Positions 1-64,000 of a DNA stretch of 64,000 bases are shown here, piece after piece. Below the pieces are notes generated by a model. It saw only the letters and a program-made list of their open reading frames with translations, was not told where the DNA came from and did not search any database. Origin of the DNA: Anaerolineae bacterium (lineage in GTDB: Bacteria > Chloroflexota > Anaerolineae > VGOG01); contig JBAWAP010000323.1 of assembly GCA_049589355.1 (NCBI GenBank), positions 24,539 to 88,538 on the forward strand. The letters are read 5' to 3'. The position numbers and the translations under genes are program-made. How positions within the stretch are numbered: position 1 is the stretch's first letter; every line of letters starts with the position of its first letter.

Positions 1-2807
<2,807 letters not shown>

Positions 2808-2835
2808 CACAATAAGAGGCCACGTTGGAGGGGAG

Positions 2836-2872
2836 GGCGGTGATCGAGTTTAGTTCGGTCACCGCCTTTTTT
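2836..2872 (+). terminator. Rho-independent terminator after rpoC
   Basis: GGCGGTGA...TCACCGCC hairpin followed by TTTTTT. Confidence 0.6.
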
Positions 2873-2968
2873 CTTAGGCGACAGCATCTGACAGCGAACT
2901 CAGGGATTGAACGAATCCGTGCTGAAGCGCCCCAATTCGTTCAATCCATAGATTCGTTGTCATATTGT

Positions 2969-2997
2969 TTGACAAAAGCCTGGAAATGGCATATAGT
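2969..2997 (+). promoter_or_regulatory. sigma70-type promoter (TTGACA-17 nt-TATAGT)
   Basis: Consensus -35 at 2969-2974, 17-nt spacer, -10 at 2992-2997, about 60 nt upstream of the CSD gene. Confidence 0.6.
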
Positions 2998-3057
2998 AGA
3001 GGCACAGCTTACCCTGCCAGGAGGTCAAATCCTGGTTTGATATGGCAAGGAGGCAAA

Positions 3058-3423
3058 ATGTATTATTCAGACAAGATGCTCACTTGTGAGCAATGCGGAG
3101 CTCAATTTGTGTTCACCGTCACCGAACAGCGAGAAATGGCCGAGCGAGGGGCCGAGTTGTTCGAGCCCAAGTTCTGCCCTCGCTGCCGCGCTGCCGAAGA
3201 GCCTGGAGTTAAGCTCATTGGACGGGTGAAATGGTTCGACGCCATCAAAGGCTGGGGGTTCATTACTAAGGCCAACGGTGAGGACATCTTCGTTCACCGC
3301 ACCGGCATCGAGGGCTACGGTACCCTGCAAGACGGCCAGGAGGTGGAGTTCCAGATCGAACAAACCCCCAAAGGGCCCGCAGCGGTCCAGGTAGTCCCTC
3401 TGCCGACGGATGAGGAGAGTTAA
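3058..3423 (+). CDS. Cold-shock-domain protein with N-terminal zinc-ribbon
   Basis: C-terminal half is a canonical CSD (GRVKWFDAIKGWGFITKANGEDIFVH). N-terminus has CEQCG...CPRCR. Start set to ATG 3058 behind AAGGAGG, because the longer ORF from 2965 runs through the promoter. Confidence 0.85.
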   Translation: MYYSDKMLTCEQCGAQFVFTVTEQREMAERGAELFEPKFCPRCRAAEEPGVKLIGRVKWFDAIKGWGFITKANGEDIFVHRTGIEGYGTLQDGQEVEFQIEQTPKGPAAVQVVPLPTDEES

Positions 3424-3432
3424 GAACAACAG

Positions 3433-4860
3433 ATGCTGCGTACTAAGATCGTTTGTACCATCGGGCCAGCCAGCCATGCCCCTGAGATGCTGCGAGAGCT
3501 GATGCTGGCCGGCATGGACGTGGCTCGTCTGAACTTCTCCCACGGCGACCAATCCTACCACGGCGGGAACATCGAGCGCATCCGCGCCGTGGCTAGCGAA
3601 GTGGGGAAACCTATAGCCATCCTGACCGACCTCCAGGGGCCCAAGCTGCGGGTTGGGGAGATGGAGGGGGAAGGGGTCCTTTTGGTTTCGGGGGAGAAGG
3701 TGAGCCTGACTACACGGCCCATTGTAGGTCACGAGGCCTCTGGCGAGTTGCCCGTCCAGTATGCCCACCTTCCCCGAGACGTGGAACCCGGCGATCGCAT
3801 CCTCATTGACGACGGGCTGCTGGAGCTGGAGGTGCTCTCCACCGGGGAGACGGACATCGCCTGTCAGGTGATCACCGGAGGTTTACTCCAGACCAACAAG
3901 GGAATGAACCTGCCCCGCGCCTCTCACGCCATTCCGGCCATCACCGATAAGGACCGCCGAGACTTGTGCTTTGTGTTGGAGCAGCAAGTGGACTGGGTTG
4001 CCCTCTCCTTTGTGCGCCACTCAGGCGAGATACAGGAGCTGAAGGAGATGATTCGGGAGCTCTCAACCTCCGGCAGCCCCGTGCCTGTGGTGGCCAAAAT
4101 CGAGAAACCGGAGGCTGTGGACGACATTGATGCGATCATCGAGGCGGCGGACGCGATCATGGTGGCCCGTGGCGATTTGGGGATCGAGACCTCGCCAGAG
4201 GCTGTGCCCATAGTGCAGAAGATGATCATTGCCAAATGCAACGCTGTGGGCAAGCCGGTAATTACCGCCACCCAGATGTTGGATTCGATGATCCATAACC
4301 CGCGGCCTACCAGGGCTGAAGCCAGCGACGTGGCCAATGCCATCCTGGATGGCACCGATGCTATCATGCTCTCTGGTGAGACGGCGGTGGGTAAGTATCC
4401 CCTCGAATCCGTGCGGACGATGGTCAGGATCGCCGAGGAGGCTGAGCGGGGTGGAATGGAAGGCCTGGCTAGGCCCCGTCCGCCCCTTGGCCCGGTGACC
4501 TCCATTGCCGACGCCGTCAGCCATGCCGCCCGTGAGACGGCCTGTGATCTGGGGGCAGCGGCGATCATCACCCCCACTATCTCAGGCCACACTGCTCAGG
4601 TCATCTCTAAATATCGTCCTCGCTGCTCCATCATCGCCGTTACACCCAGCCCCAGGGTTCAGTGCCAGTTGGCCCTCTACTGGGGGGTTCGTCCGCTGCT
4701 GTCGAGGCGCGCGGAGAGCACCGATGAAATAATCGCTGGTGCGGTCAGGGCTGCTCAAGAGCATGGATTGGTAAAGCCAGGCGACGTGGTAGTGGTCACT
4801 GCCGGAGCGGCGAGCAGCGGCCCTGGCACGACGGACATCATGAAGGTGCAAGTCGTCTAG
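3433..4860 (+). CDS. pyk: Pyruvate kinase
   Basis: MLRTKIVCTIGPAS, NFSHG, MVARGDLG motifs. Full-length 475 aa. Confidence 0.95.
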   Translation: MLRTKIVCTIGPASHAPEMLRELMLAGMDVARLNFSHGDQSYHGGNIERIRAVASEVGKPIAILTDLQGPKLRVGEMEGEGVLLVSGEKVSLTTRPIVGHEASGELPVQYAHLPRDVEPGDRILIDDGLLELEVLSTGETDIACQVITGGLLQTNKGMNLPRASHAIPAITDKDRRDLCFVLEQQVDWVALSFVRHSGEIQELKEMIRELSTSGSPVPVVAKIEKPEAVDDIDAIIEAADAIMVARGDLGIETSPEAVPIVQKMIIAKCNAVGKPVITATQMLDSMIHNPRPTRAEASDVANAILDGTDAIMLSGETAVGKYPLESVRTMVRIAEEAERGGMEGLARPRPPLGPVTSIADAVSHAARETACDLGAAAIITPTISGHTAQVISKYRPRCSIIAVTPSPRVQCQLALYWGVRPLLSRRAESTDEIIAGAVRAAQEHGLVKPGDVVVVTAGAASSGPGTTDIMKVQVV

Positions 4861-4868
4861 GTCCTTGT

Positions 4869-4897
4869 TTGACAACGCTTCCACCCCGTGTTACAAT
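4869..4897 (+). promoter_or_regulatory. sigma70-type promoter (TTGACA-17 nt-TACAAT) for the tRNA gene
   Basis: -35 at 4869-4874 and -10 at 4892-4897, 11 nt before the tRNA 5' end. Confidence 0.65.
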
Positions 4898-4908
4898 GAA
4901 TTACCCGC

Positions 4909-4985
4909 GCCCCTGTAGCTCAATTGGAGAGAGCGTCTGACTTCGAATCAGCAGGCTGCAGGTTCGAGTCCTGCCAGGGGCGCCA
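4909..4985 (+). tRNA. tRNA-Arg (anticodon UCG), CCA encoded
   Basis: Hand-folded 77-nt cloverleaf. Acceptor GCCCCTG/CAGGGGC, D arm GCTC-AATTGGAGA-GAGC, anticodon loop CTTCGAA, T arm GCAGG-TTCGAGT-CCTGC, discriminator G plus CCA. One T:C mismatch at the base of the anticodon stem. Confidence 0.85.
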
Positions 4986-5029
4986 AAAGCTTCAACTCGC
5001 CCAAAACTCACCTTGCTTACAGAGATTTA

Positions 5030-5749
5030 ATGATGGAAGATTCTGGAGTGATTGAAGAGGCAGAACGGGTCATGGTCATCACGGCTCACCCCGACGATGC
5101 AGAGTTCAGCGTGGCCGGTGCGGTGGCCAAGTGGGCCCGGGAAGGCAAGACTGTCATCTACGTGATCTGCACTGACGGCAGCCGTGGCAGTAATGACCCC
5201 CAAGTGGAACCGGAACGTATGGTCGCCATTCGAAGAGCTGAGCAAGACGCGGCCGCCAGGCTTTTGGGAGTGGAGGAAATCGTCTATCTGGGTTACGAGG
5301 ACGGCACTCTTCGGCCCACCCTGGCCCTACGTCGGGATCTCACCCGGGCCATCCGCCGCTACCGGCCGGACGTCGTCGTTTGCCCAGACCCCACCTTCCG
5401 CTACGGCGATGGTTACCTGAATCACCCTGACCACCGCGCCGCTGGCGATGCTGCCCTGGATGCCGTCTTCCCTTCGGCCAGCACCCGCTACATCTTCCCA
5501 GAACTCCTGGCCGAGGGGTTGGAACCCCACACCGTGCGAGAGGTCTTACTCCGAGGAGCACCCTCACGGAACCTCTGGGTGGACATCAGCGACACCATCG
5601 GTCTCAAGATCGCAGCCCTCAAGAAGCACGAAAGTCAAGTAAGCCATATTCAGGATTTGGAGGAAGGGATCCGAGCCTGGGCCCGGGAGGAGGCGACGGG
5701 GCGGGATATGACTTACGCCGAGTCTTTCAAGCGCATCATCCTGGGTTGA
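5030..5749 (+). CDS. PIG-L/LmbE-family N-acetylglucosaminyl deacetylase
   Basis: VITAHPDDAEF and HPDH zinc-deacetylase motifs. 239 aa. Confidence 0.8.
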   Translation: MMEDSGVIEEAERVMVITAHPDDAEFSVAGAVAKWAREGKTVIYVICTDGSRGSNDPQVEPERMVAIRRAEQDAAARLLGVEEIVYLGYEDGTLRPTLALRRDLTRAIRRYRPDVVVCPDPTFRYGDGYLNHPDHRAAGDAALDAVFPSASTRYIFPELLAEGLEPHTVREVLLRGAPSRNLWVDISDTIGLKIAALKKHESQVSHIQDLEEGIRAWAREEATGRDMTYAESFKRIILG

Positions 5750-5766
5750 GATTAGAGGTGTAACCT

Positions 5767-7119
5767 ATGCAGCCCGTGAAAATCGTCTTTATCGGTGCCG
5801 GCAGCATCTCGTTCGGGCCGTCCCAGATCCAGGATTTCGTGCTGGAGCCGGCCCTTAGCGGCAGTACAGTGGTGCTGGTGGACACCAACCCCGAGGCCCT
5901 CGACCTGATGACGCGCTTTGCCCAGCGCCTCAACCAGACGCTGGACGCTGGCCTCACCATTGAGGCTACCACCGACCGCTGGCAAGCCCTGCCTGAGGCC
6001 GACTTCGTCATTACCTCGGTGGCGGTGGACCGCGTGGCGACGTGGAAAAAGGACTTCGAAATCCCCCTCAAGCACGGCATCCAGCACGTCCTGGGCGAGA
6101 ACGGCGGCCCCGGCGGGCTCTCGCACACGCTACGCAATGTCCCCTTGCTTCTCGGCATCGCCCGCGATATGGAGAGGCTTTGCTCCAAAGCCCTGCTCCT
6201 CAATTTTACCAACCCTGAAAGCCGCATCTGCCTGGCCCTCGATCGTTACACCGATATCGCTTACGCTGGACTGTGCCACGGGCTGACGATGGGGCTGGAG
6301 ATGGTCAGCGACATCACCGGCATCGAGGTTGCTGATTTGCAGGGCAAGGCCGCTGGGCTGAACCACTTCTGCTGGTTCCTGGACCTCCGCCGCCAGAGCA
6401 CGGGCGAGGACGTCTACCCGCTGTTGCGGGAGCGCGAGCCGTACTATGAACCATCAGGCCCGCACCAGGAGTCCCACATCCTCTGCCGCCGTCTGTTCCG
6501 CACCTTTGGCCTCTTCCCCTACGCTGGCGATGACCACACCGGGGAGTACCTGCCCTATGCCCATGAGTTCTGCGGCACCGATGGCCCTCCGTGGGAGTTC
6601 TGGGATACTACTTTCAGCAGCTTCGCCAGACGGGTACGGGAGATCGCCGACGGCGTGCGCCCGGTGCCCGAGGTATGGGATCGCGCCCCGACTCCTGATG
6701 ATTACGCACCAGAGAACATTGACGGCCTGGGACTATTCCCCTCCGGAGAATACACTGTGCTCATCATTACGGGGGTGGCCGACAACCGCGACAACTACAT
6801 CCCGGCGCTAAACATCCGCAACGATGGCTGTATTGAGAACCTGCCTGACTGGGCCGTGGTCGAGATCCCGGGCATGGCCTCGGCCGACGGATTGCGGGGC
6901 CTCCACATGGGCGCCCTGCCTGATGCGTGCGTTGCTCCCCTGCTCACGCAGGTTTATGTGCAGAGCCTGGCCGTTGACGCGGCGGTGAAGGGCTCGCGGG
7001 AGCTGGCCTTGCAGGCCATGCTGATTGATCCGGTGATCCAGTCCTGGGAGGCTGCCGAGAAGACGCTGGACGAGCTGCTCGAAGTCCACGCCAGATACTT
7101 ACCGCAGTTCACGACGTAG
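5767..7119 (+). CDS. Glycoside hydrolase family 4 (NAD-dependent alpha-glucosidase/galactosidase type)
   Basis: N-terminal KIVFIGAGSISFG Rossmann motif and GLCHG motif. 450 aa. Confidence 0.8.
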   Translation: MQPVKIVFIGAGSISFGPSQIQDFVLEPALSGSTVVLVDTNPEALDLMTRFAQRLNQTLDAGLTIEATTDRWQALPEADFVITSVAVDRVATWKKDFEIPLKHGIQHVLGENGGPGGLSHTLRNVPLLLGIARDMERLCSKALLLNFTNPESRICLALDRYTDIAYAGLCHGLTMGLEMVSDITGIEVADLQGKAAGLNHFCWFLDLRRQSTGEDVYPLLREREPYYEPSGPHQESHILCRRLFRTFGLFPYAGDDHTGEYLPYAHEFCGTDGPPWEFWDTTFSSFARRVREIADGVRPVPEVWDRAPTPDDYAPENIDGLGLFPSGEYTVLIITGVADNRDNYIPALNIRNDGCIENLPDWAVVEIPGMASADGLRGLHMGALPDACVAPLLTQVYVQSLAVDAAVKGSRELALQAMLIDPVIQSWEAAEKTLDELLEVHARYLPQFTT

Positions 7120-7149
7120 AAAGGAGGAGGTCAGATATGCATGTATAGT

Positions 7150-7184
7150 CAATATCCAATATCCAGCATCCAATATCCAATATC
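7150..7184. repeat. Five tandem heptamers (CAATATC x4, CAGCATC x1)
   Basis: Read directly. Lies between the GH4 stop and the RBS of the SBP gene. Confidence 0.9.
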
Positions 7185-7203
7185 TAAGCAAGGAGGAACC
7201 CAA

Positions 7204-8736
7204 ATGTGCAAAAAACGAATACTCTTCATCGTGACACTGTTACTGGCATTGGCTCTGGGGGTGAGCGCGGCCAACGGTGCTCCGCCGGCCCAGGGGGAAT
7301 TGACCTACACAGTTAAGCTAGGTGACAACCTCTGGACCCTGGCGGAGAAGTACCTGGGCAGCGGCCCGGCCTATTGGGCCATCGTCGGCGCTACCAACGC
7401 CACATATAAGGATGATCCGAGCTTCGCCTACATCGCAAACCCCAACTTGATCCATCCCGGTTGGAAGCTCCTCATCCCCAGCGCCGAGGAAGCGGAAGCG
7501 TACATTGCGCTCGCCAAGCCCGCTCCTGTCACTCTCCTCTGGGCTTTCTGGGGCAGCCCAACGGAGGCGGAAACCCATAGGAAGGTGGCAGACGCTTTTA
7601 CGGCCGAACATCCCCATATCACAATCGAGACCATGGTCGAGCCATGGAGCGACTACTTCACCAAGGTCCAGACCCTTTGGGCCAGCGGTGACGCGTCGGT
7701 GATTCCGGACGTGCTCTTCCTGTGGCCTACGCCTCGCTACGCCGCCGATGGCGTGCTGGAAAACCTCGACCCCTGGATTAAGAAAACCGGCTATGACCTG
7801 AGCGACTACTGGCCGGCACTGCTGGAATCGGCCATGTACAACGGCAGCGTCTACGGCCTGCCCCGCGACATCAGCGTGGAGGCGCTCTACTACAACAAAG
7901 ACATCTTCGACGAGGCTGGCGTGTCGTATCCCACCGATGACTGGACCTGGGACGACTTCCTGGCGGCCGCCGAGAAGCTGACCGTGGTCGAGGCCAGTGG
8001 TCGGGTGAAGCGCTATGCCCTGGGCATGGAGGGCGGCAAGTATCAGTTGTGGATCGGCCAAAACCGGGGCGGCATTCTGGACGACATGCGCAACCCATCC
8101 AAATGTACCTTGACCGAACCGGCGGCCATGCAGGCCATCAAGTTCTTCGCCGACCTGATGAACAACAACTACGCCATGCGTGATGCCGACCTCAGCCAGG
8201 CCGGTGGCGATGCTGCCGTCTTCCAGAGCGGCCAGGTTGCCATGATCATCCAGAACTCCAGCCGGGTGTCGGCTTTTAACCAGGCTGGCCTGAACTATGA
8301 CGTGGCCATGGTGCCCATCCCCAAGGGCGGCCAGCGGTCGGCCTCCGCCGGCGGCGCAGCCTGGGTGATGAGCAGCGCCAGTGACAACAAGGAGGCAGCC
8401 TGGACTTTCCTGAGCTGGCTGCAGAGCAAGGACGGCGGTCAACACCTCTATACCGCCTCCGGGGAGATCTTCCCGGCCCTCAAGTCCACCGCTCGCTCCG
8501 ACGACTTCCTCAAATCCGGCCAGCCGCCCAAGAATCGCCAGGTCTTCCTCACCGAGGGCGAGAACGCCAAGGTGGGACGGTTTGGCTACTTCCCCGAGTG
8601 GGACGAACTGGAGGAGTCCATCATCCTGCCTGGCCTGCAGCGCATCTGGGCCGGGGAGGCTACCCCCGAACAAGCTGTGCCGGAGATCTGCAAACAGGTA
8701 GACGCCTTCCTGAAGGAGCACGGCTATCCAAAGTAA
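7204..8736 (+). CDS. ABC sugar transporter substrate-binding protein with N-terminal LysM domain
   Basis: ATG 7204 follows AAGGAGG. Signal peptide MCKKRILFIVTLLLALALGVSA. LysM module (YTVKLGDNLWTLAEKY...IHPGWKLLIP) followed by a family-1 SBP body. Confidence 0.85.
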   Translation: MCKKRILFIVTLLLALALGVSAANGAPPAQGELTYTVKLGDNLWTLAEKYLGSGPAYWAIVGATNATYKDDPSFAYIANPNLIHPGWKLLIPSAEEAEAYIALAKPAPVTLLWAFWGSPTEAETHRKVADAFTAEHPHITIETMVEPWSDYFTKVQTLWASGDASVIPDVLFLWPTPRYAADGVLENLDPWIKKTGYDLSDYWPALLESAMYNGSVYGLPRDISVEALYYNKDIFDEAGVSYPTDDWTWDDFLAAAEKLTVVEASGRVKRYALGMEGGKYQLWIGQNRGGILDDMRNPSKCTLTEPAAMQAIKFFADLMNNNYAMRDADLSQAGGDAAVFQSGQVAMIIQNSSRVSAFNQAGLNYDVAMVPIPKGGQRSASAGGAAWVMSSASDNKEAAWTFLSWLQSKDGGQHLYTASGEIFPALKSTARSDDFLKSGQPPKNRQVFLTEGENAKVGRFGYFPEWDELEESIILPGLQRIWAGEATPEQAVPEICKQVDAFLKEHGYPK

Positions 8737-8739
8737 AAG

Positions 8740-8826
8740 CCCTCACCATCCCCCCAGTCCCCTTCCTCTCCCAGATCTGGGAGAGGAAGGGGATGCCGAG
8801 TGGAGCGAGGCGGGGGATGGAGAGGG
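8740..8826. repeat. Nested palindromic element
   Basis: Inner perfect palindrome CCCCTTCCTCTCCC-AGATCT-GGGAGAGGAAGGGG (8759-8792). It is enclosed by CCCTCACCATCCCCC / GGGGGATGGAGAGGG (14/15 complementary). Confidence 0.85.
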
Positions 8827-8841
8827 CCTGTGGATCTGATC

Positions 8842-9873
8842 ATGACCCTCCCACCACATAGGTCTTCATTCCCCAAAGACGTGAGCAAGACTTCCGAAGA
8901 CTTCGGCGAGCTCAGTCGAGCCGTCTCTAAAGCTTCGGAAGTTTATCGTCGCCGTTGGTGGGCCAGGTGGCGGCCCGATCAGCAGTGGGAAGCGTACCTC
9001 TTCCTGTTGCCCAGTTTCGCTGGCTTTCTGATCTTCGTCGCCATCCCTGTCATCGCGGCCCTGGCCCTGAGTTTTGTTCGTTGGAACCTTTTGACCCCTC
9101 CAACTTTTGTCGGCACAGCCAACTATACGCAACTGCTGACCCAGGACCGTATCTTCCACAGGGCGTTCTGGAACACTGCCTATTTCACCGTCACTATCGT
9201 GCCGCTGCAACTGATTCTCGGCCTGTCGCTGGCAGTGGCTCTTAACCAGGCGATCCGTGGCATCACCCTCTATCGTTTGATCTACTTCATGCCTGTCGTC
9301 ACCACCATTGTGGCCGCGGCCCTGGTCTTCCAGTGGATGTTCAACCGCAATTTTGGCCTTGTCAGCGCCATGATCTGGAAGCTGGGGGAGCTAACGGGGC
9401 TTCCCATCAGTCCGCCGGACTGGTTGAGCAGCACCTCTTGGGCAAAGCCGGCCGTAGTGATCCTCACCCTCTGGAAGAACACTGGCTTCACCATGGTGAT
9501 CTATCTGGCGGGGCTGCAGGCCGTCCCGGAAGAATTTTACGACGCCGCCAAGGTGGACGGCGCCAACGCCTGGCAGCGCTTCCGCCGCATCACGATGCCG
9601 ATGATTAGCCCGACGACTTTCTTCTTGCTCGTTATTCAGATGATCGGCGCTTTCCAGCTCTTTAGCGAGCCCTACGTCATGACCCGGACTCAGGGTGGCC
9701 CGCTACAGGCTACCTTGACCATCGTCTACTACATCTACCAAAACGCCTTTCAATTTGGTAGCATGGGCAAAGCCTCGGCCATGGCCTGGGTGTTGTTTAC
9801 CCTGATTTTCACTTTCACCTTTATCCAAACCCGTCTGCAACGACACTGGGTCCACTACGAAGCGGGGGAGTGA
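8842..9873 (+). CDS. ABC sugar transporter permease (MalF-like)
   Basis: Multi-TM protein with EAA loop (DAAKVDGANAWQRFRRITMP). Start uncertain (ATG 8842 or GTG 8881), because the ORF start at 8800 lies inside the palindromic element. Confidence 0.85.
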   Translation: MTLPPHRSSFPKDVSKTSEDFGELSRAVSKASEVYRRRWWARWRPDQQWEAYLFLLPSFAGFLIFVAIPVIAALALSFVRWNLLTPPTFVGTANYTQLLTQDRIFHRAFWNTAYFTVTIVPLQLILGLSLAVALNQAIRGITLYRLIYFMPVVTTIVAAALVFQWMFNRNFGLVSAMIWKLGELTGLPISPPDWLSSTSWAKPAVVILTLWKNTGFTMVIYLAGLQAVPEEFYDAAKVDGANAWQRFRRITMPMISPTTFFLLVIQMIGAFQLFSEPYVMTRTQGGPLQATLTIVYYIYQNAFQFGSMGKASAMAWVLFTLIFTFTFIQTRLQRHWVHYEAGE

Positions 9874-9879
9874 CGAGGT

Positions 9880-10779
9880 ATGGGAGATAGTGCGCTTCCA
9901 TCTGATGTGAGGCGAACAGGGGCTCAGAGGATTTCGGATCTTCCATTCCGCAATCCACAATCCGCAACCCGCAATCTGGCATTGCACGCCATCCTGATCG
10001 CCGGCAGTGTAGTTACGTTGCTGCCCTTTGTGTGGATGCTCAGCACTTCCCTGAAGGAACCGCGGGAGATCTTCACCTACCCACCCGTCTGGATCCCCAG
10101 CCGCATCGCCTGGGAAAACTACGCCACCACTGTTTCGATCATGCCCTTTGGCCGCTTTTATTTCAACAGCCTGGTGGTGGCCACCAGTGTCACCTTCCTG
10201 CAGATCCTCACCTCCTCCCTGGCCGCTTTCGCCTTTGCCCGGCTGCGCTTTCGGGGACGTAATGTGCTTTTTCTGCTTTACCTGGCCACGTTGATGATCC
10301 CGTTCCAGGTGACGATGATTCCTAACTTTATCCTCATCCGCCTGCTGGGATGGTACGATTCCTACCAGGCCCTTATCTTGCCTCCAGCCTTCTCGGCCTT
10401 CAGCACTTTTTTGCTGCGCCAGTATTTCCTGGGCATTCCTATGGACCTGGACGAAGCGGCCCGCATGGATGGCGCGTCCTCTTTGCGAATATGGTGGCGG
10501 ATCATCATGCCTCTAAGCGGCCCAGCCATTGCTGCCCTGGCCGTTTTCATCTTCCTCGGCTCCTGGAACGATTTCCTGTGGCCGTTGGTCATCACCACCT
10601 CGTTGAAGATGCGCACCCTGCCTGTGGGCCTCAGCGCATTTCAGGGCCAGTACAACGTGCAGTGGCACCTGCTGATGGCTGGCTCCGTCATCGCCATGCT
10701 GCCGGTGCTCATCATCTACGCCGTTGGCCAGAAATGGATCGTGCGAGGCATCACCCTTACGGGCATGGGTGGGCGCTGA
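9880..10779 (+). CDS. ABC sugar transporter permease (MalG-like)
   Basis: Six TM segments and EAA loop (DEAARMDGASSLRIWWRIIMP). The N-terminal tail is encoded by tandem heptamers CAATCCA/CAATCCG/CAACCCG/CAATCTG (9944-9978). Confidence 0.85.
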   Translation: MGDSALPSDVRRTGAQRISDLPFRNPQSATRNLALHAILIAGSVVTLLPFVWMLSTSLKEPREIFTYPPVWIPSRIAWENYATTVSIMPFGRFYFNSLVVATSVTFLQILTSSLAAFAFARLRFRGRNVLFLLYLATLMIPFQVTMIPNFILIRLLGWYDSYQALILPPAFSAFSTFLLRQYFLGIPMDLDEAARMDGASSLRIWWRIIMPLSGPAIAALAVFIFLGSWNDFLWPLVITTSLKMRTLPVGLSAFQGQYNVQWHLLMAGSVIAMLPVLIIYAVGQKWIVRGITLTGMGGR

Positions 10780-10783
10780 AACA

Positions 10784-10821
10784 TAAGACTTCCGAAGTCT
10801 GCCAGACTCCGGAAGTCTTAT
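10784..10821. repeat. Palindrome pair of the GACYTCSGARGTC family
   Basis: TAAGACTTCCGAAGTCT-GCC-AGACTCCGGAAGTCTTA immediately after the permease stop codon. Confidence 0.85.
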
Positions 10822-10867
10822 TAGCCGACTTTGGCTTTAGCCTGCGAATGGGAATTCGCAGGCTTTT

Positions 10868-11878
10868 CTATTTCTTCTCGATAAGCAGGCGATAGATCTC
10901 TGTCGGCTGGGCGCCGAAACGAAACTTGTATTCCTCGTCGCCGCGCAAAAAGTCGAATTTCGCCCGGCCCAACTCGATGGCCCACTGGATGCAGTAGGCC
11001 AGGAGGACGATGCCAGGGCTTAGCCAGGCGTGCTTTTGGGGATCGTACCCAGAATTATAGACCAGAATGGAATCACGGTAGTCGAAGTTCAGCATGGTGG
11101 CCGCCTTCTCCCCATTGATTTCCATGAAAGCCAACTGCAACCATCCAGCCTCGTGCAAGACTTGGGCTGCGGCGTGGAAGAAACCCTCCATCCGGGCGTC
11201 CATGAACTCGTCCTTGTCAACGTCGCTCTTCTGATGCAGTTCAATGAAAGCTTCCATCTCCGCTGCCAGGTCGTGCTCTTCGTTCATGATGTACCAGTTG
11301 ATCTGCCCGCTGTCCTCGGCCTTGCGGAGCTTGCGGCGGATCTCATGGCGTTGTTTCCCGTCCAAGGAACTCAGGTATTCATCCCAGGTAGATGGCAGGA
11401 AGATGATAGGGCAGACATCTTCCACCTCTGTCTGGACCTGGTAACCCCGAGCCGTGGCCATCTCGACCAGGAGCTGGTGGGTGGGGGAGGCAGCCGGGAT
11501 GTTGCACAGGTCGGCCAGGTCCCAGGTGGGCGCTTCATTGCTCCCCAGCCAATCCAGCAAGGCACTGTAAACTCTCTCCTCCTGGCCGCTGGCGGCGATA
11601 ATATCCAGGTAGTCGGACACGTCGCGGCAACCCACGATGGACAGGGTCTTCAGCCCATTGTCCGAGGTGGTCAGGTACAGGGGGGCGATGCCTGAGAGAT
11701 GGCTGCCATCGCGCACGGCGATCAGGTAGAGCTCGCCCTCGCCCAGGTGCTCCCACCAGGTACTTTGCCATTCCCAGGTCAGGAAGATGGTATCGGATGC
11801 GCTATCGCGCAGGAGGGGATTCCATTCTTCGCGCAAAGCTGTGAAGCCGGCGGCGTCGGTGTATACCTGGGTTGTCAT
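10868..11878 (-). CDS. CelD/BioF2-like GNAT acyltransferase (Acetyltransf_6 type)
   Basis: 336 aa. C-terminal FDFLRGDEEYKFRFGA signature typical of this family. Confidence 0.6.
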   Translation of the reverse strand: MTTQVYTDAAGFTALREEWNPLLRDSASDTIFLTWEWQSTWWEHLGEGELYLIAVRDGSHLSGIAPLYLTTSDNGLKTLSIVGCRDVSDYLDIIAASGQEERVYSALLDWLGSNEAPTWDLADLCNIPAASPTHQLLVEMATARGYQVQTEVEDVCPIIFLPSTWDEYLSSLDGKQRHEIRRKLRKAEDSGQINWYIMNEEHDLAAEMEAFIELHQKSDVDKDEFMDARMEGFFHAAAQVLHEAGWLQLAFMEINGEKAATMLNFDYRDSILVYNSGYDPQKHAWLSPGIVLLAYCIQWAIELGRAKFDFLRGDEEYKFRFGAQPTEIYRLLIEKK

Positions 11879-12339
11879 TTTAGCTCCAGAATCAACTGGC
11901 AGTACGGGTCGCCCCTGGCAATAGAGCGGGGCAACGTCAGGGTCATTTCAGTGTGGCTGATCATGCCGTGATCGCCCTGCATGGCGATGTCGCACAGCCG
12001 GGACAGTTCATCCGGCGTGGCCCCTAGTCGTTTCCAGGCCGTGACTAGGGTGCAGTAGTGGAAGCGGACCTCACCCCGGGTCTCTCCTGCTTCAATCGCT
12101 TCCTTGTCGAAGATCTCTTGCCGGCCGGGTTGCATCTGGTGGGCGATGAAATCGGCTGGGGTGGCCAGGGAGCCCATTTGCTGGCCTTTGGTCTGGCCGT
12201 ACCGGTAGATGGCCCGGCTGGCCAAGCGCTCAGCCTCTTCCGGACCTAGAGCTGCCTCCATCTCCTTGAGCAGGAAAAAGAGGTACGTGGCCCGATCCTC
12301 GATGGCGCTGCGCACAGCTTCGGTTGTTTCGTTGGGCAT
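11875..12339 (-). CDS. Small conserved protein, possibly L-2-amino-thiazoline-4-carboxylate hydrolase-like
   Basis: 154 aa, 4-nt overlap with the downstream GNAT gene. C-terminal GDPYCQL resembles ATC-hydrolase family ends. Recognition is weak. Confidence 0.35.
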   Translation of the reverse strand: MPNETTEAVRSAIEDRATYLFFLLKEMEAALGPEEAERLASRAIYRYGQTKGQQMGSLATPADFIAHQMQPGRQEIFDKEAIEAGETRGEVRFHYCTLVTAWKRLGATPDELSRLCDIAMQGDHGMISHTEMTLTLPRSIARGDPYCQLILELK

Positions 12340-12357
12340 GCTTTGTCTCCTCTCGGG

Positions 12358-12996
12358 TTATGGCTGGTCTCTGTTGGGGGCCAGTATCACACCTTGTTTC
12401 TGCAGCGCCAGGATCAGGGCCTTATACCCGACAAAGTGGATGGCCTGGATGCCCAGCGCTGCCGTGGCCGACACGTTCGGCTCGTAATCGTCCACAAAGA
12501 TCGTTGCCTCAGGGGCCGTACCCAGGCGTTCCAGCGCTAGCCGGAAAATGACCGGGTCGGGCTTGGCCAGGCCCACCACTGCTGAGATCACCTCTACGTC
12601 GAACAACCCATTCAAGCCGTAGCGTTCGCGCAGCAGCCGGGGAAGGACATCACTGGCATTGCTCAGCAGCCCCGTGCGATACCGCCGCCGCAGTCGTCGG
12701 ACCAGGTCTGCCATCCGTCGGTCGGTCTTGGCGTCGCGGAACAGCGCTTGCGCAAAGTCACGGATCGCCTCGGGTGTGTGAAAGCCCAACCGGGCGCCGG
12801 TCCGCCGCCAGTATTCCTCATCGGTGATGGCCCCCACTTCGGCCAGCCGCCAATCGGCCGATTGCCATAGCATCTCAGTCAAGCCCCCAGGTTGCAATCT
12901 CAGGCGGGATTCCTGTTCCTGGAACGAATCTATCTGGCGAAAGTCCACCATCACTCCGCCAAAGTCGAAGATGATCGCTTCGATGTCTGATGCCAT
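12358..12996 (-). CDS. HAD-superfamily hydrolase (subfamily IA)
   Basis: IFDFGGVM motif I, LSN motif II, FVDD motif IV. Start set to ATG at 12996 (MASDIEAIIFDFGG). Confidence 0.8.
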   Translation of the reverse strand: MASDIEAIIFDFGGVMVDFRQIDSFQEQESRLRLQPGGLTEMLWQSADWRLAEVGAITDEEYWRRTGARLGFHTPEAIRDFAQALFRDAKTDRRMADLVRRLRRRYRTGLLSNASDVLPRLLRERYGLNGLFDVEVISAVVGLAKPDPVIFRLALERLGTAPEATIFVDDYEPNVSATAALGIQAIHFVGYKALILALQKQGVILAPNRDQP

Positions 12997-13085
12997 GTGT
13001 GCTCCACCTGGATTATACACGAATCTCATTCCCATGCAAATCATGCTGGGCAGGGTAGCGTCACTTTGGGCTACCCTGGTTTATC

Positions 13086-13114
13086 TTGACAAAACAACCG
13101 CTTTAGCTTATCAT
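13086..13114 (+). promoter_or_regulatory. sigma70-type promoter (TTGACA-17 nt-TATCAT)
   Basis: Read directly, 35 nt upstream of the GTG start at 13150. Confidence 0.55.
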
Positions 13115-13149
13115 TACAGGCGATTGCTTGGGTTGCCGCAGGAGGGGTA

Positions 13150-13701
13150 GTGGGTAAACGATTTGAGATCCGCCTGGCCGGGGCAGGAGGGCAGGGGATG
13201 ATCCTGGCGGGTTTGATCCTGGCCGAGGCGGCGGCGATCTACGACGGCAAGAATGCCAGCCAAAGCCAATCCTACGGCGCTGAGGCCCGCGGAGGCGCTA
13301 GCAGGTCGGAGGTGATTATCTCCGATAGCGAGATCGTCTATCCCAAGGTGACCAACGCTGACTTGCTCCTCTGCATGAGCCAGGAGGCCTGTGACAGGTA
13401 TTCCCACGAGTTGAAAGAGGACGGCGTCCTGATCGTGGATTCTGTTAACGTGGAACGTGTGCCCACTGGCCGAGCCTATCAGGTGCCCATCACCCAAATC
13501 GCTGAGGAGGCGACAGGGCGGCGGATCACGGCTAACATGGTGGGGTTAGGTTTGGTTGTAGGGCTGACGGGCGTGGTCTCTAAGGAATCCATACAGACTG
13601 CCGTCTCGGCCCGGGCACCCAAGGGTACTGAAGAGATGAACCTGAAAGCTCTGGCGGCCGGGCTTGAGAAGGCTGAGGAACTGAGGATAGCGCGGGGCTG
13701 A
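13150..13701 (+). CDS. 2-oxoacid:ferredoxin oxidoreductase gamma-subunit-like protein (stand-alone)
   Basis: RLAGAGGQGMILAG...QSYGAEARGG pattern of the POR/KOR gamma domain. 183 aa. No alpha/beta subunits nearby. Confidence 0.7.
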   Translation: MGKRFEIRLAGAGGQGMILAGLILAEAAAIYDGKNASQSQSYGAEARGGASRSEVIISDSEIVYPKVTNADLLLCMSQEACDRYSHELKEDGVLIVDSVNVERVPTGRAYQVPITQIAEEATGRRITANMVGLGLVVGLTGVVSKESIQTAVSARAPKGTEEMNLKALAAGLEKAEELRIARG

Positions 13702-13776
13702 ATCCCCGCGCTGATAGAGCGAAGCCCCTACGAGGCTGCAAATGACCAGCCCGAAGGGCTTTGCCCTTTCAGCCCG

Positions 13777-14037
13777 ATGGCTTCAGCCTCGGGCTTACTG
13801 GGTGTGAGGTTGGCCGAAGTGGCTGCTTCAACCGATGAACTGGATTTAGCTCCCTATGCCGGGCGGTGGATAGCCATCGTGCGGGGGCGAGTGGCGGGGG
13901 TTGGCCTCTCACCTGAGGAAGCCCGGCGCCTGGCTAAGCGCAATCGGCCCAGGGAGGAACCAGTGATTGTCTTCGTGTGCGCTGAGGGGGAGCACAAGGG
14001 GCAACGAGTAACGAGTAACGAGGGCTCCACTTATTGA
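13777..14037 (+). CDS. Small hypothetical protein (resembles DUF5678-type)
   Basis: 86-aa ORF (LAPYAGRWIAIVRGRVAGVGLSPEEARRLAKRN). The C-terminal tail is read from a heptamer repeat. Coding status is moderate. Confidence 0.4.
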   Translation: MASASGLLGVRLAEVAASTDELDLAPYAGRWIAIVRGRVAGVGLSPEEARRLAKRNRPREEPVIVFVCAEGEHKGQRVTSNEGSTY

Positions 14038-14050
14038 CTCGTTGCTCGTT
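14003..14050. repeat. Heptamer-tandem hairpin (AACGAGT x3 / inverted CTCGTT units)
   Basis: AACGAGTAACGAGTAACGAGG...ACTCGTTGCTCGTTG. The same word family recurs at 53452-53486. Confidence 0.85.
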
Positions 14051-14067
14051 GACTCATCAACTTACCA

Positions 14068-15567
14068 ATGATCGAACTCATCCCTAGGGGGTCAATTGTA
14101 GAACAAGTCTGCGTCTTCTTGCGGGAGCGCTCCGTCAAAGCTTATCTGGTAGGCGGCTGTGTGCGGGATTGGCTGCTGGGGTGCTCCAGCCATGACATAG
14201 ATTTCGCTGTGGCGGGCGATGCCGTAGAGCTGGCTCGCCGGGTGGCTGATCGAGAGGGTGGCGCTTTCGTGCTTTTGGACCAAGAACGCTGCACGGCTAG
14301 AGTGGTGACCAGAGGGGAAGACGGCCAGCGCCTCTTCATTGACTTTGCCCGGCTGCAAGGGGATGACATCATCACCGACCTCTCCAAACGGGATTTCACC
14401 GTTAATGCCATTGCTGTTGCTGTGGAGGCAGACACAGGGTCTCGCATCATAGACCCTTACAGTGGGCAACGCGACCTGCAGCTTGGCCTGGTACGAGCTG
14501 TCTCCGAGATGGCTTTTCTCGATGATCCCTTGCGCACCCTGCGAGCAGTGCGCCTGGCCGCCGAGATGGAGGCCAGCATCGAGCAGGGGACCGTGAGGCT
14601 GCTCCGTCAAGCCGTTCCTTTGATAGCCAACGTCTCTGCCGAAAGAGTGCGCGACGAGCTGAGCAAGATCCTGGCCTTACCAGGGGCACCACAGAATTTG
14701 CGCTATCTGGACGAGTTTGGCCTGCTAGTTGTCATAATACCTGAGCTGGAAACGCTGAAGGGGGTAGAGCAATCGGCCCCTCACTACCTGGACGTCTTTG
14801 AACATTCGCTGGAGACGGTGAGATGGCTGGAGCAGGTAGTTGATGTTGTGGAGGGATACGATGGAGAAGAGGTGGCGGATGGTGCACTGTCCCTGATTCC
14901 TCTTCTTTTGTCTCCTTTCTCCTTTCAGCTTAGCGCTCATCTGTCACAGCTCATCTCTGGTGACCGCACTCGCCTGACGGTGCTGAAGTTGATGGCCTTG
15001 CTGCACGATTTGGGCAAGCCTGCCACCAAAAGCGTTGATGATGAAGGGGTTATACATTTCTACGGCCATGAGGGGGAAGGGGTAGGGGTGGTGGGGGCCA
15101 TTCTCAGGCGCCTGCGCTTCGGTGGGAACGAGGTGGCCCTTGCCAAAACCATCGTGGCCAACCACATGCGCCCCTCCCTTTTGGCCGACCAGGAGGTGGT
15201 CACCAAGCGCGCCGTTTACCGTTTCTTCCGCGACACGGGAGATGCCGGCGTGGACACCTTGCTTTTCTATTTAGCCGATCACCTGGCGACCTGGGGGCCC
15301 AATCTCAGGATGGCTCGCTGGCAGAGGCGGGTGGAGTTCGTGGCCTCGATGCTGGCCGATTATTATGAGCGTCACCATAAGGTCATCTCCCCACCCAAGC
15401 TGATCAGCGGCCACGACCTCATGGAGGAGTTTGGCCTGCAGGAGGGGCCCCGCATTGGCGAGCTTCTGGAGGCGGTGCGGGAGGCTCAGGTGGAGGGGGA
15501 GGTGAGGACGAGGGAGGAGGCGCTGGCGCTGGTGAAAGAGCTGCTGACTCAAGGGGGACTTGCTTGA
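14068..15567 (+). CDS. cca: CCA-adding tRNA nucleotidyltransferase with HD domain
   Basis: GGCVRDWLLG...DIDF polymerase-beta motif and HD-domain LLHDLGK. 499 aa. Confidence 0.85.
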   Translation: MIELIPRGSIVEQVCVFLRERSVKAYLVGGCVRDWLLGCSSHDIDFAVAGDAVELARRVADREGGAFVLLDQERCTARVVTRGEDGQRLFIDFARLQGDDIITDLSKRDFTVNAIAVAVEADTGSRIIDPYSGQRDLQLGLVRAVSEMAFLDDPLRTLRAVRLAAEMEASIEQGTVRLLRQAVPLIANVSAERVRDELSKILALPGAPQNLRYLDEFGLLVVIIPELETLKGVEQSAPHYLDVFEHSLETVRWLEQVVDVVEGYDGEEVADGALSLIPLLLSPFSFQLSAHLSQLISGDRTRLTVLKLMALLHDLGKPATKSVDDEGVIHFYGHEGEGVGVVGAILRRLRFGGNEVALAKTIVANHMRPSLLADQEVVTKRAVYRFFRDTGDAGVDTLLFYLADHLATWGPNLRMARWQRRVEFVASMLADYYERHHKVISPPKLISGHDLMEEFGLQEGPRIGELLEAVREAQVEGEVRTREEALALVKELLTQGGLA

Positions 15568-15914
15568 TCCCACATCCCGGTGATGGTGCGAGCTAGCCGC
15601 TCCCCGATAAGACCGGTTGTTCCGAAGGCCAAAGGGAACCAAAGAGGAACGCCAAGGAAAGTGGGATTGGCATAGTACCAGACGCCAAAGTGCACGAACA
15701 CTGCCTCCGCTAGCGAGCCCAGCACGGCGATGACCAGGAAGAAGCTCAGATCGAGTCGGTCGTGCCAAAGAGCCAGCGCTGCCAGGCACTCCACCAGCAC
15801 GACCACGAACAGAAGCAGGTTATTCCTCCACAGCAGCGATACTGAAGCTACGAGCAGAGAGAAGGTCGCGAGTTCCCTTACAAGCTCGGTCCATAGTTGT
15901 TTCGAATGCTTCAT
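15549..15914 (-). CDS. Small integral membrane protein
   Basis: About four hydrophobic segments. Start set to ATG at 15914 (MKHSKQLW). 3' end overlaps the cca stop by 19 nt. Confidence 0.5.
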   Translation of the reverse strand: MKHSKQLWTELVRELATFSLLVASVSLLWRNNLLLFVVVLVECLAALALWHDRLDLSFFLVIAVLGSLAEAVFVHFGVWYYANPTFLGVPLWFPLAFGTTGLIGERLARTITGMWDQASPP

Positions 15915-15974
15915 GCCTCGGTGCTCCGTACAATTGATCGCTCTGGTCACTTCGCTGGAGTTTGGATAAAGCTG

Positions 15975-16074
15975 AGAAACCAGGTTTTTCTGCTACATTG
16001 TGCTTTCCAGGGCATTGGAGCTGCTTGCCACTGGTACGTGTTGGATACAAAAAGGTTGTAAAAACCTGGTTTCT
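15975..16074. repeat. 100-nt element closed by a perfect 15-bp inverted repeat
   Basis: AGAAACCAGGTTTTT (15975-15989) and AAAAACCTGGTTTCT (16060-16074) flank 70 nt. That 70-nt interior contains CTTTCCAGGGCATTGGAG, which is shared with the element at 31500-31601. Confidence 0.8.
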
Positions 16075-16150
16075 GACCACTTCTCTGAGTTTGTCCAAAG
16101 GCCAGGCCTTGAAACCGCGATTATTTTACCAGAAAAGACAGGAGTAGGCA

Positions 16151-17083
16151 ATGCCGAGCAAAACGCCCACGATAAGTGAGAAGCTGTCTGCCTGGGTGGC
16201 TCTTTCCCGGCTGCCTTTCCACTCTGTGGGGGTGCTGCCGTTCATCCTGGGTGGGGTGCTGGCCTGGCGGCTAGGAGGGGCTTTCCGTTGGGATGTCTTC
16301 GCCTGGGGCACGCTGGGCGTGGTGCTCGTTATGCTGGCCACCTACTACGCCGGGGAATACTGGGACTACGCCGAGGATTCCCTCTCCGCTCGTTTGACTC
16401 CCAGCCGCTTCGCTGGGGGCTCCCGAGTGTTGCAGCGCGGTCTTTTGCCGCGCCGCGCCCCGCTGTGGGCCTCGCTAGTCAGCCTGCTGTTGGCCATCGG
16501 AGTGGCGTTGACTCTGCAGTTAGGCTATCGGACAGGGCCGTGGACCATCCCCTTCGCCGCCCTGGGCCTGCTGGCTGGATTCTTTTACTCCACGCGGCCA
16601 GTGCGTTGGGTGAGCACGGGTTGGGGCGAGTTGTGGATCGCTTTCTGCTACGGCTGGCTGCCGGTGGCGGTGGGCTGTTACTTGCAGGTGGGAGAGATAG
16701 CGCAGCTTGTTCACTGGCTGGCGATCCCCATCGGTCTCACCATCTTCAACGTGATCTTGCTCAACGAATTCCCCGATTACCCAGCCGACTTGGAGGCAGG
16801 GAAGGCCAACCTGATGGTGCGATGGGGACGAGAGCGAGCCTCCCGCCTCTATGGCCTCATCAGCCTGGGGAGCTGGGTGGCAGTGCTGCTCTCCCTGGGT
16901 CACGGCGTGCCCACGCGGGCTCTGTGGTTCTATCTGCCCATCCTGACCCTCTCGCTGATCCTGGTCGTGCTTGTGCTAGGCGGGCGCTGGCGGGATCGGA
17001 CCACCCTGGAGAAGCTCTGTGGCGCCAACCTGATGGTGAACCTGGGCACCACGGCGGCCTACATCTTTGCCTTTGTGGGTTGA
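16151..17083 (+). CDS. UbiA-family aromatic prenyltransferase (MenA-like)
   Basis: About 9 TM segments. Asp-rich motifs GEYWDYAEDS and NEFPDYPAD. 310 aa. Confidence 0.8.
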   Translation: MPSKTPTISEKLSAWVALSRLPFHSVGVLPFILGGVLAWRLGGAFRWDVFAWGTLGVVLVMLATYYAGEYWDYAEDSLSARLTPSRFAGGSRVLQRGLLPRRAPLWASLVSLLLAIGVALTLQLGYRTGPWTIPFAALGLLAGFFYSTRPVRWVSTGWGELWIAFCYGWLPVAVGCYLQVGEIAQLVHWLAIPIGLTIFNVILLNEFPDYPADLEAGKANLMVRWGRERASRLYGLISLGSWVAVLLSLGHGVPTRALWFYLPILTLSLILVVLVLGGRWRDRTTLEKLCGANLMVNLGTTAAYIFAFVG

Positions 17084-17142
17084 GCATACGGACATTGAGC
17101 ACAGGTGCTCGGCACTTTAGTGCTACCTCACGGATTGATCGT

Positions 17143-18435
17143 ATGGGCGAGTGGTTGCAGGAGTGGGGAAAAAGACCAAAGCGCAAGGTGCGTACCTATT
17201 GGTGGCCACCGAGTCTGTTCCTCCGACAACTGGGGAGTGCACTGTACGTGGGTGCGCTGGCGCACTGGAGGGAGTTGCCGCGCTGGATTGTCACCTACGG
17301 CTTCAAGTGTCTCCCCGGGACTGCCGGGTCGTGGGGACAGGGTTGCATCGGCTTTCCGGCCCACCCGGTCTGGGAGATGACGACGGCCTGCAACCTGCAC
17401 TGCATCCACTGCCACGCCTCCGGCGGCAAGCCCGCAGCCGACGAACTGACCACCGAGGAGGCCAAGCGCCTGTTCGATCAACTGGCCGAGGTGAGCGAGT
17501 TTCGCATGGTGGCTTTCACCGGCGGCGAGCCGCTGGTGCGCGGCGACCTCTTCGAGCTGTTGGCCTACACCCAGGCCCTGGGCTTCACCAATACCCTGGC
17601 CACTAACGCCACCCTCATTGACGATGAGGTGGCCCGTGACCTGCGCCGCTACGGCGTGGCGATCGGTGCCGTGAGCCTGGACGGCTTCGATGCCGCCACC
17701 CACGACTTTGTGCGTGGTCAGCTTGGTACCTTTGAAGATACCCTGCGGGGGATACGCGCCCTGCGCCGGGCCGGCATCCCGCTGCACATCAACATCACGG
17801 CCATGGAATACAACATGGATCAGTTGGAGCCGCTAATGGACCTCGTGGATGAACTGGGGACGGCAATCCTCATCATGTACCAACTGGTGCCGGTGGGGCG
17901 AGGGCGGGGCATCGGGGAAGCAGCTCTGGACCTGAGCGCCAACGAGCGACTGATCCGCTTCATGGCCCAGGCCCAGAGCGTCATCCGGGCCGTCATGGAG
18001 CCAGTGGCGGGCCCCCAGTATTGGCCCTTCTTGCTGCAACGGGCTGGCATCAAAAGCGGCCCGCTCCTGCGTCTGGCAGAGACGGTCTTTCACGGGTGTT
18101 CGGCGGGCCGGGGCTTCGTCTACATCAAGCCCAACGGCGAGGTCTGGCCCTGCCCTTTCATCGAGGTGAGCTGCGGCAACGTGCGCGAAACACCGTTCGC
18201 CGAAATCTGGGCCACTGCTCCCATCTTCGAGGATTTGCGAAAGCGGGAGCAACGCCTGAAAGGACGCTGCGGCAAGTGCGAGTATAGGCGGCTCTGCGGC
18301 GGCTGTCGGGGGCGGACCCTGGTCACCACCGGCGACTATCTGGCTGAGGATCCCTCTTGCTTTATCCATCGCCCTGACGATCAGACCTCAGAGGTTTCGC
18401 AAACCTCGGAGGTCTCCGAACAGGAAATCCAATGA
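17143..18435 (+). CDS. Radical SAM / SPASM-domain enzyme
   Basis: CNLHCIHC cluster motif. C-terminal Cys-rich SPASM region (CPF...CGKCEYRRLCGGC). Start set to ATG 17143, because the 715-aa ORF from 16288 is an out-of-frame overlap with the UbiA gene. The C-terminal tail DQTSEVSQTSEVSEQEIQ is encoded by a palindrome (18384-18414). Confidence 0.85.
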   Translation: MGEWLQEWGKRPKRKVRTYWWPPSLFLRQLGSALYVGALAHWRELPRWIVTYGFKCLPGTAGSWGQGCIGFPAHPVWEMTTACNLHCIHCHASGGKPAADELTTEEAKRLFDQLAEVSEFRMVAFTGGEPLVRGDLFELLAYTQALGFTNTLATNATLIDDEVARDLRRYGVAIGAVSLDGFDAATHDFVRGQLGTFEDTLRGIRALRRAGIPLHINITAMEYNMDQLEPLMDLVDELGTAILIMYQLVPVGRGRGIGEAALDLSANERLIRFMAQAQSVIRAVMEPVAGPQYWPFLLQRAGIKSGPLLRLAETVFHGCSAGRGFVYIKPNGEVWPCPFIEVSCGNVRETPFAEIWATAPIFEDLRKREQRLKGRCGKCEYRRLCGGCRGRTLVTTGDYLAEDPSCFIHRPDDQTSEVSQTSEVSEQEIQ

Positions 18436-19403
18436 TTACCTCTGTGCAGCTCATCCCCTTACTGGAACCCATCCGCCCACAACTGGAGCGGGTGGAGTGC
18501 CTGTTGCATGAAACACTGACGAAGGTCGAGGAGCCGATCAGTTCAAGGCTACGCCACTCGCTGGATGGCGGCAAACGTCTGCGGCCAGCGCTGGTGATCC
18601 TCACCGGGCAGATTTTCGCCTCTTCTACCAAGCCTTTCTACAACCTGGCGGCGGCAGTTGATATGCTACACACCGCCACGCTGATACACGATGACTTGCT
18701 GGATGAGGCCCCCTTGCGACGGGGTCGTGAGACACTGCACACGATATGGCCGGCAGGGGCGACCGTGCTGGCCGGCGACTACCTCCTGGGCCAGGCCATA
18801 TCGCTGATAGCAGAGCTGGAGCATCCTCGTGTCTTCAAGGTCTTGGGCGAAACTCTCTGCACCTTGTGCACCGGAGAGATAAGGCGGATGGTGGTCGCCG
18901 GGGGAGAACGTAGCCGCGAGGGATATTACCGTAGCATCGAGGCCAAGACTGCCTCGCTGTTCGCCGCCTCAACGGAGATGGCAGGCGTCCTCGCCGGGGC
19001 AGAGGAGCGGCAGATCGCGGTTCTGCGTCGTTTCGGTCGAGAGTTGGGGATGGCCTTTCAGGTCGTGGACGATGTGCTGGACTTCATCGGCGACGAGGCG
19101 CAGTTGGGTAAGCCGGCTGGCAGCGATTTCCGCCAGGGCCTGATGACATTGCCCATCCTCTACTATCTGGAGATGACAGAGGACGATGGCCCTGTCCACG
19201 CTGTGCTAGCTGGCCAGCGGGACGAGGAGCACGTGCGAGCGGCGATAGAGGCCGTTCGCTCTTCGGGAGCCATTGAGGCTTCGCTGGCGGAGGCACGAGC
19301 CCACGCCAGGCGAAGCCAGGAGGCACTGATGACCTTGCCCGACAACGCCTCGCGCCATACGCTGTGTTCTCTGGCCGAATATGTGGTGGAGCGAAGGTGG
19401 TGA
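18432..19403 (+). CDS. Long-chain polyprenyl diphosphate synthase
   Basis: DDLLDE and DDVLD Asp-rich motifs. ATGA overlap with the preceding gene. Confidence 0.9.
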   Translation: MITSVQLIPLLEPIRPQLERVECLLHETLTKVEEPISSRLRHSLDGGKRLRPALVILTGQIFASSTKPFYNLAAAVDMLHTATLIHDDLLDEAPLRRGRETLHTIWPAGATVLAGDYLLGQAISLIAELEHPRVFKVLGETLCTLCTGEIRRMVVAGGERSREGYYRSIEAKTASLFAASTEMAGVLAGAEERQIAVLRRFGRELGMAFQVVDDVLDFIGDEAQLGKPAGSDFRQGLMTLPILYYLEMTEDDGPVHAVLAGQRDEEHVRAAIEAVRSSGAIEASLAEARAHARRSQEALMTLPDNASRHTLCSLAEYVVERRW

Positions 19404-19424
19404 GAAACGAGGAATTTGCCCATT

Positions 19425-19453
19425 TTGACCTAAATTCAGTGCTGGGTTATAAT
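19425..19453 (+). promoter_or_regulatory. sigma70-type promoter (TTGACC-17 nt-TATAAT)
   Basis: Read directly, 15 nt upstream of ATG 19468. Confidence 0.55.
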
Positions 19454-19467
19454 ACACCAGGACATTC

Positions 19468-20190
19468 ATGGAGATACAAGCGGCTGTCGCCAAAGTGCAC
19501 AAATACGCCACCAGCGAAAGTGGCGATACCTTAGAAATGATCGAGCGGCCCCACGGTGGGCTCTCTCTGGTGCTGGCCGACGGGCAACGCTCGGGCAAGG
19601 CAGCCAAGACTATTAGCAACTTGGTGGCCCGCAAGGCTATCTCGCTCTTGGCCGAGGGGGTTCGGGATGGCGCGGCAGCCCGGGCAGCCCACGATTATCT
19701 CTATGCTAATCGTGGAGGCAGGGTCTCGGCTACTCTGAACATCGTCTCGGTGGATTTGGTCACCCAAACCGTGGTCATCTCACGGAATAGCCACTGCCCA
19801 GTCATCGTCGCTGACCATCACGGGGTGCGGACCTTGGATGCGCCCAGCCAGCCGGTAGGCATCTACCCCGGGACCAAACCGGTCATCACCGAGCTGCCCA
19901 TTGTCCCTCACACCTGGCTAGTCGTTTTCACCGACGGGGCGCTGGTTGCCGGGCAGCGCTATGGGGAGCGGCTGGATATGGTTCAGCTTGTCTCCGACTT
20001 CTTGGCTGGCGGGAAAAGGGATGCCCAGGCTATGGCCGACGCTATCCTGGAACGGGCTGTAGAGCTGGATCGGGGACGGCCATCGGATGACATAAGCGTT
20101 CTGGTGATGGCTATTCTGCCCAGGGTACAAGAGGACAATGTGCGGCGGATGACGGTTAGCTTCCCAATTGACAAATGGGACAAAAAGTGA
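19468..20190 (+). CDS. PP2C/SpoIIE-like serine phosphatase
   Basis: 240 aa. SGDTLEMIE...LADGQRSG...VVFTDGAL pattern of SpoIIE-type phosphatases. Confidence 0.55.
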   Translation: MEIQAAVAKVHKYATSESGDTLEMIERPHGGLSLVLADGQRSGKAAKTISNLVARKAISLLAEGVRDGAAARAAHDYLYANRGGRVSATLNIVSVDLVTQTVVISRNSHCPVIVADHHGVRTLDAPSQPVGIYPGTKPVITELPIVPHTWLVVFTDGALVAGQRYGERLDMVQLVSDFLAGGKRDAQAMADAILERAVELDRGRPSDDISVLVMAILPRVQEDNVRRMTVSFPIDKWDKK

Positions 20191-20240
20191 CATAATAGGC
20201 TTACTACGCGGGCAGGGTGATGCCCTGAAAAGAGAGAAAC

Positions 20241-22916
20241 ATGGGATTAGAAAGAGAAGCTGTGCTGAAGCGGATTGTGGAAGGGGGCGGTCCGGAGGGC
20301 CTTGATCTATCGGGCCAGGACCTGGCGGGGATTGACCTCAGCGGGTTTGATCTTCATGGCGTTATCTTGGCCAGGGCCGATCTTCGGAAAGCCGATTTGA
20401 GGGGGGCGAATCTGCGGGGAGCAGACCTCTCTCGGGCTATCTTGCAGGGGGCTGATCTGCGCTGGGCCGACCTTTCCCAGGCTAACCTGTGCTGGGCAGA
20501 TATGGAGAATGCGAACCTGCGAGGAGCGGACCTCGATGGCGCCGATATGGAGGGCACTGAAGTCGCCGGGTATCTTACGGAAAAGGAGTTAGCAAGAGGC
20601 GGTAGAGGAGAGGAGCCCCCTCCCGCTTCTCCCCGGCGGCAGTCGGGAGCATTGACCACGCTGGCTATCCTGATATTTGCTCTGGCTGTGGCAGACCTGC
20701 TTTGTGTTTGGGGATGGCTCTACAAAGCCTCTTACTTCGATGAGTTCGGCCTCCCTTGGAGCCTCGGTCTCAACCTGCTATCCCTGGATTACCTCCTTCG
20801 AGGCGGACAGGTCCTCGGGATTAGCTTGGGATTCCTCCTGACGCTGCTCGTGCTCTTTTTCTACGTACTTTTGATGGTGAGCGTCATCGCGTTCATATTT
20901 TCCGTGTTCGCCTATCTAGGCGACCGTATCCTCCCTCGGGTAGAGGCTTCTTCGATTCGCCGAAGTGTCATGGTAATACTGCTTCTGGCCTGTCTGGTCA
21001 GTTGGGCACTGATCTTGCCCCGCCTCATCCCCCTTGGCGGCTGGCTAATCAAGGAGGGAATCTCAGCGAAGGAAGGCTTTCAGGTTTTTCGAGGGTTCCT
21101 CGTTACCTCCTCTATCGTCAAGAAAACACTCTTTCTCGCTTTCTTAGCGGTCTGTCTGATTCCTTTATGGATTCTCTACCGGCTTTTCTGCCAGGGGCTG
21201 CAGAGGGCAAGGTCCCCGTTTCTGTGGTTGGGGAATGCCTTGACTTTCCTGAAGAGGGCTCGCCTTTTTGACCAATTTCGCCCCTTGACACCCTGGGAAC
21301 GGCGTTTGGGCTTGCTGGCAGTGGCGGTCATTGTCATCGCCATTCCTACCTTTCTGACTCAGGCTGGGAGGCTGCGTGCCCAGGAGGACATGTGCGACGG
21401 AGGCTCGCTTCCCCTGGTCAGCTTCTACGAGAAAGGGTTGTTGGAAACGTCCTCGCTACAGACGGAGGAAACAGAAGGGCAGTTTTGCTTGCGGCTTCTG
21501 CTGTTTAGAGACGGCAATTACTACGTGTTCTATCCATACCAGACCCACGAGGTCGAGGAGAGGTGGCAGCCCAGCTTGTACGAGATCTCCGCTGAGCAGG
21601 TGGATTTCATCAAACTGAAGGAGCGCACGGATTGTTTGACGTGTCGTGATGATGTCTTTCCCGCAGAGGAGCCAACTCTGATCATCTCGGCTGTGCCTAC
21701 CAGTACTGCAACGCCGACCGAGGTGCCGACCGAGACGCCGACCGAGACGCCTACCGCCACGGCCACGCCTGGGACACCCACTGCCACGAGCACGTCAGTG
21801 GCACCCACTGCCACATTCACGCCGGAGGTGCCTACTGCCACAGATACACCCATGCCGCCTACTCCAACAAATACGCCTGTGCCACCTACAGACACGCCGC
21901 AACCGACTCCAACGCCTATCCCACCGACGGCGACGAACACGCCGCCCGTAGGTCCTACGCCACTGGAGCCGGGGTGCAGGGACAAGTATGAGCCTGACGA
22001 CATCGTGGGGCAGCAAAAGCTTATAGCCTTGGGCGAGACTCAGACCCGCAGCTTCTGCCCTGAGAACGATTTCGACCTGGTAGAATTCCCGGTCAAAAAG
22101 GATCGGTGGTACCACGTCTATACCCACGATTTGGCCATGGGCGTGGATACGATGATCTCTGTCGGGTTGGTGCCGAAAATCGCTCGCTATTGTGATCCCT
22201 CCAATTGTGCCAACGACGATATCGCGCCAGGGAACCTGGCCTCGGCCATACTCTTCCAGGCTGACGTTGATGGCACTGCTTTGGTGTCCATTGACAATCG
22301 CTACCAACATGGACCTGACAAGACATACCAGATCACCGTTATGGAAATTGTGCCCACGCCCACGACTACGCCAAGCATTACCCTGACGCCGACCCCGACC
22401 CCGACCCGCACTCCTACACCTACCATCACCGTCACCCCGTCGCTTACTCCGGGCTACGATCTGTATGAACCCAACAACTCCTTCTCGACTGCTTGGCTGA
22501 TAAACTCCAGTGAAAAGTTCTTCGCCTATATAGACCCGGGTTCTGATCTGGACTACTTCCGGTTCAACGTCCAGAACGCCGATTACCAGATCACGGTGTG
22601 GTTGACGATCCCCGATCCTGGGAAAATGCTCTATGGTGTTGACCTCTACGACGCCGATTACAGTCGCATGGGTACGAAGGCGAACCAGGCCGGCGAGAGC
22701 TCTATCAGCTTCACCCACGATCCCGCAGCAACGGGTAGGTACTACGTAAGAGTGTACAGCATCCAAAGTCGCTTCGATCCTAGCAAGGCCTATGAGTTGA
22801 TGGTTGTCTTCGACAAGGCCTCGACGCCTACTCCTCCACCTACCTCGACGCCGACCAGCACTCCTACTCCAACCAACACGGCTATACCCAGCCCGACACC
22901 AACGGTAATAGAGTAG
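20241..22916 (+). CDS. Pentapeptide-repeat membrane protein with PT-rich linkers and two PPC-like beta domains
   Basis: N-terminal ADLRGANLRGADLSRAILQGADLRWADLSQANL repeats and about 8 TM segments. Three Pro/Thr linkers. Domains begin YEPDD and YEPNN. Confidence 0.75.
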   Translation: MGLEREAVLKRIVEGGGPEGLDLSGQDLAGIDLSGFDLHGVILARADLRKADLRGANLRGADLSRAILQGADLRWADLSQANLCWADMENANLRGADLDGADMEGTEVAGYLTEKELARGGRGEEPPPASPRRQSGALTTLAILIFALAVADLLCVWGWLYKASYFDEFGLPWSLGLNLLSLDYLLRGGQVLGISLGFLLTLLVLFFYVLLMVSVIAFIFSVFAYLGDRILPRVEASSIRRSVMVILLLACLVSWALILPRLIPLGGWLIKEGISAKEGFQVFRGFLVTSSIVKKTLFLAFLAVCLIPLWILYRLFCQGLQRARSPFLWLGNALTFLKRARLFDQFRPLTPWERRLGLLAVAVIVIAIPTFLTQAGRLRAQEDMCDGGSLPLVSFYEKGLLETSSLQTEETEGQFCLRLLLFRDGNYYVFYPYQTHEVEERWQPSLYEISAEQVDFIKLKERTDCLTCRDDVFPAEEPTLIISAVPTSTATPTEVPTETPTETPTATATPGTPTATSTSVAPTATFTPEVPTATDTPMPPTPTNTPVPPTDTPQPTPTPIPPTATNTPPVGPTPLEPGCRDKYEPDDIVGQQKLIALGETQTRSFCPENDFDLVEFPVKKDRWYHVYTHDLAMGVDTMISVGLVPKIARYCDPSNCANDDIAPGNLASAILFQADVDGTALVSIDNRYQHGPDKTYQITVMEIVPTPTTTPSITLTPTPTPTRTPTPTITVTPSLTPGYDLYEPNNSFSTAWLINSSEKFFAYIDPGSDLDYFRFNVQNADYQITVWLTIPDPGKMLYGVDLYDADYSRMGTKANQAGESSISFTHDPAATGRYYVRVYSIQSRFDPSKAYELMVVFDKASTPTPPPTSTPTSTPTPTNTAIPSPTPTVIE

Positions 22917-22922
22917 ATTGCC

Positions 22923-24083
22923 TTGCTGAGAGTTTTCGGCTCAAAGGACAGAAAGCAGAGAGGGGGAGCTAAGAAAGTGGGACGCAATTTCTCGAAACTG
23001 GCGCTAGCTTTGGGAATCTTCACGGCTGTCTTTCTCAAGTCAGGGGACCGTGTGGCTACAGACCTGGTGGAGGCAACGGCGGGCAGAGTGTACGCATCGC
23101 TTGATTGTGCCTCTGCGTCGTGGGAGCAGGGTGACGACACGGAGGGTCTCACTATCTACGCCCTGGCGAGCCATCCAGGCAGTCCTAAGGTCTATGCGGG
23201 CGTTTGGGGGGACGGGGTCTATCGCGCGGTCAGCGGTGAGAATTCTTGGTGGCTGACCTCTTTAGGGTCTCCCATCGAGATCGCTTCCCTGGCCATTGAT
23301 CCCATCAGCCCTGCTGTTGTCTACGCGGGAACAAAGGGGGATGGCATCAAAAGGAGTGCCAATGGCGGTGATAGTTGGGGGGCAGTAACGGGCCTGGAGG
23401 GCCAGGATGTCTGGTCCCTGGCGATCACCTCCACAGTCGCTTCCATCTATGCCTACGCCGGTACCGCAGGGGAAATCTACACTAGCACCAACGGGATTAA
23501 CTGGGGCCTTGCTGGAGGCGCTGAGATTGGCACAGAGAAGCTCTACGCCCTCGCCGTTGATCCCGAGGACAGCAGAACCGCTTACGTGGGCACGAAGGGA
23601 AAAGGGGTCTATCGGACGACCGATGGTGGCCTTACCTGGACGCCGAGCGGTCTGTCCCCAATGACCGCTCGGGCACTGGCTATCCACCCCAACGACAGCG
23701 AGACCATCTATGCTGGCACACAGCAATTTGAACAATCTAACCACGGGATTTTCAAGAGCACCGATGGTGGGGCCTCGTGGCCTTTAAGTGGATTAGACAA
23801 ATACGATGTCTTAGCCATTGCCATCAACCCTCGCAACCCCGATTTTGTATATGCAGGAACATCCGGGGATGGTGTCTGGATAAGCTACAATGGGGGCCAC
23901 AGTTGGCACAGAATGCCCGGCCTGACAGGTGGCGCTAGCCGGGTCTACTCGCTGGCCCTTTTTACCCCTCAGGGGGAGGACGATTGCCAGGTTCTCTATG
24001 CTGGGACCACCGATGGCGTGTGGGCTCGTACCGTCATGTCCATTCATGTCCTTTACCTGCCTCTTGTTTATAATAAGAGGTAA
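22923..24083 (+). CDS. BNR/Sortilin-type beta-propeller protein
   Basis: Repeated x-DGG-x-(T/S)W units (TTDGGLTW, STDGGASW, ANGGDSW, YNGGHSW). The TTG start is uncertain. Confidence 0.7.
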   Translation: MLRVFGSKDRKQRGGAKKVGRNFSKLALALGIFTAVFLKSGDRVATDLVEATAGRVYASLDCASASWEQGDDTEGLTIYALASHPGSPKVYAGVWGDGVYRAVSGENSWWLTSLGSPIEIASLAIDPISPAVVYAGTKGDGIKRSANGGDSWGAVTGLEGQDVWSLAITSTVASIYAYAGTAGEIYTSTNGINWGLAGGAEIGTEKLYALAVDPEDSRTAYVGTKGKGVYRTTDGGLTWTPSGLSPMTARALAIHPNDSETIYAGTQQFEQSNHGIFKSTDGGASWPLSGLDKYDVLAIAINPRNPDFVYAGTSGDGVWISYNGGHSWHRMPGLTGGASRVYSLALFTPQGEDDCQVLYAGTTDGVWARTVMSIHVLYLPLVYNKR

Positions 24084-24114
24084 TTTGCGGGGCAATAGAC
24101 TCAACAGGTGGCCG

Positions 24115-24459
24115 ATGCGCATTGCTGTAGTAGGCCCTTGTGCCTCGGGAAAGACAGCTCTGGCCGAGCGCCTTCAGAATCTGGGCTACGAGGCTCACGA
24201 GTGTACCCAAGAGCACTCCTACGTGCCAACGATGTGGCAGAAGATCTCCAAGCCGGATGTCCTGATCTATCTGGACGCCAGCCTCCCAGTTGTTGCCGAG
24301 CGCCGGTCCGCTGACTGGAGCGAGGAGTACCTGGCCAAACTAAACCTTCGCCTTTCCCATGCTCGCCAGCACTGTGACCTTTACATTCAAACCGACGAGT
24401 TGAGCGAAGAGGAGGTTCTGGAGAGAGCCCTCGATTTTCTGGAAGGAGGGGGCAGGTGA
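24115..24459 (+). CDS. Small P-loop NTPase/kinase-like protein
   Basis: Walker A GPCASGKT near the N-terminus. Start set to ATG 24115, because the longer ORF overlaps the preceding gene. Confidence 0.55.
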   Translation: MRIAVVGPCASGKTALAERLQNLGYEAHECTQEHSYVPTMWQKISKPDVLIYLDASLPVVAERRSADWSEEYLAKLNLRLSHARQHCDLYIQTDELSEEEVLERALDFLEGGGR

Positions 24460-24525
24460 GGGTAGGCTCTCCATGGAAGAATTCATCCCCTCCCCCCACG
24501 AGGGGGAAAAGTCAGGTGCAACCAC

Positions 24526-24870
24526 ATGAACATTGAAGATTACCACTTTGGCCGGATCGTAATTGACGGCAGGCTCTACACATCCGATGTCATCGTTTTT
24601 CCCGATCGCGTCAAGGATGGCTGGTGGCGAAACGAGGGCCACGAGCTATGCCCAGCCGACCTGTGGGAGGTCGTCCAAGAGAAGCCGGAAGTGCTGGTGG
24701 TGGGCACTGGCCACTCGGGCTTGATGAGGGTCCTGCCGAAAGCGGAGGAGTATCTGGAGCAACAGGGCATCAAGTTGATGGTCGAGAGGACGGCCGAAGC
24801 TTGCCAAACGTTCAATCGGCTCTGCAGCTCTGGGGAGAAGGTTGTGGCCGTCCTTCATTTGACCTGTTGA
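24526..24870 (+). CDS. Mth938-domain (DUF498) protein
   Basis: 114 aa. YHFGRIVIDGRLYTSDVIV...PEVLVVGTGHSG pattern. Confidence 0.65.
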   Translation: MNIEDYHFGRIVIDGRLYTSDVIVFPDRVKDGWWRNEGHELCPADLWEVVQEKPEVLVVGTGHSGLMRVLPKAEEYLEQQGIKLMVERTAEACQTFNRLCSSGEKVVAVLHLTC

Positions 24871-24881
24871 GGCTGACTATA

Positions 24882-24932
24882 GACCTCCGAGGTTTTGGTA
24901 ACTGAGGTTCGTAAACCTCGGAGGTATTTTTT
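24882..24932 (+). terminator. Rho-independent terminator built from a GACCTCCGAGGT palindrome pair
   Basis: GACCTCCGAGGTTT...AAACCTCGGAGGT followed by ATTTTTT. Confidence 0.7.
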
Positions 24933-24947
24933 GGGGGGATCGGCCAT

Positions 24948-24976
24948 TTGACAGATGAGGGGCAATGGGCTATAAT
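24948..24976 (+). promoter_or_regulatory. sigma70-type promoter (TTGACA-17 nt-TATAAT)
   Basis: Perfect consensus hexamers upstream of secD. Confidence 0.65.
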
Positions 24977-25095
24977 CTACTGCGTTTGTCACTGAAGTCT
25001 GAGAACTTGTCTGAAAAGTAGCGGGCTGGGCTCCCACGCGATCTGCTGGTTTTTCAGACGAGCTCTGAGTCCATGGGAGGGGAGGAAAGTCGCTT

Positions 25096-26595
25096 TTGAG
25101 AGAGAGAAATGTTGGCTTATTGATTGGCATCATAGTTCTGGCCCTGGCGGCTATCTGGGTGGACTTGCCGACCAACCCGGGCCTTCACATTCACCTGGGC
25201 CCCATCAACTTCGATAAGGACATCAGGGTTCACCAGGGGTTGGACCTGCAGGGAGGCTTGCAGGTGCTCCTGGAGGCGGATCTGGCCGAGGGCGAAGCCA
25301 TTGATCCTGGCGCTATGGATGCAGCCAAGGTCATCGTCGGGAACCGCGTTGATGCCCTGGGCGTGGCCGAGCCCCTGGTCCAATCGCAGGGCGAACGGCG
25401 GATCATCGTCGAGCTGCCGGGGGTGAAAGATCCTGAGTTGGCTATTGCCACCATCCGTGAGACAGGTCTCTTGGAGTTTGTTGATGGGGGCAGTACGTTC
25501 TTGCCTCCGGACACGGTGGTCAGAACCACCGTCGGCGGTCTGGAGAGCGCGGAGACAGTGCCCACGGCTGCTCCTACAGAAGTAGTGACCCCAACAGTGG
25601 GGATCACGGGCACGTCCACTGTTGGTCCTACAGGTGAGGTTACCTCCACGGCGGAGGCTACAGTTGCCGTCACTCCTACAGTGCCGGTTCCTACCGGACA
25701 GGTTTACACCACGGTTATGACGGGCAAGGAGTTGGAGACAGCCAACGTTGCCTTGGATCAGTATGGTAAGCCGGAGATTCAGTTCAGCCTGAAGTCTGAA
25801 GGGGCCAGTACTTTCGCTACCTTCACCAGCCGGAACGTGGGGAAGTTTCTGTGCATTGTTCTAGACAAACAAGTCATCTCCTGCCCACGGATTCAAACCG
25901 CTATCACCGAGGGCCAAGCTCGTATTACCGGTGAGTTTACTTTGGAGGAAGCGCGAAGTCTGGCTATCCAGTTGCGTTACGGCGCTTTGCCGGTTCCCCT
26001 GAGAGTGGAGACGACTCGCACCGTCGGCCCTACCCTGGGCCAGGACTCGGTGCGGAAGAGCACCACCGCTGGGGCCATCGGGCTGAGTATCGTCTTCCTC
26101 TTTATGCTCGTCTACTATCGGTTCCCTGGCTTTCTGGCCGACCTGGCCCTGGCCATCTATGCCCTTCTCAACTTTGCGATCTACAAATTTGGCCTGCCGC
26201 CACTCTTTGGTTACGTCACCTTGACCCTGCCCGGTATCGCTGGCTTTTTGCTCTCCACCGGCATGGCTGTAGATGCCAACATCCTCATCTTCGAGCGGAT
26301 GAAAGAGGAGTTGCGGGCCGGACGCAGTCTGGGAGCAGCCATCGAGGCTGGCTTTAGCCGTGCCTGGACCTCCATCCGCGACTCTAATATTTCCACCATC
26401 ATCACTTGTGCTATTCTATTCTACTTTGGCTCCACCTTTGGAGCCAGCATGGTCAAGGGTTTCGCTCTCACCCTGATCATCGGTGTGAGTATCAGTATGT
26501 TCACCGCCGTCACGATCACCCGCACCTTCGTTCGCCTCGCCTTCGATGCGTTCGGCGACACTCTGCGGGATAAAAGATGGCTTTTGGGAGTGTAG
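25096..26595 (+). CDS. secD: Protein translocase subunit SecD
   Basis: Periplasmic P1 domain plus a C-terminal 6-TM bundle (GIAGFLLSTGMAVDANILIFERMKEE). Contains a T/P/V-rich low-complexity insert. The TTG start is uncertain. Confidence 0.9.
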   Translation: MRERNVGLLIGIIVLALAAIWVDLPTNPGLHIHLGPINFDKDIRVHQGLDLQGGLQVLLEADLAEGEAIDPGAMDAAKVIVGNRVDALGVAEPLVQSQGERRIIVELPGVKDPELAIATIRETGLLEFVDGGSTFLPPDTVVRTTVGGLESAETVPTAAPTEVVTPTVGITGTSTVGPTGEVTSTAEATVAVTPTVPVPTGQVYTTVMTGKELETANVALDQYGKPEIQFSLKSEGASTFATFTSRNVGKFLCIVLDKQVISCPRIQTAITEGQARITGEFTLEEARSLAIQLRYGALPVPLRVETTRTVGPTLGQDSVRKSTTAGAIGLSIVFLFMLVYYRFPGFLADLALAIYALLNFAIYKFGLPPLFGYVTLTLPGIAGFLLSTGMAVDANILIFERMKEELRAGRSLGAAIEAGFSRAWTSIRDSNISTIITCAILFYFGSTFGASMVKGFALTLIIGVSISMFTAVTITRTFVRLAFDAFGDTLRDKRWLLGV

Positions 26596-26604
26596 GAGAC
26601 AACC

Positions 26605-27555
26605 ATGTTTAACATTATCGGCAAACGCTACTGGTATTTTCTGATTTCAGCCCTGCTTATCGTTCCAGGTCTGATAGCAATGACCTACTCCACCATCACC
26701 TATGGCACACCGGTGAGGCTGAGCATTGATTTCACCGGCGGCAGCCTGATGGTGATCAAATTTCAGCAGCCCGCTACAGAGGGTGCTATCCGCGACGTCT
26801 TCATGAGCTATGGCTTCACTAACCCTGTAATACAGCATTTGGGTAAGCCAGAAGACAACACCTGGCAGGTGCGTGTAGGGTTCACTGATCTGGAGACGGT
26901 GGACAAGATCAAAGCATCGTTGGCGGACCAGATTGGTCCTATTGATGAGGCCAGCTCTAGCTTCAGCACTATCGGCCCGGCCGTGGGGCACGAGGTGACC
27001 CGGTCTGCTGCCGTGGCGGTGGTCATCGCTTCGTTGCTGGTAGGAGCGTTCATCATCATCACCTTCCGCCGCGTCCCCAACGCCTTCCGCTACGGCGTCA
27101 GCGCTATCTCGGCCATGGTCCACGATATCCTGGTTGCCTTGGGGTTCGTCTCCATTATGGGGCTTCTCTTCAACTGGGAAGTGGATGCCCTCTTTCTGAC
27201 GGCCATCCTGACCGTCATTGGCTTTTCGGTGCAGGATAAAATTGTGGTCTTTGATCGCATCCGTGAGAACACGCCCAAGCGACGGGGTGAGCCTTACGAG
27301 ACCATCGTCAACCGCAGCATCCTGGAGGTCATTCACCGCTCCCTGACCACTCAGCTCAACGCCATGTTCGTGATGATTGCCATCTTGCTCTTCGGTGGAG
27401 CCAGCATTAAGCAGTTCATCGCCGTGATGTTGGTCGGGATGGTCACCGCCACCTACTCATCAATTTTCATCGCCGTACCGCTGTTAGTCGTTTGGGAAAA
27501 GGGCGAGGCGGGTCAATTCTTCCGCAACCTGCGAAGGCGAGAGGCAGCGGCCTAG
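26605..27555 (+). CDS. secF: Protein translocase subunit SecF
   Basis: IDFTGG motif and a C-terminal 6-TM bundle. Directly follows secD. Confidence 0.9.
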   Translation: MFNIIGKRYWYFLISALLIVPGLIAMTYSTITYGTPVRLSIDFTGGSLMVIKFQQPATEGAIRDVFMSYGFTNPVIQHLGKPEDNTWQVRVGFTDLETVDKIKASLADQIGPIDEASSSFSTIGPAVGHEVTRSAAVAVVIASLLVGAFIIITFRRVPNAFRYGVSAISAMVHDILVALGFVSIMGLLFNWEVDALFLTAILTVIGFSVQDKIVVFDRIRENTPKRRGEPYETIVNRSILEVIHRSLTTQLNAMFVMIAILLFGGASIKQFIAVMLVGMVTATYSSIFIAVPLLVVWEKGEAGQFFRNLRRREAAA

Positions 27556-27625
27556 GGAATCAGTTTGTGGCTCATCGGTTGTCATGCAGATGTAGGCTGG
27601 TTCCAATGCAAGCAGAGGGTGAAAA

Positions 27626-29545
27626 ATGAAGAGGACGAACCTTCGGAGGGTTGCTCTGGCTGCCCTGAGCCTTTGGCTCATGCTGGCAGCCATTTCTCTT
27701 TCTGGGTTACCCGTTTTGCCGGCGGGTGCCCAGGACGGTGTGACGCTGGAACTGGTGGCCCAACTCAGGGGGACAACTTATGCCGTCCACGTGATTGGCA
27801 ACTATGCCTACATCGGCGAGGGGCCAAGGCTGGTCGTCCTGGACATCTCCGACCCGGCCAACCCCACGGAGGTGGGCCGCACCGACGTGCTACACGGCGT
27901 TGTGTGGGGTGTTCACGTGGTGGGGGATTACGCCTACGTTGCCGCTGGGCCTGATGGCCTGCGGGTCATCTCGGTCGCTGACAAGGCCAACCCTATTGAG
28001 GTTGGCTTTCTCGACACCCCTGGCTGGGCCTATGGCGTTCACGTCGTGGGGGACTACGCCTACGTTGCCGATGAAGAAGGTGGCCTGCGGGTCATCTCGG
28101 TTGCCGACAAGGCCAGTCCCACCGAGGCTGGCTTCTTCAATACGCCCGGTGTAGCGTACGGCGTTCAGGTAGTGGGGGATTACGCCTACGTCGCCGATTA
28201 TGGCGCTGGTCTGCGGGTCATCACCGTTGCGGACAAGGCCGACCCAACCGAGGTAGGTTTCTTCGACACCGATAGCCTGGCATGGGGCGTTCGCGTCGTG
28301 GAGGACTATGCCTACGTCACCGATTATCTGGAGGGCCTTCGAATCATCTCGGTTGCCGACAAGGCGAATCCCACTGAGGTCAGCTTCTTTGACACATCTG
28401 GCTATGCTTATGGCGTTCACGTGATGGGCGACTATGCCTACGTAGCCAACGCCGCTGGCCTATGGGTCATCTCGGTTGCGGACAAGGCGAACCCCACCGA
28501 GGTCAGCTTCTTCGACACGCCAGGCTCGGCGTATGGCGTTCATGTTGTGGGGGACTACGCCTACGTCGCCGATAGGTGGGAGGGTCTGCGGGTCATCTCT
28601 GTAGCTGACAAGGCGAACCCCACCGAGGTGGGCTACTTCGACACGGCTGGCCAGGCAGAGGGCGTTAACGTCGTGGGGGACTACGCCTACATCGCCGGTT
28701 GGAGAGCTGGCCTGCGGGTCATCTCGATTGCGGACAAGGCGCACCCCACCGAGGTTGGCTACTTCGACACGCCTGGCTCGGCAGAGGGCGTTCACGTGGT
28801 GGGGGACTACGCCTACGTCGCCGATTGGGATCAGGGACTTCGGGTCATCTCGGTTGCGGATGAGGCTCACCCCACCGAGGTTGGCTTCTTCGATACGCCC
28901 GGCACGGCAAGGGGAGTTCACGCCGTGGGGGACTACGCCTACGTCGCCGATGGCGGCGAGGGCCTACGAGTCATCTCGGTGGCTGACAAGGCCAACCCCG
29001 CCGAGGTTGGCTACTTCGATACGTCCGGCACGGCATACGGCGTTCACGTCGTCGGTGACTACGCCTACGTCGCCGATGAGAGAGGGGGCCTTCGGATCAT
29101 CTCGGTGGTGGATAGGGCCAACCCGGCCGAGGTTGGCTTCTTCGACAGGGCAGGCGCTGCAGATGGCGTTCACGTGGTGGGGAATTACGCCTACGTCGCT
29201 GATTCCGATGAGGGCCTTCGAGTCATCTCCGTTGCCGACAAGGCAAATCCCACTGAGGTCGGCTTCTTCGACACGTCTGGCTATGCTTATGCCGTTCACG
29301 TCGTGGGGAACTACGCCTACGTCGCCGATCATAGGGAGGGCCTTCTGGTCATCTCCGTTGCTGACAAGGCTAACCCCACCGAGGTGGGCTCCTTCGACAC
29401 GCCTGGCAGGGCGGTGGGCGTTCAGGTGGCAGGGGACTACGCCTACGTCGCCGATTTGGATGGTGGGCTGGTCATCCTGCGCATCATCAGGGAGCTGCCT
29501 TACACGATCTGCCTGCCCCTTGTCCTCAAAAACTACGGCCCGTAA
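27626..29545 (+). CDS. Secreted LVIVD-repeat beta-propeller protein
   Basis: Signal peptide followed by about 14 tandem 42-aa units GDYAYVAD-x3-GLRVISVADKANPTEVGFFDTPG (126-bp DNA period). Confidence 0.85.
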   Translation: MKRTNLRRVALAALSLWLMLAAISLSGLPVLPAGAQDGVTLELVAQLRGTTYAVHVIGNYAYIGEGPRLVVLDISDPANPTEVGRTDVLHGVVWGVHVVGDYAYVAAGPDGLRVISVADKANPIEVGFLDTPGWAYGVHVVGDYAYVADEEGGLRVISVADKASPTEAGFFNTPGVAYGVQVVGDYAYVADYGAGLRVITVADKADPTEVGFFDTDSLAWGVRVVEDYAYVTDYLEGLRIISVADKANPTEVSFFDTSGYAYGVHVMGDYAYVANAAGLWVISVADKANPTEVSFFDTPGSAYGVHVVGDYAYVADRWEGLRVISVADKANPTEVGYFDTAGQAEGVNVVGDYAYIAGWRAGLRVISIADKAHPTEVGYFDTPGSAEGVHVVGDYAYVADWDQGLRVISVADEAHPTEVGFFDTPGTARGVHAVGDYAYVADGGEGLRVISVADKANPAEVGYFDTSGTAYGVHVVGDYAYVADERGGLRIISVVDRANPAEVGFFDRAGAADGVHVVGNYAYVADSDEGLRVISVADKANPTEVGFFDTSGYAYAVHVVGNYAYVADHREGLLVISVADKANPTEVGSFDTPGRAVGVQVAGDYAYVADLDGGLVILRIIRELPYTICLPLVLKNYGP

Positions 29546-29616
29546 GCCTGTGAATAGAGTTCGCAGGCTGGGAGCCAAAGCACGCCGAGGCGTGTTCTCC
29601 TATATGGGCCTACACG

Positions 29617-29647
29617 CGGGGTTGAGAAGAGTCTCAGCCCCGTTTTT
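29617..29647 (+). terminator. Rho-independent terminator
   Basis: CGGGGTTGAGA...TCTCAGCCCCG followed by TTTTT. Confidence 0.6.
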
Positions 29648-29651
29648 CGTT

Positions 29652-29680
29652 TTGACGCCCAAGACTTTATGTGCTATGAT
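29652..29680 (+). promoter_or_regulatory. sigma70-type promoter (TTGACG-17 nt-TATGAT) for thiI
   Basis: Read directly. Followed by a structured ~90-nt leader. Confidence 0.5.
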
Positions 29681-29772
29681 AGAAGGGAGGGTATGGCCGG
29701 AGTGCAGGCGCAAGCCTGCGGGGGCGGACTTGCGTCCGCACTCCAGGGAGTTTTTCCGTCTGAGGATAGAGC

Positions 29773-30891
29773 ATGGGATTGATCGTGATTCGCTACGGCG
29801 AGATTGGTTTGAAGGGCAAGAACAGGCCGTACTTCGTCAAGCGGCTGCGCAAGAACATCAGAGACTGCCTGAAAAAGAACGGCATGACGGGTGAGGTGCA
29901 CAGCGTCGGGCAGCGCATCTATGTGCAGGTCGAGGACGTGGAGCGGGCCGTCGAGAAGCTGCGGGACGTGTTCGGCGTGGTTTCGCTGAGCCCGGCTCAG
30001 GAGGTTCCGGCCGACATTGAGGCCATCAAGGCAGAGGCCCTGAGTATGGCCGAGCAAGCTGGCCTGGATGAGACGCGAACTTTCCGAGTGCAGAGCCGCC
30101 GGGCCGACAAGTCTTTTTCCCTGATCTCGCCTGAGATCAACCGCCTGGTCGGCGCTCACGTTCAGAAGGCGGCTGGGGCGCGGGTTGACCTCTCCGACGA
30201 GGCTGACCTCACCATCGGCGTCGAGGTGCGTCGGGGCCACGCGCTGGTCTTTGGTCAGACGGTGGCTGGGCATGGGGGATTGCCCTTGGGCACCGAGGGT
30301 CGAGCAGTGGCTTTGATCTCCGGCGGCATTGACTCGCCTGTGGCCGCCTGGCTGATGATGAAGCGGGGGTGTGGGGTGATCCCCATCCACTTTCGCCAGA
30401 GCGAGGTGGAGATGGCGAAGTTCATGGACAACTGTGAGGTCTTGTCTCGCTACGCCTACGGCTGGGACATCCTCCCCATCGTGCTGGATCACCAAGAGGT
30501 TTTTGGCGAAACCTACGAGAAGCTCCGACGCGTCGGTGCGGAGCGCTGGGCCTGCATCTTCTGCAAGCGGACCCTGCTCCAAAAAGCCTGCCAAATCGCC
30601 GATCAGCACAAGGCCAAGGCCCTGGTCATGGGGGACTCGCTGGGCCAGGTGGCCAGCCAGACTCTGGATAATCTGGAGGTCATCTCCTACGGCATCGAAA
30701 AGCCGATCCTGCGCCCTCTCATCGGCCTGGACAAGACGGAGGTCACCGCCCTGGCGCGGCGCATCGGCACCTTTGAGATCTCCACCCGGGAAGCCAGGTC
30801 TTGTCCCTTCTTGCCGCCCGACCCGCTGACCAAGGCCAGTTTGCCAAAACTAAGGGCTGTCATGGAGAAGATGGAAGACAGTGAAGCGTGA
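29773..30891 (+). CDS. thiI: tRNA 4-thiouridine synthase
   Basis: THUMP N-domain and PP-loop SGGIDS. 372 aa, with no rhodanese domain. Confidence 0.9.
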   Translation: MGLIVIRYGEIGLKGKNRPYFVKRLRKNIRDCLKKNGMTGEVHSVGQRIYVQVEDVERAVEKLRDVFGVVSLSPAQEVPADIEAIKAEALSMAEQAGLDETRTFRVQSRRADKSFSLISPEINRLVGAHVQKAAGARVDLSDEADLTIGVEVRRGHALVFGQTVAGHGGLPLGTEGRAVALISGGIDSPVAAWLMMKRGCGVIPIHFRQSEVEMAKFMDNCEVLSRYAYGWDILPIVLDHQEVFGETYEKLRRVGAERWACIFCKRTLLQKACQIADQHKAKALVMGDSLGQVASQTLDNLEVISYGIEKPILRPLIGLDKTEVTALARRIGTFEISTREARSCPFLPPDPLTKASLPKLRAVMEKMEDSEA

Positions 30892-30957
30892 GACGTGATG
30901 CGTGAAGACGTGAAGTGTGTTGCGTGTTCCGTGACGCAGTACGCAATACGCAGCACG
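30881..30957. repeat. Heptamer-tandem hairpin (GTGAAGC/GTGAGAC/GTGATGC... facing CGCAGTA/CGCAATA/CGCAGCA)
   Basis: Read directly. Begins in the last codons of thiI. Confidence 0.8.
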
Positions 30958-30971
30958 GCTCAGGATGAACC

Positions 30972-31493
30972 ATGGGAAAAGTCGAAGAACCCCTGCCAGT
31001 GAAGTTGATAGCTAGCATGTTTGCAGGCAGCGGGGAGCTGCTGGAGGAGGCCAGGGTCAGGTTAAGTCAGGAGTTCGGCCCCATTGATTATGAAAGCGAA
31101 CTCTTGCCCTTTGACCATACCACCTACTATGTGGCGGAGTTCGGGGAGAACCTGAAGCGGAGGTTTGTAGCCTTTGCGGAGCTTGTGCACCCAGGCAAAC
31201 TGACGGAAATCAAGCTGCTGACCAACGCTTTGGAGATGGAATGGGCTGTGGAAGGAAAGCGGCGGATCAACATTGACCCTGGCTACGTCTCCCACTCTAA
31301 GCTGGTCTTGGCCACCACCAAGGATCACGCCCACCGTATCTATCTGGGTCAGGGCATCTACGCCGAGGTGACCCTGCACTTTCGCGACGGCACCTTCCGT
31401 CCCTGGCCGTGGACCTATCCCGACTACGCCAGCCCGCCTCTCATTGCCATCTTCAACCAGATCCGGGGGCTTTACGTGAAGCAATTGCGGTAA
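30972..31493 (+). CDS. Conserved hypothetical protein (resembles DUF4416)
   Basis: 173 aa. PVKLIASMF...INIDPGY...KLVLATTKDHAHRIYL pattern. Family recall is moderate. Confidence 0.5.
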   Translation: MGKVEEPLPVKLIASMFAGSGELLEEARVRLSQEFGPIDYESELLPFDHTTYYVAEFGENLKRRFVAFAELVHPGKLTEIKLLTNALEMEWAVEGKRRINIDPGYVSHSKLVLATTKDHAHRIYLGQGIYAEVTLHFRDGTFRPWPWTYPDYASPPLIAIFNQIRGLYVKQLR

Positions 31494-31499
31494 GCATTC

Positions 31500-31601
31500 A
31501 GACCCTTGGGGTTTTTCCAGGCGAAACTGGGGCCCTGATCTTCCACGGCATTGAGAAATACAATAGAGCCCGCATTTTTGGCGACAAAACCCCAAGGGTC
31601 T
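31500..31601. repeat. 102-nt element closed by a perfect 16-bp inverted repeat
   Basis: AGACCCTTGGGGTTTT (31500-31515) and AAAACCCCAAGGGTCT (31586-31601) flank 70 nt. That interior contains CTTCCACGGCATTGAG. The element lies between convergent genes. Confidence 0.8.
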
Positions 31602-31614
31602 CATAGTGAGAGAG

Positions 31615-32820
31615 CTATTCCTTCGCCACCAACTCCACCTCGGTGACTATGCTCTGGTAGTCCCAGCCTGAGGCGTAGATTCTGATGGAGATAAGGTGAG
31701 CAGGCTTGACGTCCCCCAGGATTTCGATCAGGTTGCCCGATTCGTAGGAATACCAGACATTGCGGGGAATCTCCATGCCGTTGATGATGAGGTAGTTATC
31801 AGGGTTTTCATAGTAAAAGCCCTGAACCCAGTGATTAGGATTTCCGTAGGCGTCTTGGTAGTCCAAGCGGACGATGATGGGGTACTCGGAGTGTAATGTT
31901 CCGCCGCCGGACAGGCTTTGGTAGAGGAGCATGACGGAGAGGCGAAGTTCCAGGGCCCCATAGTCGCGGATGTCCTTATCTATGGTTTGGATGATGCCCG
32001 TCTCTCCGTGGTGGATGTTCCCCCCCAAGCGCTGGAAGAGCACTGCCTGGCGAGCGCCGCTGGTGATGATCTCCACCCGGCCGCTGGCCTCGTTGGGGTC
32101 ATCCCGGTCATCATAAGAGACCCAGCCCTTTTCCAGGGGCTCTCTGAAGTCACCGTTACCGATGATGTTTCGCTCCGCTGGCAGGGGACCTAGGGGCTCT
32201 CTGCCGATTTCCACCGTTGTCCTCTCTCCCCGCCCCAGTTCTACCGTCTTCCCCATGGCTGTGACCTTTGCTCGTCCGTCGCGCACGGTCAAGTGGAATT
32301 CCTCGCTGCTCACTTCTATCGAGTAGCTCCCGTCCTCCTCCAGCTCGACTGCAGCGTGGGGGGTTCGCACCAGGAAGTCCAGGGGGGATTTCATTGGTGG
32401 CGCCACGCCGATTCTGACTCTCCCGCCCGTCACTTCCAGGACGATGGTGTCGGGCTTGGGGCTGAAGTCGAATCTGGGTGACTGCGTCTTCAGGATGACC
32501 ACTTGGGTCTTGTTGTAGAGTTGCAGCGTGCTATCCTTGAAAAACTCCAGGAAAGCTTGCGATGTGGCATCGGTAGTGATGGTGGATCCTTCCAATACAT
32601 CGTCCTTGGTGCCTGTTACAGCAAAGGGCACACTAGCGTTCGGCTCCTGCACCTGAACGGTGCCCTTAACGGCCGCCAGGGACGTCTTGTGGACCTGGGT
32701 GGCATTGATAAGGTACCAACGGATGCCAAGGGGGATGCTCACCGCCAGGAAGCAGAAGATGGCGAAGGCAATGGAGAGGGTTATCCAGGCCAGCCTCGCA
32801 GGGTTCTTTCTCAGACTCAT
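31615..32820 (-). CDS. Membrane-anchored protein, possibly with a FecR-like domain
   Basis: N-terminal TM anchor followed by beta-rich extracytoplasmic domains. 401 aa. Family assignment is weak. Confidence 0.4.
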   Translation of the reverse strand: MSLRKNPARLAWITLSIAFAIFCFLAVSIPLGIRWYLINATQVHKTSLAAVKGTVQVQEPNASVPFAVTGTKDDVLEGSTITTDATSQAFLEFFKDSTLQLYNKTQVVILKTQSPRFDFSPKPDTIVLEVTGGRVRIGVAPPMKSPLDFLVRTPHAAVELEEDGSYSIEVSSEEFHLTVRDGRAKVTAMGKTVELGRGERTTVEIGREPLGPLPAERNIIGNGDFREPLEKGWVSYDDRDDPNEASGRVEIITSGARQAVLFQRLGGNIHHGETGIIQTIDKDIRDYGALELRLSVMLLYQSLSGGGTLHSEYPIIVRLDYQDAYGNPNHWVQGFYYENPDNYLIINGMEIPRNVWYSYESGNLIEILGDVKPAHLISIRIYASGWDYQSIVTEVELVAKE

Positions 32821-32821
32821 T

Positions 32822-33766
32822 CTATCTCCACAGCCAGATCAGTCTGGCTCTCCTCTCGTCTAGCCGGTTCAGCCCTGCTTCGTGGGCCAGGCGCACCGCT
32901 TCCGCGTACTCTTCGGAGGTGATGCGGCGGTTCAGAGAAGGCAATTCGTGCCCTTTGTAGCAGGGGTGGTACTGGTCCATAAGGTTAAGGTAAGTGTTGG
33001 TGGAGACCTCTTGGGCCAGAAACTTTACGATCTCGGCCGTGCCGGCCAGCCCCTCAGGGAGTACCAGGTGGCGCACCAGCAGCCCTTGCAAAGCCACTCC
33101 CCGCTCGTCCAAAACCAAATCCCCTACCTGGCGGTGCATTTCTTTCATCGCCGCCTGGTTTATGGTCGGGTAGTTCTTTACCTTCGAGTAGCGCAGGGCT
33201 ACATCGGCGTCGGCGTACTTCATGTCGGGCATGTAGATGTCCACGATGCCGTCCAACAGGGCCAGGGTCTTCAGAGAATCGTAGCCGCCGGTGTTGTAGA
33301 CCAGGAGCAGGCGCAGGCCAGCCTCGGCGGCGATGAGCAGCCCGGCCAGAATCTGGGGCACCACGTGGGTGGGGGAGACGAAGTTGATGTTGTGGCAGCC
33401 CAGGTCTTGCAGGTGCAGCATCATGGCGGCCAGTGCCTCTGGCTCCACCTCTCGCCCCTGGCCCAGTTGGCTGATCTCGTAGTTCTGGCAGTACTGGCAG
33501 TTCAGGTTGCACCAGGCGAAGAAAATCGTCCCGGAGCCGCCCCGGCCGACCAGGGGCGCTTCCTCCCCGAAGTGGGGGTTGTAGCTAGAGACGAAGGCTC
33601 GCTCCCCCGTGCGGCAGACGGCCCCCTTGGCGCTCTCCCTGCGGTTCACGCCGCACTCCCTGGGGCAAACATCGCACGCCTCCAGTCGCTGATACGCCTC
33701 CTTGACCCGCTCCCTCAGCTCGCCGGAGCGGAGGAGTTTGAGGTATGCGGGTTCGAAATTCCCCAT
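32822..33766 (-). CDS. Radical SAM enzyme, PflX/YjjW-like activase family
   Basis: CNLNCQYCQN cluster motif. The ATG at 33766 overlaps the stop of the upstream gene (TGATG). Confidence 0.8.
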   Translation of the reverse strand: MGNFEPAYLKLLRSGELRERVKEAYQRLEACDVCPRECGVNRRESAKGAVCRTGERAFVSSYNPHFGEEAPLVGRGGSGTIFFAWCNLNCQYCQNYEISQLGQGREVEPEALAAMMLHLQDLGCHNINFVSPTHVVPQILAGLLIAAEAGLRLLLVYNTGGYDSLKTLALLDGIVDIYMPDMKYADADVALRYSKVKNYPTINQAAMKEMHRQVGDLVLDERGVALQGLLVRHLVLPEGLAGTAEIVKFLAQEVSTNTYLNLMDQYHPCYKGHELPSLNRRITSEEYAEAVRLAHEAGLNRLDERRARLIWLWR

Positions 33767-34401
33767 CACGTCAAGTTTCCCGCTTCTTTTCTAGCCGTCT
33801 GCTTTAAGTGCTCCCAGAGCGCCGTCACCTCTAGTCCCAGAGCTTTGGCGTGCCGCTCCACGTAGCTTTCATCGAAGCTGGCTTTCAAGGCTGGGTCTTC
33901 ACCCAGGTAGATGAAGACCAGGATGCCGTAGATATCCTCCTCGTGTCGGCGCGAGCGGCCTTCTACCCAGGCCATCAGCTTGCCTACGATGACGTCCTCT
34001 GGTCGTGCGAGCCAGGCCTCGAATTGTGCCCCGCTTGGATCCTCGACGGTGCGTTGAACTCGGCGAGTCAGGGCTTCACGATAGCGGGGATCCATGGTTA
34101 GCGGCACCAGGTCCACCTTCTGTCCTCGCTCAGTGTCAATCAGGTTGAACAGGATTCCGAGGCGAATGGAATCCCGCATCTGCTCAGGGTCGGCGTAGTA
34201 GCGCGGGGGCGGATAGCGCTTCGCTAAAGCCAGAATGTGAGCTTCCTGGAGGTCCACGACGATGTCAATGTCGTAGGTCACCCTGGTGCTGCCATAAGCT
34301 GCTGCGGCGAAACCGCCGATGATCACATACGGCGCACCGATCTCCTCCAGCGTCTGTAAGGCATCGAAGTAGAAGCTGGGAATAGCCTCTCGATCAGTCA
34401 T
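33766..34401 (-). CDS. Nucleotidyltransferase-fold protein (TA/defence-type)
   Basis: IIGGFAAAAYGSTRVTYDIDIVV (G-S...DxD) minimal nucleotidyltransferase signature. 211 aa. Confidence 0.65.
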   Translation of the reverse strand: MTDREAIPSFYFDALQTLEEIGAPYVIIGGFAAAAYGSTRVTYDIDIVVDLQEAHILALAKRYPPPRYYADPEQMRDSIRLGILFNLIDTERGQKVDLVPLTMDPRYREALTRRVQRTVEDPSGAQFEAWLARPEDVIVGKLMAWVEGRSRRHEEDIYGILVFIYLGEDPALKASFDESYVERHAKALGLEVTALWEHLKQTARKEAGNLT

Positions 34402-34609
34402 TGGAGCTCACTTCCTTCAATACCAGCAAATTGATCTCTCGTCGTGAGAGGTGTGGGTATTGGTGGCGCAATCGTCCTCGGACGATGTTCATGGCCAAGG
34501 CTTGAGCCTCCAGCATGGTGCGCACTCGCTTCGCCGCTGGCACTCGCGCCAGCAGTCGCAATTGATCAAGGTCCAAAGGTCCCCAAGGGCTCGCCCTTGT
34601 TTCTGTCAT
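34394..34609 (-). CDS. Small partner protein of the nucleotidyltransferase
   Basis: 71 aa from ATG 34609 (MTETRASPWG...). Overlaps the nucleotidyltransferase start by 8 nt. The longer ORF start lies in the relic copy in another frame. Confidence 0.5.
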   Translation of the reverse strand: MTETRASPWGPLDLDQLRLLARVPAAKRVRTMLEAQALAMNIVRGRLRHQYPHLSRREINLLVLKEVSSND

Positions 34610-34746
34610 CACTTGCTCCTGCGGTTTACGCCGCACTCCCTGGGGCAGACATCGCACGCCTCCAGCCGCTTATATGCCTCCTTGACCCGCTCCTTCAGCT
34701 CGCCGGAGCGGAGGAGTTTGAGATATGCGGGTTCGAAATGGGTCAT
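34609..34746 (-). pseudogene. Relic 5' fragment (45 codons) of the radical-SAM gene
   Basis: 34621-34746 matches 33641-33766 with about 7 substitutions over the ~117 nt up to the codon-3 divergence. Encodes MTHFEPAYLKLLRSGELKERVKEAYKRLEACDVCPRECGVNR and then stops. Its TGA overlaps the next ATG. Confidence 0.85.
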
Positions 34747-34814
34747 TTCACTTCTCGCTCGGAATTTCGCTGAGACCGGCCTAGCTGTGGGCTAGGACGG
34801 AAGTAGCGAACCTG

Positions 34815-35918
34815 TCAAGACATGATCTGCTTCTCACAGTACTCTTCAAAAGTCCCAAAGGGGACCGGGTCTTCTTGAAAGAAATGTCCTAGGAAGCTGA
34901 GTACTTTCTCGCGCACATCTGACTTTGGTTCAACCAATGTCAGGGTTGGACGCCATGGGTTGTTGGCAATAGCGCGTTTGAATAGCCACTTTGCCTCAAT
35001 GTCCGCATCTGGAAAAGAATACCCGATTACAGTGAGGGTATCCGCTCTCTCAAGGAAGTGCTCAGCACGATGCCACATACCGACCAGTTCTGGTATATCC
35101 ATCTGTTTTAGCAAAGTGGGGGGCACCAACACAGGGACCAGATGTGCATTTCCACATGACAGACACGACTGGTCAGATATTTGTCGGTATCTTCGGAAGT
35201 AGGCAAGGAACAACCGCTGGCAATGCGGACAGCGCGCCCAATTGAGTGATCCATGAAGCTTCAAGAGGTCAACATCTTCTTTCCTTCTTTGCTTGGAAAG
35301 CAGCCTTTCATACCCTGGACAGTTTTCCACCTCTGCAAACTCAATGTTGTAATCGCCCAGTATCCCATGATTGTTTATTGACATAGCTTGATCCAAGAAG
35401 AGATCATAGTTAAAGGTGATCATGCAATTGATCTCATCAACATGCATAATGTAATCAACAAGTTTGTCGTAACAATTTCGATTGTGGTCAAGAGTTCCAT
35501 CTTCGAGTCTTCTAAGGCAGTCAGAGTAGTATATGAGCGTTGTCTGCTCTAATGTCGTGAAGATGAATTCATGGAGCGCATCTTGCAAGCCTTCAAAAGG
35601 CAGCCAGGTTTCACGATGTCGCAGCCCCAAATCCACGAAGGAAAGCAGATCTTCGATGTTGACAGAAGGGATGTCGAATGGTCTCCAGATATGGTCAGGG
35701 CCAAGTGCGTCCTCAGTATACGTTTCCAATCTGCTGCCGTAGAGCCTGTCTATAAGTTGTGCTACCATTCTAAACTTTCGTGTTGACACGTCGTAGGCGT
35801 CAGGAAACGGAAGTAGCCAGAAGCCCTCGGACAAGAAGTCCTTTGTTAGTGGTGCCCCCACGTGTTTAGACGCACCAGCTCCAAAGACATATATGTTTAC
35901 CTTTGAGCCATTGATCAT
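34815..35918 (-). CDS. SIR2-family (SIR2_2-like) protein with Zn-ribbon
   Basis: N-terminal IYVFGAGAS NAD-binding motif, LKLHGSLNW catalytic-His motif, CPHC...CLSCG. Visibly lower GC than the flanks. Confidence 0.75.
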   Translation of the reverse strand: MINGSKVNIYVFGAGASKHVGAPLTKDFLSEGFWLLPFPDAYDVSTRKFRMVAQLIDRLYGSRLETYTEDALGPDHIWRPFDIPSVNIEDLLSFVDLGLRHRETWLPFEGLQDALHEFIFTTLEQTTLIYYSDCLRRLEDGTLDHNRNCYDKLVDYIMHVDEINCMITFNYDLFLDQAMSINNHGILGDYNIEFAEVENCPGYERLLSKQRRKEDVDLLKLHGSLNWARCPHCQRLFLAYFRRYRQISDQSCLSCGNAHLVPVLVPPTLLKQMDIPELVGMWHRAEHFLERADTLTVIGYSFPDADIEAKWLFKRAIANNPWRPTLTLVEPKSDVREKVLSFLGHFFQEDPVPFGTFEEYCEKQIMS

Positions 35919-35933
35919 GTTGTAGCGTCTCCT

Positions 35934-36056
35934 TTAATGCCTGCGCTTCTTGCGCGGACGAGCCGTAAACTGGGACGGCTGGGTCGATCCTCCCGATTGC
36001 GCGATTCTTCGCGTCCGTTCCCTCTGGTAATCGCGAATCTCTTTCGCCAGTGGATG
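35934..36056 (-). repeat. Direct repeat R1: relic gene 3' end (...HPLAKEIRDYQRERTRR...RPRKKRRH*)
   Basis: About 89% identical (13/123 mismatches, hand count) to 36233-36355. No usable start codon. Its stop lies 15 nt before the SIR2 ATG. Confidence 0.8.
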
Positions 36057-36067
36057 GCGACTAGAAT

Positions 36068-36117
36068 CACTGAAGCCACTGACAAACACTGAGCACACTG
36101 ATTCAGTGTCTTCAGTG
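36068..36117. repeat. Heptamer-type hairpin (CACTGAA units / TTCAGTG)
   Basis: CACTGAAGCCACTGACAAACACTGAGCACACTGATTCAGTGTCTTCAGTG. Confidence 0.8.
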
Positions 36118-36120
36118 TTT

Positions 36121-36189
36121 TCACCAATTCACCGGCGCTCTCCTTATCCTCCAGCGCCGCTCCCAATACTGGACGCACTTGTTTTGCCT
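36121..36189 (-). pseudogene. Relic 3' end of a DEDD-exonuclease gene
   Basis: 84% identical (11/69 mismatches) to the 3' end of the intact exonuclease gene (37154-37222). In-frame translation RQNKCVQYWERRWRIRRAPVNW* compares with RQNKYVQYRDRQWRIKRVPVNW*. Confidence 0.8.
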
Positions 36190-36232
36190 CGAAGGCGGCC
36201 CAAGGATGTTGTTGGAAGTAGGGATTTACCGC

Positions 36233-36355
36233 TTAATGCCTCCGTCTTTTGCGCGGGCGAGCGGTAAACTGCGACGACTTGGCCGATCCTCCCGATTGCA
36301 CGATTCTTCGCGTCCGTTCCCTCTGGTAAGCGCGAATCTCTTTCGCCAGTGGATG
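36233..36355 (-). repeat. Direct repeat R2: second relic copy of the same gene 3' end
   Basis: Encodes ...ILSRHPLAKEIRAYQRERTRRIVQSGGSAKSSQFTARPRKRRRH*. An in-frame TGA lies upstream and there is no start codon. Confidence 0.8.
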
Positions 36356-36451
36356 ACGGGAGAGAATCCGCAGGTGGGTGATGGAAACGATGATTCTCTC
36401 AGTTCACCAGCCGCTTAATCTCCAGCTTCGGCGCGCCAAAGTCACGGTGGG

Positions 36452-36754
36452 TTATCGCAGTCTCTTTCCTTTCGTCTTGATCTCCCAGGCCAGGGGGTGC
36501 TCGTCGCAAAACTGCTCAGGACGGAAGCGGACTGGCTCAATCCGGGGGTCACTGCGCAGCAAGGCATCCACGATCTTCTGGTGGTCTTCCAGCCAGTCGC
36601 CGGTGAAATCCCCTGAGATCAGAGCGACATCAATGTCACTGTCAGGACGAACCGTTCCCTCAGCATGGGAGCCATACAGATAGGCCGATACCAGACGAAG
36701 GCCTGAGCCTTCGACCTCCTCCAAGAAGCGAGTAACTGCTTTTTCAACATCCAC
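36452..36754 (-). CDS. MNT-type minimal nucleotidyltransferase
   Basis: LYGSHAEG...DSDIDV signature. 100 aa. C-terminus is HPLAWEIKTKGKRLR. Confidence 0.75.
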   Translation of the reverse strand: MDVEKAVTRFLEEVEGSGLRLVSAYLYGSHAEGTVRPDSDIDVALISGDFTGDWLEDHQKIVDALLRSDPRIEPVRFRPEQFCDEHPLAWEIKTKGKRLR

Positions 36755-37019
36755 CTGTGATTACTCCATCCTGTTCTTCAGTCGTTGTGGTGGACATTTT
36801 AGGCGAGGACGATTCCTGTCGAGCCTGGGTTACTAGCCGTTCCAGAATGGCAGAGGCAGCCAGGATGGCATCCTCTGGCTCTTCCTCGCGGTTCAGCAGA
36901 TTGTCTATGATGAGCTCCATTTGATCGAATGAGGTGATGTCCACCAGAACGGCTTTTGCCTCGCCACCTTCGTAAACGATGGGAAAGCGGTCTCGGATCC
37001 AGAAAGTCGTTTCGGCCAT
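36744..37019 (-). CDS. Small partner protein (Phd/YefM-like antitoxin fold suspected)
   Basis: 91 aa. Overlaps the MNT start by 11 nt. PIVYEGGEAKAVLVDITSFDQMELIIDNL pattern. Confidence 0.5.
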   Translation of the reverse strand: MAETTFWIRDRFPIVYEGGEAKAVLVDITSFDQMELIIDNLLNREEEPEDAILAASAILERLVTQARQESSSPKMSTTTTEEQDGVITGGC

Positions 37020-37153
37020 GATTCATCTCCTGCTTTTAATCGTTACGCCAGATGTGGCGCAGCTTATCCTTACTGCGGCCAGCACATCCACGATCTTGAT
37101 TACGTATATTGTACCACAATCAGCATCACAACGAAAGGGGAAAGCCGCATCCC

Positions 37154-37687
37154 TCACCAGTTCACCGGCACCCTCTTGATCCTCCACTGCCGGTCCCGAT
37201 ACTGGACGTACTTGTTCTGCCTGCCAAATTCGTAGAGCTGCCTGGTGATCTCCACGTCCTGTTGGCAGTAGTCGAAAAGCTCCTGCATCTTGCCCTGACG
37301 CCACCAGCGGATGGCCTGCATCCCGTCGGCTGACTTCGTTGTTCCTAGAGTGGCGCTGGCCAGAGCGTCGAGGCTCAGGCGGAAGCCCAGGGTTCGGTAG
37401 ACATCATCCAGTATGTCCACCGTGGGGAACTGGCGGAGGGGATAGTCGGTGTAGGCCCTCAGCACCTCGTAGTCGAAGCGTACCACGTTGAAGCCTACCA
37501 CGAGATCCGCCGCCTTCAACTCCTCGATGAGCTCGGCTACGTTGTCTTCGGTGTAGTGGTGATACTCGCCATCGGCGGTCGAATAGGTCACCGCCACCGA
37601 CAGGCTCAGGTGCCGAATGTTGTGCCGGCCTCCCACTTCCTGAAAGCTCCGCCGGGTCTCCAGGTCGAAGAAGACGATGGTCTTCAC
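37154..37687 (-). CDS. DEDDy-type 3'-5' exonuclease (RNase H-like fold)
   Basis: FFDLET (Exo I), GFNVVRFD (Exo II), YCQQD (Exo III). 177 aa. 4-nt overlap with the upstream SNF2 gene. Confidence 0.75.
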   Translation of the reverse strand: MKTIVFFDLETRRSFQEVGGRHNIRHLSLSVAVTYSTADGEYHHYTEDNVAELIEELKAADLVVGFNVVRFDYEVLRAYTDYPLRQFPTVDILDDVYRTLGFRLSLDALASATLGTTKSADGMQAIRWWRQGKMQELFDYCQQDVEITRQLYEFGRQNKYVQYRDRQWRIKRVPVNW

Positions 37688-39714
37688 GTTAATAGCTCCT
37701 CCACCAGCGCCCTCATTTCCTCCACTCGACTTCTGGCTGCGAGATTGATCTCGTCAATGTCGGTATCGAACATCGCGGCGAAGAGCTGTTGCTTGCCGTA
37801 GATCACCTCCAGCACCCGCTCCTCGATGGTGCTCCCCACCACCAGATTGATGACGTTGACGGGGTTCTTCTGACCGATGCGATGAGCCCGCCCGATACGC
37901 TGCTCCAGCTTGGCTGGGTTCCAGGGTAGGTCCACATTGATGACGAAGTCCGCAGCCTGCAGGTTCAGGCCCAGGCCGCCAGCATCGGTGGAGATGAATA
38001 TCCGGCAGTCGGGGTCCTCGGAGAAGCGGTCAATGATCCGCTCCCGCTGCGTGATGCTCAGGCCGCCGTGCATCCGCACCATGTCCACGGGCAAGCCCAC
38101 CAGAGCTTCCTCCACCAATCGCGTCATCCGCTCCCACTGGGTGAAGATGAGGACCTTGTGCCCGTTGTTCAAGGCCATGTCCTCGACGATCAGGGGAAGC
38201 TCGGCCAGTTTGCTGGAGGCTCGCACGCCGCCGTCGGTCACCAGTTGGGCCGCGTCGCAGATCTCCCTCATCTCGGTGATGAGCTCTAGCAGCCGCCCCA
38301 TCATCTCCGGCGTCCACTCCTCCCTGGGGACGTTGAACATGCTGCGCAGTTCGTTTTCCCTGGGGATGTAAAGCCGCTCCTGCGCCCGCTCCAGCTCCAG
38401 ATAGTAGTAGTTATCAATGCGCTCTGGCAGGTCATGAAGTACTTCGTCCTTGCGGCGGCGCAGGAAAATGGGGGCGATCTTGCGCTTGACCTTGTCCAGG
38501 CCCCGATAGCCGATGATGGCTCCCCATTCGTCGCGAATCACGTGTTCGACCATGAACTGCCAGGCGGGGCCCAGCAGCCGCCGGTCCAGAAACTGGACGA
38601 TGGAGTAAAGCTCGTCCAGCCTGTTCTCCAGGGGCGTGCCCGTCAGCACGTAAGCGTACTCTGAGGTGAGGTTCTTGATGAGCTGGGTGGTCTTGGCCCG
38701 CCAGTTTTTTATGCGCTGTGCTTCATCCAGGACGATCAGGCCCGGCTCCAGGCTGCGAATTAAGTCGAAGTCCCTGAGCACCAGCTCGTAGTTGAGGACG
38801 GTGAAGGTGCTGTCCTCGGCGTAGAGCTTTTCACGCTTCTTCTTTGCCCCCGTCATGACCGTCACGCTCTCGTCGGAGAAGCGTTCGATCTCCTTGGCCC
38901 ACTGGAGCTTCAGCGAGGCCGGGCAGATGATCAGCACTCTGGAGAGCTTGCCCTGCTGTTTGAGGAAAATCGAAGCGGCAATGGCCATTATGGTCTTGCC
39001 AAGGCCCATGTCGTCCCCCAACAGCGCGCGCCGGGTGAAGGTCAGGAAGAGGGTGCCCAGCATCTGGTAGGGATAGAGGGGGAGCTTGAGGACATCAATC
39101 TCCAGTTCTCCGGCCTTGACCTGCTCCATGAGCCGCCCCATCTCCGCTTCCCGTTCCGCCTGGCGCGCCAGGTCGCGGGCAGACTCCCAAACCTCGTCCC
39201 CGATCTGGGTTCGCCCACCCGCCTGGGCAACTTCTTCCTCGAACTCCCTCAGGGTCTCTTCGAGGGTGTGAGGATCGTCTTTCTTGAGCTTGCCCTCCTT
39301 GGTGAAGTAGTGGCTCACCGCCCGGCGGACGGGCTTCTCCAGCGAGGGATCGAAACTGGCTCTGATCACCGTCTGGTCGTCGTAGGCCAGGGTGAGGACG
39401 ACCTTGTGGGCCTTCTCCTCGGCCAGCTTTGCCCGCTGGCGCTTGAACTCCTGGGGGTGCTCCCGCTCCAGGTGGATGAGCACCGCCTCAATGTGCTTGC
39501 AGGTGCCCAGGCCGTTGGACTCGTAGTCGGGGCAGGAGCAGCGGTTCTCCAGCTCGAAGGGGTTGCGGATCTCCACGTCGTAGGTGTAACCGCTGGCGCT
39601 TTTGATCTTGTAAAGCGAAAGCAGCTCCCCTGGGTTGGTGTTGGTGATGCGGTAGCGGGGCAGTTCGCGTCGCGCCCGCTCTCGGCGGACCTCGATCTGA
39701 CATTGCTTGGACAT
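37684..39714 (-). CDS. SNF2-family helicase with N-terminal SWIM zinc finger
   Basis: CSCPDYESNGLGTCKHIEAV SWIM motif. DDMGLGKT, DEAQRIKN and QRIGRAHRIGQ helicase motifs. 676 aa. Confidence 0.9.
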   Translation of the reverse strand: MSKQCQIEVRRERARRELPRYRITNTNPGELLSLYKIKSASGYTYDVEIRNPFELENRCSCPDYESNGLGTCKHIEAVLIHLEREHPQEFKRQRAKLAEEKAHKVVLTLAYDDQTVIRASFDPSLEKPVRRAVSHYFTKEGKLKKDDPHTLEETLREFEEEVAQAGGRTQIGDEVWESARDLARQAEREAEMGRLMEQVKAGELEIDVLKLPLYPYQMLGTLFLTFTRRALLGDDMGLGKTIMAIAASIFLKQQGKLSRVLIICPASLKLQWAKEIERFSDESVTVMTGAKKKREKLYAEDSTFTVLNYELVLRDFDLIRSLEPGLIVLDEAQRIKNWRAKTTQLIKNLTSEYAYVLTGTPLENRLDELYSIVQFLDRRLLGPAWQFMVEHVIRDEWGAIIGYRGLDKVKRKIAPIFLRRRKDEVLHDLPERIDNYYYLELERAQERLYIPRENELRSMFNVPREEWTPEMMGRLLELITEMREICDAAQLVTDGGVRASSKLAELPLIVEDMALNNGHKVLIFTQWERMTRLVEEALVGLPVDMVRMHGGLSITQRERIIDRFSEDPDCRIFISTDAGGLGLNLQAADFVINVDLPWNPAKLEQRIGRAHRIGQKNPVNVINLVVGSTIEERVLEVIYGKQQLFAAMFDTDIDEINLAARSRVEEMRALVEELLT

Positions 39715-39898
39715 TGCGCTTGTGATTATACCCTAGGCCCAACAAAAGTGCAAGGAAAGATTGGGAGATTTGGAAGGTTGTCATTTTCGCTTCCTGGTAG
39801 TATAATATCGTCCAAATAGGAGCAGGTATGGTAGCAGTTGCTCCCGAATCGCCGGCATCGTGGGCCGATGCGTGCAAACGGTAGAAGAGGTAACGAGA

Positions 39899-40669
39899 AT
39901 GCAGAACGTGCTGTTAGGGAATACAGGTCTGAAGGTGTCTCGGCTGGCTTTTGGCACCGCCTATCTGGGGCTACTGAGTGACCGACTCTCTCCGGAAGAT
40001 GGGGCAGCGTTGCTGCTTCAGGCGCTGGATCGAGGCATCGCGTTCTGGGACACTTCGGATGATTACGGCACCCATCCGCACGTGGCCCACGCCCTGCGTC
40101 AGGTACCACGGGAGCAAGTGGTGATCGCCAGCAAGACCTACGAACCGGAAGGGGCGGTGGAGCACATTCTGGCAGAACTGGGCACGGACTACCTGGACAT
40201 TCTCTTTGTCCACTGCGTCGGTTTGAGTTGGGCCGATGCGGCCCGAGATTGCCTCAGACTGTGGCAACAAGACAAGGCTCAAGGCCGGGTGCGAGCGCTG
40301 GGCTTCTCTACCCACAGCGCCCGGGTGGCCTGGTTGGCTGCGGAATGGCCCGAGGTGGAGGTGTTGTTGGTGCCTGTCAACGCCACCGGCATCTGCACAC
40401 CCGAATCAGGCATCGAGGATGGAGGCGTAGAGGAGATGCTGGAAGCAGCCCAACGAGCGTGGGAGGTGGGGAAAGGGGTCGTAGCTATGAAAGTGCTGGG
40501 CTGTGGCGCCCTGGCTGTTGATGCAAAGGCAGCCATTTCCTTCGCCGCCCGGCTTCCCTACGTGCACAGCCTGTGCATCGGCATGCGTAACCTGAGGGAG
40601 ATAGAGGATAACGTCCGATTGTTGAGCCTCGCGGCACGGCAGGGAAACGCCATCCAAAAGGCCATCTGA
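39899..40669 (+). CDS. Aldo/keto reductase
   Basis: LGNTGLKVSRLAFGT...FWDTSDDYG pattern. Start set to ATG 39899. Confidence 0.8.
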   Translation: MQNVLLGNTGLKVSRLAFGTAYLGLLSDRLSPEDGAALLLQALDRGIAFWDTSDDYGTHPHVAHALRQVPREQVVIASKTYEPEGAVEHILAELGTDYLDILFVHCVGLSWADAARDCLRLWQQDKAQGRVRALGFSTHSARVAWLAAEWPEVEVLLVPVNATGICTPESGIEDGGVEEMLEAAQRAWEVGKGVVAMKVLGCGALAVDAKAAISFAARLPYVHSLCIGMRNLREIEDNVRLLSLAARQGNAIQKAI

Positions 40670-40711
40670 ACAGGATGCTTGTCATAACATCCGATTAGGA
40701 AAGGAAATGCC

Positions 40712-42487
40712 ATGTTGAAGACTCACACCTGTGGCGAGCTAAGGGCTGAGCATGTGGGCCAGGAAGTGACCCTGGCCGGCTGGGTAAACCGCCGCCGCGA
40801 CCACGGCGGGTTGATATTTCTTGACTTGCGGGACCGAGAGGGGATAGCTCAGGTGGTCGCTAACCCTGAGGTCTCGGCGGAGACTCACGCCACGGCCTCC
40901 CAGGTGCGGGGCGAGTACGTGCTCCGCGTTCAGGGCCTGGTGCGCCGCCGTCCCGAAGGGCTGGCCAACCCGGACATGGCCACGGGCGAGATCGAGGTGG
41001 TGGCCAACTCGGTGGAGATACTCAATCTGGCTGAGACGCCGCCCTTCTACATCAACAGAGATGACGAAGTGGACGACGCCCTGCGCCTGCGATACCGCTA
41101 TCTGGATCTGCGCAGGAGACGCATGCAGAGGAACCTCGTCCTCCGCCACAAGGTGGTTAAGTTCATCCGAGATTACCTTGATGAGCAGGGCTTCGTCGAG
41201 ATCGAGACGCCTATCCTCATCAAGAGCACTCCTGAGGGGGCCCGTGACTACGTGGTGCCCAGTCGCGTCCACCCGGGCAAATTCTACGCTCTGCCCCAAT
41301 CGCCTCAGCAGATCAAACAACTCCTCATGGTGGCCGGTTTTGAGAAATACTTCCAAATCGCCCGCTGTTTCCGCGACGAGGACCTGCGAGCCGATCGGCA
41401 GACGGAGTTCACCCAACTGGACATCGAGATGTCCTTCGTGGATCGCGAGGACGTCTTGCAGCTCACCGAGGGTCTGTTCACCGCTCTGGTGGAAGCGCTG
41501 TCCGCCGAGACGGGAGTAAGCATCTTACACGAGCCCTTCCCCCGCCTTTCGTATCGAGAGGCCATGGAGCGCTACGGCAGCGACAAGCCCGACCTGCGTT
41601 TCGGCCTGCCTCTGATCGCTCTCTCCGATCTGGTGGCCGAGAGCGAGTTTCGCGTCTTCCGCGAAGTGGTGGCTGAAGGGGGGCAGGTGAAGGGTATCCG
41701 CGTCCCCGGCTGCGCCGGCTACAGCCGCCGCCAGTTGGACGAGCTGGGTGAGTTCGTCAGGAAGCGCGGGGCCAAAGGGCTGGTCTGGCTGCTGGTTGAG
41801 GCGGGCCTGTCGGTCCGGTCACCCGTGGCCAAGTTCCTGTCTCAGGCGGAGATCGAGGGCATCCTGGCTCGGGCGGAGGCGGAGGCAGGCGATTTGATCC
41901 TCATCGTCGCCGACGAGCCTAAGGTGGTGGCCGAGGCTTTGGGAGGCTTGAGGCTGGAGATGGGCCAGCGGTTGGGCCTGCGGGACGATAGTCTGCTGGC
42001 CTTTGCCTGGGTGCTGGACTTTCCTCTCTTGGAATGGAACGAGGAGGACGGGCGCTGGAATGCCATGCATCACCCCTTCACCTCAGCCATGGATGAAGAC
42101 TTGGCTTTCCTGGAGACCGAGCCAGGCAAGGTGCGGGCCAAGGCGTACGACATCGTCTGTAACGGCTGGGAGATCGGTGGGGGCAGCATCAGGATTCACC
42201 GCCGCGATCTGCAGGAAAGGATGTTTCGTGCCCTGGGACTTTCCAAAGAAGAGGTGCAGACCCAGTTCGGCCATCTCCTGGAGGCTTTCGAGTACGGGGC
42301 TCCGCCTCACGGTGGCATTGCTCCGGGCATAGATCGCCTGGCGATGCTCCTGGCTGGCGAGCACAACATCCGCGAGGTGATGGCCTTCCCTAAATCACAG
42401 CAAGCTGAGGATCTTACGTTCGGGGCCCCATCGTTCATATCGGAGCGACAGTTGGCAGAGTTGCATTTGCGATTGGCGGGTGATTAA
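40712..42487 (+). CDS. aspS: Aspartyl-tRNA synthetase
   Basis: OB-fold N-domain. Class II motifs ([31 protein letters not shown]). 591 aa. Confidence 0.95.
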
Positions 42488-42540
42488 CCTTAAAATTTTG
42501 GGGACATGGCTTCTAGCCGTCCAAAACAGCTAGTTTGAAT

Positions 42541-42569
42541 TTGCCTTTTTTTGTACTTTGTGGTAAGAT
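42541..42569 (+). promoter_or_regulatory. sigma70-type promoter (TTGCCT-17 nt-TAAGAT)
   Basis: Read directly. Drives the non-coding unit upstream of mgsA. Confidence 0.5.
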
Positions 42570-42575
42570 ATTGGT

Positions 42576-42760
42576 GAAAATACCCTGCTGTGTTCGTGAT
42601 GCGTAGCGAGAGTTTTGAGCCAACACCTAATGTAAAGGGAATTGGAACTCTGGAGGGGATGCGTTAGCCATAATAGGCGAGGCAGAACCAATAGGTAGAT
42701 TCCCATCTGCGAAAGCAGGTTCAAAACACTGGTAGCACACGGCACAGCGGGGAGTCTTGT
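42576..42760 (+). ncRNA. Candidate 6S-like structured RNA (alternatively a cis-regulatory leader of mgsA)
   Basis: No credible ORF. CCCTGCTGTG (42583-42592) pairs with CACAGCGGGG (42743-52). AGTTTTGAGCC pairs with GGTTCAAAAC, and GGGAAT pairs with ATTCCC. An unpaired central region of about 15/14 nt remains. The unit sits between a promoter and a terminator. Confidence 0.45.
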
Positions 42761-42767
42761 AAAAGAG

Positions 42768-42795
42768 CCACCAGGTCTTACCTGGTGGTATTTTT
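42768..42795 (+). terminator. Rho-independent terminator
   Basis: CCACCAGG-TCTTA-CCTGGTGG followed by TATTTTT, 12 nt before the mgsA ATG. Confidence 0.75.
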
Positions 42796-42806
42796 ATAAG
42801 AGGATC

Positions 42807-43181
42807 ATGAGTGTGAAGACCATAGCTTTGATTGCTCACGATGGCAAGAAGGCCGACCTGGTGGCCTTTGCCACTTTCAATCGCGAAAAACTAACAGAAT
42901 ATCACCTGGTAGCCACAGGCACCACCGGCAAACTCTTGAAGGAGAAAGTGGGCCTTGAGGTGGAGTGTGTCCTGTCAGGTCCATACGGGGGTGATGCTCA
43001 GATCGCCGCCCGGGTAGCTGAAGGGGCAATAGATGGCGTTTTCTTCTTGGTAGATCCCCTGGATAAACACCCCCATGACCCTGACATTCAAACCCTCTTA
43101 CGGGCTTGCAATGTGCATAACGTGCCTATCGCTACTAACGTTGCCACCGCCGACCTGATCATTTCTAACAATGTCTTGTGA
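42807..43181 (+). CDS. mgsA: Methylglyoxal synthase
   Basis: IALIAHDGKKADLV...ATGTTG...GGDAQI motifs. 124 aa. Confidence 0.9.
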   Translation: MSVKTIALIAHDGKKADLVAFATFNREKLTEYHLVATGTTGKLLKEKVGLEVECVLSGPYGGDAQIAARVAEGAIDGVFFLVDPLDKHPHDPDIQTLLRACNVHNVPIATNVATADLIISNNVL

Positions 43182-43206
43182 ACGAATGCTGCATTAGGAG
43201 GCGTAC

Positions 43207-44040
43207 ATGCTGAGGGAGAGGGTTGCCGAAGACATCTACGTCTTCACTAGCGAGCTCTATGCTCAAGTTACGGCTGGAGCCATCTTGACCTCGCAAGGGG
43301 TAATTGTTATTGATACCTTGCTCTTTCCTCAAGAAACAGGCGAGCTCTTGCACCTTGTGCGGCGAAGGAGCAAAAACGGGATACGCTATGTGATCAATTC
43401 CAATTCCCACTCCGATCACGTTTACGGCAATTATCTCTTTAATGGGGCTAAGGTGATAGCCCATCAACTCTGCCGCCAGGCTCTGCAGAAGCATGGCGAG
43501 AAAGACCTGGATGCTGCCAAGGAGCAGATCCCCGATCTGTCCGAGGTACAACTGCGTTTGCCATCCATCACCTTCACCGAGGAGTTGACCCTTCGACTGG
43601 GCAACAAAACCCTGCGGTTGATGCATACGCCAGGTACCACGCCCGATTCGATAGTGGTCTACGTGAGGGAGGACAAAGTGCTCTTCGCTGGCGACACTGT
43701 TATGCCTGTGCCCTACATAGTGGATGGTGATCGGCTGCAGTTGATGGAATCTTTGCGAGCCATCGGAAAGCTGAGCCTAGATAACATTGTGCAGGGACAC
43801 GGTGGGGTAATCCTGCGAGGCGAGATCAAGGGGACCCTGAGGAGCAGCATTGTTTACTTGGAGACCATCTATGAGAGGGTGCGGGAGAAGGTAGAGGCCG
43901 GGGCGCCACGAGATGAGCTCAGGAAGATAGGTATCGAGAGTTGTGGCAAGTCTCGTATCCCCCTAGATGGCTTGGTGCAGAACTTGCACCAGGCCAACTT
44001 AATGGCGCTCTACGATCAGTTGGTCTCTGGGAAGAGATAA
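43207..44040 (+). CDS. MBL-fold metallo-hydrolase
   Basis: NSNSHSDHVYGN (HxHxDH-type motif, first His replaced). 277 aa. Confidence 0.7.
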   Translation: MLRERVAEDIYVFTSELYAQVTAGAILTSQGVIVIDTLLFPQETGELLHLVRRRSKNGIRYVINSNSHSDHVYGNYLFNGAKVIAHQLCRQALQKHGEKDLDAAKEQIPDLSEVQLRLPSITFTEELTLRLGNKTLRLMHTPGTTPDSIVVYVREDKVLFAGDTVMPVPYIVDGDRLQLMESLRAIGKLSLDNIVQGHGGVILRGEIKGTLRSSIVYLETIYERVREKVEAGAPRDELRKIGIESCGKSRIPLDGLVQNLHQANLMALYDQLVSGKR

Positions 44041-44047
44041 AAAGCGC

Positions 44048-44148
44048 GTCATTGCGAGGAACGCAGTGACGAAGCAATCTCTAGCCTCCAGCACGGAGGG
44101 GATTGCTTCGCGGAGTTTACCCTGAGGCATCGAAGGGCTCGCAATGAC
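44048..44148. repeat. 101-nt nested palindromic element (GTCATTGCGAG...CGAAGCAATC type)
   Basis: GTCATTGCGAG/CTCGCAATGAC outer stem, CGAAGCAATC/GATTGCTTCG middle stem, CCTCC-AGCAC-GGAGG tip. Confidence 0.85.
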
Positions 44149-44167
44149 AATCCGGGGGAGGCCAGCG

Positions 44168-44737
44168 ATGAAGGCCGTGGACGAGATTTTGGCTGCTATT
44201 TCCGCCTTGAGCGAAGCCGAAAAGAGAGAGCTTTTTGAAAAGCTTGCAACTATCGAGGAATCCGAGGCCCTAGGTGGATCGTCTGAAGCTCGAAGACCCA
44301 AGTTGGCCTTCGATGCTGGTCAATTGGAAGGCCAGCCCGATTATGTGTTGGTCTTCGATGGGGGAAGCCTTGGCAATCCGGGCCCTGGCTATGGCAGCTA
44401 CGCCTTGATCAGGGCCAGCAATGGCCAGAAGCGGGTGGTGCGGCTTGATTTCGGCGGGGCAATGACCAACAACGAGGCGGAGTACGACACGCTGATCGCT
44501 GGCCTGAGTGACCTGGTCCAGAGACTAGCGGAGGCCAAACAGAGCCCCTCGGAATTCTCGATTGAAGTGACGGGCGATAGCTACTTAGTTATCAATCAGG
44601 TGAGCGGAGTCTGGAAGGCTAAAGATGAGCGGATGAGGGCACGGCGTAACCAGGTACGGGAGCTGCTTAATCGTTTCGCCGGTTACCGGTTAGGGATTCA
44701 ACCCCGCCAGGAGAGCGTGAGAGTATTGGGGCATTAA
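44168..44737 (+). CDS. RNase HI-type ribonuclease with a short N-terminal helical extension
   Basis: FDGGSLGNPGPGYGSY...NNEAEYDTLIAGL...GDSYLVINQ motifs. Start set to ATG 44168, because the earlier ATG lies inside the palindromic element. Confidence 0.75.
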   Translation: MKAVDEILAAISALSEAEKRELFEKLATIEESEALGGSSEARRPKLAFDAGQLEGQPDYVLVFDGGSLGNPGPGYGSYALIRASNGQKRVVRLDFGGAMTNNEAEYDTLIAGLSDLVQRLAEAKQSPSEFSIEVTGDSYLVINQVSGVWKAKDERMRARRNQVRELLNRFAGYRLGIQPRQESVRVLGH

Positions 44738-44738
44738 T

Positions 44739-44767
44739 TTGACAAATCGCCGTTTCTGTGTTATATT
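44739..44767 (+). promoter_or_regulatory. sigma70-type promoter (TTGACA-17 nt-TATATT) of the T-box leader
   Basis: Read directly. Confidence 0.6.
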
Positions 44768-44774
44768 CTCTTAA

Positions 44775-45108
44775 AAGCGATGATGGAGACGAGTAGGTGA
44801 GGGGTAACGCCCAGAGAGTCCAGGTGAGGTGGGAACTGGATGCGGGAACCTCGCCGAAAATCCCTCCGGAGCTGTCAGCCGAATGGTTGGTAAATTGGTA
44901 GATTGGTAAACTGGTAGGTTGGTGACAAATGAACCAATTTACCAGTTTACCAGTTTCCCAATGTACCAACCTAGTAGACCTGACCGGGTTCGTCCTCCGT
45001 TACGCGGACGGGGGTATGAACACGTACCCCACAGAGTGGGCGGCAATGCCAAGTAGGGTGGTACCGCGGGAGTTTGAGCTCTCGTCCCTTAGGGATGAGG
45101 GTTTTTTG
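44775..45108 (+). promoter_or_regulatory. T-box riboswitch leader with terminator
   Basis: Stem I base AAGCGATGATGGAGACGAGTAG (K-turn/S-turn), AGAGAG bulge, and T-box sequence AAGTAGGGTGGTACCGCGGG (45051-45070). Terminator CTCGTCCC-TTA-GGGATGAG plus TTTTTT (45081-45107). Confidence 0.88.
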
Positions 45109-45126
45109 TTTACGGGTGAAGAGGTC

Positions 45127-45600
45127 ATGTCGCAGGTGGTCATTCGTCGGGCAACCCCGGACGACGTAGGCGGAATCTTACCTCTCTGGAACGAGCTGAT
45201 GGATTATCACGCAGCGCTGGATGCGCGGTTTCAGCCTGCGCCCGGTGCAGAGGAAAACTGGGTAGATATCCTCCTCGATTTGCTTCAGGATGATGATGCC
45301 TGTGTCCTGGTGGCCGATGCTGGGGGCAAGCTGGTCGGCTTCATCATTGGCCTGGGGCGGGAAAACCTTCCGGTTCTGCTGCCGTCTAAATATGGCCTGG
45401 TCACTGACATCTGCGTGGACCCAGGGTGGCGCCGACAAGGCATCGGCGGCCGCCTCTTCGAGGCCCTAAAGGTCTGGTTTAGAGCGAAGGGACTCTTTGT
45501 CATCCAGCTCAGTGTGGCCCACCGCAACCCCGTCTCCCAGGCCTTCTGGCGGGCGATGGGATGCGAGGATTTCATGGATCGCTTGTGGTTTGAGCTTTAG
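45127..45600 (+). CDS. GNAT-family N-acetyltransferase
   Basis: RRQGIGGRLF acetyl-CoA motif. 157 aa from ATG 45127, because the longer ORF from 44929 runs through the T-box leader. Confidence 0.8.
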   Translation: MSQVVIRRATPDDVGGILPLWNELMDYHAALDARFQPAPGAEENWVDILLDLLQDDDACVLVADAGGKLVGFIIGLGRENLPVLLPSKYGLVTDICVDPGWRRQGIGGRLFEALKVWFRAKGLFVIQLSVAHRNPVSQAFWRAMGCEDFMDRLWFEL

Positions 45601-45668
45601 AAACTCTCTTGAAGGTGCTCCAAGCGGACGCTAGTCCACCGCGAGCTCGGCAAAAACGGAGGTGAATC

Positions 45669-46379
45669 GTGACCGAGTTGCTCTATCTGACCGATTGCTA
45701 TTTGAGGGAGTTCGACGCCACGGTGGTGGCGGCTGAGGGCGACCAGGTGGCCCTGGATCGCACGGCCTTCTATCCCGGCGGCGGAGGGCAGCCGGCCGAT
45801 GGGGGCAGGATGCTGTGGGATAACGGTGAGTCCCGGGTCATCAAGGTCAAGAAGCAGGAAGACCAAGTTTGGCACGGGCTGGACGTCGAGCCGCCGCCTG
45901 TTGGCACGCCGGTCAGGGGTGTGTTGGACTGGGAGCACCGCTACAAGCTAATGCGCACCCACACGGCGCTGCACATCCTGTGCGGCGTTATCTGGCGCGA
46001 CTACGGGGCCCTGGTGACGGGAGGGAACATGGAGCCATTGGCGGCTCGGATGGACTTCGAGCTGGAGCACATGAGCGCCGACTTCGCCCAGGAGGTGGAG
46101 GAGAAGATCAACGCTGAGGTAGCCGCCGCCCGGCCGGTCAAAATCTGCATCTTGCCTCGGGAGGAGGCCTTCCAAATCCCTGATCTCATCCGCACCAAGA
46201 TCAACCTTCTGCCGGAGAGCATCCGGGAGGTGCGCGTCGTGGAGATCGAGGGTCTCGACATCCAGGCCGACGGCGGCACCCACGTGGCCAACACCCGCGA
46301 GGTGGGGACGATCCACGTGGTGGGTCACGAGAGCAAAGGCCGCATCAACAAGCGGCTGCGGATTGCGTTGGGAGAGTGA
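45669..46379 (+). CDS. AlaX-type aminoacyl-tRNA trans-editing deacylase homolog
   Basis: HTALH (HxxxH) present, followed by DGGTH where CxxxH is expected. N-terminal beta-barrel plus editing-core layout. 236 aa with a GTG start. Confidence 0.75.
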   Translation: MTELLYLTDCYLREFDATVVAAEGDQVALDRTAFYPGGGGQPADGGRMLWDNGESRVIKVKKQEDQVWHGLDVEPPPVGTPVRGVLDWEHRYKLMRTHTALHILCGVIWRDYGALVTGGNMEPLAARMDFELEHMSADFAQEVEEKINAEVAAARPVKICILPREEAFQIPDLIRTKINLLPESIREVRVVEIEGLDIQADGGTHVANTREVGTIHVVGHESKGRINKRLRIALGE

Positions 46380-46438
46380 TGATGGAAGGGGGCTTCACTC
46401 GTTGGCTTATCAAGTCATTGAGAATGGCTCAGCCATAA

Positions 46439-46531
46439 GGTGCAACGCACTTGTTCACACGATTTCAATGGCTCGCTTGACCAGATTGCACTTCGAATCC
46501 GCTTGATTCTGTGGCAAAAGTGCGTTGCACC
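46439..46531. repeat. 93-nt element closed by a perfect 14-bp inverted repeat
   Basis: GGTGCAACGCACTT (46439-46452) and AAGTGCGTTGCACC (46518-46531) flank 65 nt. Lies in the AlaX-ileS spacer. Confidence 0.75.
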
Positions 46532-46586
46532 TGAGCAGATACGTCATTGACTCGTCAACTCATCTCTGATCGCAGGAGGAACAATC

Positions 46587-49500
46587 ATGTTCAAAGAAGT
46601 ACCTAGCAAAGTCAACTTTCCTGAGATGGAGGAGGGCGTCCTCCACTTCTGGAAAGAGAACAAAATCTTCGAGAAGAGCCTGGAGGTGCGCCAGGATGCC
46701 CCTCGCTACGTCTTCTATGAGGGGCCTCCCACGGCCAATGGCCTGCCCGGAACTCACCACGTGCTGGCCCGGGTCTTCAAGGATCTGTTCCCCCGCTATA
46801 AGACAATGCGTGGCTACTTTGTGCTGAGGAAGGGGGGCTGGGACACGCATGGCCTTCCCGTGGAGCTGGAGGTCGAGGAGGAGCTAAATCTCAACAGCAA
46901 ACAGGCCATTGAGGACTACGGCGTAGCCGAGTTTAACGCCCAGTGCCGGGAGAGCGTCTTTCGCTACGTTAAGGAGTGGGAGGAACTGACCGACCGCATC
47001 GGCTTCTGGATTGACATGGAGGATCCCTATGTCACCCTGAAGAATGAATACATCGAATCCGTGTGGTGGATCCTCAAGCAGTTCTCGGATAAAGACCTCA
47101 TCTACCAAGGCTATAGGGTCGTGCCTTATTGTCCGCGCTGCGGCACGCCCCTGTCAGATCACGAGGTGGCTCTAGGCTACGAAGAGGCCGAAGACCCATC
47201 CATCTACGTCAAGTTCCCCCTGAGGGATGAGCCCGGGACCTACTTTCTAGTCTGGACTACCACTCCTTGGACCCTGCCTGGCAACGTGGCCTTGGCCGTC
47301 CATCCCCAGGTCGAGTATGTCATGGTGGAACAGGAAAGGGAAGGCGAGAAGGAGCGGCTGATCCTGGCCAAAGAGTTGCTGGGCGAGGTACTGGAGGGCG
47401 CCTACGAGGTTGTACGAAGCGTGCCAGGTAGGGAGTTGGTTGGGATGCACTATCAGCCCCTGTTCACCTTCTTACCGGTGGAGAAGGACTGTTGCTATGT
47501 AGTCCCTGGCGACTTCGTGACCACCAAGGAGGGCACGGGCATCGTGCACATTGCCCCGGCCTTCGGTGCAGAGGACCTGGAGGTGGGCCAGGATTATGAC
47601 CTGCCTGTGCTACATACCGTTGACCTGCGCGGTGCTTTCATTGACGAGGTCACCCCCTGGCGAGGACTCTTTGTCAAAGACGCCGACCCCCTGATCATCG
47701 AGGATTTGGAGGGTCGCGGACTGATGTACAAGGTGGGGACTTACCGCCACGTCTACCCTTTCTGCTGGCGGTGCGAGACGCCTCTTTTATATTACGCCAA
47801 GGCTACCTGGTACATTGAAACCACCCGTTACCGGGATGAGCTTGTGAATCTCAATCGCCAGATCAATTGGTACCCGGAGCACATCCGCGATGGCCGCTTC
47901 GGCAACTGGTTGGAAAACAACGTAGACTGGGCCCTGGGCCGCGAGCGCTATTGGGGAACGCCCTTGCCTATCTGGGTTTGCGAGGAGTGCAGGCGGCAGG
48001 AGTGCATCGGGAGCGTCGAGGAACTGCAATCCAAGGTTACAGGTTCCAAGTTCCAGGTTCCGGGTTCTGATGAAAACCTGCAACCTGCAACCTGGAACCT
48101 CGAACAATTGGATCTCCACCGTCCATATATTGACCAAGTTACTTACCTCTGTCCAGACTGCGGTGGTGCAATGCGGCGTGTGCCTGAGGTCATAGATGCC
48201 TGGTTTGACTCAGGGTCTATGCCTGTAGCTCAGTGGCACTACCCCTTCGCCAATCGGGAGATGTTCGAGGAACAGTTCCCGGCCGATTTCATCTGCGAGG
48301 CCGTGGATCAGACCAGAGGGTGGTTCTATAGCTTGCACGCTATCTCCACCCTGCTGTTCAACGAGCCCTGTTACAGAAACTGTGTCTGCCTGGGTTTGGT
48401 CCTGGACGCCGAGGGCGAGAAGATGTCCAAGTCCAAAGGCAACGTGGTAGATCCCTGGACGGTTGTGGATGCGCACGGTGCCGATGCCCTGCGCTGGTAC
48501 CTGTATACCGCCACGCCGCCAGGCAACGATCGCCGCTTCTCCGTTGAGCTGGTGGGCGACGTAATCCGAACTTTCATGCTGACCTTGTGGAATGTGTACT
48601 CTTTCTTCGTGACCTATGCCAACATTGATGGCTGGCAACCAAGCGGTAGATTCGTAACCGGTAAATTAGTGAATTCGGATGTAGACGAGTCTACGAATCC
48701 CGAATTTACGAATCCCGAATCCACGAATCCCGAGTTTACGAGTCTACCCGCCCTTGATCGCTGGATCCTCTCAGAACTACATCTCCTTATCCAGTGTGTC
48801 ACCAATGCTCTGGAAAGCTACGACGTGACTGGAGCGGCCCGACCTTTCCAGCGCTTCGTTGATGACCTCTCCAATTGGTATGTGCGTCGCAGCCGACGAC
48901 GCTTCTGGAAGGGCGAGGAGGACGAGGACAAGGCGACCGCCTACTCTACCCTCTACGAGTGCCTGACCACCCTGGCCAAGTTGCTGGCCCCGTTCATGCC
49001 CTTCATCGCCGAGGAGATGTACCAGAACCTGGTGAGGAGTGTTGACGGGACAGCGCCGGAAAGCGTCCATCTCTGCGACTACCCCCAAGCCCGCGAGGAG
49101 GTCATAGACCAGGAGCTGGTGGAGGATACGCGGCTGGTCATGCGCCTGGTGAGCCTGGGGCACGGAGCCCGCAACCAGGCCGGGCTCAAACTGCGCCAAC
49201 CCCTGGCCCAGGCCCTGTTCAGGGTGCGGAGCGAAAGCGAGGCCGAGTCCCTGCGCCGTCTGGCCGATCAGGTACTGGATGAGCTTAACGTTAGGGAATT
49301 GGTCCTCTTGGAGGATGCCGGCCAAGTGGTTGACTACCGCGTAACCCCTGTGTCGCGTCTCTTGGGCAGCAGGTATGGTGCTCTCTTCCCCAAGATCCGG
49401 ACAGCTTTGGCCAAGCTGGATCACGCTGAGCTGGCCCGGCACGTGCAGGCTGGCGAGAGCATCGCTCTGGAGGTCGAAGGGCAGACTGTTGACCTTCTGC

Positions 49501-49868
49501 CTGAGGAGTTGGAAGTGCGAACCGAGGCTAAAGAGGGCTACGCTGTAGTCGAGGAGGCTGGCTACCTGGCGGCCATCAGCACTACTCTAGATGAGGATCT
49601 GATCAAAGAAGGCCTGGCCCGGGAGCTGGTGCGGCGCATCCAGACCATGCGCAAGGAGGCTGGCTTCCGCATCGAAGATCGCATCACCACCTACTACCAG
49701 GCTGGCCCGGCCCTGTGGGAGGTGGTGGAGAACCTCGGCCAGTACATCAAGGGAGAGACGCTCTCCACAAAGTTGATCGAAGGTGAGCCGCCAGCCGAGG
49801 CCCATGCTCAGACCTTCGAAATCGAGGGTGAGGAGATCACCTTGGGCCTGGTAAGGTTTGAGCTTTGA
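46587..49868 (+). CDS. ileS: Isoleucyl-tRNA synthetase (type 2 architecture) with two repeat-encoded inserts
   Basis: PTANGLPGTHHVLAR (HIGH region), KMSKSKGN, CP1 editing domain. 1093 aa. Confidence 0.95.
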   Translation: MFKEVPSKVNFPEMEEGVLHFWKENKIFEKSLEVRQDAPRYVFYEGPPTANGLPGTHHVLARVFKDLFPRYKTMRGYFVLRKGGWDTHGLPVELEVEEELNLNSKQAIEDYGVAEFNAQCRESVFRYVKEWEELTDRIGFWIDMEDPYVTLKNEYIESVWWILKQFSDKDLIYQGYRVVPYCPRCGTPLSDHEVALGYEEAEDPSIYVKFPLRDEPGTYFLVWTTTPWTLPGNVALAVHPQVEYVMVEQEREGEKERLILAKELLGEVLEGAYEVVRSVPGRELVGMHYQPLFTFLPVEKDCCYVVPGDFVTTKEGTGIVHIAPAFGAEDLEVGQDYDLPVLHTVDLRGAFIDEVTPWRGLFVKDADPLIIEDLEGRGLMYKVGTYRHVYPFCWRCETPLLYYAKATWYIETTRYRDELVNLNRQINWYPEHIRDGRFGNWLENNVDWALGRERYWGTPLPIWVCEECRRQECIGSVEELQSKVTGSKFQVPGSDENLQPATWNLEQLDLHRPYIDQVTYLCPDCGGAMRRVPEVIDAWFDSGSMPVAQWHYPFANREMFEEQFPADFICEAVDQTRGWFYSLHAISTLLFNEPCYRNCVCLGLVLDAEGEKMSKSKGNVVDPWTVVDAHGADALRWYLYTATPPGNDRRFSVELVGDVIRTFMLTLWNVYSFFVTYANIDGWQPSGRFVTGKLVNSDVDESTNPEFTNPESTNPEFTSLPALDRWILSELHLLIQCVTNALESYDVTGAARPFQRFVDDLSNWYVRRSRRRFWKGEEDEDKATAYSTLYECLTTLAKLLAPFMPFIAEEMYQNLVRSVDGTAPESVHLCDYPQAREEVIDQELVEDTRLVMRLVSLGHGARNQAGLKLRQPLAQALFRVRSESEAESLRRLADQVLDELNVRELVLLEDAGQVVDYRVTPVSRLLGSRYGALFPKIRTALAKLDHAELARHVQAGESIALEVEGQTVDLLPEELEVRTEAKEGYAVVEEAGYLAAISTTLDEDLIKEGLARELVRRIQTMRKEAGFRIEDRITTYYQAGPALWEVVENLGQYIKGETLSTKLIEGEPPAEAHAQTFEIEGEEITLGLVRFEL
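48033..48105. repeat. Heptamer hairpin inside ileS (AGGTTCC units facing GGAACCT/GCAACCT units)
   Basis: AAGGTTACAGGTTCCAAGTTCCAGGTTCCGGGTTC...GAAAACCTGCAACCTGCAACCTGGAACCTCGAAC. Translated as KVTGSKFQVPGSDENLQPATWNLE. Confidence 0.85.
48645..48748. repeat. Heptamer hairpin inside ileS (ACGAATC/CCGAATT units)
   Basis: GGTAGATTCGTAA...TTACGAGTCTACC outer stem (12/13) and inner palindrome GTAGAC-GA-GTCTAC. Translated as GRFVTGKLVNSDVDESTNPEFTNPESTNPEFTSLP. Confidence 0.85.
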
Positions 49869-49895
49869 AGTTTGGAGTTTGAAGTTTAGAATGAT

Positions 49896-49924
49896 TTGCT
49901 TTTTTGATGACAATCGAGTAGAAT
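49896..49924 (+). promoter_or_regulatory. sigma70-type promoter (TTGCTT-17 nt-TAGAAT)
   Basis: Read directly, upstream of the DksA/TraR-like gene. Confidence 0.5.
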
Positions 49925-49963
49925 ACACTTCAAGTCGGCCTGATAGTGAATTAGGAGGGGGTT

Positions 49964-50308
49964 GTGATGGGTAGGGCTGATGAATCGTTCAGAAAGCGGC
50001 TCGAAGAGGAGCGCAGAAGCCTGATAGCACAACTGGAGCGGTTGGGTGTGACGGAGCAGGAAAACCCTGGCTACAGCACCCACATAGCCGATGATGCTAC
50101 CGAGGTTTACGAAAACGCTAAGAACCACGCATTACGTCAGAATCTACAGCGTCTCCTGGGCCGAGTGAACGATGCCCTGACGAAATTTGATAAAGGCACC
50201 TATGGGCTGTGCGATGACTGCGGCGGAAGTATAGATCGGGCACGTTTGAAGGCTCTTCCTTACGCCACCCTGTGCATCCAGTGCCAGCAGCAGCGCGAGA
50301 GATCATAG
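49964..50308 (+). CDS. DksA/TraR-family C4 zinc-finger protein
   Basis: CDDCGGSIDRARLKALPYATLCIQC. 114 aa. Confidence 0.8.
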   Translation: MMGRADESFRKRLEEERRSLIAQLERLGVTEQENPGYSTHIADDATEVYENAKNHALRQNLQRLLGRVNDALTKFDKGTYGLCDDCGGSIDRARLKALPYATLCIQCQQQRERS

Positions 50309-50367
50309 AGAACCTGTACCGAGCCTGTCGAAGAGGGGGAGTTTACCTTTTGCTTCGTGAGAAGTGG

Positions 50368-50859
50368 ATGAGGTTCCTCTTGCCAGGGGTCGCCATTCTC
50401 ACCCTGGTGATTGACCAAATCAGCAAGCGGGTGGTGATGACCGGCCTGAGGCTAGGCGAGTCCTGGAATCCCATGGCTGCTCTAGAGCATTGGGTGAGCC
50501 TGACTTACGTGACTAACACGGGGGCCGCCTTCGGTCTGTTTCCCGATCACGGGGTTCTGTTCATGATCATCGCCATGGCGGTGGTAGCGGTCATTGTCTT
50601 CTACTACCGCTACTTGCCGGGCGATCGGTGGTTGATTCAGGCTAGCCTGGGGCTGCAGTTGGGCGGAGCTCTGGGCAACTTGCTGGATCGTCTGTGCTAT
50701 GGCCGCGTCATAGACTTTATTGACTTCAAGATCTGGCCCATCTTCAACCTGGCCGACAGTGCCGTCGTGGTGGGAGTGGTGATACTGGCCTATCATCTCC
50801 TACGAGGTGAGAGCTTCCATGCTAAAGGTTCGGAGGTACCCAGCAAATTCAATCTGTGA
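50368..50859 (+). CDS. lspA: Lipoprotein signal peptidase (signal peptidase II)
   Basis: DQISK, NTGAAFG and FNLADS motifs. Start set to ATG 50368 (start uncertain). Confidence 0.85.
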   Translation: MRFLLPGVAILTLVIDQISKRVVMTGLRLGESWNPMAALEHWVSLTYVTNTGAAFGLFPDHGVLFMIIAMAVVAVIVFYYRYLPGDRWLIQASLGLQLGGALGNLLDRLCYGRVIDFIDFKIWPIFNLADSAVVVGVVILAYHLLRGESFHAKGSEVPSKFNL

Positions 50860-50912
50860 TGCCTCTTTGTATGGGCTGATGGAGGTTCATCAGGAGTTAA
50901 GCATACGCAATT

Positions 50913-51497
50913 ATGAATAAGGAGAGGGATACGAGCCCCTCTAACATGAGACGGGGTATTATTGTCTCGTTGTTGATAGCCGCGCTAGTTGTGTTAGCTG
51001 ACCAATTAACTAAGTCTCTGATCATTAGGTACTTGGATTGGGGGGAGACTTGGAACCCAATCCCATCTTTGAGATGGTTGGTCAATCTTACGCCCGTAAT
51101 TAACGAGGGCGGGGTTTGCGGCTATTTTCAAGGCTCTGGGTTGCGTTTCATCATAGTTGGTATTGTTGTTATTGGAGTCATGCCCATCTTATGGCGCTCT
51201 TTGCCCGTCAATCGAGCTTTGATAAGAGTGAGTCTTGGTCTGCTATTGGCAGGTGCAGTAGGAAACCTCCTCGATCGCTGGCGCTTTGGTTACGTCATTG
51301 ATTTTATTTCCGTTGAGTCAATATCTTGGCCTGCTTTTAACATCGCCGATAGTGCTAATGTAATAGGAACCTTAATTCTCGGCTATTATCTGCTCCATGA
51401 GCAGGAAGAAGAGAAGGGAGAGGGAGCACAGCTCAGAGCATCGTGGAAATTCATCGTGCTGGCGTTGGGAGTAGGGCTTTTGGCATTCTACTTTTGA
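50913..51497 (+). CDS. Second signal peptidase II paralog (low GC)
   Basis: ADQLTKSLI, GNLLDRWRFGYVIDFI and FNIADSA motifs. The NTGAAFG motif is replaced by NEGGVCGYF. GC is visibly lower than in lspA. Confidence 0.75.
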   Translation: MNKERDTSPSNMRRGIIVSLLIAALVVLADQLTKSLIIRYLDWGETWNPIPSLRWLVNLTPVINEGGVCGYFQGSGLRFIIVGIVVIGVMPILWRSLPVNRALIRVSLGLLLAGAVGNLLDRWRFGYVIDFISVESISWPAFNIADSANVIGTLILGYYLLHEQEEEKGEGAQLRASWKFIVLALGVGLLAFYF

Positions 51498-51648
51498 GTG
51501 ATCAGGTTGCGATAAGGCAACGAGAAAGCGGCGGTCGTCGCGGAAGGTCCAGAAGCCTGGAGGCACTGCAAAAAATTGAGTGGGGGAAGTGGGGGCTCTC
51601 TCCATTTCCCCCTTTTGTTTTTAATAGTCTCGTGAGACTGGAGCCAGG

Positions 51649-52650
51649 ATGATGACAGGGCAAATCATTAGACTCCTAGCGGCCGAAGGCGGCCAGCGTT
51701 TGGACAAGTACATTGTCAACGAGATTTCCGAGCTCTCCCGTTCCATGGTGCAGAGGCTCATTAAGGAGGGACGAGTGACCGTGGGCGGCGAGGCGACCAA
51801 GCCGAGCTACCCGGTACAGGAGGGTGACGAGATCGTGGTGCGCGTGCCGCCGCCAGAGCCCACCGAGGTCAAGCCAGAGGCAATCCCCTTGGATATCGTC
51901 TACGAGGACGAAGACATCATCGTAGTGAACAAACCGGCGGGGATGGTGGTGCACCCTGCCTACGGCCACCGTACAGGGACTCTGGTCAACGCCATCTTAG
52001 CCCATTGCCCGGGCCTGGCTGGGATAGAGGGTGACGGCTCGACTGAGCCTGTCCTGAGCGTAGCCGAAGGGCTCGCCGAAGTCCTGCGGCCGGGCATCGT
52101 CCACCGCCTGGACAAGGATACCTCAGGCCTGATCATCGTGGCCAAGAATGATTCGGCCCGTCGGCACCTCCAGCACCAGTTCAAGCGTCGGGAGGTGAAG
52201 AAGGTTTACGTAGCTTTGTTGGAGGGACGCCTGGAGCCAGCGCGGGGTGTCATTGAGGCTCCCATTGGGCGGGACAAGAAGCGCCGCAGGCGCATGGCCG
52301 TGGTGGAGGGGGGGCGTGAGGCCCGCACCGAGTACCGGGTCGTGGAGTATTTTGGTGATAAGGTGAGCAAGGTGTCCCGTCCCTACACCTTGGTGGAAGC
52401 CGAGCCCAAGACCGGCCGCACCCATCAAGTGCGCGTCCACTTTGCCTCCATCGGCCACCCCCTGGCTGGGGACTCCGTCTACGGCTTCCGCAAGCAGCGG
52501 CTGAGTGACTTGCGACGTCAATTCCTCCACGCTCGAACCCTCGGTTTTCGCCTGCCCGGCAGCGACGAGTACATCGAGCTCTCGACCGACTTGCCTGACG
52601 ATCTCAGGGTGGTGTTGGAGGAGTTGAGGCGTTCCTCAGTTCCTCGTTGA
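51649..52650 (+). CDS. rluD: 23S rRNA pseudouridine synthase, RluD family
   Basis: S4 domain and HRLDKDTSG catalytic motif. Carries an insert EGDGSTEPVLSVAEGLAEVL just before the catalytic motif. Confidence 0.9.
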   Translation: MMTGQIIRLLAAEGGQRLDKYIVNEISELSRSMVQRLIKEGRVTVGGEATKPSYPVQEGDEIVVRVPPPEPTEVKPEAIPLDIVYEDEDIIVVNKPAGMVVHPAYGHRTGTLVNAILAHCPGLAGIEGDGSTEPVLSVAEGLAEVLRPGIVHRLDKDTSGLIIVAKNDSARRHLQHQFKRREVKKVYVALLEGRLEPARGVIEAPIGRDKKRRRRMAVVEGGREARTEYRVVEYFGDKVSKVSRPYTLVEAEPKTGRTHQVRVHFASIGHPLAGDSVYGFRKQRLSDLRRQFLHARTLGFRLPGSDEYIELSTDLPDDLRVVLEELRRSSVPR

Positions 52651-52675
52651 CTTGTCTGCCGCTTTGTGATAGAAT
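52647..52675 (+). promoter_or_regulatory. sigma70-type promoter (TTGACT-17 nt-TAGAAT) of the vapBC-like module
   Basis: Overlaps the rluD stop. The spacer sequence is nearly identical to that of the promoter at 54520. Confidence 0.55.
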
Positions 52676-52705
52676 GGGCACATCCGCAAATGGGGGTGAG
52701 AAACG

Positions 52706-52987
52706 ATGAGCACAGTCGTGACTTTGGAGTTGCCAGATAGCGTATATCAGCCACTGGTGAAAATAGCGGAGAAAACGGGTAAGCCACTGGAGGAGTGGAT
52801 TCTGGCGCAGCTTTGGGCCCGCGTGCCACGGGTGGTGCTGTCTGAGCGGGAACGCGCTGAAGCTATGGCGCGGCTGATGGGGCACGCGGGCGCAGTTAAT
52901 TTAGGCCATCCGACAGGCGCGGACAACGAGAGCATTGACGTTGATCTGGCGCAGGAATACAGTAGCATGCACGAGGTGCAGTCGTGA
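52706..52987 (+). CDS. Antitoxin of a PIN-toxin module
   Basis: 93 aa. 4-nt overlap with the downstream PIN gene. Confidence 0.6.
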   Translation: MSTVVTLELPDSVYQPLVKIAEKTGKPLEEWILAQLWARVPRVVLSERERAEAMARLMGHAGAVNLGHPTGADNESIDVDLAQEYSSMHEVQS

Positions 52988-53382
52988 TGTTGCTGGATAC
53001 GTCGGGGCTGTTGTGTTTCCACCACGCTGCTGAACCACAACACGAGGAGGCGGTGACCTTCTTTCATGCCGCGCCCGCTCGTATTACTCACAGTTATGTG
53101 CTGGCAGAGTTTGTTGCTCTGGCCGTGGCGCGCCGTCTGCCTCGTCAAGCGGCATTGGCATTTGTGGCCGAGTTGCAAGACAACCCACTGGTCCAGGTTG
53201 TCTATGTAGACGAGCCTTTGCACCGAGAGGCTCTTGTGCTCCTGCAGCAACGCCTGGACAAGACGTGGACCCTGTGTGATGCGGTAAGCTTCTTGCTGAT
53301 GCAGCAGCGAGGCATCGTCGAAGCCCTAACTACTGACGCTCACTTCGAACAGGCGGGCTTCATACGGTTGCTACACCCTTGA
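52984..53382 (+). CDS. vapC: PIN-domain toxin (VapC-like)
   Basis: MLLDTSGLL start with the conserved Asp, plus later acidic residues (VLAEF, TTDAHF). 132 aa. Confidence 0.75.
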   Translation: MMLLDTSGLLCFHHAAEPQHEEAVTFFHAAPARITHSYVLAEFVALAVARRLPRQAALAFVAELQDNPLVQVVYVDEPLHREALVLLQQRLDKTWTLCDAVSFLLMQQRGIVEALTTDAHFEQAGFIRLLHP

Positions 53383-53495
53383 CACAATGACGTTCGGCGC
53401 CTCGTAGGCCAAAAAGTTGGTGAAGCAAACGCCTCGCCTCCATCCTCAGGACCTCGTTACTTGTTGCTCGTTGCCTCGTTACTCGGAGCACCAAG

Positions 53496-54509
53496 ATGCA
53501 CAAAGCATACTTCAGAAAAGCCTTGCTCCAAGAGAGGGCCAACGGCCAAGTACGCTGCCTGACCTGCGAGCGGCGGTGCGAGGTAGCGGAGGGCGGCCTG
53601 GGCTGGTGTCGCACCCGGCAAAACGAGGACGGCACTCTTTACACTCTCATCTACGGTAACGTTTCGTCCCTCTCAGCCAACCCCATCGAGAAGAAGCCCC
53701 TCTATCATTTCTACCCCGGCAGCGTGGCCCTGACGGCCGGCAGTTGGAGCTGCAACTTCAACTGCCCCTGGTGCCAGAACTGGAACATCTCCAAATTTCC
53801 GCCTCGCCCTGGACGCTACATGTCCCCAGAGGATTTCATCGCCGAGACAGTGCGCCGTGGCTGTCAGGGCACCTCCATCAGCTTCAACGAGCCCACCCTC
53901 TCCCTGGAATGGTCTCTCGACGTGTTCGAGCTTGCCCGCCAGCGGGGCCTCTACAACACCTACGTGACCAACGGCTACATGACCCCTGACGCGCTGGAGC
54001 TGCTGATCGAGGCGGGTCTGGATGCCATGAACGTGGACATCAAAGGGGACGCGGCGGCGGTCAAAAAGCACTGCGGGACCGACGTGGAGAAGGTCTGGCG
54101 GAACTGCCGGGAGGCCAAGAAGGCGGGGGTGCACATTGAGGTCACTACCCTGGTGATACCGACCGTCAACGACGACGAAGGGGTTTTGCGGGGCATCGCC
54201 AGGCGCATCCGCGAGGAGCTGGGCGCCGATACCCCCTGGCACTGCAGCGGCTACTACCCCGCCTACAAATTCACCGTCCCGCCCACGCCGCTGCACACCC
54301 TGGAGCGAGCCCACGACCTCGGCAGGGAGGAGGGGCTGGACTTTATCTATGTGGGCAACGTACTGGGGCATCCGTACGAGCACACCTATTGTCCGGGGTG
54401 CGGGGAGTTGCTGATCCGGCGGCGGGGATTGAGCGTGAGCCAGAATAGGTTGGAGGACAAGAAATGCCCCCAGTGCGGGCTGACCATTCCGGTGGTGATG
54501 GGCACTTGA
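53496..54509 (+). CDS. AmmeMemoRadiSam-system radical SAM enzyme
   Basis: CERRCEV...GWC N-terminal Cys motif, NPIEKKPLYHF, and CNFNCPWCQNW cluster. 337 aa. Confidence 0.8.
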   Translation: MHKAYFRKALLQERANGQVRCLTCERRCEVAEGGLGWCRTRQNEDGTLYTLIYGNVSSLSANPIEKKPLYHFYPGSVALTAGSWSCNFNCPWCQNWNISKFPPRPGRYMSPEDFIAETVRRGCQGTSISFNEPTLSLEWSLDVFELARQRGLYNTYVTNGYMTPDALELLIEAGLDAMNVDIKGDAAAVKKHCGTDVEKVWRNCREAKKAGVHIEVTTLVIPTVNDDEGVLRGIARRIREELGADTPWHCSGYYPAYKFTVPPTPLHTLERAHDLGREEGLDFIYVGNVLGHPYEHTYCPGCGELLIRRRGLSVSQNRLEDKKCPQCGLTIPVVMGT

Positions 54510-54519
54510 TGGTCGAGCA

Positions 54520-54548
54520 TTGACTTGTCTGCTGCCTTGTGCTAAAAT
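54520..54548 (+). promoter_or_regulatory. sigma70-type promoter (TTGACT-17 nt-TAAAAT)
   Basis: TTGACTTGTCTGCTGCCTTGTGCTAAAAT compares with TTGACTTGTCTGCCGCTTTGTGATAGAAT at 52647. Confidence 0.55.
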
Positions 54549-54592
54549 AGGTCAAGGGAAGGCTAGTCGGAGTGGGTAGAAAGGAGAGAGGT

Positions 54593-54892
54593 ATGGAAAG
54601 AATTGCACTGAGAACTCAATTCTCCACCGGGGTTAATTGGGATGAAGTCCGCAAGGTTCTGAGCAGCGCGCTGCGTAACGAGACTGAGCTGGCCAACGCG
54701 CGACGCACTTACTTTGAACGCGCTTGCCGTGCTTTTGAACAGCAATACCAGATGTCTTCTGAAGAGTTTATGCAGCAATTTGAATCAGGCGCGCTGGGTG
54801 ACGATGCCGACTATTTTGATTGGTATGCGGCCAAACGTGGCCTCGACCTGTGGGAGCGACGCTTTCACATCTTGTCAGGAGTCCAGGTTTGA
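54593..54892 (+). CDS. Small antitoxin-like protein
   Basis: 99 aa from ATG 54593 behind AAGGAGAGAGG. Its stop overlaps the TTG start of the next ORF. Confidence 0.45.
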   Translation: MERIALRTQFSTGVNWDEVRKVLSSALRNETELANARRTYFERACRAFEQQYQMSSEEFMQQFESGALGDDADYFDWYAAKRGLDLWERRFHILSGVQV

Positions 54893-55122
54893 ACGCCCGC
54901 GATTACTACCTGAGCCTGCAACATGCCATCCACATTGCACCGCACGTGCTCCGTTCAGACGTGCGGTTTGAGGAAATTGATGTCAACGAGTGCTACGTGC
55001 GCGGCATCCTCACGCTGACAGGCGGCTTCGAGCTGCACATTGCAGAATACGTTGTCACCGAGCCGGTCCTGACGCGCCCCAAGTATCGGTATCACTTGCA
55101 TACCTCTGTGTGTGGCACATAG
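54889..55122 (+). CDS. Short toxin-like ORF (resembles DUF6516-type), probably C-terminally truncated
   Basis: LNARDYYLSLQHAI...RPKYRYHLH and then a premature-looking stop. Family recall is uncertain. Confidence 0.35.
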   Translation: MNARDYYLSLQHAIHIAPHVLRSDVRFEEIDVNECYVRGILTLTGGFELHIAEYVVTEPVLTRPKYRYHLHTSVCGT

Positions 55123-55237
55123 AGATCCTGGTTGGTCCACCGCAGGTGTTGATGGCAAGGTCAACTGGAGAATTTCGCGCCCCTGGCCGAATGGCACGGC
55201 TATGGATGTTACGGTCATGTATCTGTGAAATGGCAGT

Positions 55238-55266
55238 TTGACATGCTTATCTACTGGGGGTATAAT
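55238..55266 (+). promoter_or_regulatory. sigma70-type promoter (TTGACA-17 nt-TATAAT)
   Basis: Perfect hexamers, 50 nt upstream of the HTH gene. Confidence 0.65.
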
Positions 55267-55316
55267 GTAACCAATTCTGTGACTTCACCTTGGAGACTTT
55301 CGCAAGAAGGCATACG

Positions 55317-55640
55317 ATGGGCAAAAACAGAAAACCAACACTTAAAGTCGAAGCATATGGACTGACAAGAGCCCGAGAGGACATTGGACTCACCCCCGCA
55401 GAACTGGCTGAGTTGACCGGCAAGCGAACCCATTACTTTTACATGCTGGAATCCCTGAAGCGATCGCCCAGTTCGGACCTGCAAGATGCCATCCTTGAGC
55501 ATCTCCCTGGGTATGACTGGGATGACCTCTTCAGATTTGTGATTGTGTTGCCAGAGAATCCCCCAACCGATACTCTATACATCGAACTGAGAAACGACGG
55601 CCGGCGGAAGATCTTACTTTCCCGCAAGACCCAAGCGTAG
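55317..55640 (+). CDS. Small HTH (XRE-like) regulator
   Basis: AREDIGLTPAELAELTGKRTHYFYMLE helix-turn-helix. 107 aa. Confidence 0.6.
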   Translation: MGKNRKPTLKVEAYGLTRAREDIGLTPAELAELTGKRTHYFYMLESLKRSPSSDLQDAILEHLPGYDWDDLFRFVIVLPENPPTDTLYIELRNDGRRKILLSRKTQA

Positions 55641-55772
55641 ATCAAAGGTGTCCGGAGCTATCTTGATCGCGAGCGCCTGATCACCGTCCCGATCCACCTC
55701 CAAACTCTGGAACCCAGGGGGATATATGTTGGAAAGCAACGGTAGAAACATGGCGCAGGCCGGAACAAGCTG

Positions 55773-58700
55773 ATGATCGTCAACAATCATCAACTCTTCT
55801 CCCATACCTACCTCGCACGGCTGCAAGCCGATCCCACACACGACGAAGCGGCCGCGCCCATAGGCCAAGGGTTGCGTGACTGGATGCCCTTCCGCGATAC
55901 CTCCTCGCTCCGGTCGCTGATTGATTCCTGGGTCGGCCCGGTGCTCGACTTCCTGAAGTTCCACCACGTGCTGGCTGATGACTCTCCCCACATTTGCCTG
56001 CTCTACACACGCCGGGGCGATGAAACGCCTGTCGGCCTATGCTACGTCGTCCCACCTGGCCAAGATGGTTCGACAGGCTCACCACGTGGCTTGAATGACA
56101 CAACCAAAGGCCAACATCCGATGGCCCAAGCGGTCCTAGCTCTGCGCACTCGCGACCTGCGCTGGGGGATGCTGACTGACGGCGCGCGCTGGCGGCTGGT
56201 TGACGCCCAGGCCCTGCGCCGCTACGAGCATTACGTCGAGGTGGACCTGGACGAACTAGCCCGCAGCGACGACCCCACACCCTTGCGCCTCTTCTACGCT
56301 TTCTTCCACCGCAGCGCCTTCACGCCCGCTCATTCCCCCGCCAGCGGGGGGACCGAGGGGGGTGGTGAGAGCGGGCTGGATCGGCTGGTGGCGGCCTCGA
56401 TCCGAGCGACGAAGGCGGCTGAGGATCACCTCAAGGCGCGGGTCAGCCACAACGAGGGCATCATGGCCCAACTGTGCCTGGGGCTGGTGCGTGCCGATGG
56501 GCGAACTTGCTACACCGACACAGAACGGGACGCTATCTACCGCGACGCCACCTATCTCCTCTACCGCATACTTTTCATCCTCTATGCCGAAGCCCGGGGC
56601 CTCTTGCCGGTGAACAACCTGGCCTACCGCGCCGTGAGTCTGGCCGAGTTAGTCAAGACCGCCCACGACTACAAGTTGCGTGGGATGCCCGACCCTCAGG
56701 CGACGATGCTGTGGGAACGGCTGAAGCGGCTATGCAATGCCATCTACGAGAGCGACCCGGTGCTGGGCATTCCCGCTTATAACGGCGGCCTCTTCGACGA
56801 TGCTGACAAGCCTTACCTGCGTGACGGCCACATCGCCGATATGTATCTCACCGAGGCCCTCTTCGACCTGGCCTACATGCCCGACAAGGTGCCAGGCACT
56901 TCCGAAGTGCCTGGCACCTCCTACCGCCCCATTGACTACCGCGACCTCTCCGTGCGCCACATGGGCAGCCTCTATGAGGGGATGATCGAGTACAAGCTTC
57001 ACATCGCCGAGGAGACGCTGTGGGCGCGGCGGGACGGCAAGGGCAACGTGCGCTTTCTGCGCAGCGGCCAGGACGGGGCACCCCGCAAGACCGATGTGGA
57101 GATCGAGCCGGGCCAGGTCTACTTCTCCCAGAGCCCCGGCGAGCGACGCGCCACCGGCACCTACTACACCCCGGAGTACATCGTGGACTACATCGTGCGC
57201 CAGACGGTGGTGCGGGGGCTGGAGGAACGACGCGCTCCACTGGAGGAGAAGCTGGCCGGCTGGCTGGAGGAGATCGCCGTCACGACCGACCCCGCCGAGC
57301 GGGCTCGGATGCAGCGCACTGCTGACGAGGAACTGCTGCGCTTCGTCAAGGAGCAGGTGCTCACTTTCCGTGTCTGCGACATAGGAATGGGCAGTGGTCA
57401 CTTCCTGGTCAACTCGGCCCATCAGATCGCCAACTCTATCATGGAAACCCTGCACCTGACCCCGTGGGGGCCTGTCCTGAGCGGAGTCGAAGGAAACGAC
57501 GCGGTTGACGCCGACCCGGCAACCTGGCGGCGGCAGGTAGTGGAGCGCTGTCTGTACGGGGTGGACCTGAGCTTGATGGCCGTGGAGCTAGCCAAGCTGA
57601 GCCTGTGGCTGGCCAGCGTGGCCGAGGGCAAACCCCTGTCTTTCTTGGATCACCACCTGCGTCAAGGCAACAGCCTCATCGGTGCCCGGCTGGAGGACCT
57701 GGCCGAGGTCCTGGCGGGCGTGGCTTCCACTCGTCCGTCGCGCCAGGAGCGCAAAGCACGGGAAGCAGGGCAACTTTCAATGCTAGATGACCCGGCTTTC
57801 AGCCAACACGTAACGGCAGCGACTGATCTGTTGGCTCAGATCTCGGCCCGGGTGGTTGAGAGAGTGGAGGACATCAAGGCCCAGGAGGCCGACTATGAAC
57901 AGGTGCGCGCTGAGTTGGAGCCCTACCGGCGGCTGGCCGATCTTTGGACTGCGCGTCACTTCGGTGTGGATGTGGATGAGCAGCAGTTGAGAGCCATTTC
58001 CAGGTACCTGGTCAACGGCGCTGTCAGTCCAGTGCCAGAATACGAGCGAATTCTAACACGGACTCAAGAACTAGCCCACGACCGAAGCTTCTTCCACTGG
58101 GAACTCGAATTTCCCACGGTCTTCCTCGATCAGTCTGATCAGCTACTGGAAGACAGAGCAGGGTTTGATGCAGTGGTTGGAAATCCACCTTATTCGTTAG
58201 ATCTGACTCAACAGGAGAAACACTACTTCAAGAAAACGTATCCCAGTCTGTTCTTCAAGATAAACCTCTTTGCCGCATTTGTTGAGAGAGGACTAGAACT
58301 GTCGAGAAGCCCCACCGGATGCTTGTCGTTGATCATCCCTAATCTGTTACTTGGCAACAGATCGTTGAGAGACTTGCGTGTGAAACTGGCGACTGACAAT
58401 ACCATTCGCGCCCTGCACAACCTTGGCGATGGTGTTTTTGAGGAAGCCGAAGTGCCCACGCTAGTATTTGTTGTGCAAAAGCAGCTCCCTCTGCCAGACC
58501 ACGAAGTTGTTGTTGGTTCTGGGGCATTGACTGGTGGAAACCTGGATGCTCAGCGCATTCGTCAGAGCTCGATTCTAGTTACACAAGAGCAGGTGTTTAA
58601 TCTGTCGTCAACGCGTGAGATAGACATCATCACCCGCCTCATGGCGAGATGCGACTTGTTCCAAGATCATCTTGACATTCATCAGGGCGTGATTACCGGT

Positions 58701-59888
58701 GATGACTCTCGTTTCCTTGCTGATGCGCCTAGAGGATCACATTGGAAACCAACTCTCACTGGCAAAGACATCGACCGTTACATAACGGACTACCCCACTC
58801 TGTACGTTGACTACCAGCCTGCTTTGCTTGCGGCGCCAAGGGAAATTGCTATCTTCGATGTTCCCGAAAAGCTATTGATGCGACGCACTGGAGACAGACC
58901 ACTAGCGTCTTACGACGACCGACAGACCTTTAATCTTCATACTTTGTACTCCATTCGTAAAGAGAATAGCTCACTCCTCAGCTTGAAATACTGTCTTGCA
59001 CTCATAAATTCCTCTCTGATGGCTTGGATTTACAAGACACTCTTGCCTACTGAAATTGGTCGCACTTTCGCGGAAATCAAGATAGTACACATTCGGCAAC
59101 TTCCCATCAGCCGCATTGCCTTCACCACGCCTCTTAATGAGCGCACGGTACTGGTACAGGAAAGTGTTGCGCTTTACATCGCAGGTAAGCAAGAAGCGTT
59201 GCTTGCGTCTGTGTCAGAGTGGCTCACAACCCAACCAGGGCGAGCCGACGTTGTCCACGACCTGCTGGCTCACCTGGCGCAGCAGATGATTGACCTCAAC
59301 AAAGAGCGCCAGCGATTGGAGCGTGAGGCCAACCTGTTCCGCTTCGTGGATCGCGATACGTCCTGCGTGAAGCTGGATGAGGCCCTGGGCGGGCCGTTGG
59401 GTGCCGGCGAAATGGTAGGCAATTTATCTGCCGTCCACCACAACATTGAGGGCTTGCGCCTCACACAAGAGGATAATGGCCGCTGGCTCCTGGAGGTGCG
59501 GGCCAAGCTACGCGACCCGGAGAGCGACTGGCGGGAGCATCAGCGCGATAAGGAAGGCAACTTCATCCGTCAGTGGCTGCCGGCCTACCGCCTGCCGCTG
59601 GACAAGGCGACCGGCCGCTTCTATCACTACGCCTTTGCCCACTTGGGCGGCTTCGCCGGGGCCGGCAAGTTCCCCGGCGGCTCCACCCGCACCACGCTGG
59701 AGAAGCTCAAGGCGACGAAGGTGCCTAAGCTCGTGTCGGTGGACTTGGCCCCACTGACCGTGCTAGACGCCGAACTGACCGAGGTGCGCCGCAAGATCCG
59801 CCTCACCGATGACTTGATTGACCAGATCGTGTACAGGCTCTATGGGCTAACCGAGGAGGAGATTGCGATTGTGGAGGGGCGGGGGTGA
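55773..59888 (+). CDS. Large type IIG / PglX-like N6-adenine DNA methyltransferase
   Basis: GTYYTPEYIVDYIV, DIGMGSGHFL (motif I), VVGNPPYS (motif IV), N-terminal LTDGARWRLV. The C-terminal YRLYGLTEEEIAIVEG is typical of Eco57I/TaqI-like enzymes. 1371 aa. Confidence 0.85.
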   Translation: MIVNNHQLFSHTYLARLQADPTHDEAAAPIGQGLRDWMPFRDTSSLRSLIDSWVGPVLDFLKFHHVLADDSPHICLLYTRRGDETPVGLCYVVPPGQDGSTGSPRGLNDTTKGQHPMAQAVLALRTRDLRWGMLTDGARWRLVDAQALRRYEHYVEVDLDELARSDDPTPLRLFYAFFHRSAFTPAHSPASGGTEGGGESGLDRLVAASIRATKAAEDHLKARVSHNEGIMAQLCLGLVRADGRTCYTDTERDAIYRDATYLLYRILFILYAEARGLLPVNNLAYRAVSLAELVKTAHDYKLRGMPDPQATMLWERLKRLCNAIYESDPVLGIPAYNGGLFDDADKPYLRDGHIADMYLTEALFDLAYMPDKVPGTSEVPGTSYRPIDYRDLSVRHMGSLYEGMIEYKLHIAEETLWARRDGKGNVRFLRSGQDGAPRKTDVEIEPGQVYFSQSPGERRATGTYYTPEYIVDYIVRQTVVRGLEERRAPLEEKLAGWLEEIAVTTDPAERARMQRTADEELLRFVKEQVLTFRVCDIGMGSGHFLVNSAHQIANSIMETLHLTPWGPVLSGVEGNDAVDADPATWRRQVVERCLYGVDLSLMAVELAKLSLWLASVAEGKPLSFLDHHLRQGNSLIGARLEDLAEVLAGVASTRPSRQERKAREAGQLSMLDDPAFSQHVTAATDLLAQISARVVERVEDIKAQEADYEQVRAELEPYRRLADLWTARHFGVDVDEQQLRAISRYLVNGAVSPVPEYERILTRTQELAHDRSFFHWELEFPTVFLDQSDQLLEDRAGFDAVVGNPPYSLDLTQQEKHYFKKTYPSLFFKINLFAAFVERGLELSRSPTGCLSLIIPNLLLGNRSLRDLRVKLATDNTIRALHNLGDGVFEEAEVPTLVFVVQKQLPLPDHEVVVGSGALTGGNLDAQRIRQSSILVTQEQVFNLSSTREIDIITRLMARCDLFQDHLDIHQGVITGDDSRFLADAPRGSHWKPTLTGKDIDRYITDYPTLYVDYQPALLAAPREIAIFDVPEKLLMRRTGDRPLASYDDRQTFNLHTLYSIRKENSSLLSLKYCLALINSSLMAWIYKTLLPTEIGRTFAEIKIVHIRQLPISRIAFTTPLNERTVLVQESVALYIAGKQEALLASVSEWLTTQPGRADVVHDLLAHLAQQMIDLNKERQRLEREANLFRFVDRDTSCVKLDEALGGPLGAGEMVGNLSAVHHNIEGLRLTQEDNGRWLLEVRAKLRDPESDWREHQRDKEGNFIRQWLPAYRLPLDKATGRFYHYAFAHLGGFAGAGKFPGGSTRTTLEKLKATKVPKLVSVDLAPLTVLDAELTEVRRKIRLTDDLIDQIVYRLYGLTEEEIAIVEGRG

Positions 59889-60092
59889 AACATTCCCTAT
59901 CTTCGAAGACCCACTGATTTGAATGGTGACCATGACAAAGTCTTCCGTGGTGCCCATATATTGTGGTATCCTCGGCCATGAATACAACATATAGTATGCA
60001 CGAGAAATTCTGTCATCCTTGGACTCCAAATCAGTGGTAGTCTGATCTTGTAAGTCTATTAACGCGTAAGTGTTCGTCCCAAGGAGAAAGCT

Positions 60093-61931
60093 ATGAATCT
60101 ACCCAGTGAAGGGGATCTTTTCACCCCGAAATCGGCAATCCTGGATAGCCTATTACCTGACATTTGCCGGCACAAGATTGCCCTGCCTGAATTCCAACGT
60201 CCATGGGTTTGGGAACCAGAGATGGTACGCGACCTACTGATCTCTGTTGCCTACCGTTACCCAGCAGGTAGTTTGCTGACCATGCCTGTCAGTGGAGACA
60301 GCTTCGCTCTGCGCCCTTTTGAAGGGTGTAGTGACAAGCTGCGAGACAAGCCGAACCTAGTCATCCTGGACGGTCAACAACGACTGACTAGCCTCTACCA
60401 GTCTCTTTATTGGCGAGATGGAGTTCACTATAAACAGCACAAGTACTACTTTTATCTGGATGTAGCAATATTGATGGCCGACCGGGATGGCATAGACGTG
60501 GGCGATCCGTATTTTGACCAGGCACTGTTCTACGTGCGAGAAGAGAAGAATGGCCGCCGGGTGCGTTACGACGGCCTGCGGCCGATGTACGAGTTGACGA
60601 CTGCTGAGGACGAACTTCGAGCCGGCGCGTTGCCCCTCGGCTGCATCTTTGATAATGATGCACTGACCAAGTGGAAAGAGGAGTACCTCTATCGCCAAAC
60701 GACCGATTTGGCGCGTTACCGGGAACTCAATCGGGAATGGGACCGACTTGTACATGCATGGATAACCCGTATCCGCACGTACCGCTTTCCGGTTGTGGAA
60801 CTGGACGATTCCATGCCCCTGGGAGCGATATGTCACATTTTCGAGAAACTCAACAGTACGGGTGTTCCTTTGGATGTCTTTGACCTTTGCAACGCTATCC
60901 TTTGGGCACAGGGCTTCCATCTCAACCATCGCTGGGCTGCCACAGAAAAGGAACTGAAGGAAGCCCTGCCCATGCAACCGCTTTCCGGCACTTATTTCTT
61001 GCAGGGTTTGTCTCTGCTTGACTCTATGGACCGCAAAAGAGCCAATCCAGACCGGGAGATTGCGGTCACTTGCCGCAAGCAAGACCTCATGGCTATGAAG
61101 CGCGAAACGGTTGAAAAATGGTGGGATCCCCTTGTAAAAGGCTACGGGGAAGCTGCCAAATTCATGGCCGACCAGGGTATCATAGCCACACGCATTCTGC
61201 CTTACTCCACGTTGATTACCCCGCTCTCGGCTGTTTTCGCCGATCTGATACGGCACAAAGGCACTGCCCATATAGGCGCTACGTGGCCACAAATTGAGCG
61301 CTGGTACTGGTGCAGCGTATTCAGCCAGCGGTATAGCAGCCAGATTGAGACTGCCTCAGCCCGGGATTTTGAGCATGTCCTCAACTGGATTGACGGCGGG
61401 GAACCTCCCGATGTTGTGCGCACCTTTGGCTTTCGCTCCGACGCCCTGCAAGAGATCACCTCTATCCGCAACGCCATCTACAAAGGAGTGCTCTGCTTGC
61501 TGACGCGCGGGGGGGCCAAAGACTTTGGCGGCGGAGGTAAACTCTCAACGCACCTCTTCTACGCGACCAACCAGGATCACCACCACATTTTCCCCACCAA
61601 TGCACTCAAGCGACTGGGTATTCAAGACCGACGTGTTGACACTATCGTCAACAAAACACTGATCAATTACGCAGTCAACCGCAGCATTGGTGGCAGACTA
61701 CCCTCCGAGTACGTGAGAGATTGGCGGGGTAGGTTAGGCGCTGCCCTTTTCGACAGCATTTTGGAGACGCATAGGGTTGATTCCGCTTCCTTGAGCAATG
61801 ATAACTGGGAACGTTACTTGCTCGATCGGCGGGAGAAGCTTCGGCAACTGATTGCCTCAGCCTGTGGTGGCAATATCCAACCCTTCTCTGACATTGCTGA
61901 CCTTGAGGTTGAGGATAACGAAGAAGTGTGA
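60093..61931 (+). CDS. DUF262/DUF1524 (GmrSD-like) type IV restriction-type protein
   Basis: DGQQRLTSL (DUF262) at the N-terminus. HHIFP...VNKTLINYAVNRSIG (His-Me/DUF1524-like) at the C-terminus. 612 aa, with lower GC than the flanks. Confidence 0.8.
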   Translation: MNLPSEGDLFTPKSAILDSLLPDICRHKIALPEFQRPWVWEPEMVRDLLISVAYRYPAGSLLTMPVSGDSFALRPFEGCSDKLRDKPNLVILDGQQRLTSLYQSLYWRDGVHYKQHKYYFYLDVAILMADRDGIDVGDPYFDQALFYVREEKNGRRVRYDGLRPMYELTTAEDELRAGALPLGCIFDNDALTKWKEEYLYRQTTDLARYRELNREWDRLVHAWITRIRTYRFPVVELDDSMPLGAICHIFEKLNSTGVPLDVFDLCNAILWAQGFHLNHRWAATEKELKEALPMQPLSGTYFLQGLSLLDSMDRKRANPDREIAVTCRKQDLMAMKRETVEKWWDPLVKGYGEAAKFMADQGIIATRILPYSTLITPLSAVFADLIRHKGTAHIGATWPQIERWYWCSVFSQRYSSQIETASARDFEHVLNWIDGGEPPDVVRTFGFRSDALQEITSIRNAIYKGVLCLLTRGGAKDFGGGGKLSTHLFYATNQDHHHIFPTNALKRLGIQDRRVDTIVNKTLINYAVNRSIGGRLPSEYVRDWRGRLGAALFDSILETHRVDSASLSNDNWERYLLDRREKLRQLIASACGGNIQPFSDIADLEVEDNEEV

Positions 61932-61945
61932 AATGGCAGGAAGAA

Positions 61946-62056
61946 GACCTGACTGACCAGATCGTGTACAGGCTCTATGGGCTGACGGAGGAGGAGATCG
62001 CGATTGTGGAGGGGCGGGCGCCAGGGTCATACCCAGAAGAGGAACGATCAGAATGA
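61946..62056 (+). pseudogene. Relic 3' end of the methyltransferase gene
   Basis: 61955-62018 matches 59820-59883 (3 mismatches in 64 nt). In-frame DQIVYRLYGLTEEEIAIVEGRAPGSYPEEERSE*, whose TGA overlaps ATG 62053 of the next gene. Confidence 0.85.
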
Positions 62057-63753
62057 CGGAGCAAGAGTTGCGTACCCTCATTGCCGGAGGGGAAACACCA
62101 ACGGTGGAGTTCAAGAGTGACCACGGACCACTGCCTGACACCGAACTGCTGGAGACCGTGATCTGCCTGGCCAACGGGCAAGGTGGTACACTGCTGGTAG
62201 GCGTAGAGGATGACGGCCGTGTGACTGGTCTGCACTCCCATCACCGAACCCATCCAGGTGCATTGGCGGCCTTGATTGCCAACCGGACAGTACCCCCGGT
62301 GACCGTTGAAGCCGCGTTTGTGGATCTCCCCGAGGGGACTGTGGCCGTTGTCGTTGTGCCTCCCGCTCGCCAACCGGTGGCGACCAGCGATGGCAGGTTG
62401 CTCATTCGTTATGTAGACACGCGGGGGCGACCCGGTTGCCGTCCCTTCTACCCGCACGAAATGGCGAGCTGGCGCGCCGACCGGGGCATGGCCGACATGT
62501 CGGCGCTGCCAGTGCCGGGTACCGGCTGGGAGGATCTGGATCCGCTGGAACTGGCGCGTCTGCGCCGGATGGTGCACGAATTCCACGGCGATGTGGCACT
62601 GCTGGAGCTGGATGACGACCAGTTGGCCCAGGCGCTGGGCCTGGTGCAATCCCACCAAGGGTGCCTACAGCCAACATTGGCCGGACTGTTGCTGGTGGGA
62701 ACAGAGGAGGCCCTGCGCCAGCATGTTCCCGCTCATGAGGTCGCCTTCCAGGTGTTGCGGGGCACGGACGTGGCAGTCAACGAGTTCCGCCGCTGGCCAC
62801 TGCTGCGGATGTTGGAATGGGTGCTGGAATCGTTCCAGGTGCGCAACGAGGAGCGGGAGTTGAGCATCGGCCTGTTTCGAGTCGGTGTGCCTGCCTACGA
62901 CCCGCGCGGCTTTCGTGAGGCAGTGAACAACGCACTCATCCACCGGGACTATGCTCTGTTGGGAGCTATCCACATTCAGATGCACGATGATTATGTTCGC
63001 ATCAGCAATCCTGGTGGTTTTGTGGAAGGGGTGAGACTTGACAACCTGCTGGTGACCGAGCCGCGCCCTCGTAACCCTCGCTTGGCCGACGCTTTCAAAC
63101 GAATAGGCCTAGTGGAACGCACCGGCCGTGGCGTGGCCATCATCTACAATGGCCAGTTGCGCAACGGCCGTCTGCCGCCGGACTACAGTTTGAGCACCGA
63201 GGCAAGCGTCAGCGTCATACTCCCCGGTGGTCCGGCCGATCTGGATTTCGTTCAGTTGGTGGTCACCGAGGAAAACCGCCGTCAGCGGCCTTTGGGGGTG
63301 AGCGAATTGTTGGTGCTGGCTCACGTGTGGTGCGAGCGGACTATAGATACTGCCACCGCAGCCCGGCTCATCCAACGGGATGAAGCCCAGGCCCGGGCTG
63401 TGCTGGAAAGCTTGGTAGAGACCGGTCTGCTCGAAGGGCGCGGAGCTAAACGAGGCCGCACATATCTGCTCAGCGCCGGCGTGTACCGTGCCCTGGGCCG
63501 GCCTGCCGCGTACGTCCGCGCCCGGGGTTTTGAGGCGGAACAGATGAAGCAGATGATCTTGCAGTACGTGCGTGCCCACGGCCGCATCGCTCGGCGTGAG
63601 GTGATGGAGCTGTGCCGGATCAATGAGAATCAGGCGGGGTACCTGCTCAAGAGGCTAGCCCAGCAGGGCCAGCTTCTGCTGGTGGGCAAGGGGCGCTCGG
63701 CCTACTACGAGAGCGCCAAGAGCGCCCGTAAGACTCGGAATAACTCGGAATAG
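62053..63753 (+). CDS. AlbA_2 (Schlafen-like) / HATPase_c_4 putative DNA-binding ATPase-regulator
   Basis: N-terminal GETPTVEFKSD AlbA_2 signature, central ATPase-like region, C-terminal winged-helix-like tail. 566 aa. Confidence 0.7.
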   Translation: MTEQELRTLIAGGETPTVEFKSDHGPLPDTELLETVICLANGQGGTLLVGVEDDGRVTGLHSHHRTHPGALAALIANRTVPPVTVEAAFVDLPEGTVAVVVVPPARQPVATSDGRLLIRYVDTRGRPGCRPFYPHEMASWRADRGMADMSALPVPGTGWEDLDPLELARLRRMVHEFHGDVALLELDDDQLAQALGLVQSHQGCLQPTLAGLLLVGTEEALRQHVPAHEVAFQVLRGTDVAVNEFRRWPLLRMLEWVLESFQVRNEERELSIGLFRVGVPAYDPRGFREAVNNALIHRDYALLGAIHIQMHDDYVRISNPGGFVEGVRLDNLLVTEPRPRNPRLADAFKRIGLVERTGRGVAIIYNGQLRNGRLPPDYSLSTEASVSVILPGGPADLDFVQLVVTEENRRQRPLGVSELLVLAHVWCERTIDTATAARLIQRDEAQARAVLESLVETGLLEGRGAKRGRTYLLSAGVYRALGRPAAYVRARGFEAEQMKQMILQYVRAHGRIARREVMELCRINENQAGYLLKRLAQQGQLLLVGKGRSAYYESAKSARKTRNNSE

Positions 63754-64000
63754 TCGCGTACAAACACGGATTCCGAGTTTATGTGGCCTTTCAAACGCAA
63801 TGGTTAACATTCCTTAGAGTTAACATATGGAATGGCAGCCTGTCTTCAAGGGCGTCTCGCCCCGCGAAGTCTACGAACGCGGCGGGTATGGCGATGAACC
63901 TCCCAGAGGATTGAGCGACCGGGACGTTATCGAGATCGTGGAGAAGTCCTTGCGGCGCATGCGCTGCAACTGATGCAGGAACTGCCTTGCAATAACAGAT

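Follow-up and report, generated by a model that had tools for sequence, protein, structure and literature searches.

In an Anaerolineae bacterium, a two-gene cassette lies upstream of a radical-SAM (rSAM) gene and is bracketed exactly by two copies of the 5' end, or head, of that gene. The arrangement very likely results from an insertion with long target duplication that is old and took place at a chromosomal hotspot. We analysed it in a stretch of 64,000 nucleotides, referred to here as the window. On our fuller account the insertion arose by homology-facilitated illegitimate recombination (HFIR) and was followed by gene conversion between the heads, coupling to the host operon and addiction; our confidence in that account as a whole is evenly balanced, and the specific HFIR route is put forward tentatively. 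The locus is made up of the following features:

31615 to 32820, minus strand: FecR-domain gene (Pfam FecR), directly downstream of the rSAM gene in the same operon
32822 to 33766, minus strand: intact PflX-like rSAM gene, 314 amino acids from its ATG (Pfam Radical_SAM, 2.3e-12, and Fer4_12)
33638 to 33759, minus strand: functional (downstream) copy of the duplicated rSAM head, codons 4-44 (repeat search and alignment)
33766 to 34401, minus strand: 211-amino-acid nucleotidyltransferase, putative MenT1/AbiEii-like toxin (Pfam AbiEii, AF2 model, fold match)
34394 to 34609, minus strand: 71-amino-acid ORF, putative MenA1-like antitoxin, overlapping the toxin start by 8 nt
34609 to 34746, minus strand: rSAM head relic that contains the repeat copy 34618-34739 and reads as an open ORF of 45 codons from its native-type start (MTHFEP...)

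The two heads form an ungapped direct repeat of 122 nt (33638-33759 and 34618-34739) that is 94% identical at a spacing of 980 nt, as found by MAFFT alignment and repeat search. An earlier note on this DNA had placed the copies within a few bases of these positions, at 33641-33766 and 34621-34746, and its hand count of about seven substitutions agrees with the seven mismatches in the 120-nt in-frame core, five of which fall in synonymous and two in non-synonymous codons. The divergence that it described at the first codons is also present (codons 1-3 read MTH in one copy and MGN in the other), as is the relic that it quoted, with its ATG and 45 codons. The repeat brackets 858 bp, matching the cassette of about 0.85 kb that the note had set exactly between the two head copies, and this interval holds two genes, the 71-amino-acid ORF and the nucleotidyltransferase.

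The relic, antitoxin, toxin and rSAM genes are connected by stop-to-start overlaps throughout and the FecR-like gene begins one base past the rSAM stop; the cassette is thus fitted into the host operon by overlapping stop and start codons, as had been noted. With this organisation, the signals of the host gene probably drive transcription of the cassette and its coupled translation. A scan of the island for sigma-70 promoters and terminators found nothing on the coding strand, shuffled sequence yielding more sites than the island, a result that is uninformative for Chloroflexota. Both outer junctions in the window are TGATG with a shared A (the relic TGA and the antitoxin ATG at 34609; the nucleotidyltransferase TGA and the rSAM ATG at 33766), just as the earlier note had it, but this identity is not conserved: the overlap of relic and antitoxin is CGATGA, of the ATGA type, in relatives L085, L090, L091 and L094, and the intact gene of L091 starts GTGATA. 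The TGATG motif is therefore specific to the window and is not a recombination core. The rSAM gene itself has an alternative GTG start at 33769. Orthologues that are 57-91% identical to it occur in 80 genomes, Anaerolineae/Chloroflexota supplying the closest, and its order with the FecR gene is kept in L002, L007, L009, L085, L090 and L093; an exact-protein look-up with both possible starts found no identical rSAM product on record.

The cassette is predicted to be a MenAT1-like toxin-antitoxin pair, on the basis of sequence profiles and modelled structure. The nucleotidyltransferase scores 24.7 bits against Pfam AbiEii (cut-off 22.5) and gives an AF2 model with a pLDDT of 92.3, whose best PDB fold matches in Foldseek are to MenT1 (8AN5/8AN4; E 5e-6, TM 0.53-0.61). 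A profile built from its alignment matches 8AN4 at E 0.0086, with sequence identity to MenT1 of only 17-19%. Its nucleotidyltransferase core is of the GG...DxD type, in which G37, R40, T42, D44 and D46 are invariant, and it has 1387 homologues at E<=1e-5. The 71-amino-acid ORF matches Pfam Rv0078B below threshold (13.3 bits, E 0.085; cut-off 27.1), its homologues carry precomputed weak Rv0078B matches, and such an ORF stands directly upstream of the toxin in 80/80 loci. No defence-system model in PADLOC matches either protein.

In the window an island of 3.4 kb separates the rSAM gene from an RNase_H_2-like gene. Unoccupied sites are found in at least eight relatives, where the RNase_H_2-like gene lies 10-90 nt from an rSAM gene with a single head (L005, L006, L007, L009, L012, L016, L019 and L022); the empty site that the earlier note had proposed to look for thus exists. 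The block of relic, cassette and rSAM gene recurs in five independent metagenome contigs, one from Logan (L001) and four from JGI (L085, L090, L091 and L094), and is therefore old. The toxin proteins of contigs that share the relic-cassette block are 84-100% identical, and lineage-specific substitutions and a 15-nt junction variant separate the contigs from one another. All except L094, which ends within the toxin gene, continue into an intact rSAM head. A third state is represented by L082-L084, in which the cassette abuts the rSAM gene with the same overlap of toxin stop and rSAM start and there is no relic. A degenerate relic suspected upstream of the L082 cassette was rejected, the local alignment being no better than those of shuffled sequences with a match confined to an 18-nt cassette leader. 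So was a supposed remnant of the rSAM head (GCAGGAAAAG) ahead of the cassette in L087-L089, whose context is unrelated, 43-86 of 500 shuffles having reached its score.

The relic has remained an open reading frame in 4/4 of its orthologues (L085, L090, L091 and L094), and in 4/4 it terminates on the antitoxin start. By our estimate this open state is not statistically distinguishable from chance, and the codon changes between the relics of the window and L085 (three synonymous and five non-synonymous, counts too small to test) give no sign of purifying selection. The earlier note had named conservation of both copies as independent, expressed genes in all relatives as evidence against its reading. 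This was found in part: relatives do carry both copies, but the relic is without clear purifying selection and L082-L084 have no relic at all. Every relic has its nearest match in the intact head from the same lineage, the two copies in L085 differing at 4 sites compared with 8-13 sites between one relic and another. The heads, 120 nt in length and 92-97% identical, therefore appear to undergo gene conversion, or concerted evolution. Because of this, the 6% divergence between the copies need not mark one of them as a foreign mimic of the target terminus, as the earlier note had supposed. Independent insertions in two clades would also explain relics that resemble the head of their own lineage; a single origin followed by a deletion is the parsimonious reading.

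The length difference that such a deletion would explain is seen at the left junction. In L091 and L094 the sequence runs ...AGCGCCAAA up to the join and TGGAGCAGGCGATGAC beyond it, while in the window, L085 and L090 it runs ...CGCAGG and then AGCAAG(T/C)GATGAC, a form that lacks exactly 15 nt and keeps the frame. The cassette's 5' leader, (A)ATGGAG/GGAGCAG, also occurs in L082, which has no relic, and in L087, where the context is unrelated, so the join can be placed in a microhomology of 2-5 nt: the left joins fall at AGG / AA(A/G), which the rSAM head shares with the cassette leader. Apparent gene conversion has obscured where the homologous crossover would have fallen.

Duplicated gene ends are not confined to this cassette, and the remainder of the island provides a second example. 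Its features, all on the minus strand, are:

34815 to 35918: 367-amino-acid SIR2_2-domain gene (Pfam SIR2_2; PADLOC SIR2 models)
35934 to 36059: 'X-tail' copy A, a 126-nt repeat (repeat search, 90%), reading ...FTARPRKKRRH and a stop
36121 to 36189: 3'-tail relic from the RNase_H_2-like gene, the last 22 codons and the stop (84% identical to 37154-37222; blastn 4.9e-10)
36233 to 36358: 'X-tail' copy B (repeat search, alignment, translation)
36452 to 37019: second two-gene cassette, a 91-amino-acid ORF (36744-37019) and a 100-amino-acid MNT-type nucleotidyltransferase (36452-36754)
37154 to 37687: intact 177-amino-acid RNase_H_2-like gene (Pfam RNase_H_2, 4e-11), the upstream border of the island

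The second cassette is bracketed by the intact RNase_H_2 tail and its 69-nt duplicate. Its nucleotidyltransferase (Pfam NTP_transf_2/Polbeta) is 86% identical to a counterpart in L082, where the partner is a HEPN gene. The SIR2_2 gene is a separate acquisition within the same island; its G+C content is low (43-49%, against about 60%) and it is missing from the corresponding place in L085, L090, L091 and L082. Copy A of the X-tail reads as the final 41 codons of a gene that lacks its body, and the X-tail has no protein homologue, no Rfam family and no match in any of the loci retrieved. Elsewhere, a 59-nt tail of the rSAM gene is duplicated (57/59 identical) around a PemK/MazF (MazEF-like) cassette in L005, and a hydrolase tail is duplicated over 126 nt in L127 and 120 nt in L125. 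The length of the duplication varies by site (59, 69 and 122-137 nt). The earlier note had asked whether homologues elsewhere are flanked by duplicated ends of host genes. Direct repeats bracket 9/75 MenAT-like cassettes elsewhere where 0.63 would be expected, an enrichment of about 14-fold.

We propose that the site between the RNase_H_2-like and rSAM genes in this Anaerolineae clade is a hotspot that gathers small, promoterless toxin-antitoxin and defence cassettes. The donor would have been DNA of a relative in which the cassette was immediately upstream of its own rSAM gene. Homologous crossover within or beyond the rSAM gene would have resolved one end, and the other would have been closed by an illegitimate join at the 2-5-nt microhomology (AGG/AA) inside the recipient's rSAM head. 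HFIR of this kind would strand the recipient's own head as the relic and would leave rSAM codons 4 to about 48 on both sides of the cassette, the upstream copy keeping the native start as a 45-codon relic and the downstream copy heading the working gene. The block would then have been inherited, with a 15-nt in-frame deletion shortening the relic in the lineage of the window. The head copies may have traded sequence by gene conversion, and loss of the cassette by recombination between them would be counter-selected through the predicted toxin-antitoxin addiction. A donor-like arrangement, with the cassette already beside its anchor gene and no relic, exists in L082-L084; no donor genome or intermediate was identified. 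HFIR, integration of a circle by a Campbell-type crossover and target duplication at a staggered break all have the same final topology, and they are inseparable here because gene conversion has blurred the distinction between the donor and recipient copies.

In a Campbell-type event, homologous recombination would have joined a circle with the cassette and one rSAM head to the head on the chromosome; circles of this kind could form by recombination between the two heads of an occupied site and spread the cassette among relatives. We consider this unlikely, although it fits the topology exactly. The heads are long and similar enough for RecA-type recombination, and their apparent gene conversion is a sign that they interact. 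L002, whose rSAM protein is 91% identical, has only one head, whose N-terminus is relic-like (..PHFEP), and shows neither relic nor cassette sequence in the 303 nt upstream on its contig, a structure that is compatible with excision. Nevertheless, the first origin of a head-carrying circle is left unexplained, and no circular contig was found. L001 (980+3 nt) corresponds to one repeat period and was considered as a circle of about 980 bp, but its ends are explained by its being a k=31 de Bruijn-graph unitig: the 30 nt (k-1) at each end of the contig are the ends of a 57-nt stretch that both heads contain. Toxin relatives were not found on viral contigs and those on plasmids are only about 28% identical. 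The junction, moreover, is old and common to lineages rather than recurrent. The earlier note had read the locus as the integration of a small circle, whether by single crossover or site-specifically. We find no specific pointer to either, given the unconserved TGATG, the variable duplication lengths and the nature of L001, and the event is not recent, being common to lineages with toxin proteins 84-96% identical.

A broader proposal takes the locus as one instance of a regular, recombinase-free mobility of promoterless toxin-antitoxin cassettes, in Anaerolineae or more widely. Cassettes would insert at gene termini with a target duplication of 60-140 nt and be wired into operons by stop/start overlaps; through the repeats a cassette could be excised as a circle and could enter another cell's homologous gene, and addiction would guard the occupied state. 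A favoured landing site would be the rSAM head, where some lineages have two or three relics in a stack. This is a speculation to which we attach rather less credence than to a single Campbell-type event.

Less probable again is site-specific insertion at the rSAM head by a recombinase encoded elsewhere (integron-like, Xer-like or other), with the cassettes as non-autonomous passengers. What speaks for it is the regularity of some endpoints. L090 has two relic heads 187 nt apart, with no ORF between them longer than a relic, and one of them (relic0) ends at the same codon, directly after GCCAAG, as the relic of the L091 type, with different DNA downstream. Such agreement may point to a favoured breakpoint, and a site-specific process would account for it better than random illegitimate joins would. 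(A tblastn hint that relic0 spans 103 codons was discarded, since the match at the DNA level stops at GCCAAG after 132 nt.) The different cassettes upstream of the relic start some 12 nt ahead of its ATG in each of four loci (the window, L085, L090 and L091), and the small cassettes form arrays in a single orientation. Against these observations must be set the lack of any integrase, transposase or recombinase among the island ORFs in Pfam scans or within 16-52 kb, which accords with what the earlier note had reported. There are also zero spacer bases between toxin stop and rSAM start and between relic stop and antitoxin start, leaving no room for an attC-like site, and a general repeat search found no suitable inverted repeat. 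These searches gave no sign of an attC or of an IntI/attI platform, the marks of an integron cassette. The duplications at other sites are unrelated in sequence and range from 59 to 180 nt, and the TGATG junction is not conserved.

A two-step history, in which the 5' end of the rSAM gene was first duplicated in tandem, for example by replication slippage, and a cassette later inserted between the copies, has slightly less to recommend it still. The two relic heads of L090 do show that a partial tandem duplication without a cassette exists. However, two precise events would be needed, the second exactly between the copies with in-frame stop/start overlaps at both ends, the bracketing recurs at other cassettes (L005, L127 and the RNase_H_2 tail), and around MenAT-like cassettes it is enriched as given above. 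A false duplication from collapsed or chimeric strain variants can be dismissed, even though this is a metagenome-type assembly, repeats branch the assembly graph and L001 breaks exactly at the repeat: five independent contigs span relic and cassette, with their own substitutions and junction variant, so the arrangement is not an assembly artefact.

Little is understood of how toxin-antitoxin and other small defence cassettes spread when no transposase or integrase is involved. The rSAM locus adds a clean toxin-antitoxin example with an identifiable empty site and a relic-free, donor-like state, together with several dated intermediates and companion events at either end of one host gene. The cassette is predicted to be able to use the expression signals of a housekeeping gene through the stranded leader ORF. 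We regard the locus as a useful comparative case and not as a new principle, in an uncultured host that limits direct testing.

Integrative elements that replace the end of their target gene, such as phage 21 and e14 at icd and the islands that target tRNA or tmRNA genes, encode the integrase that they use, and their crossover core is short and fixed. As in the present case, a diverged duplicate of the terminus brackets the insert and the gene stays intact; unlike them, the rSAM site has no integrase, no conserved core and an insert of only two small genes. The cargo resembles MenAT1 (Rv0078B-Rv0078A), a toxin-antitoxin system of M. tuberculosis (PMC10435456, PMC7450476, PMC11375011), in its toxin fold, its nucleotidyltransferase core and the small ORF directly upstream with weak similarity to Rv0078B. 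It differs in its low sequence identity (17-19%), its antitoxin below the Pfam threshold and its promoterless setting within a host operon. As a member of the MenAT/DUF1814 (AbiEii) group, the toxin would act by adding nucleotides to tRNA acceptor ends, with the antitoxin as its neutraliser.

The closest parallel is the insertion with long target duplication of restriction-modification units, which leaves variable flanking duplications of about 100 bp and involves no mobility genes (Furuta, Abe & Kobayashi 2010, PMC2853133; PMC3874152; also Nobusato et al. 2000, as represented in PMC2853133), by a mechanism left unresolved in PMC2853133 and PMC3874152. In both cases an addiction-type unit without integrase or transposase has on either side direct repeats, tens to hundreds of bp in length, that align to one copy at the empty site, vary in length between sites, often overlap gene ends and are statistically enriched. 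Furuta et al. screened for repeats of >30 bp (here 122 nt at 94%), for a single copy at the empty site of a relative (here the eight loci listed above and L002), for an insert of <20 kb without mobility genes (here 858 bp and two genes) and for restriction-modification cargo. The last, a criterion of their screen and not of the rearrangement, is replaced here by a MenAT1-like pair. The rSAM insertion differs in that this type II-like toxin-antitoxin cargo resides in an uncultured Anaerolineae bacterium, in that the duplication lies inside a coding head with in-frame stop/start overlaps at both junctions, so that the cassette would be read as part of the host operon, and in that the event is old and common to several lineages. 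For classical toxin-antitoxin cassettes, our literature search turned up no description of such a footprint.

HFIR is also the proposed origin of the sequential displacement arrays of T6SS effector-immunity, Rhs and CDI genes, in which orphan gene ends are left behind (Kirchberger et al. 2017, PMC5361080, and works cited there). There, as here, a conserved gene acts as a homologous anchor beside which modules are added without an integrase, and older material, including orphan fragments of gene ends, is pushed along and kept. The two relic heads of L090, the relic and 35-nt head fragment of L091 and the RNase_H_2 tail relic of the window have the same stack-like character. The displaced pieces in those arrays are 3' toxin tips and immunity genes of obvious selective value, whereas here they are the stranded ends of housekeeping genes, the cargo is unrelated and either flanking gene can serve as the anchor.

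Five minus-strand ORFs in the window, each abutting or overlapping its successor, place a two-gene cassette of 858 bp between two copies of the head of a PflX-like radical-SAM (rSAM) gene:

34746-34609, minus strand: relic ORF of 45 codons, repeating the rSAM head
34609-34394, minus strand: orf71, 71 codons
34401-33766, minus strand: toxin ORF, 211 codons
33766-32822, minus strand: rSAM gene, 314 codons
32820-31615, minus strand: FecR-domain gene

MAFFT alignment and a repeat search define an ungapped direct repeat of 122 nt (34618-34739 and 33638-33759), 94% identical and spaced at 980 nt. Its 120-nt in-frame core has 7 differences, 5 of them in synonymous codons, and codons 1-3 are unlike, the relic having MTH and the working gene (M)MGN. 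An earlier note, made from the sequence alone, had described this duplication correctly to within a few bases and had rightly given TGATG for both stop/start junctions in the window, that of the relic with orf71 and that of the toxin with the rSAM gene.

The locus lies among housekeeping genes (SecDF, ThiI, AspRS, IleRS, LspA and RluD), and the closest relatives of its rSAM protein are found in Anaerolineae/Chloroflexota MAGs. In at least eight related genomes (L005, L006, L007, L009, L012, L016, L019 and L022) the site is empty: a 177-aa RNase_H_2-like gene lies immediately 5' of the rSAM gene, with a gap of 10-90 nt. In the window that gene is at 37154-37687, 3.4 kb away. The closest relative in the genome collection (L002, 91% identical in rSAM) has a single head, with neither relic nor cassette in the 303 nt that its contig holds upstream. 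A search of the larger ORFs at 16-52 kb of the window found neither an integrase nor a transposase.

The relic followed by the cassette recurs in the independent assemblies L001, L085, L090, L091 and L094, and all continue into an intact rSAM head except L094, whose contig ends within the toxin gene. The Logan contig L001 matches the window at 99% identity; L085 and L090 are 94.6% identical in rSAM and 88% and 96%, respectively, in the toxin; L091 and L094 are 84-87% identical in the toxin, and L091 is 84% identical in rSAM. This recurrence rules out an assembly artefact and shows that the insertion is older than the divergence of these lineages. In another lineage (L082-L084 and L092) the cassette abuts the rSAM gene with the same overlap of toxin stop and rSAM start and without a relic; a different cassette lies upstream, and only the 18-nt cassette leader is shared.

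The 211-aa protein scores above the Pfam threshold for AbiEii (the DUF1814 nucleotidyltransferase toxin), and residues G37, R40, T42, D44 and D46 of the nucleotidyltransferase signature are invariant across its family. Its AlphaFold model, built from 25 homologues, is confident (pLDDT 92.3), and the top matches among solved structures are those of Mycobacterium tuberculosis MenT1 (Rv0078A), by itself and bound in the MenAT1 complex (8AN4/8AN5; E ~5e-6, TM 0.53-0.61); a sequence profile also matches 8AN4 (E 0.0086). The match of orf71 to the MenA1 antitoxin Rv0078B is below threshold, its homologues have weak precomputed matches to Rv0078B, and an orf71-like ORF lies directly 5' of the toxin wherever tblastn detects one. 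Because of these matches, the invariant residues and the position of orf71, we classify the cassette as a MenAT1-like toxin-antitoxin pair; from the MenT literature (PMC10435456, PMC7450476) we infer that it probably acts as one. The toxin family is very abundant (1387 proteins at E<=1e-5), and the few members with a named source are from Chloroflexota.

The left junction takes two forms. In L091 and L094 the relic ends CGC AGG AAA AGC GCC AAA and is followed by TGGAGCAGGCG and the ATG, while in the window, L085 and L090 CGC AGG is followed by AGCAAG(T/C)G and the ATG, a form that is exactly 15 nt shorter, keeps the frame and gives an AGGAG Shine-Dalgarno-like motif. The cassette leader, (A)ATGGAG... 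or GGAGCAG..., occurs without a relic in L082 and, in an unrelated context, in L087-L089, which puts the original join no more than a few bases from GCCAA(A/G); here just 2-5 nt are common to the rSAM sequence CCAAGGGGG and the leader. The economical reading is that the junction arose once and then underwent a 15-nt deletion; two independent left joins would need to land no more than 6 nt apart on the cassette side. TGATG was rejected as a crossover core since it is not conserved: the relic junction in other lineages is CGATGA and the rSAM start in L091 is GTGATA.

The sequence nearest to each relic is the intact head from the same lineage. Over 120 nt, the L085 relic differs from its intact head at 4 positions and the L091 relic from the intact heads of L091 or L082 at 5-6, whereas relics of different lineages differ from each other at 7-13. 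Given one old duplication, this pattern implies probable gene conversion between the head copies. The L001 sample supports it: the 3' 57 nt of its two heads are identical, and its k=31 Logan unitig consequently amounts to exactly one repeat period plus 3 nt. With gene conversion, the 6% divergence in the window would not be readable as divergence of donor from recipient. In four of four distinct lineages the relic is an open reading frame that retains its ATG and ends on the start of the antitoxin; by a rough estimate, at about 10% divergence and with one in-frame indel, this is not beyond chance. Changes between relics show no bias towards synonymous sites.

The approximately 3.4-kb island between the RNase_H_2-like and rSAM genes consists of small cassettes stacked and interleaved with the stranded ends of both border genes. 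From 5' to 3' it holds a 91-aa ORF with an MNT-type nucleotidyltransferase, X-tail B, an RNase_H_2 tail relic, a hairpin, X-tail A, a SIR2_2 gene, the rSAM head relic and the MenAT-like cassette. Its further elements are:

36233-36358, minus strand: X-tail copy B, 126-nt direct repeat, 90% identical to copy A
36121-36189, minus strand: RNase_H_2 tail relic, the last 69 nt of the gene, 84% identical to the true tail at 37154-37222
35934-36059, minus strand: X-tail copy A
34815-35918, minus strand: stand-alone SIR2_2-domain gene, 367 aa, matching PADLOC SIR2 defence models

The 69-nt tail copies bracket the second two-gene cassette, that of the 91-aa ORF and the MNT nucleotidyltransferase, and mirror the head duplication at the opposite border. 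Directly after the tail relic is a near-perfect 18-nt inverted repeat (36084-36120), which may be the old terminator of the RNase_H_2-like gene. The X-tail reads as the final 41 codons of a gene (...FTARPRKKRRH*) with no gene body attached, copy A directly preceding the SIR2 gene and copy B following the MNT cassette; it has no protein homologue, no match in the related loci and no Rfam family. The SIR2_2 gene, at 43-49% G+C, is much below its surroundings (~60%) and is absent from this site in all relatives examined. The MNT gene of this cassette (the pair at 36452-37019) is 86% identical to that of a pair in L082 (3932-4614), where its upstream partner is a 130-aa HEPN gene rather than the unrelated 91-aa ORF; this looks like a partner swap inside a toxin-antitoxin pair.

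Similar events are seen in relatives. In the related Anaerolineae genome L005, the final 59 nt of the same rSAM gene are present twice (57/59 identical), and a PemK/MazF toxin with its small upstream ORF lies exactly between the copies (6646-7333). L090 has two tandem relic heads 5' of the cassette (99-567), the first of which (relic0, 108-239) ends at GCCAAG, the codon at which the L091-type relic also ends; the next 187 nt are unrelated DNA with no separate ORF. In L091 and L094 a ParE-type cassette separates the RNase_H_2-like gene from the relic, and between that gene and the ParE-type cassette is a 35-nt fragment (1911-1945 and 5050-5084, respectively), ~88% identical to rSAM head codons 14-25, that may be an older, eroded head relic. 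The site is a hotspot preserving several such events.

In unrelated contexts, direct repeats of at least 40 nt within 3 kb bracket 9 of 75 MenAT-like cassettes. The repeated sequence can be, among others, the 3' end of a neighbouring gene (L125, L127), the leader of the cassette itself (L103) or a cupin gene (L122). When 850-nt segments were drawn at random from control loci, with flank lengths matched, 0.63 were expected and none of 2000 simulations reached 9; the control loci are from other genomes and from core regions, so the presence of many repeats in cassette islands may account for part of this enrichment. L122 is a 1364-nt metagenome contig holding only a cupin ORF and a MenAT-like cassette, with identical 60-nt ends (1-60, 1305-1364), and is either a circle or a graph loop between duplicated cupin heads. 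In L107 (5363-6824) an ORF judged DUF433-like on inspection of its sequence lies with a possible PIN-like partner between 180-nt direct repeats (77%); the site adjoins a relic N-terminal fragment, apparently of a DNA methylase gene. In L086 (214-3515) a 75%-identical MenAT-like cassette lies 260 nt 5' of a different radical-SAM gene, which is only 21% identical, carries an intein with a LAGLIDADG domain and has the N-terminal CxxCPRxC motif in common with the rSAM gene here; this link may be coincidence.

Insertion with long target duplication is known for restriction-modification units, and the rSAM-head footprint has its published features: repeats >30 bp that both align to one copy at the empty site, an insert <20 kb and no mobility genes (PMC2853133; PMC3874152). 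A concrete route, possible though somewhat short of probable, is homology-facilitated illegitimate recombination. In this route the cassette and an rSAM gene would arrive on one donor fragment, which would pair homologously within the rSAM gene, and the fragment's other end would join at microhomology inside the recipient head, upstream of the homologous exchange, so that the recipient head would be stranded as the relic; with the RNase_H_2-like gene as anchor, the same logic would yield the tail relic. In its favour, duplication lengths differ between sites, the joins show microhomology, no recombinase was found and the required donor state exists in L082-type loci. Against it, two relics (L090 relic0 and the L091 type) end at one and the same codon, and the boundary ~12 nt 5' of the relic ATG is constant. 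Campbell-type integration of a small circle carrying a mimic of the target, proposed in the earlier note, gives the same topology and could act secondarily between the repeats, but it does not account for the first duplication, nothing found here indicates a circle, and we consider it unlikely. Of that interpretation, a bracketed insertion into an operon whose site is empty in relatives stands; the TGATG junctions and the mimic, of which the 6% divergence need not be a signature if the copies have undergone conversion, were over-read.

The feature adds a toxin-antitoxin case to a known kind of rearrangement, and the locus serves well for comparison without establishing a new principle. The repeats in the restriction-modification work ranged in length around 100 bp, and how the insertions originate was hypothesised only (PMC2853133; PMC3874152). 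[quoted passage not shown]

Follow-up and report, generated by a model that had tools for sequence, protein, structure and literature searches.

The window analysed here is a stretch of 64,000 nt from Anaerolineae bacterium (VGOG01; assembly GCA_049589355.1, contig JBAWAP010000323.1, positions 24,539-88,538 of the forward strand), in which three host-gene termini (R1, R2 and R3) are duplicated, each pair of copies bracketing a small accessory cassette. We propose, with a modest degree of confidence, that these structures were left by homology-anchored acquisition of genes at two recombination hotspots and are not products of a self-mobile element. All three share the order previously claimed from a sequence-only reading, namely a working terminus, the cargo, and a diverged relic of the same terminus in native context. 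That reading counted three independent loci; there are actually two hotspots, since R1 and R2 mark the opposite edges of a single variable interval, 3.4 kb long, that lies between an exonuclease and a radical-SAM gene. In each case the relic is the native copy and the gene-proximal terminus is contiguous with the cargo.

Direct repeats and soundness of the assembly

An all-against-all comparison of the 64 kb, with one tandem-repeat gene set aside, returned only four significant direct repeats, of which the duplicated termini are three:

R1, 33638-33759 versus 34618-34739: 122 nt, 115/122 = 94.3% identity, E = 6e-48
R2, 36121-36189 versus 37154-37222: 69 nt, 84.1% identity, E = 9e-14
R3, 59808-59883 versus 61943-62018: 76 nt, 92.1% identity, E = 1e-24
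X/X', 35934-36059 versus 36233-36358: 126 nt, 89.7% identity, E = 5e-42

The earlier values of 94% for R1 and 84% over 69 nt for R2 agree with these figures (the latter exactly), while its 95% over 64 nt for R3 is replaced by 92% over 76 nt. X/X', whose copies bracket the exonuclease-tail relic, had not been listed. All four repeats are non-tandem and direct, and the duplication is real. The DNA is metagenome-derived and Logan contigs stop exactly at the R1 repeats, as would be expected if strain variants had been concatenated into false duplications during metagenome assembly; however, such an artefact is extremely improbable. R2 and R3 are reproduced at 100% identity inside single independent Logan contigs (SRR28022779) that cross them, the R1 layout lies, in diverged sequence, inside single contigs from four other samples/assemblers (L084, L087, L088 and L091), and the relic-cargo junctions have no shared identity of k-mer length able to mislead an assembler. 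The repeats are thus no product of assembly.

The exonuclease/radical-SAM interval

The features of this interval, from the radical-SAM gene to the exonuclease gene, are as follows:

32822-33769, minus strand: radical-SAM enzyme, host gene (Pfam Radical_SAM)
33766-34609, minus strand: R1 cargo, a 71-aa protein (34394-34609) and a 211-aa AbiEii-like nucleotidyltransferase (33766-34401; Pfam AbiEii)
34609-34746, minus strand: radical-SAM head relic, an intact 45-codon ORF (MTHFEPAY...GVNRRSK-stop) with native start and upstream region
34815-35918, minus strand: SIR2-like gene (Pfam SIR2_2; PADLOC SIR2 models)
35934-36059, minus strand: X repeat copy, a second 126-nt tail fragment, ending 15 nt short of the SIR2 start
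36060-36120, minus strand: hairpin right after the relic stop (-30 kcal/mol, z = -3.8, 0/200 shuffles as stable)
36121-36189, minus strand: exonuclease-tail relic, RQNKCVQYWERRWRIRRAPVNW-stop, 84% identical to the working tail
36233-36358, minus strand: X' repeat copy, at the distal end of the R2 insert
36452-37019, minus strand: R2 cargo, a 91-aa ORF (36744-37019) overlapping an MNT-type nucleotidyltransferase (36452-36754)
37154-37687, minus strand: RNase H-like 3'-5' exonuclease, host gene (Pfam RNase_H_2, DNA_pol_A_exo1)

The gene-proximal R1 copy occupies 33638-33759 of the radical-SAM gene, whose (M)MGNF start is the cargo-associated one, and the MTHF start of the relic (repeat proper 34618-34739) is the native, genus-typical start found in P0004, P0009 and P0010. 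The relic agrees with the working head at 115/122 positions and with the native head of L085 at 116/122; when the upstream region is included, its identity to L085 is 95.4% over 130 nt. Five of the seven differences between the two copies in the window are synonymous. The cargo genes are tightly packed, with the final stop overlapping the radical-SAM start, and the relic stop overlaps the cargo ATG (TGATG); the cargo may be translationally coupled to the relic ORF. The cargo is a TA-like pair, in which the 71-aa protein has an L084 orthologue with a precomputed Pfam Rv0078B match, and 80 homologous pairs are present in metagenomes.

At R1, the locus tested, the cargo has been transferred horizontally between lineages. 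The dS between the window and L084/L088 is 0.42-0.47 for the cargo versus 0.80-0.99 for the exonuclease, the radical-SAM body and the downstream gene; a cargo value of about half that of the host genes indicates that the cassette moved between lineages. The cargo/radical-SAM junction, with stop overlapping start and an M-E/G-x-F start, is common to L084, L087, L088, L090 and L089, the last of which carries it without a relic and is therefore donor-like. Comparison of the window with the 95%-identical relative L087 revealed that a K/Q haplotype mid-head is swapped between relic and working copy. The relic end is identical in L084, L088 and L091, and the radical-SAM head relics of two different inserts (relic 2 of L087 and the L084-type relic) end at the same position, at about nt 141, a hint that a breakpoint is preferred or a frame was reused.

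At the other edge, the exonuclease gene lies downstream of an SNF2 helicase gene (37684-39714), and its last 69 nt (37154-37222) constitute the gene-proximal R2 copy. The R2 nucleotidyltransferase matches Pfam NTP_transf_2 and Polbeta, NCBIfam MntA and PADLOC PDC-S09, and a family match looked for with the 91-aa ORF was not found; at this hotspot L089 has an MNT gene, 86% identical, whose partner is a HEPN gene. The relic and the working tail differ at 10 codons, four of them synonymous and six not, among the latter W and C in the relic where R and Y are conserved; these codon changes suggest that it is decaying. The hairpin behind its stop is what natively lies downstream of the exonuclease gene. 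X' encodes the C-terminal tail (...HPLAKEIRAYQRERTRRIVQSGGS...RRH-stop) of an ORF that is otherwise missing, and has no homologue in any fetched locus; X directly precedes the AGGAG of the SIR2-like gene. This gene sits at the centre of the interval, between native-context relics of the two flanking genes, and is missing from the same interval in L004, L008, L009, L084 and L089. In the empty state, represented by L008 and L009, the exonuclease gene lies directly upstream of the radical-SAM gene.

The methyltransferase tail and GmrSD

The second hotspot contains four features:

55773-59888, plus strand: 1371-aa Eco57I/TaqI_C-type DNA methyltransferase, DrmMI/PglX-like, host gene (Pfam; PADLOC DrmMI 2e-88; NCBIfam PglX)
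59884-61942, plus strand: R3 cargo, about 200 nt of its own upstream region, a GmrSD type IV restriction gene (60093-61931; Pfam GmrSD_N) and 11 nt
61943-62056, plus strand: methyltransferase-tail relic, EDLTDQIVYRLYGLTEEEIAIVEGRAPGSYPEEERSE-stop, the native stop overlapping the ATG of the next gene (ATGA)
62053-63753, plus strand: 566-aa protein, native downstream neighbour (Pfam Schlafen AlbA_2, HATPase_c_4)

The methyltransferase belongs to a BREX/DISARM-like locus; downstream in relatives there are a faint PglZ match and DUF4007. The gene-proximal R3 copy (59808-59883) provides a new tail ending in ...IVEGRG-stop, and the relic retains the GRA ending together with the ATGA coupling. The copies agree at 70/76 positions; at the six sites where they differ (four of the differences synonymous) the relic equals the empty-site orthologue L167 four times, and its overall agreement with L167 is 71/76. 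In the empty state (L167-L171) the 566-aa gene follows the methyltransferase after a 60-nt gap and GmrSD is absent. L174 has the same GmrSD gene (94% aa identity) in the same layout, and in L175 an 80%-identical GmrSD gene adjoins the orthologous methyltransferase without a relic. The boundaries of methyltransferase-tail relics vary by event (about -117, about -90, -81 and -30 nt), which argues against one fixed recombination site.

Several further statements of the sequence-only reading are borne out by these loci. Each relic keeps its native neighbourhood (the ATG and upstream region at R1, the hairpin at R2, ATGA at R3), the terminus fused to the working gene abuts the cargo, with the same cargo junction in relatives including L089 and L175, and the empty/occupied polymorphism it had asked for exists at both hotspots. 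Its description of the cargo stands for the MNT gene of R2 and GmrSD of R3, and fails for R1, where the supposed nucleotidyltransferase pair is the 71-aa protein with the AbiEii-like enzyme.

Recurrence among relatives

The layout recurs at further genes and in further Anaerolineae genomes. In L008 a radical-SAM tail is duplicated with a MazEF-like pair as cargo, whose two ORFs have 0-4 nt to spare around them; in L005 a permease head is duplicated with a small methyltransferase as cargo, whose stop abuts the host ribosome-binding site. The states seen in relatives comprise empty sites, donor-like loci (cargo beside the orthologous gene, no relic), the relic-cargo-terminus unit, and arrays holding two or three relics. 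Tandem arrays with repeated att-like relics occur in L087 and L172, and the L087 insert includes about 145 nt of foreign upstream region and an older relic. The five targets (radical-SAM head, radical-SAM tail, exonuclease tail, methyltransferase tail and permease head) are unrelated and no junction motif common to them was found; junction microhomology is 0-5 nt, weak or ambiguous. The earlier reading's statement that the window encodes no recombinase is supported for the ORFs scanned: a Pfam scan of about 60 ORFs (most ORFs of at least 100 aa plus the cassette ORFs) detected no integrase, transposase or recombinase domain, and no recombinase stands beside the cassettes in the inspected relatives, save an unrelated DDE transposase in L172.

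Proposed mechanism and alternatives

In the favoured homology-anchored import, a related Anaerolineae donor would have had the cargo directly beside its own copy of a conserved gene. Donor DNA would enter the recipient and recombine homologously within that gene, and its far, non-homologous end would join illegitimately inside the recipient's own terminus of the same gene; homology would be lacking at the far end because the neighbour on that side varies between genomes. The product would be the gene body, the imported terminus, the cargo, and the relic, a truncated native terminus still in its native neighbourhood. The relic-cargo-terminus unit would then have target-gene homology on both sides, ordinary double-crossover recombination could move it into any relative with the target gene, and repeated events could stack into arrays. 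We infer the pathway (a RecA-type crossover combined with an illegitimate join), what physical form the incoming DNA took, and that the relic serves as a second arm of homology. Import is supported by the repeat copies of R1 and R3, which are as diverged from each other as orthologues are, and by the same layout with unrelated targets and cargo in L008 and L005. Against it stands the junction microhomology, weak or ambiguous as it is; the unusually tight cargo boundaries in L008 and L005 also argue against it, as random illegitimate joins predict otherwise. The end at about nt 141 shared by the relics of two inserts hints in the same direction, and a join inside the recipient terminus should be a minority outcome, yet relics are seen repeatedly.

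Some of these difficulties would be eased if, along the lines of the earlier reading, the cassettes were small circles, carrying cargo plus a 60-140 nt terminus mimic, that integrate by a single Campbell-type crossover in the mimic and thereby duplicate the terminus, with inter-repeat recombination re-forming the circle. A single crossover always gives exactly the observed layout and would explain why relics are common; boundaries that are a property of the cassette agree with a relic end that does not vary among L084, L088 and L091 and with the shared boundary at about nt 141, and the cargo units do have discrete, tight ends in differing contexts. The swap of the K/Q haplotype between relic and working copy, seen on comparing the window with L087, would result if a circle were excised and reinserted through crossovers at different points, and precise loss in the intermediate lineages L001 and L085 would come easily. 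We nevertheless regard circles as unlikely, though they deserve more credence than the readings considered below. A search for a circle, plasmid or viral carrier of the cassettes found none, and all junctions of the putative circle are also chromosomal, so that no sequence is diagnostic for it. Moreover, 69-134 nt at 84-94% identity is a poor substrate for a RecA-dependent crossover, the R2 insert bears a second homology block, X', that a terminus-mimic circle would not need, and the L087 insert, with its foreign upstream region and older relic, resembles a chunk of donor chromosome and not a minimal cassette. The relic-less, donor-like L089 and L175 show the cargo-terminus junction pre-existing as ordinary synteny; the linear-DNA route yields the same product as a circle and accounts more directly for such loci.

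It is improbable that the target was literally duplicated, with cargo entering a staggered or resected double-strand break, repair synthesis duplicating 70-140 nt of the recipient terminus, and the copies diverging in place. In RM systems the same architecture has been read this way, with DNA breakage by the cargo suggested as the cause (PMC2853133); GmrSD is a nuclease, and the repeats cross start or stop codons as they do there. However, the similarity between the two copies does not exceed their similarity to orthologues of other species, and the working radical-SAM head begins with a start codon and first three codons of its own, unlike those of the relic, an arrangement also present in relic-less L089. 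No DNA-cleaving activity is assigned to the TA cargo of R1, R2 and L008, and the R1 structure is common to lineages with a host dS of about 0.9 and a cargo dS of about 0.45. Integrative elements that insert at gene ends and supply a replacement copy of the end are a classical theme, as with phage 21 and e14 at icd and ICESt1 at fda, and the att-like relic arrays of L087 and L172 resemble accretion. With 64 kb as the visible part of the genome, the cassettes could also be integrase-less remnants or satellites of such site-specific integrative elements (CIME-like), the repeats being attL/attR and a tyrosine or serine recombinase acting in trans. This we consider more improbable still: the five targets are unrelated and without a common junction motif, the methyltransferase-tail relic boundaries vary, the repeats have no perfect core, their mismatches being spread along the length, and neither the window ORFs scanned nor the surroundings of the cassettes in inspected relatives include a recombinase other than the unrelated DDE transposase of L172.

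Relation to known insertions

The cassettes had been suggested as a possibly undescribed family, but the layout fits "insertion with long target duplication", the name of a footprint class already described for type I-IV RM systems, among them a lone type IV gene (Nobusato et al. 2000; Furuta, Abe & Kobayashi 2010, PMC2853133). Those inserts have no mobility genes, and their direct repeats, from >30 bp to about 420 bp, often lie across the target gene's start or stop while the gene stays intact, the cause suggested being DNA breakage by the cargo (PMC2853133); the window cassettes have the same architecture, with repeats over start/stop codons. They also parallel the C-terminal displacement arrays of Rhs and T6SS loci; a published proposal explains analogous displacement arrays by homology-facilitated illegitimate recombination (PMC5361080). 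The class is extended here to other cargo and its recurrence is demonstrated; new are the TA, SIR2 and GmrSD cargo, the embedding in operons, the relic arrays and the Anaerolineae host.

Direct repeats beside small accessory genes

Self-comparison of the whole 64-kb window returned only four significant direct repeats, one tandem-repeat gene aside, and small accessory genes adjoin all four. R1, R2 and R3 lie at the head of a radical-SAM gene, the tail of an exonuclease gene and the tail of a methyltransferase gene, respectively; in each of them one copy (the working copy) is fused to the intact host gene and abuts the cargo, and the other (the relic) is a remote partial copy of the same terminus. 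The fourth repeat, X/X', was absent from the list of the sequence-only reading.

Direct repeats in the window
R1: 33638-33759 and 34618-34739; 122 nt, 94.3% identity, E = 6e-48
R2: 36121-36189 and 37154-37222; 69 nt, 84% identity, E = 9e-14
R3: 59808-59883 and 61943-62018; 76 nt, 92% identity, E = 1e-24
X/X': 35934-36059 and 36233-36358; 126 nt, 90% identity, E = 5e-42

Gene order at R2, X/X' and R1 (minus strand)
SNF2 helicase
RNase H-like exonuclease with working tail
91-aa ORF and MNT nucleotidyltransferase (R2 cargo)
X'
exonuclease-tail relic
hairpin
X
SIR2-like gene
native upstream region and radical-SAM head relic
71-aa protein and AbiEii-like nucleotidyltransferase (R1 cargo)
radical-SAM gene with working head

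Gene order at R3 (plus strand)
1371-aa DrmMI/PglX-like methyltransferase with working tail
GmrSD (R3 cargo)
methyltransferase-tail relic
566-aa Schlafen/AlbA_2 gene

At R1 the relic remains an intact ORF of 45 codons that begins with a separate ATG and ends in a stop overlapping the ATG of the cargo. A hairpin (-30 kcal/mol; z = -3.8 against shuffled sequences) follows the R2 relic, and the R3 relic extends to a stop overlapping the ATG of the next gene. These features bear out the native neighbourhoods that the sequence-only reading had ascribed to the relics. That reading had also allowed that the duplications might vanish on validation of the assembly, and they persist in independent contigs: R2 and R3 are each reproduced within a single Logan contig of SRR28022779 at 100% identity and the R1 layout is spanned by contigs from other samples, which excludes misassembly. 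Elsewhere the window is made up of core chromosome (rpoC, pyruvate kinase, secDF, thiI, aspS, ileS, lspA, rluD). Pfam scans of about 60 window ORFs and the cargo found no recombinase family and no mobility genes in the inserted units, in agreement, for the ORFs scanned, with the earlier statement that no integrase, transposase or recombinase is encoded. Exact-protein look-ups gave no match for the exonuclease, and for the cargo only matches from the same sample.

Variable intervals in the relatives

The closest species representatives of the host, an Anaerolineae bacterium, have a radical-SAM protein 91-92% identical to that of the window. Loci of relatives and metagenome contigs (L001, L084 and so on) were compared with the two repeat-bearing regions. 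In L008 and L009, 24-88 nt separate the exonuclease from the radical-SAM gene that follows it, so R1 and R2 are the two edges of one variable interval, and the repeats cannot be counted as three independent loci as was originally proposed. The contents of this interval differ by genome, its cassettes are co-oriented with the operon, and overlaps with the start or stop codons of neighbours are frequent. A pattern scan found no strong minus-strand promoter-like site (at least 10 of 12) in 33500-40000 and none of any strength downstream of 38987. The R3 interval is also variable among relatives; the R3 region is a BREX/DISARM-like locus, as marked by the relatives' downstream genes (a faint PglZ match and DUF4007).

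Contents of the variable intervals in relatives
R1/R2 interval, L004: MNT and HEPN
R1/R2 interval, L001: RM methyltransferase
R1/R2 interval, L085: 200-aa gene
R1/R2 interval, L084, L088 and L091: ParDE and the R1 cargo
R1/R2 interval, L089: four TA pairs, the R1 cargo included
R3 interval, L167-L171: methyltransferase, 60 nt, then the 566-aa gene
R3 interval, L172: 6 kb of other genes

Single-copy empty sites are present in L008 and L009 (exonuclease to radical-SAM gene), in L085 and L001 (one radical-SAM head) and in L167-L171 (methyltransferase to 566-aa gene), and with the occupied loci they provide the presence/absence polymorphism that the sequence-only reading had expected.

Identity of the native copy

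The R1 relic begins MTHFEPAY, the native start in several orthologues, and together with its upstream bases is 95.4% identical to L085. The working copy begins (M)MGNF immediately past the cargo stop, and this cargo-to-gene junction is common to the window, L084, L087, L088 and L090, and also to L089, in which the cargo is present and the relic absent. The R3 copies differ at six sites, at four of which the relic agrees with the empty-site locus L167; the relic keeps the ending ...EGRA, the working tail ends in ...EGRG*, and in L175 a methyltransferase stands beside GmrSD with the relic absent. Given the native type of the relic and the linkage of the working junction to the cargo, which extends to the relic-less L089 and L175, the recipient's old terminus is what survives as the relic, and the working terminus came along with the cargo.

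By alignment, the R1 relic matches the working copy at 115/122 positions and L085 at 116/122, and the R3 copies match each other at 70/76 and the relic matches L167 at 71/76; on these counts the repeat copies are as diverged as orthologues from different species. The differences between copies are synonymous in 5 of 7 cases at R1 and 4 of 6 at R3, and the imported termini, which are orthologous copies, carry two amino-acid changes each. The R2 copies look older or decayed. The radical-SAM head is too conserved for a tree of relics versus working copies to be derived (105-118 of 122 matches among all genus members), and the sliding identity of the radical-SAM gene to L001, L085 and L084 is weakly elevated across the first ~180 nt, which is not decisive for a donor tract.

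Recurrence and horizontal movement

In L008 a MazEF-like pair, fitted in with 0-4 nucleotides to spare, sits between two copies of 59 nt of the radical-SAM tail (96.6%), and in L005, 79 nt of a permease head are duplicated around a small methyltransferase. L087, 95% identical to the window, contains three radical-SAM heads in series; L084, L088 and L091 have an additional 35-nt head fragment ahead of the ParDE cassette, in L172 two decayed relics of the methyltransferase tail lie between cassettes, and the GmrSD layout recurs in L174 with a relic just 30 nt long. The boundaries of the methyltransferase-tail relics vary (about -117, about -90, -81 and -30 nt), and at the radical-SAM head two different inserts share an end position at about nt 141. 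The heads of L087 lie at 99-281, 427-567 and 1404 onward, as two relic ORFs with the native-type starts MTHF and MNSF and then the working gene; relative to the window, its mid-head K/Q haplotype is swapped between relic and working copy, and the 145-nt spacer between its two relics has no match in any fetched locus. The R1-type relic head (window 34609-34746; L084, L087, L088, L091) is an intact ORF of 45-51 codons in 5/5 genomes, and a 15-nt in-frame deletion in the relic of the window/L087 lineage keeps the stop/start overlap with the cargo. This constancy suggests that the relic ORF is either translated as a leader or held uniform by recombination.

The R1 cargo occurs in two clades (window, L087 and L090; L084, L088, L089 and L091) and is missing from L001 and L085, which are intermediate between both by radical-SAM identity. 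Between the window and L084/L088, dS is 0.80-0.99 in the exonuclease, the radical-SAM body and the downstream gene, and 0.42-0.47 in both R1 cargo genes. The cassette may have moved between lineages or been lost repeatedly, and the dS values favour movement. No phage or viral carrier of the nucleotidyltransferase turned up in a search, which for GmrSD gave nothing beyond a 59% homologue. Against L001 and L085, dS is 0.30-0.41 in the radical-SAM body (32822-33622) and 0.80-0.90 in the adjacent FecR-like gene (31615-32820); since the former value is less than half of the latter in the same relatives, the radical-SAM gene itself may have been exchanged by recombination at the hotspot.

Relation to insertion with long target duplication

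The sequence-only reading knew of no described family with these properties. Its observation of the repeats and their layout stands; its claim to novelty does not, because the architecture has been published as insertion with long target duplication (Nobusato, Uchiyama, Ohashi & Kobayashi 2000, Gene 259:99; Furuta, Abe & Kobayashi 2010, NAR 38:2428, PMC2853133). The class was first seen with type IIS RM systems of Helicobacter pylori and later extended, across several phyla, to RM types I-IV, orphan methyltransferases and a lone mcrA; its repeats are longer than 30 bp and reach about 420 bp, are often 93-99% identical and often cover the target's start or stop codon, insertions into operon-like clusters are included, and the mechanism was given as unknown (PMC2853133). 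The present locus belongs to this known, mechanistically open kind. It shares with it a small defence unit without a mobility gene, long flanking direct repeats, a one-copy empty site in a related genome, operon-like insertion sites and a lone type IV restriction gene as cargo (there mcrA; here GmrSD, the R3 cargo, is a type IV restriction enzyme), and its insert-flanking repeats all exceed 30 bp (122, 69 and 76 nt, with the extra 126 nt; E = 1e-13 to 6e-48).

It differs in several respects. The published survey covers RM only (PMC2853133), whereas the cargo here includes TA-like pairs (R1 and R2), SIR2 and GmrSD; the relics here stack into arrays; and the host belongs to the Anaerolineae, not reported in PMC2853133. 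The copies here are not each other's closest relatives (R1 115/122 versus 116/122; R3 70/76 versus 71/76); that they should be is an interpretation contained in the name rather than a strict criterion, since some published cases also depart from it (left-right 368/393 versus left-subject 370/393; PMC2853133). Because the copies are diverged to the level of orthologues and the gene-proximal copy demonstrably travels with the cargo, the "duplication of the target" is probably not literal at this locus. We found no literature description of this architecture with TA cargo or in Chloroflexota; what is new here is the TA-like, SIR2 and GmrSD cargo, the evidence for import of the gene-proximal copy, the relic arrays and the Anaerolineae host.

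Relation to other known systems

A close functional analogue is provided by the C-terminal displacement or orphan arrays at Rhs, CDI and T6SS effector-immunity loci (Jackson 2009; Poole 2011; Kirchberger et al. 2017, PMC5361080), which at Rhs/T6SS loci are attributed to homology-facilitated illegitimate recombination (PMC5361080). In both, a conserved part of the gene serves as homologous anchor, the incoming terminus and its accessory genes push the old terminus downstream, successive events build arrays, and no integrase is involved. In displacement arrays, however, the new tip is a different toxin and the cargo its cognate immunity gene; here the imported terminus is orthologous and functionally equivalent, the cargo is unrelated to the host gene, and 5' heads are affected besides 3' tails.

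Site-specific integrative elements at gene ends and their integrase-less derivatives include phage 21 and e14 at icd, ICESt1 and CIMEs at fda, and the ssrA islands of Dehalococcoides. They likewise carry a copy of the end of the target gene, leave the gene intact with a partial copy at the far side, and accrete in tandem. They possess a dedicated recombinase and a defined att core; in contrast, no recombinase was seen among the ORFs scanned within 64 kb, the targets are unrelated, the boundaries are variable, and the inspected junctions show no visible common motif or shared att core. As in integron arrays, the cassettes are small, co-oriented, mostly promoter-less, often TA, dependent on host signals for expression and set between fixed points, with the newest cassette adjoining a fixed point. 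Unlike in integrons, the cassettes here are separated by relics of the host gene that flanks them; the scanned ORFs include no intI, and visual inspection of the inter-cassette junctions of the window, L004, L084 and L089 revealed no attC-like or shared palindromic element, so an integron was rejected. A diversity-generating retroelement was likewise rejected: the mismatches are of all types (T/A, T/C, A/G, C/G) and not adenine-specific, and no reverse transcriptase lies beside any repeat.

Proposed mechanism

The evidence fits the import of DNA from a donor that already had the cargo beside its orthologue of the target gene. One crossover would fall inside the target gene, and the other end would be joined within the recipient's own terminus. 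The homologous-side junction is clear, and the illegitimate junctions have only 0-5 nt of ambiguous microhomology. Once formed, the unit would possess homology to the target gene on both flanks and could spread by ordinary double crossover, which would account for shared boundaries, conserved relics and arrays. An identical product would arise by Campbell-type integration of a circle, as in the circular cassettes originally proposed. This route accounts better than linear import for the frequency of relics and the tight boundaries; on the other hand, no circle is observable from sequence, and some inserts resemble chunks of donor chromosome: the R2 insert includes X', and the L087 insert includes a foreign upstream region and an older relic. 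We regard circle integration as the less likely route. A site-specific recombinase acting in trans, from a gene that could lie outside the 64 kb, is made unlikely by the unrelated targets, the variable boundaries and the junctions without a common motif. Literal in-place duplication of the recipient's terminus, the event that the published name implies, is unlikely in view of copies no closer than orthologues and of the distinct start codon region of the working head. Tandem duplication followed by insertion is contradicted at R1, where the different start region of the working head is common to the relic-less L089; for R2 it is possible on paper, with the X/X' and tail copies 299 nt apart and in register.

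We entertain, as a tentative and somewhat doubtful extension, that relic-flanked cassettes are a distinct recombinase-free mobile class that carries both arms for one gene, is selected at the level of the cassette and forms integron-like, operon-embedded TA/defence arrays without an integrase. With a terminus copy on the far side of its cargo, the unit would bring both homology arms and could enter any related genome whatever the variable neighbour, and cassette-level selection would explain the conserved intact relic ORFs, shared relic boundaries and tight ORF-to-ORF packing. Circle excision may or may not be part of such a cycle. If relics are portable homology arms, they would give small cassettes a simple recombinase-free spread within a lineage.

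The defence-island field is still asking by what route defence and TA genes arrive at integrase-free hotspots between core genes, and the mechanism of insertion with long target duplication has been open since 2000. The architecture is not specific to restriction enzymes, and the TA-like, SIR2 and GmrSD cargo weakens DNA breaks made by the cargo as a general cause. With this range of cargo, a gene-proximal repeat that a related donor supplied along with the cargo, and metagenomes that can sample empty, donor-like (cargo beside the orthologous gene without a relic), occupied and stacked states, linear homology-anchored import and Campbell-type circles become testable against each other.

Minor sequence elements

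Both X and X' code for a C-terminal ORF tail (...HPLAKEIR.YQRERTRRI.QSGGS...RRH*) and lack the body of the ORF; one copy directly precedes the SIR2 ribosome-binding site, and no homologue was found in any fetched locus. The hairpin past the exonuclease relic (36060-36120) shares 41 nt (83-88%) with L099 (1825-1865), L100 (4694-4732) and L102 (1267-1305), unrelated metagenome contigs in which the match lies upstream of homologues of the 71-aa cargo protein, and may be a dispersed palindromic element. A perfect palindrome of 31-33 nt, GGTGCCAGGCACTTCCGAAGTGCCTGGCACC, lies in frame within the methyltransferase ORF and encodes VPGTS-E-VPGTS (window 56887-56919; L167 4747-4779). In L175 (4268-4300) the element, 97% identical, is an intergenic hairpin right past the GmrSD stop. 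Possibly it is a small palindromic element that is mobile or resembles a terminator.

Positions 52647-52678 and 54520-54551 carry a 32-nt promoter sequence resembling the sigma-70 type (TTGACT, 17 nt, TAGAAT/TAAAAT), with 27/32 identity between the two and the spacer conserved too. Between them lie a VapB-VapC pair (52706-53382) and a second radical-SAM gene (53496-54509); the two copies may be a further case of short flanking repeats or a duplicated promoter. Two lspA (signal peptidase II) paralogues stand in tandem (50272-50859 and 50913-51497), an LVIVD-repeat beta-propeller gene (27626-29545) consists of 126-nt tandem units in at least 11 copies of 62-78% identity, and the isoleucyl-tRNA synthetase ORF contains at least three units of a 15-nt tandem repeat (CGAATCCACGAATCC-like) at 48686-48744.

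Follow-up and report, generated by a model that had tools for sequence, protein, structure and literature searches.

The stacked gene fragments found between an exonuclease gene and a SIR2 gene in a 64,000-nucleotide stretch of Anaerolineae DNA (hereafter the window) are the leftover ends of genes that have been swapped repeatedly through a defence-gene hotspot. Hotspots of this type are already known in other bacteria, and the present case extends them to uncultured Anaerolineae. In one clade of Anaerolineae, the interval in question, which runs from an SNF2-exonuclease operon to a radical-SAM gene, is a chromosomal hotspot for defence islands. Every relic within it could be identified with an intact gene elsewhere, and several of its junctions are shared between genomes. 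This makes for an unusually well-resolved case, where nearly all bases between the flanks are assignable to intact genes and where shared junctions reveal the relative order of events.

Occupancy of the exonuclease to radical-SAM interval

We compared the interval between the exonuclease and radical-SAM genes across about 35 related loci (designated by L numbers). Both flanks are shared by the window and by L003, L004, L008, L009, L026, L051, L052, L054, L056, L058 and L060-62; radical-SAM orthologues border the variable region from L003 through L058 in this list, and exonuclease orthologues in L001-L010 are 77-93% identical at the amino acid level. Two of the sites are empty (L008 and L009), with 87 and 118 nt, respectively, from the exonuclease stop to the radical-SAM start. 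Ten other loci with both flanks carry 0.7-7.6 kb of cargo that differs from locus to locus, and at least eight distinct cargo sets exist among the loci compared. As annotated with Pfam and PADLOC, the cargo includes restriction-modification (RM) and methylase genes (Eco57I/MmeI-type RM, HATPase with N6_N4 MTase), nucleotidyltransferase and toxin-antitoxin (TA) genes (MNT/HEPN, AbiEii, RelE-like TA) as well as TIR-nSTAND, STAND-TPR, caspase, Schlafen, TCAD9 kinase and SIR2 genes. All island genes point in one orientation. A donor-type order that is free of relics, exonuclease-HEPN-MNT...Rv0078B-like-AbiEii-radical-SAM, is found in L060-62. The comparison of syntenic loci recovered both empty and occupied states, and the serial gene replacement at a hotspot that a first-pass annotation of this DNA had proposed is supported. 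Most details of that annotation's account did not hold.

No integrase or transposase gene was found between 20 and 60 kb of the window, and only housekeeping genes occupy the 40 kb around the array. When 27 cargo ORFs from across the loci were scanned for recombinases, the single find was an IS200-like Y1_Tnp gene in L001. There is no tRNA or tmRNA target at the locus, the sole tRNA being at 4.9 kb, and an Rfam scan of 33.5-37.8 kb returned nothing above noise.

Table 1. Coordinates of the flanking genes, cassettes and relics in the window, with the basis of each assignment.
Feature	Position	Strand	Basis
DEDD/RNase-H-fold exonuclease gene, conserved left flank	37154..37687	-	Pfam RNase_H_2 4e-11
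Antitoxin upstream (promoter/leader) region, fused directly to exonuclease stop	37020..37153	-	L002, L001
AT', truncated chimeric antitoxin ORF	36744..37019	-	codons 1-73 (36801-37019) belong to 82-aa antitoxin family
MNT', MNT-type nucleotidyltransferase gene, native 5' end (~6 codons) replaced	36452..36754	-	Pfam NTP_transf_2
GxxExxY / PD-(D/E)XK (PDDEXK_3) nuclease tail relic, ending ..FGAPKLEIKRLVN and stop	36399..36451	-	relatives
R2, relic tail (last 54 codons) of conserved gene X	36233..36395	-	85% identity over 163 nt
43-nt native 3' flank of gene X, ending at illegitimate E2 junction	36190..36232	-	relatives
E2, displaced last 23 exonuclease codons	36121..36189	-	84% identity to 37154-37222 over 69 nt
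Hairpin A, 2 CACTGA + 4 TCAGTG units	36061..36120	-	folding, repeat scan
R1, relic tail (last 41 codons), second gene-X allele	35934..36059	-	repeat + translation
Orphan SIR2_2 defence gene	34815..35918	-	Pfam SIR2_2, PADLOC SIR2
Radical-SAM 5' head relic, ~45 codons, joined to next cassette start	34609..34746	-	repeat + relatives
Cassette of 71-aa Rv0078B-like gene + AbiEii-like nucleotidyltransferase gene	33766..34609	-	Pfam AbiEii 2.7e-5
Radical-SAM gene, conserved right flank	32822..33769	-	Pfam Radical_SAM

Identity of the stacked gene ends

The repeats described in the first-pass annotation were all recovered, far above chance. E2, which had been taken for a displaced exonuclease tail, is indeed one: it matches the last 69 nt of the intact gene (termed E; blastn E = 7.5e-16) and translates in frame as RQNKCVQYWERRWRIRRAPVNW followed by the stop. 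A homologous exonuclease-tail relic with an identical left junction lies at L058:12323-12381. Likewise, R1 (35934-36059) and R2 (36233-36358) are 90% identical over 126 nt (blastn E = 1.3e-40), and both read ...RHPLAKEIR(D/A)YQRERTRR...RRH before the stop, with the start codon absent, as had been noticed. The homology of R2 reaches upstream to about 36395 (..IIVSITHLRILSRHPLAK..), beyond the limit originally set; the genes compared over its full extent are the intact copies in L033-37 and L047. R1 and R2 had been tentatively ascribed to displaced MNT-type genes, but the similarity amounts to a single 8-residue match (pairwise E = 0.016) and that ascription was discarded, since both instead align position by position with the C-terminus of a conserved 126-aa family, here called X (RHPLAxEIRxYQxERTRR..SGG..RPRKKRR). 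Their nucleotide identity to intact X genes at related exonuclease loci is 80-85%. A DGR template/variable-repeat relationship between R1 and R2 was also rejected, judged by eye, as the mismatches show no specificity for adenine and the neighbourhood contains no reverse transcriptase.

Gene X has 386 homologues, is intact in L001, L033 and L047, and natively sits just 3' of the exonuclease gene. Of five chromosomal contexts examined, four place it next to TA or defence genes. The family is absent from Pfam, and searches of NCBIfam and PADLOC gave nothing; for an AlphaFold model (pLDDT 79.8), the best PDB match was CcbP, at a non-significant E = 0.13 (TM 0.45). The 43 nt that separate R2 from E2 also follow the X stop codon in L058 and L047 and, in degenerate form, in L056.

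Nearer to the exonuclease gene, the window has no hairpin behind the exonuclease stop and an antitoxin leader instead. L002 likewise has this leader behind the exonuclease stop, and in L001 it stands ahead of the antitoxin gene (L001:12559-12590). The native antitoxin has 82 residues and ends in ..SSPDWERELNEL; the next gene is a RelE-like toxin gene in L001 and L056, and one of 113 aa in L033. In AT', the native last 9 codons are replaced and the last 18 codons are foreign. The adjoining MNT gene, for which the NCBIfam MntA match falls below the family cut-off, shares 86% nucleotide identity with the MNT gene of the HEPN-MNT pair in L060-62, and the homology extends from codon ~6 to 8 nt past the stop. 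Its native neighbour in these loci is the upstream HEPN gene. The window contains no HEPN gene and thus lacks the MNT-HEPN (type VII) toxin-antitoxin pairing. The two ORFs had been read as an MNT gene and its partner; they are not a cognate pair, since the join between them is chimeric and the antitoxin natively accompanies the RelE-like or 113-aa gene while MNT accompanies HEPN. Plausible-looking TA pairs in such islands can therefore be chimeric joins of unrelated truncated genes. The short GxxExxY tail behind MNT' shares 84-98% identity with the 3' ends of intact copies in L003, L026, L048, L051, L054 and L058; the intact L003 gene matches Pfam PDDEXK_3 at 5.8e-34.

On the other side of the island, 122 nt of the radical-SAM 5' end are present twice (34618-34739 and 33638-33759, 94% identity). 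The junction of this relic with the following 71-aa gene (relic|orf71) is identical in L063, and L066 has a shorter relic. The Rv0078B-like (34394-34609) and AbiEii-like (33766-34401) genes adjoin the radical-SAM gene without a relic in L060-62; in the window, the stop codon of the AbiEii-like gene overlaps the radical-SAM start codon. The first-pass annotation had overlooked this radical-SAM head, together with the GxxExxY tail, the foreign C-terminus of AT' and the replaced 5' end of MNT.

The SIR2 gene begins, as first read, 15 nt past the R1 stop (ATG at 35918), and this stop runs straight into AGGAG, the SIR2 ribosome-binding site. The same X-tail|SIR2 junction is found in L066. Natively, SIR2 is arranged as MTase-SIR2-ResIII (L064/65), and ~20 nt after the SIR2 stop in the window are what is left of the start region of the ResIII gene that natively lies downstream. 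The proposal that SIR2 had arrived early with a partner that then decayed holds in part: partners were lost, namely the MTase and ResIII, but R1 is no relic of them. Nor does the low GC content of SIR2 (0.467, against 0.583 for the window) suggest an early arrival.

Junctions and the origin of the array

Junction positions are arbitrary within genes and none falls at a shared site sequence. They lie at antitoxin codon 73, MNT codon ~6 and radical-SAM codon ~45; 8 nt past the MNT stop, leading into the last ~15 codons of the GxxExxY gene; 7 nt past the GxxExxY stop, leading into X codon 73; and 43 nt past the X stop, leading into exonuclease codon 155. Matches of 3-5 nt exist at two joints, where the parental sequences are approximated by relatives, and no junction shows long, clean microhomology, the best being AGGCA at the X-stop/exonuclease joint of L053. 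The scars are symmetrical: each flanking core gene has a displaced end at the island edge that adjoins it. As in displacement arrays, E2 is found downstream of the intact tail of the exonuclease gene, and the relic of the radical-SAM head upstream of its intact counterpart. The presence of displaced ends of both flanking genes points to recombination anchored in those genes, rather than to an integrase, as the route of turnover.

The best model for these data, and probably the correct one, is that segments were replaced repeatedly by recombination anchored in the flanking genes and completed by illegitimate joins. The recombination mechanism itself we infer from sequence comparison. Incoming DNA from a related genome would pair with the recipient where the two are homologous, in a flanking core gene or a shared island element, and its other end would be joined illegitimately (homology-facilitated illegitimate recombination), with deletions occurring later. 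A joint inside the recipient's own flanking gene would leave a short displaced end, such as E2 or the radical-SAM head, and a joint inside an earlier occupant would leave a truncated tail or head, such as R1, R2, the GxxExxY tail, AT' and MNT'. Such tails may be retained for the ribosome-binding site or leader that they provide to the next gene. A published account of T6SS and Rhs loci applies the same model to analogous strings of orphaned 3' ends (PMC5361080).

Alternatively, the unit of exonuclease tail, hairpin, X and 43 nt, and likewise the radical-SAM head, could have been duplicated in tandem in situ by slippage or unequal crossing-over, with decay and insertions to follow. The order E...X-tail-43nt|E2-hairpin-X-tail is exactly that of a tandem-duplication joint, and L053 contains another X-tail|exonuclease-tail joint, independent of the first. 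As a point against the replacement model, the joints of the window/L058 and of L053 start within 6-7 nt of each other in the exonuclease gene, a closeness that hints at a preferred site. For the duplication model, neutral decay predicts a pN/pS near 1, whereas relics compared with their intact or partner copies gave 0.30 for R1/R2, 0.34 for E/E2 and 0.13 for the radical-SAM head, or 0.27 when pooled (binomial p = 1.8e-4 against neutrality, on small counts with 31 substitutions). Since the differences are mostly synonymous, the copies diverged as working genes in different lineages before they were joined. In addition, the L053 relic resembles an L008-type allele, and duplication leaves the heterogeneous truncated occupants unexplained. 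We therefore regard it as unlikely. A breakpoint inside the exonuclease gene was sought with a sliding-identity profile, which revealed no clear switch.

The array also contains a hairpin, which follows the E2 stop codon (36123-36121) immediately, as had been reported. Folded as single-stranded DNA it reaches -18.1 kcal/mol (z = -4.8 relative to shuffled sequences). In full form, three to four CACTGA units face four TCAGTG units at a spacing of about one helical turn; the window copy is without a middle left-arm unit that other copies have. At intact loci, hairpin A lies between the exonuclease stop and the X start, and sister lineages have an alternative CGGATA hairpin at the same position. 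The 38-nt right arm is ~98% (98.5%) conserved among old paralogous copies, as compared with 76% in the adjacent DNA. The copies are in fact so conserved that covariation carries little information. This conservation is far above that of neutral DNA, and pure illegitimate recombination does not account for it; the hairpin is the one element of the locus that the replacement model leaves unexplained.

An integron-like reading would treat the triple-repeat hairpin, with or without an adjoining 62-nt X tail (X62), as an attC-like site at which a trans-acting recombinase inserts and excises co-oriented defence cassettes. Beyond the shared orientation of the island genes and the conserved right arm, several observations fit. 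Hairpin A is found after the stops of at least six genes (exonuclease, GxxExxY, AT, RelE-like, HEPN-like and X tail); a module of GxxExxY tail, hairpin and X62 is repeated in tandem in L003, L051, L056 and L058; the GxxExxY gene is flanked by arrays of the left arm only; and all 15 matches in a metagenome-wide scan map to this one hotspot, with one cluster in the 64 kb and none in the window's other 60 kb. Against it, RYYYAAC/GTTRRRY cores are missing from the hairpin and from both strands of 33.7-37.3 kb; no integrase was found in the 40 kb around the locus or in the islands; and most junctions fall within coding sequences, distant from hairpins. The X62 copies group across genomes by their downstream neighbour, not by genome, and are therefore old paralogues rather than recently moved units. 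Finally, the L060-type islands are equally variable, yet have no hairpin at all. We consider this reading a long shot. The broader idea that the hairpin is recognized by an undiscovered system of recombination (or of coordinated regulation), specific for structure or sequence, which shuffles defence cassettes, integron-like but without IntI or attC and possibly involving X or the SNF2-exonuclease pair, appears similarly improbable.

Other roles for the hairpin were tried and rejected. A phage or viral origin was set aside after a search of viral contigs gave 0 matches, and a mini-ORF that would span the hairpin and continue into the X tail is broken by a 4-nt indel in 5 of 18 distinct full hairpin-A copies. 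X genes that are 90% identical stand behind hairpin A (L001) and hairpin B (L033); X and hairpin therefore do not co-vary, and X was dismissed as a hairpin-binding protein. A simple scan of the minus strand found no sigma-70 promoter in the hairpin. By eye, TTGTCA-N16-TAnnnT in the hairpin is a weak promoter match. This nearly invariant repeat hairpin and the 126-aa gene X are the two uncharacterised elements to which the locus draws attention.

According to the first-pass annotation, the MNT cassette had entered the exonuclease 3' end and displaced E2 with its hairpin; the corresponding model is an integrase-type element that carried the cassette and supplied a new tail. The direct repeats E and E2 do bracket 36190-37153, and the pN/pS values point to tails from different lineages. 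This account is nevertheless contradicted by L058, which shares the X-tail stop, the 43 nt and the exonuclease-tail relic junction, derived bases included, while its own segment between real tail and relic holds a GxxExxY gene and hairpins with no MNT or AT gene. Since E2 with its exact left junction occurs in a genome without the MNT cassette, that cassette was not its displacer. Moreover, E and E2 share only short identical runs and no long common att core, and what lies between them is a patchwork of four truncated genes (AT, MNT, GxxExxY tail and X tail) with no integrase gene among them. We hold this account to be very improbable. Misassembly or misbinning of strain variants into a chimeric contig is scarcely credible: although the window comes from a metagenome-type assembly, repeat-rich hypervariable loci are prone to misassembly and some gene-X contigs end just past X (L043, L044), the repeat copies are 84-94% identical and hence not identical, and key joints reappear in assemblies made independently from other samples (43-nt|E2 in L058, radical-SAM head|orf71 in L063, X-tail|SIR2 in L066).

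Comparison with known systems

The locus has features in common with several known systems. Like REP/REPIN sequences with their RAYT, the locus has short inverted-repeat hairpins just past stop codons, and the L001 island carries the one IS200-like Y1_Tnp. REPs, however, are dispersed genome-wide in many copies, whereas hairpin A is restricted to one locus. With integron arrays and CALINs it shares co-oriented, mostly promoterless small cassettes, TA genes among them, and an imperfect palindrome of ~70 nt between them. It differs in having no attC cores, no IntI nearby and junctions that are mostly off the palindrome. In addition, attC sites keep structure rather than sequence, while the palindrome here is nearly invariant in sequence.

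Closer parallels exist in the C-terminal displacement and orphan arrays of Rhs, CDI and T6SS effector-immunity loci (PMC5361080 and references therein). There too, successive insertions push earlier 3' ends downstream to give strings of orphaned 3' regions, and the proposed process is homology-facilitated illegitimate recombination with a conserved upstream gene as anchor. In contrast, the displaced pieces described here are short (69-163 nt), show no sign of continued expression and are not toxin tips retained with immunity genes. The stacked tails derive from several unrelated genes, and displacement took place at both borders, affecting the 3' tail of the left flank and the 5' head of the right flank.

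The overall organization is that of core defence hotspots with conserved flanks, such as cDHS1/2 of Pseudomonas aeruginosa (PMC10250203) and the defence-island hotspots of E. coli (PMC10121019). In these, as here, the flanking core genes are fixed, content ranges from empty to several kb, and anti-phage or conflict systems dominate. They likewise have no single type of mobile element, with many sites lacking a mobility gene, and spread through homologous recombination in the flanks has been proposed. The present hotspot differs in belonging to the phylum of the Anaerolineae, in its SNF2-exonuclease and radical-SAM flanks without a border tRNA or tmRNA, and in its islands of less than 8 kb, where the scars are resolved to the nucleotide and include the displaced ends of both flanking genes.

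Displaced gene ends between the exonuclease and SIR2 genes

Self-comparison of the window bore out both repeat pairs described in the first-pass annotation: the relic 3' ends R1 and R2 (126 nt, R2 copy at 36233-36358; 90% identity, blastn E = 1e-40), and the relic exonuclease tail E2 (36121-36189) with the real tail (37154-37222; 69 nt, 84% identity, E = 8e-16). That inventory was an under-count, however, as a third pair had gone unnoticed: the 5' head of the radical-SAM (rSAM) gene, ~45 codons (33638-33759), has a second copy at 34618-34739 (122 nt, 94% identity, E = 2e-44). A protein search with the exonuclease yielded 28 related loci in species-representative genomes, and more were added by exact-protein look-ups and by scanning metagenomes for the hairpin pattern; these carry the handles L001-L066.

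Features of the locus in the window and, where a handle is given, in related loci
Feature	Position	Strand	Remark
SNF2 helicase gene	39714-37684	minus	
DEDD/RNase-H-fold exonuclease gene	37687-37154	minus	
91-aa ORF ("partner")	37019-36744	minus	
MNT nucleotidyltransferase gene	36754-36452	minus	100 aa
Stretch without intact gene	between MNT and SIR2_2 genes		~520 nt
GxxExxY/PDDEXK_3 nuclease gene tail	36399-36451		FGAPKLEIKRLVN, then stop; between MNT stop and R2
X relics	35934-36059 and 36233-36395		R1 and R2
Hairpin A right arm, 38 nt	36061-36098		GTGTGTTCAGTGTTTGTCAGTGGCCTCAGTGATTCTA; also L003, L026, L051, L054, L058 and others
SIR2_2 gene	35918-34815	minus	
Small ORF and AbiEii-like gene	34609-33766	minus	
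Radical-SAM gene	33769-32822	minus	
Hairpin B	L008:3372-3440; L033:5905-5980; L004:10532-10605		same position as hairpin A
Intact X	L001:13280-13660; L033:6001-6381		

Although R1 and R2 had been tentatively read as MNT tails, family alignment identified both as tails of a conserved 126-aa gene, X, with the R2 homology reaching upstream to ~36395; the MNT C-terminus resembles them in a single 8-residue match (pairwise E = 0.016). Nor are MNT and its "partner" a cognate pair. The partner belongs to an 82-aa antitoxin (AT) family and has its last 9 codons swapped for foreign sequence, while the MNT, 86% identical to that of the HEPN-MNT pair in L060-62, has no HEPN gene beside it and has lost ~6 codons at its own 5' end. 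Natively the AT gene lies 3' of X, its ribosome-binding site starting directly at the X stop codon, and the next gene is either a RelE-like toxin gene or one of 113 aa. The GxxExxY gene is intact in L003, L026, L048, L051, L054 and L058. As for SIR2, the assignment of a decayed upstream partner does not stand: R1 is an X tail, and SIR2 natively lies between the other two genes of an MTase-SIR2-ResIII system (L064/65), of which the window keeps SIR2 alone with native flanks of ~9 nt upstream and ~20 nt downstream; its GC is 0.467, against 0.583 for the window. The ~20 nt past its stop (34785-34814) match the ribosome-binding site/start region of ResIII in L064 and form a further relic. In the spacer past the exonuclease stop (37070-37100), aagatcgtggatgtgctgg (..KIVDVL..) resembles sequence past hairpin A in L004, L046 and L051, and within one L046 gene, and is possibly another gene fragment.

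E2 holds up as a displaced exonuclease tail, but not the MNT cassette as its displacer. The 43 nt past R2 are native X 3' flank, as in L047, and in L058 the series of X-tail stop, 43 nt and exonuclease-tail relic recurs with the same left joint, its relic sharing the derived bases CGCTGG and GATAAG with E2; L056 holds a decayed version of this joint. From real tail to relic, L058 reads GxxExxY-hairpin-X62-hairpin-X62, where X62 is an adjoining 62-nt X tail, and contains no MNT; thus E2 is older than the MNT cassette and not tied to it. A second, independent X-tail-to-exonuclease-tail joint occurs in L053, with no 43-nt spacer and a relic resembling the L008-type allele. The joint of the radical-SAM head relic with orf71, a 71-aa Rv0078B-like gene, is exact in L063, where an MTase gene stands in place of SIR2 upstream of it. 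The order in L066 is exo-hairpin B-X111-SIR2-shorter head relic-orf71-like, with an X-tail/SIR2 joint identical to that of the window. Relic-free L060-62 (exo-HEPN-MNT ... orf71-AbiEii-rSAM) are donor-type for both outer blocks. Misassembly is excluded because the junctions recur in independent assemblies.

Gene X and the hairpins at the exonuclease end

Intact X lies a short way downstream of the exonuclease in L001, L033-37, L047 and L056, with a hairpin alone between the two genes in L033-37 and L047. Its basic C-terminus reads ..SITHLRVxxRHPLAQEIRxYQxERTRRLAxSGG...RPRKRRRR, and invariant residues include D56, E57, C62, H80, H87, P88 and L89. At E <= 1e-3 we found 386 homologues, almost all of 125-130 aa, those with a source name being from Anaerolineae or Anaerolineales MAGs; X had no match in Pfam, NCBIfam or PADLOC, and its structure model (pLDDT 79.8) had no significant PDB neighbour. 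Elsewhere in Anaerolineae, X is found 3' of GroEL (then a type I RM system), a PBP gene (then an AT-tail relic), a B12-radical-SAM gene (then the contig end) or RelB-YafQ (then TA/STAND genes), and TA or defence genes adjoin it in 4 of the 5 chromosomal contexts examined. The linkage of X with AT and RelE is ancient: even L038, where X has 65% protein identity to the L001 copy, keeps a relic of the AT tail and RelE start behind it. An 82-aa AT gene usually comes next to X on its 3' side, and X may open a three-gene TA-like module. In another lineage, contigs from two samples (L043, L044) end ~150 nt past X, which suggests strain-level variability or repeats directly downstream.

Hairpin A (36061-36120; z = -4.8 vs shuffles) begins directly past the E2 stop, and its CACTGA/TCAGTG units are absent from the rest of the 64 kb. 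Six different genes have it past their stop codons, and in intact loci it separates the exonuclease stop from the X start. In sister lineages, hairpin B (CGGATA/TATCCG units) overlaps an extended exonuclease stop (..VNWGNG, then stop), and in L009 this site is taken by a simple palindrome. Hairpins A and B are unrelated repeats of the same architecture at one site. Such analogous structures at the same place suggest a terminator or insulator role where the exonuclease operon ends. The right arm, with four TCAGTG units at 9-10 nt spacing, is 98.5% identical across 10 distinct modules whose copies are paralogous, compared with 77.6% for the left arm, a figure lowered by a 4-nt apex indel in some copies, and 75.8% for X62, whose copies cluster by downstream neighbour and not by genome. 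The right arm is therefore under sequence-level constraint, for which a plain terminator does not account; a promoter, operator or recombination site is possible. All metagenome matches to the right arm (15/15) were in this hotspot and viral contigs gave none; hairpin A lacks integron attC cores and has no Rfam match. This conserved, unexplained hairpin is the only potentially novel component of the locus.

Turnover of the island and comparison with known hotspots

The proposal of a hotspot of serial replacement was upheld. Exonuclease stop and radical-SAM start are 87 and 118 nt apart in the empty loci L008 and L009, whereas every other locus in which both flanks are present carries 0.7-7.6 kb of differing cargo: type IIG RM, HATPase with N6_N4 MTase, TIR-nSTAND, STAND-TPR, caspase, Schlafen, AAA ATPase with TCAD9 kinase, ABC transporter and TA modules. 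No recombinase was present among the neighbours at 20-60 kb of the window, all housekeeping genes (SecDF, ThiI, DUF4416 and a FecR-like gene on one side; AKR, AspRS, IleRS, LspA and RluD on the other). Among 27 scanned cargo ORFs, and across the islands, the sole mobility-type gene was an IS200-like Y1_Tnp (HUH) gene downstream of the type IIG RM gene in L001 (17819-18388).

Several observations concern sequence outside the island. Upstream of the exonuclease, L033 (897-5371) has SNF2 and SWIM in separate genes (960-aa DUF3670-SNF2 and 279-aa SWIM) and a third gene, 23S_rRNA_IVP, where the window has one 676-aa SWIM-SNF2 gene. Eleven tandem 126-nt repeats at 27781-29463, in a 639-aa ORF, are LVIVD beta-propeller repeats (Pfam 2.4e-137). 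A second defence-type locus (55773-63753) comprises a 1371-aa Eco57I/TaqI_C RM-methylase gene and two more large ORFs; of the two copies of a direct repeat of 76 nt (59808-59883 and 61943-62018, 92% identity), one stands at the 3' end of the methylase gene and the other just past the large ORF that comes next, possibly as another displaced gene end.

Junctions in the island fall at AT codon 73, MNT codon ~6, within the GxxExxY gene, at X codons 73 and 85, exonuclease codon 155 and radical-SAM codon ~45, arbitrary positions with no common site sequence, and each flanking core gene has one displaced end just inside the island. Differences between relics and their partners are mainly synonymous (pN/pS 0.30, 0.34 and 0.13 for three pairs; pooled 0.27, p = 1.8e-4 against neutrality), so each relic and its partner diverged while functional, in separate lineages, which speaks for imported alleles and against duplication in situ followed by decay. 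Taken with the arbitrary junctions and displaced flank ends, the low pN/pS favours repeated replacement of island segments by recombination. We infer a mechanism in which a flanking gene or shared island element would serve as homologous anchor, the other end of the incoming segment would join illegitimately, and microhomology deletions would come afterwards. For instance, a deletion from the GGAGGATC octamer at the X ribosome-binding site to a second such octamer in codons SGGS can yield the recurrent "hairpin-X62" unit.

The locus adds a new case to a known type of system. The same mechanism has been proposed for T6SS/Rhs orphan arrays (PMC5361080), and the segment replacement favoured here fits the proposed spread of core defence hotspots via homologous recombination in their flanks (PMC10250203).
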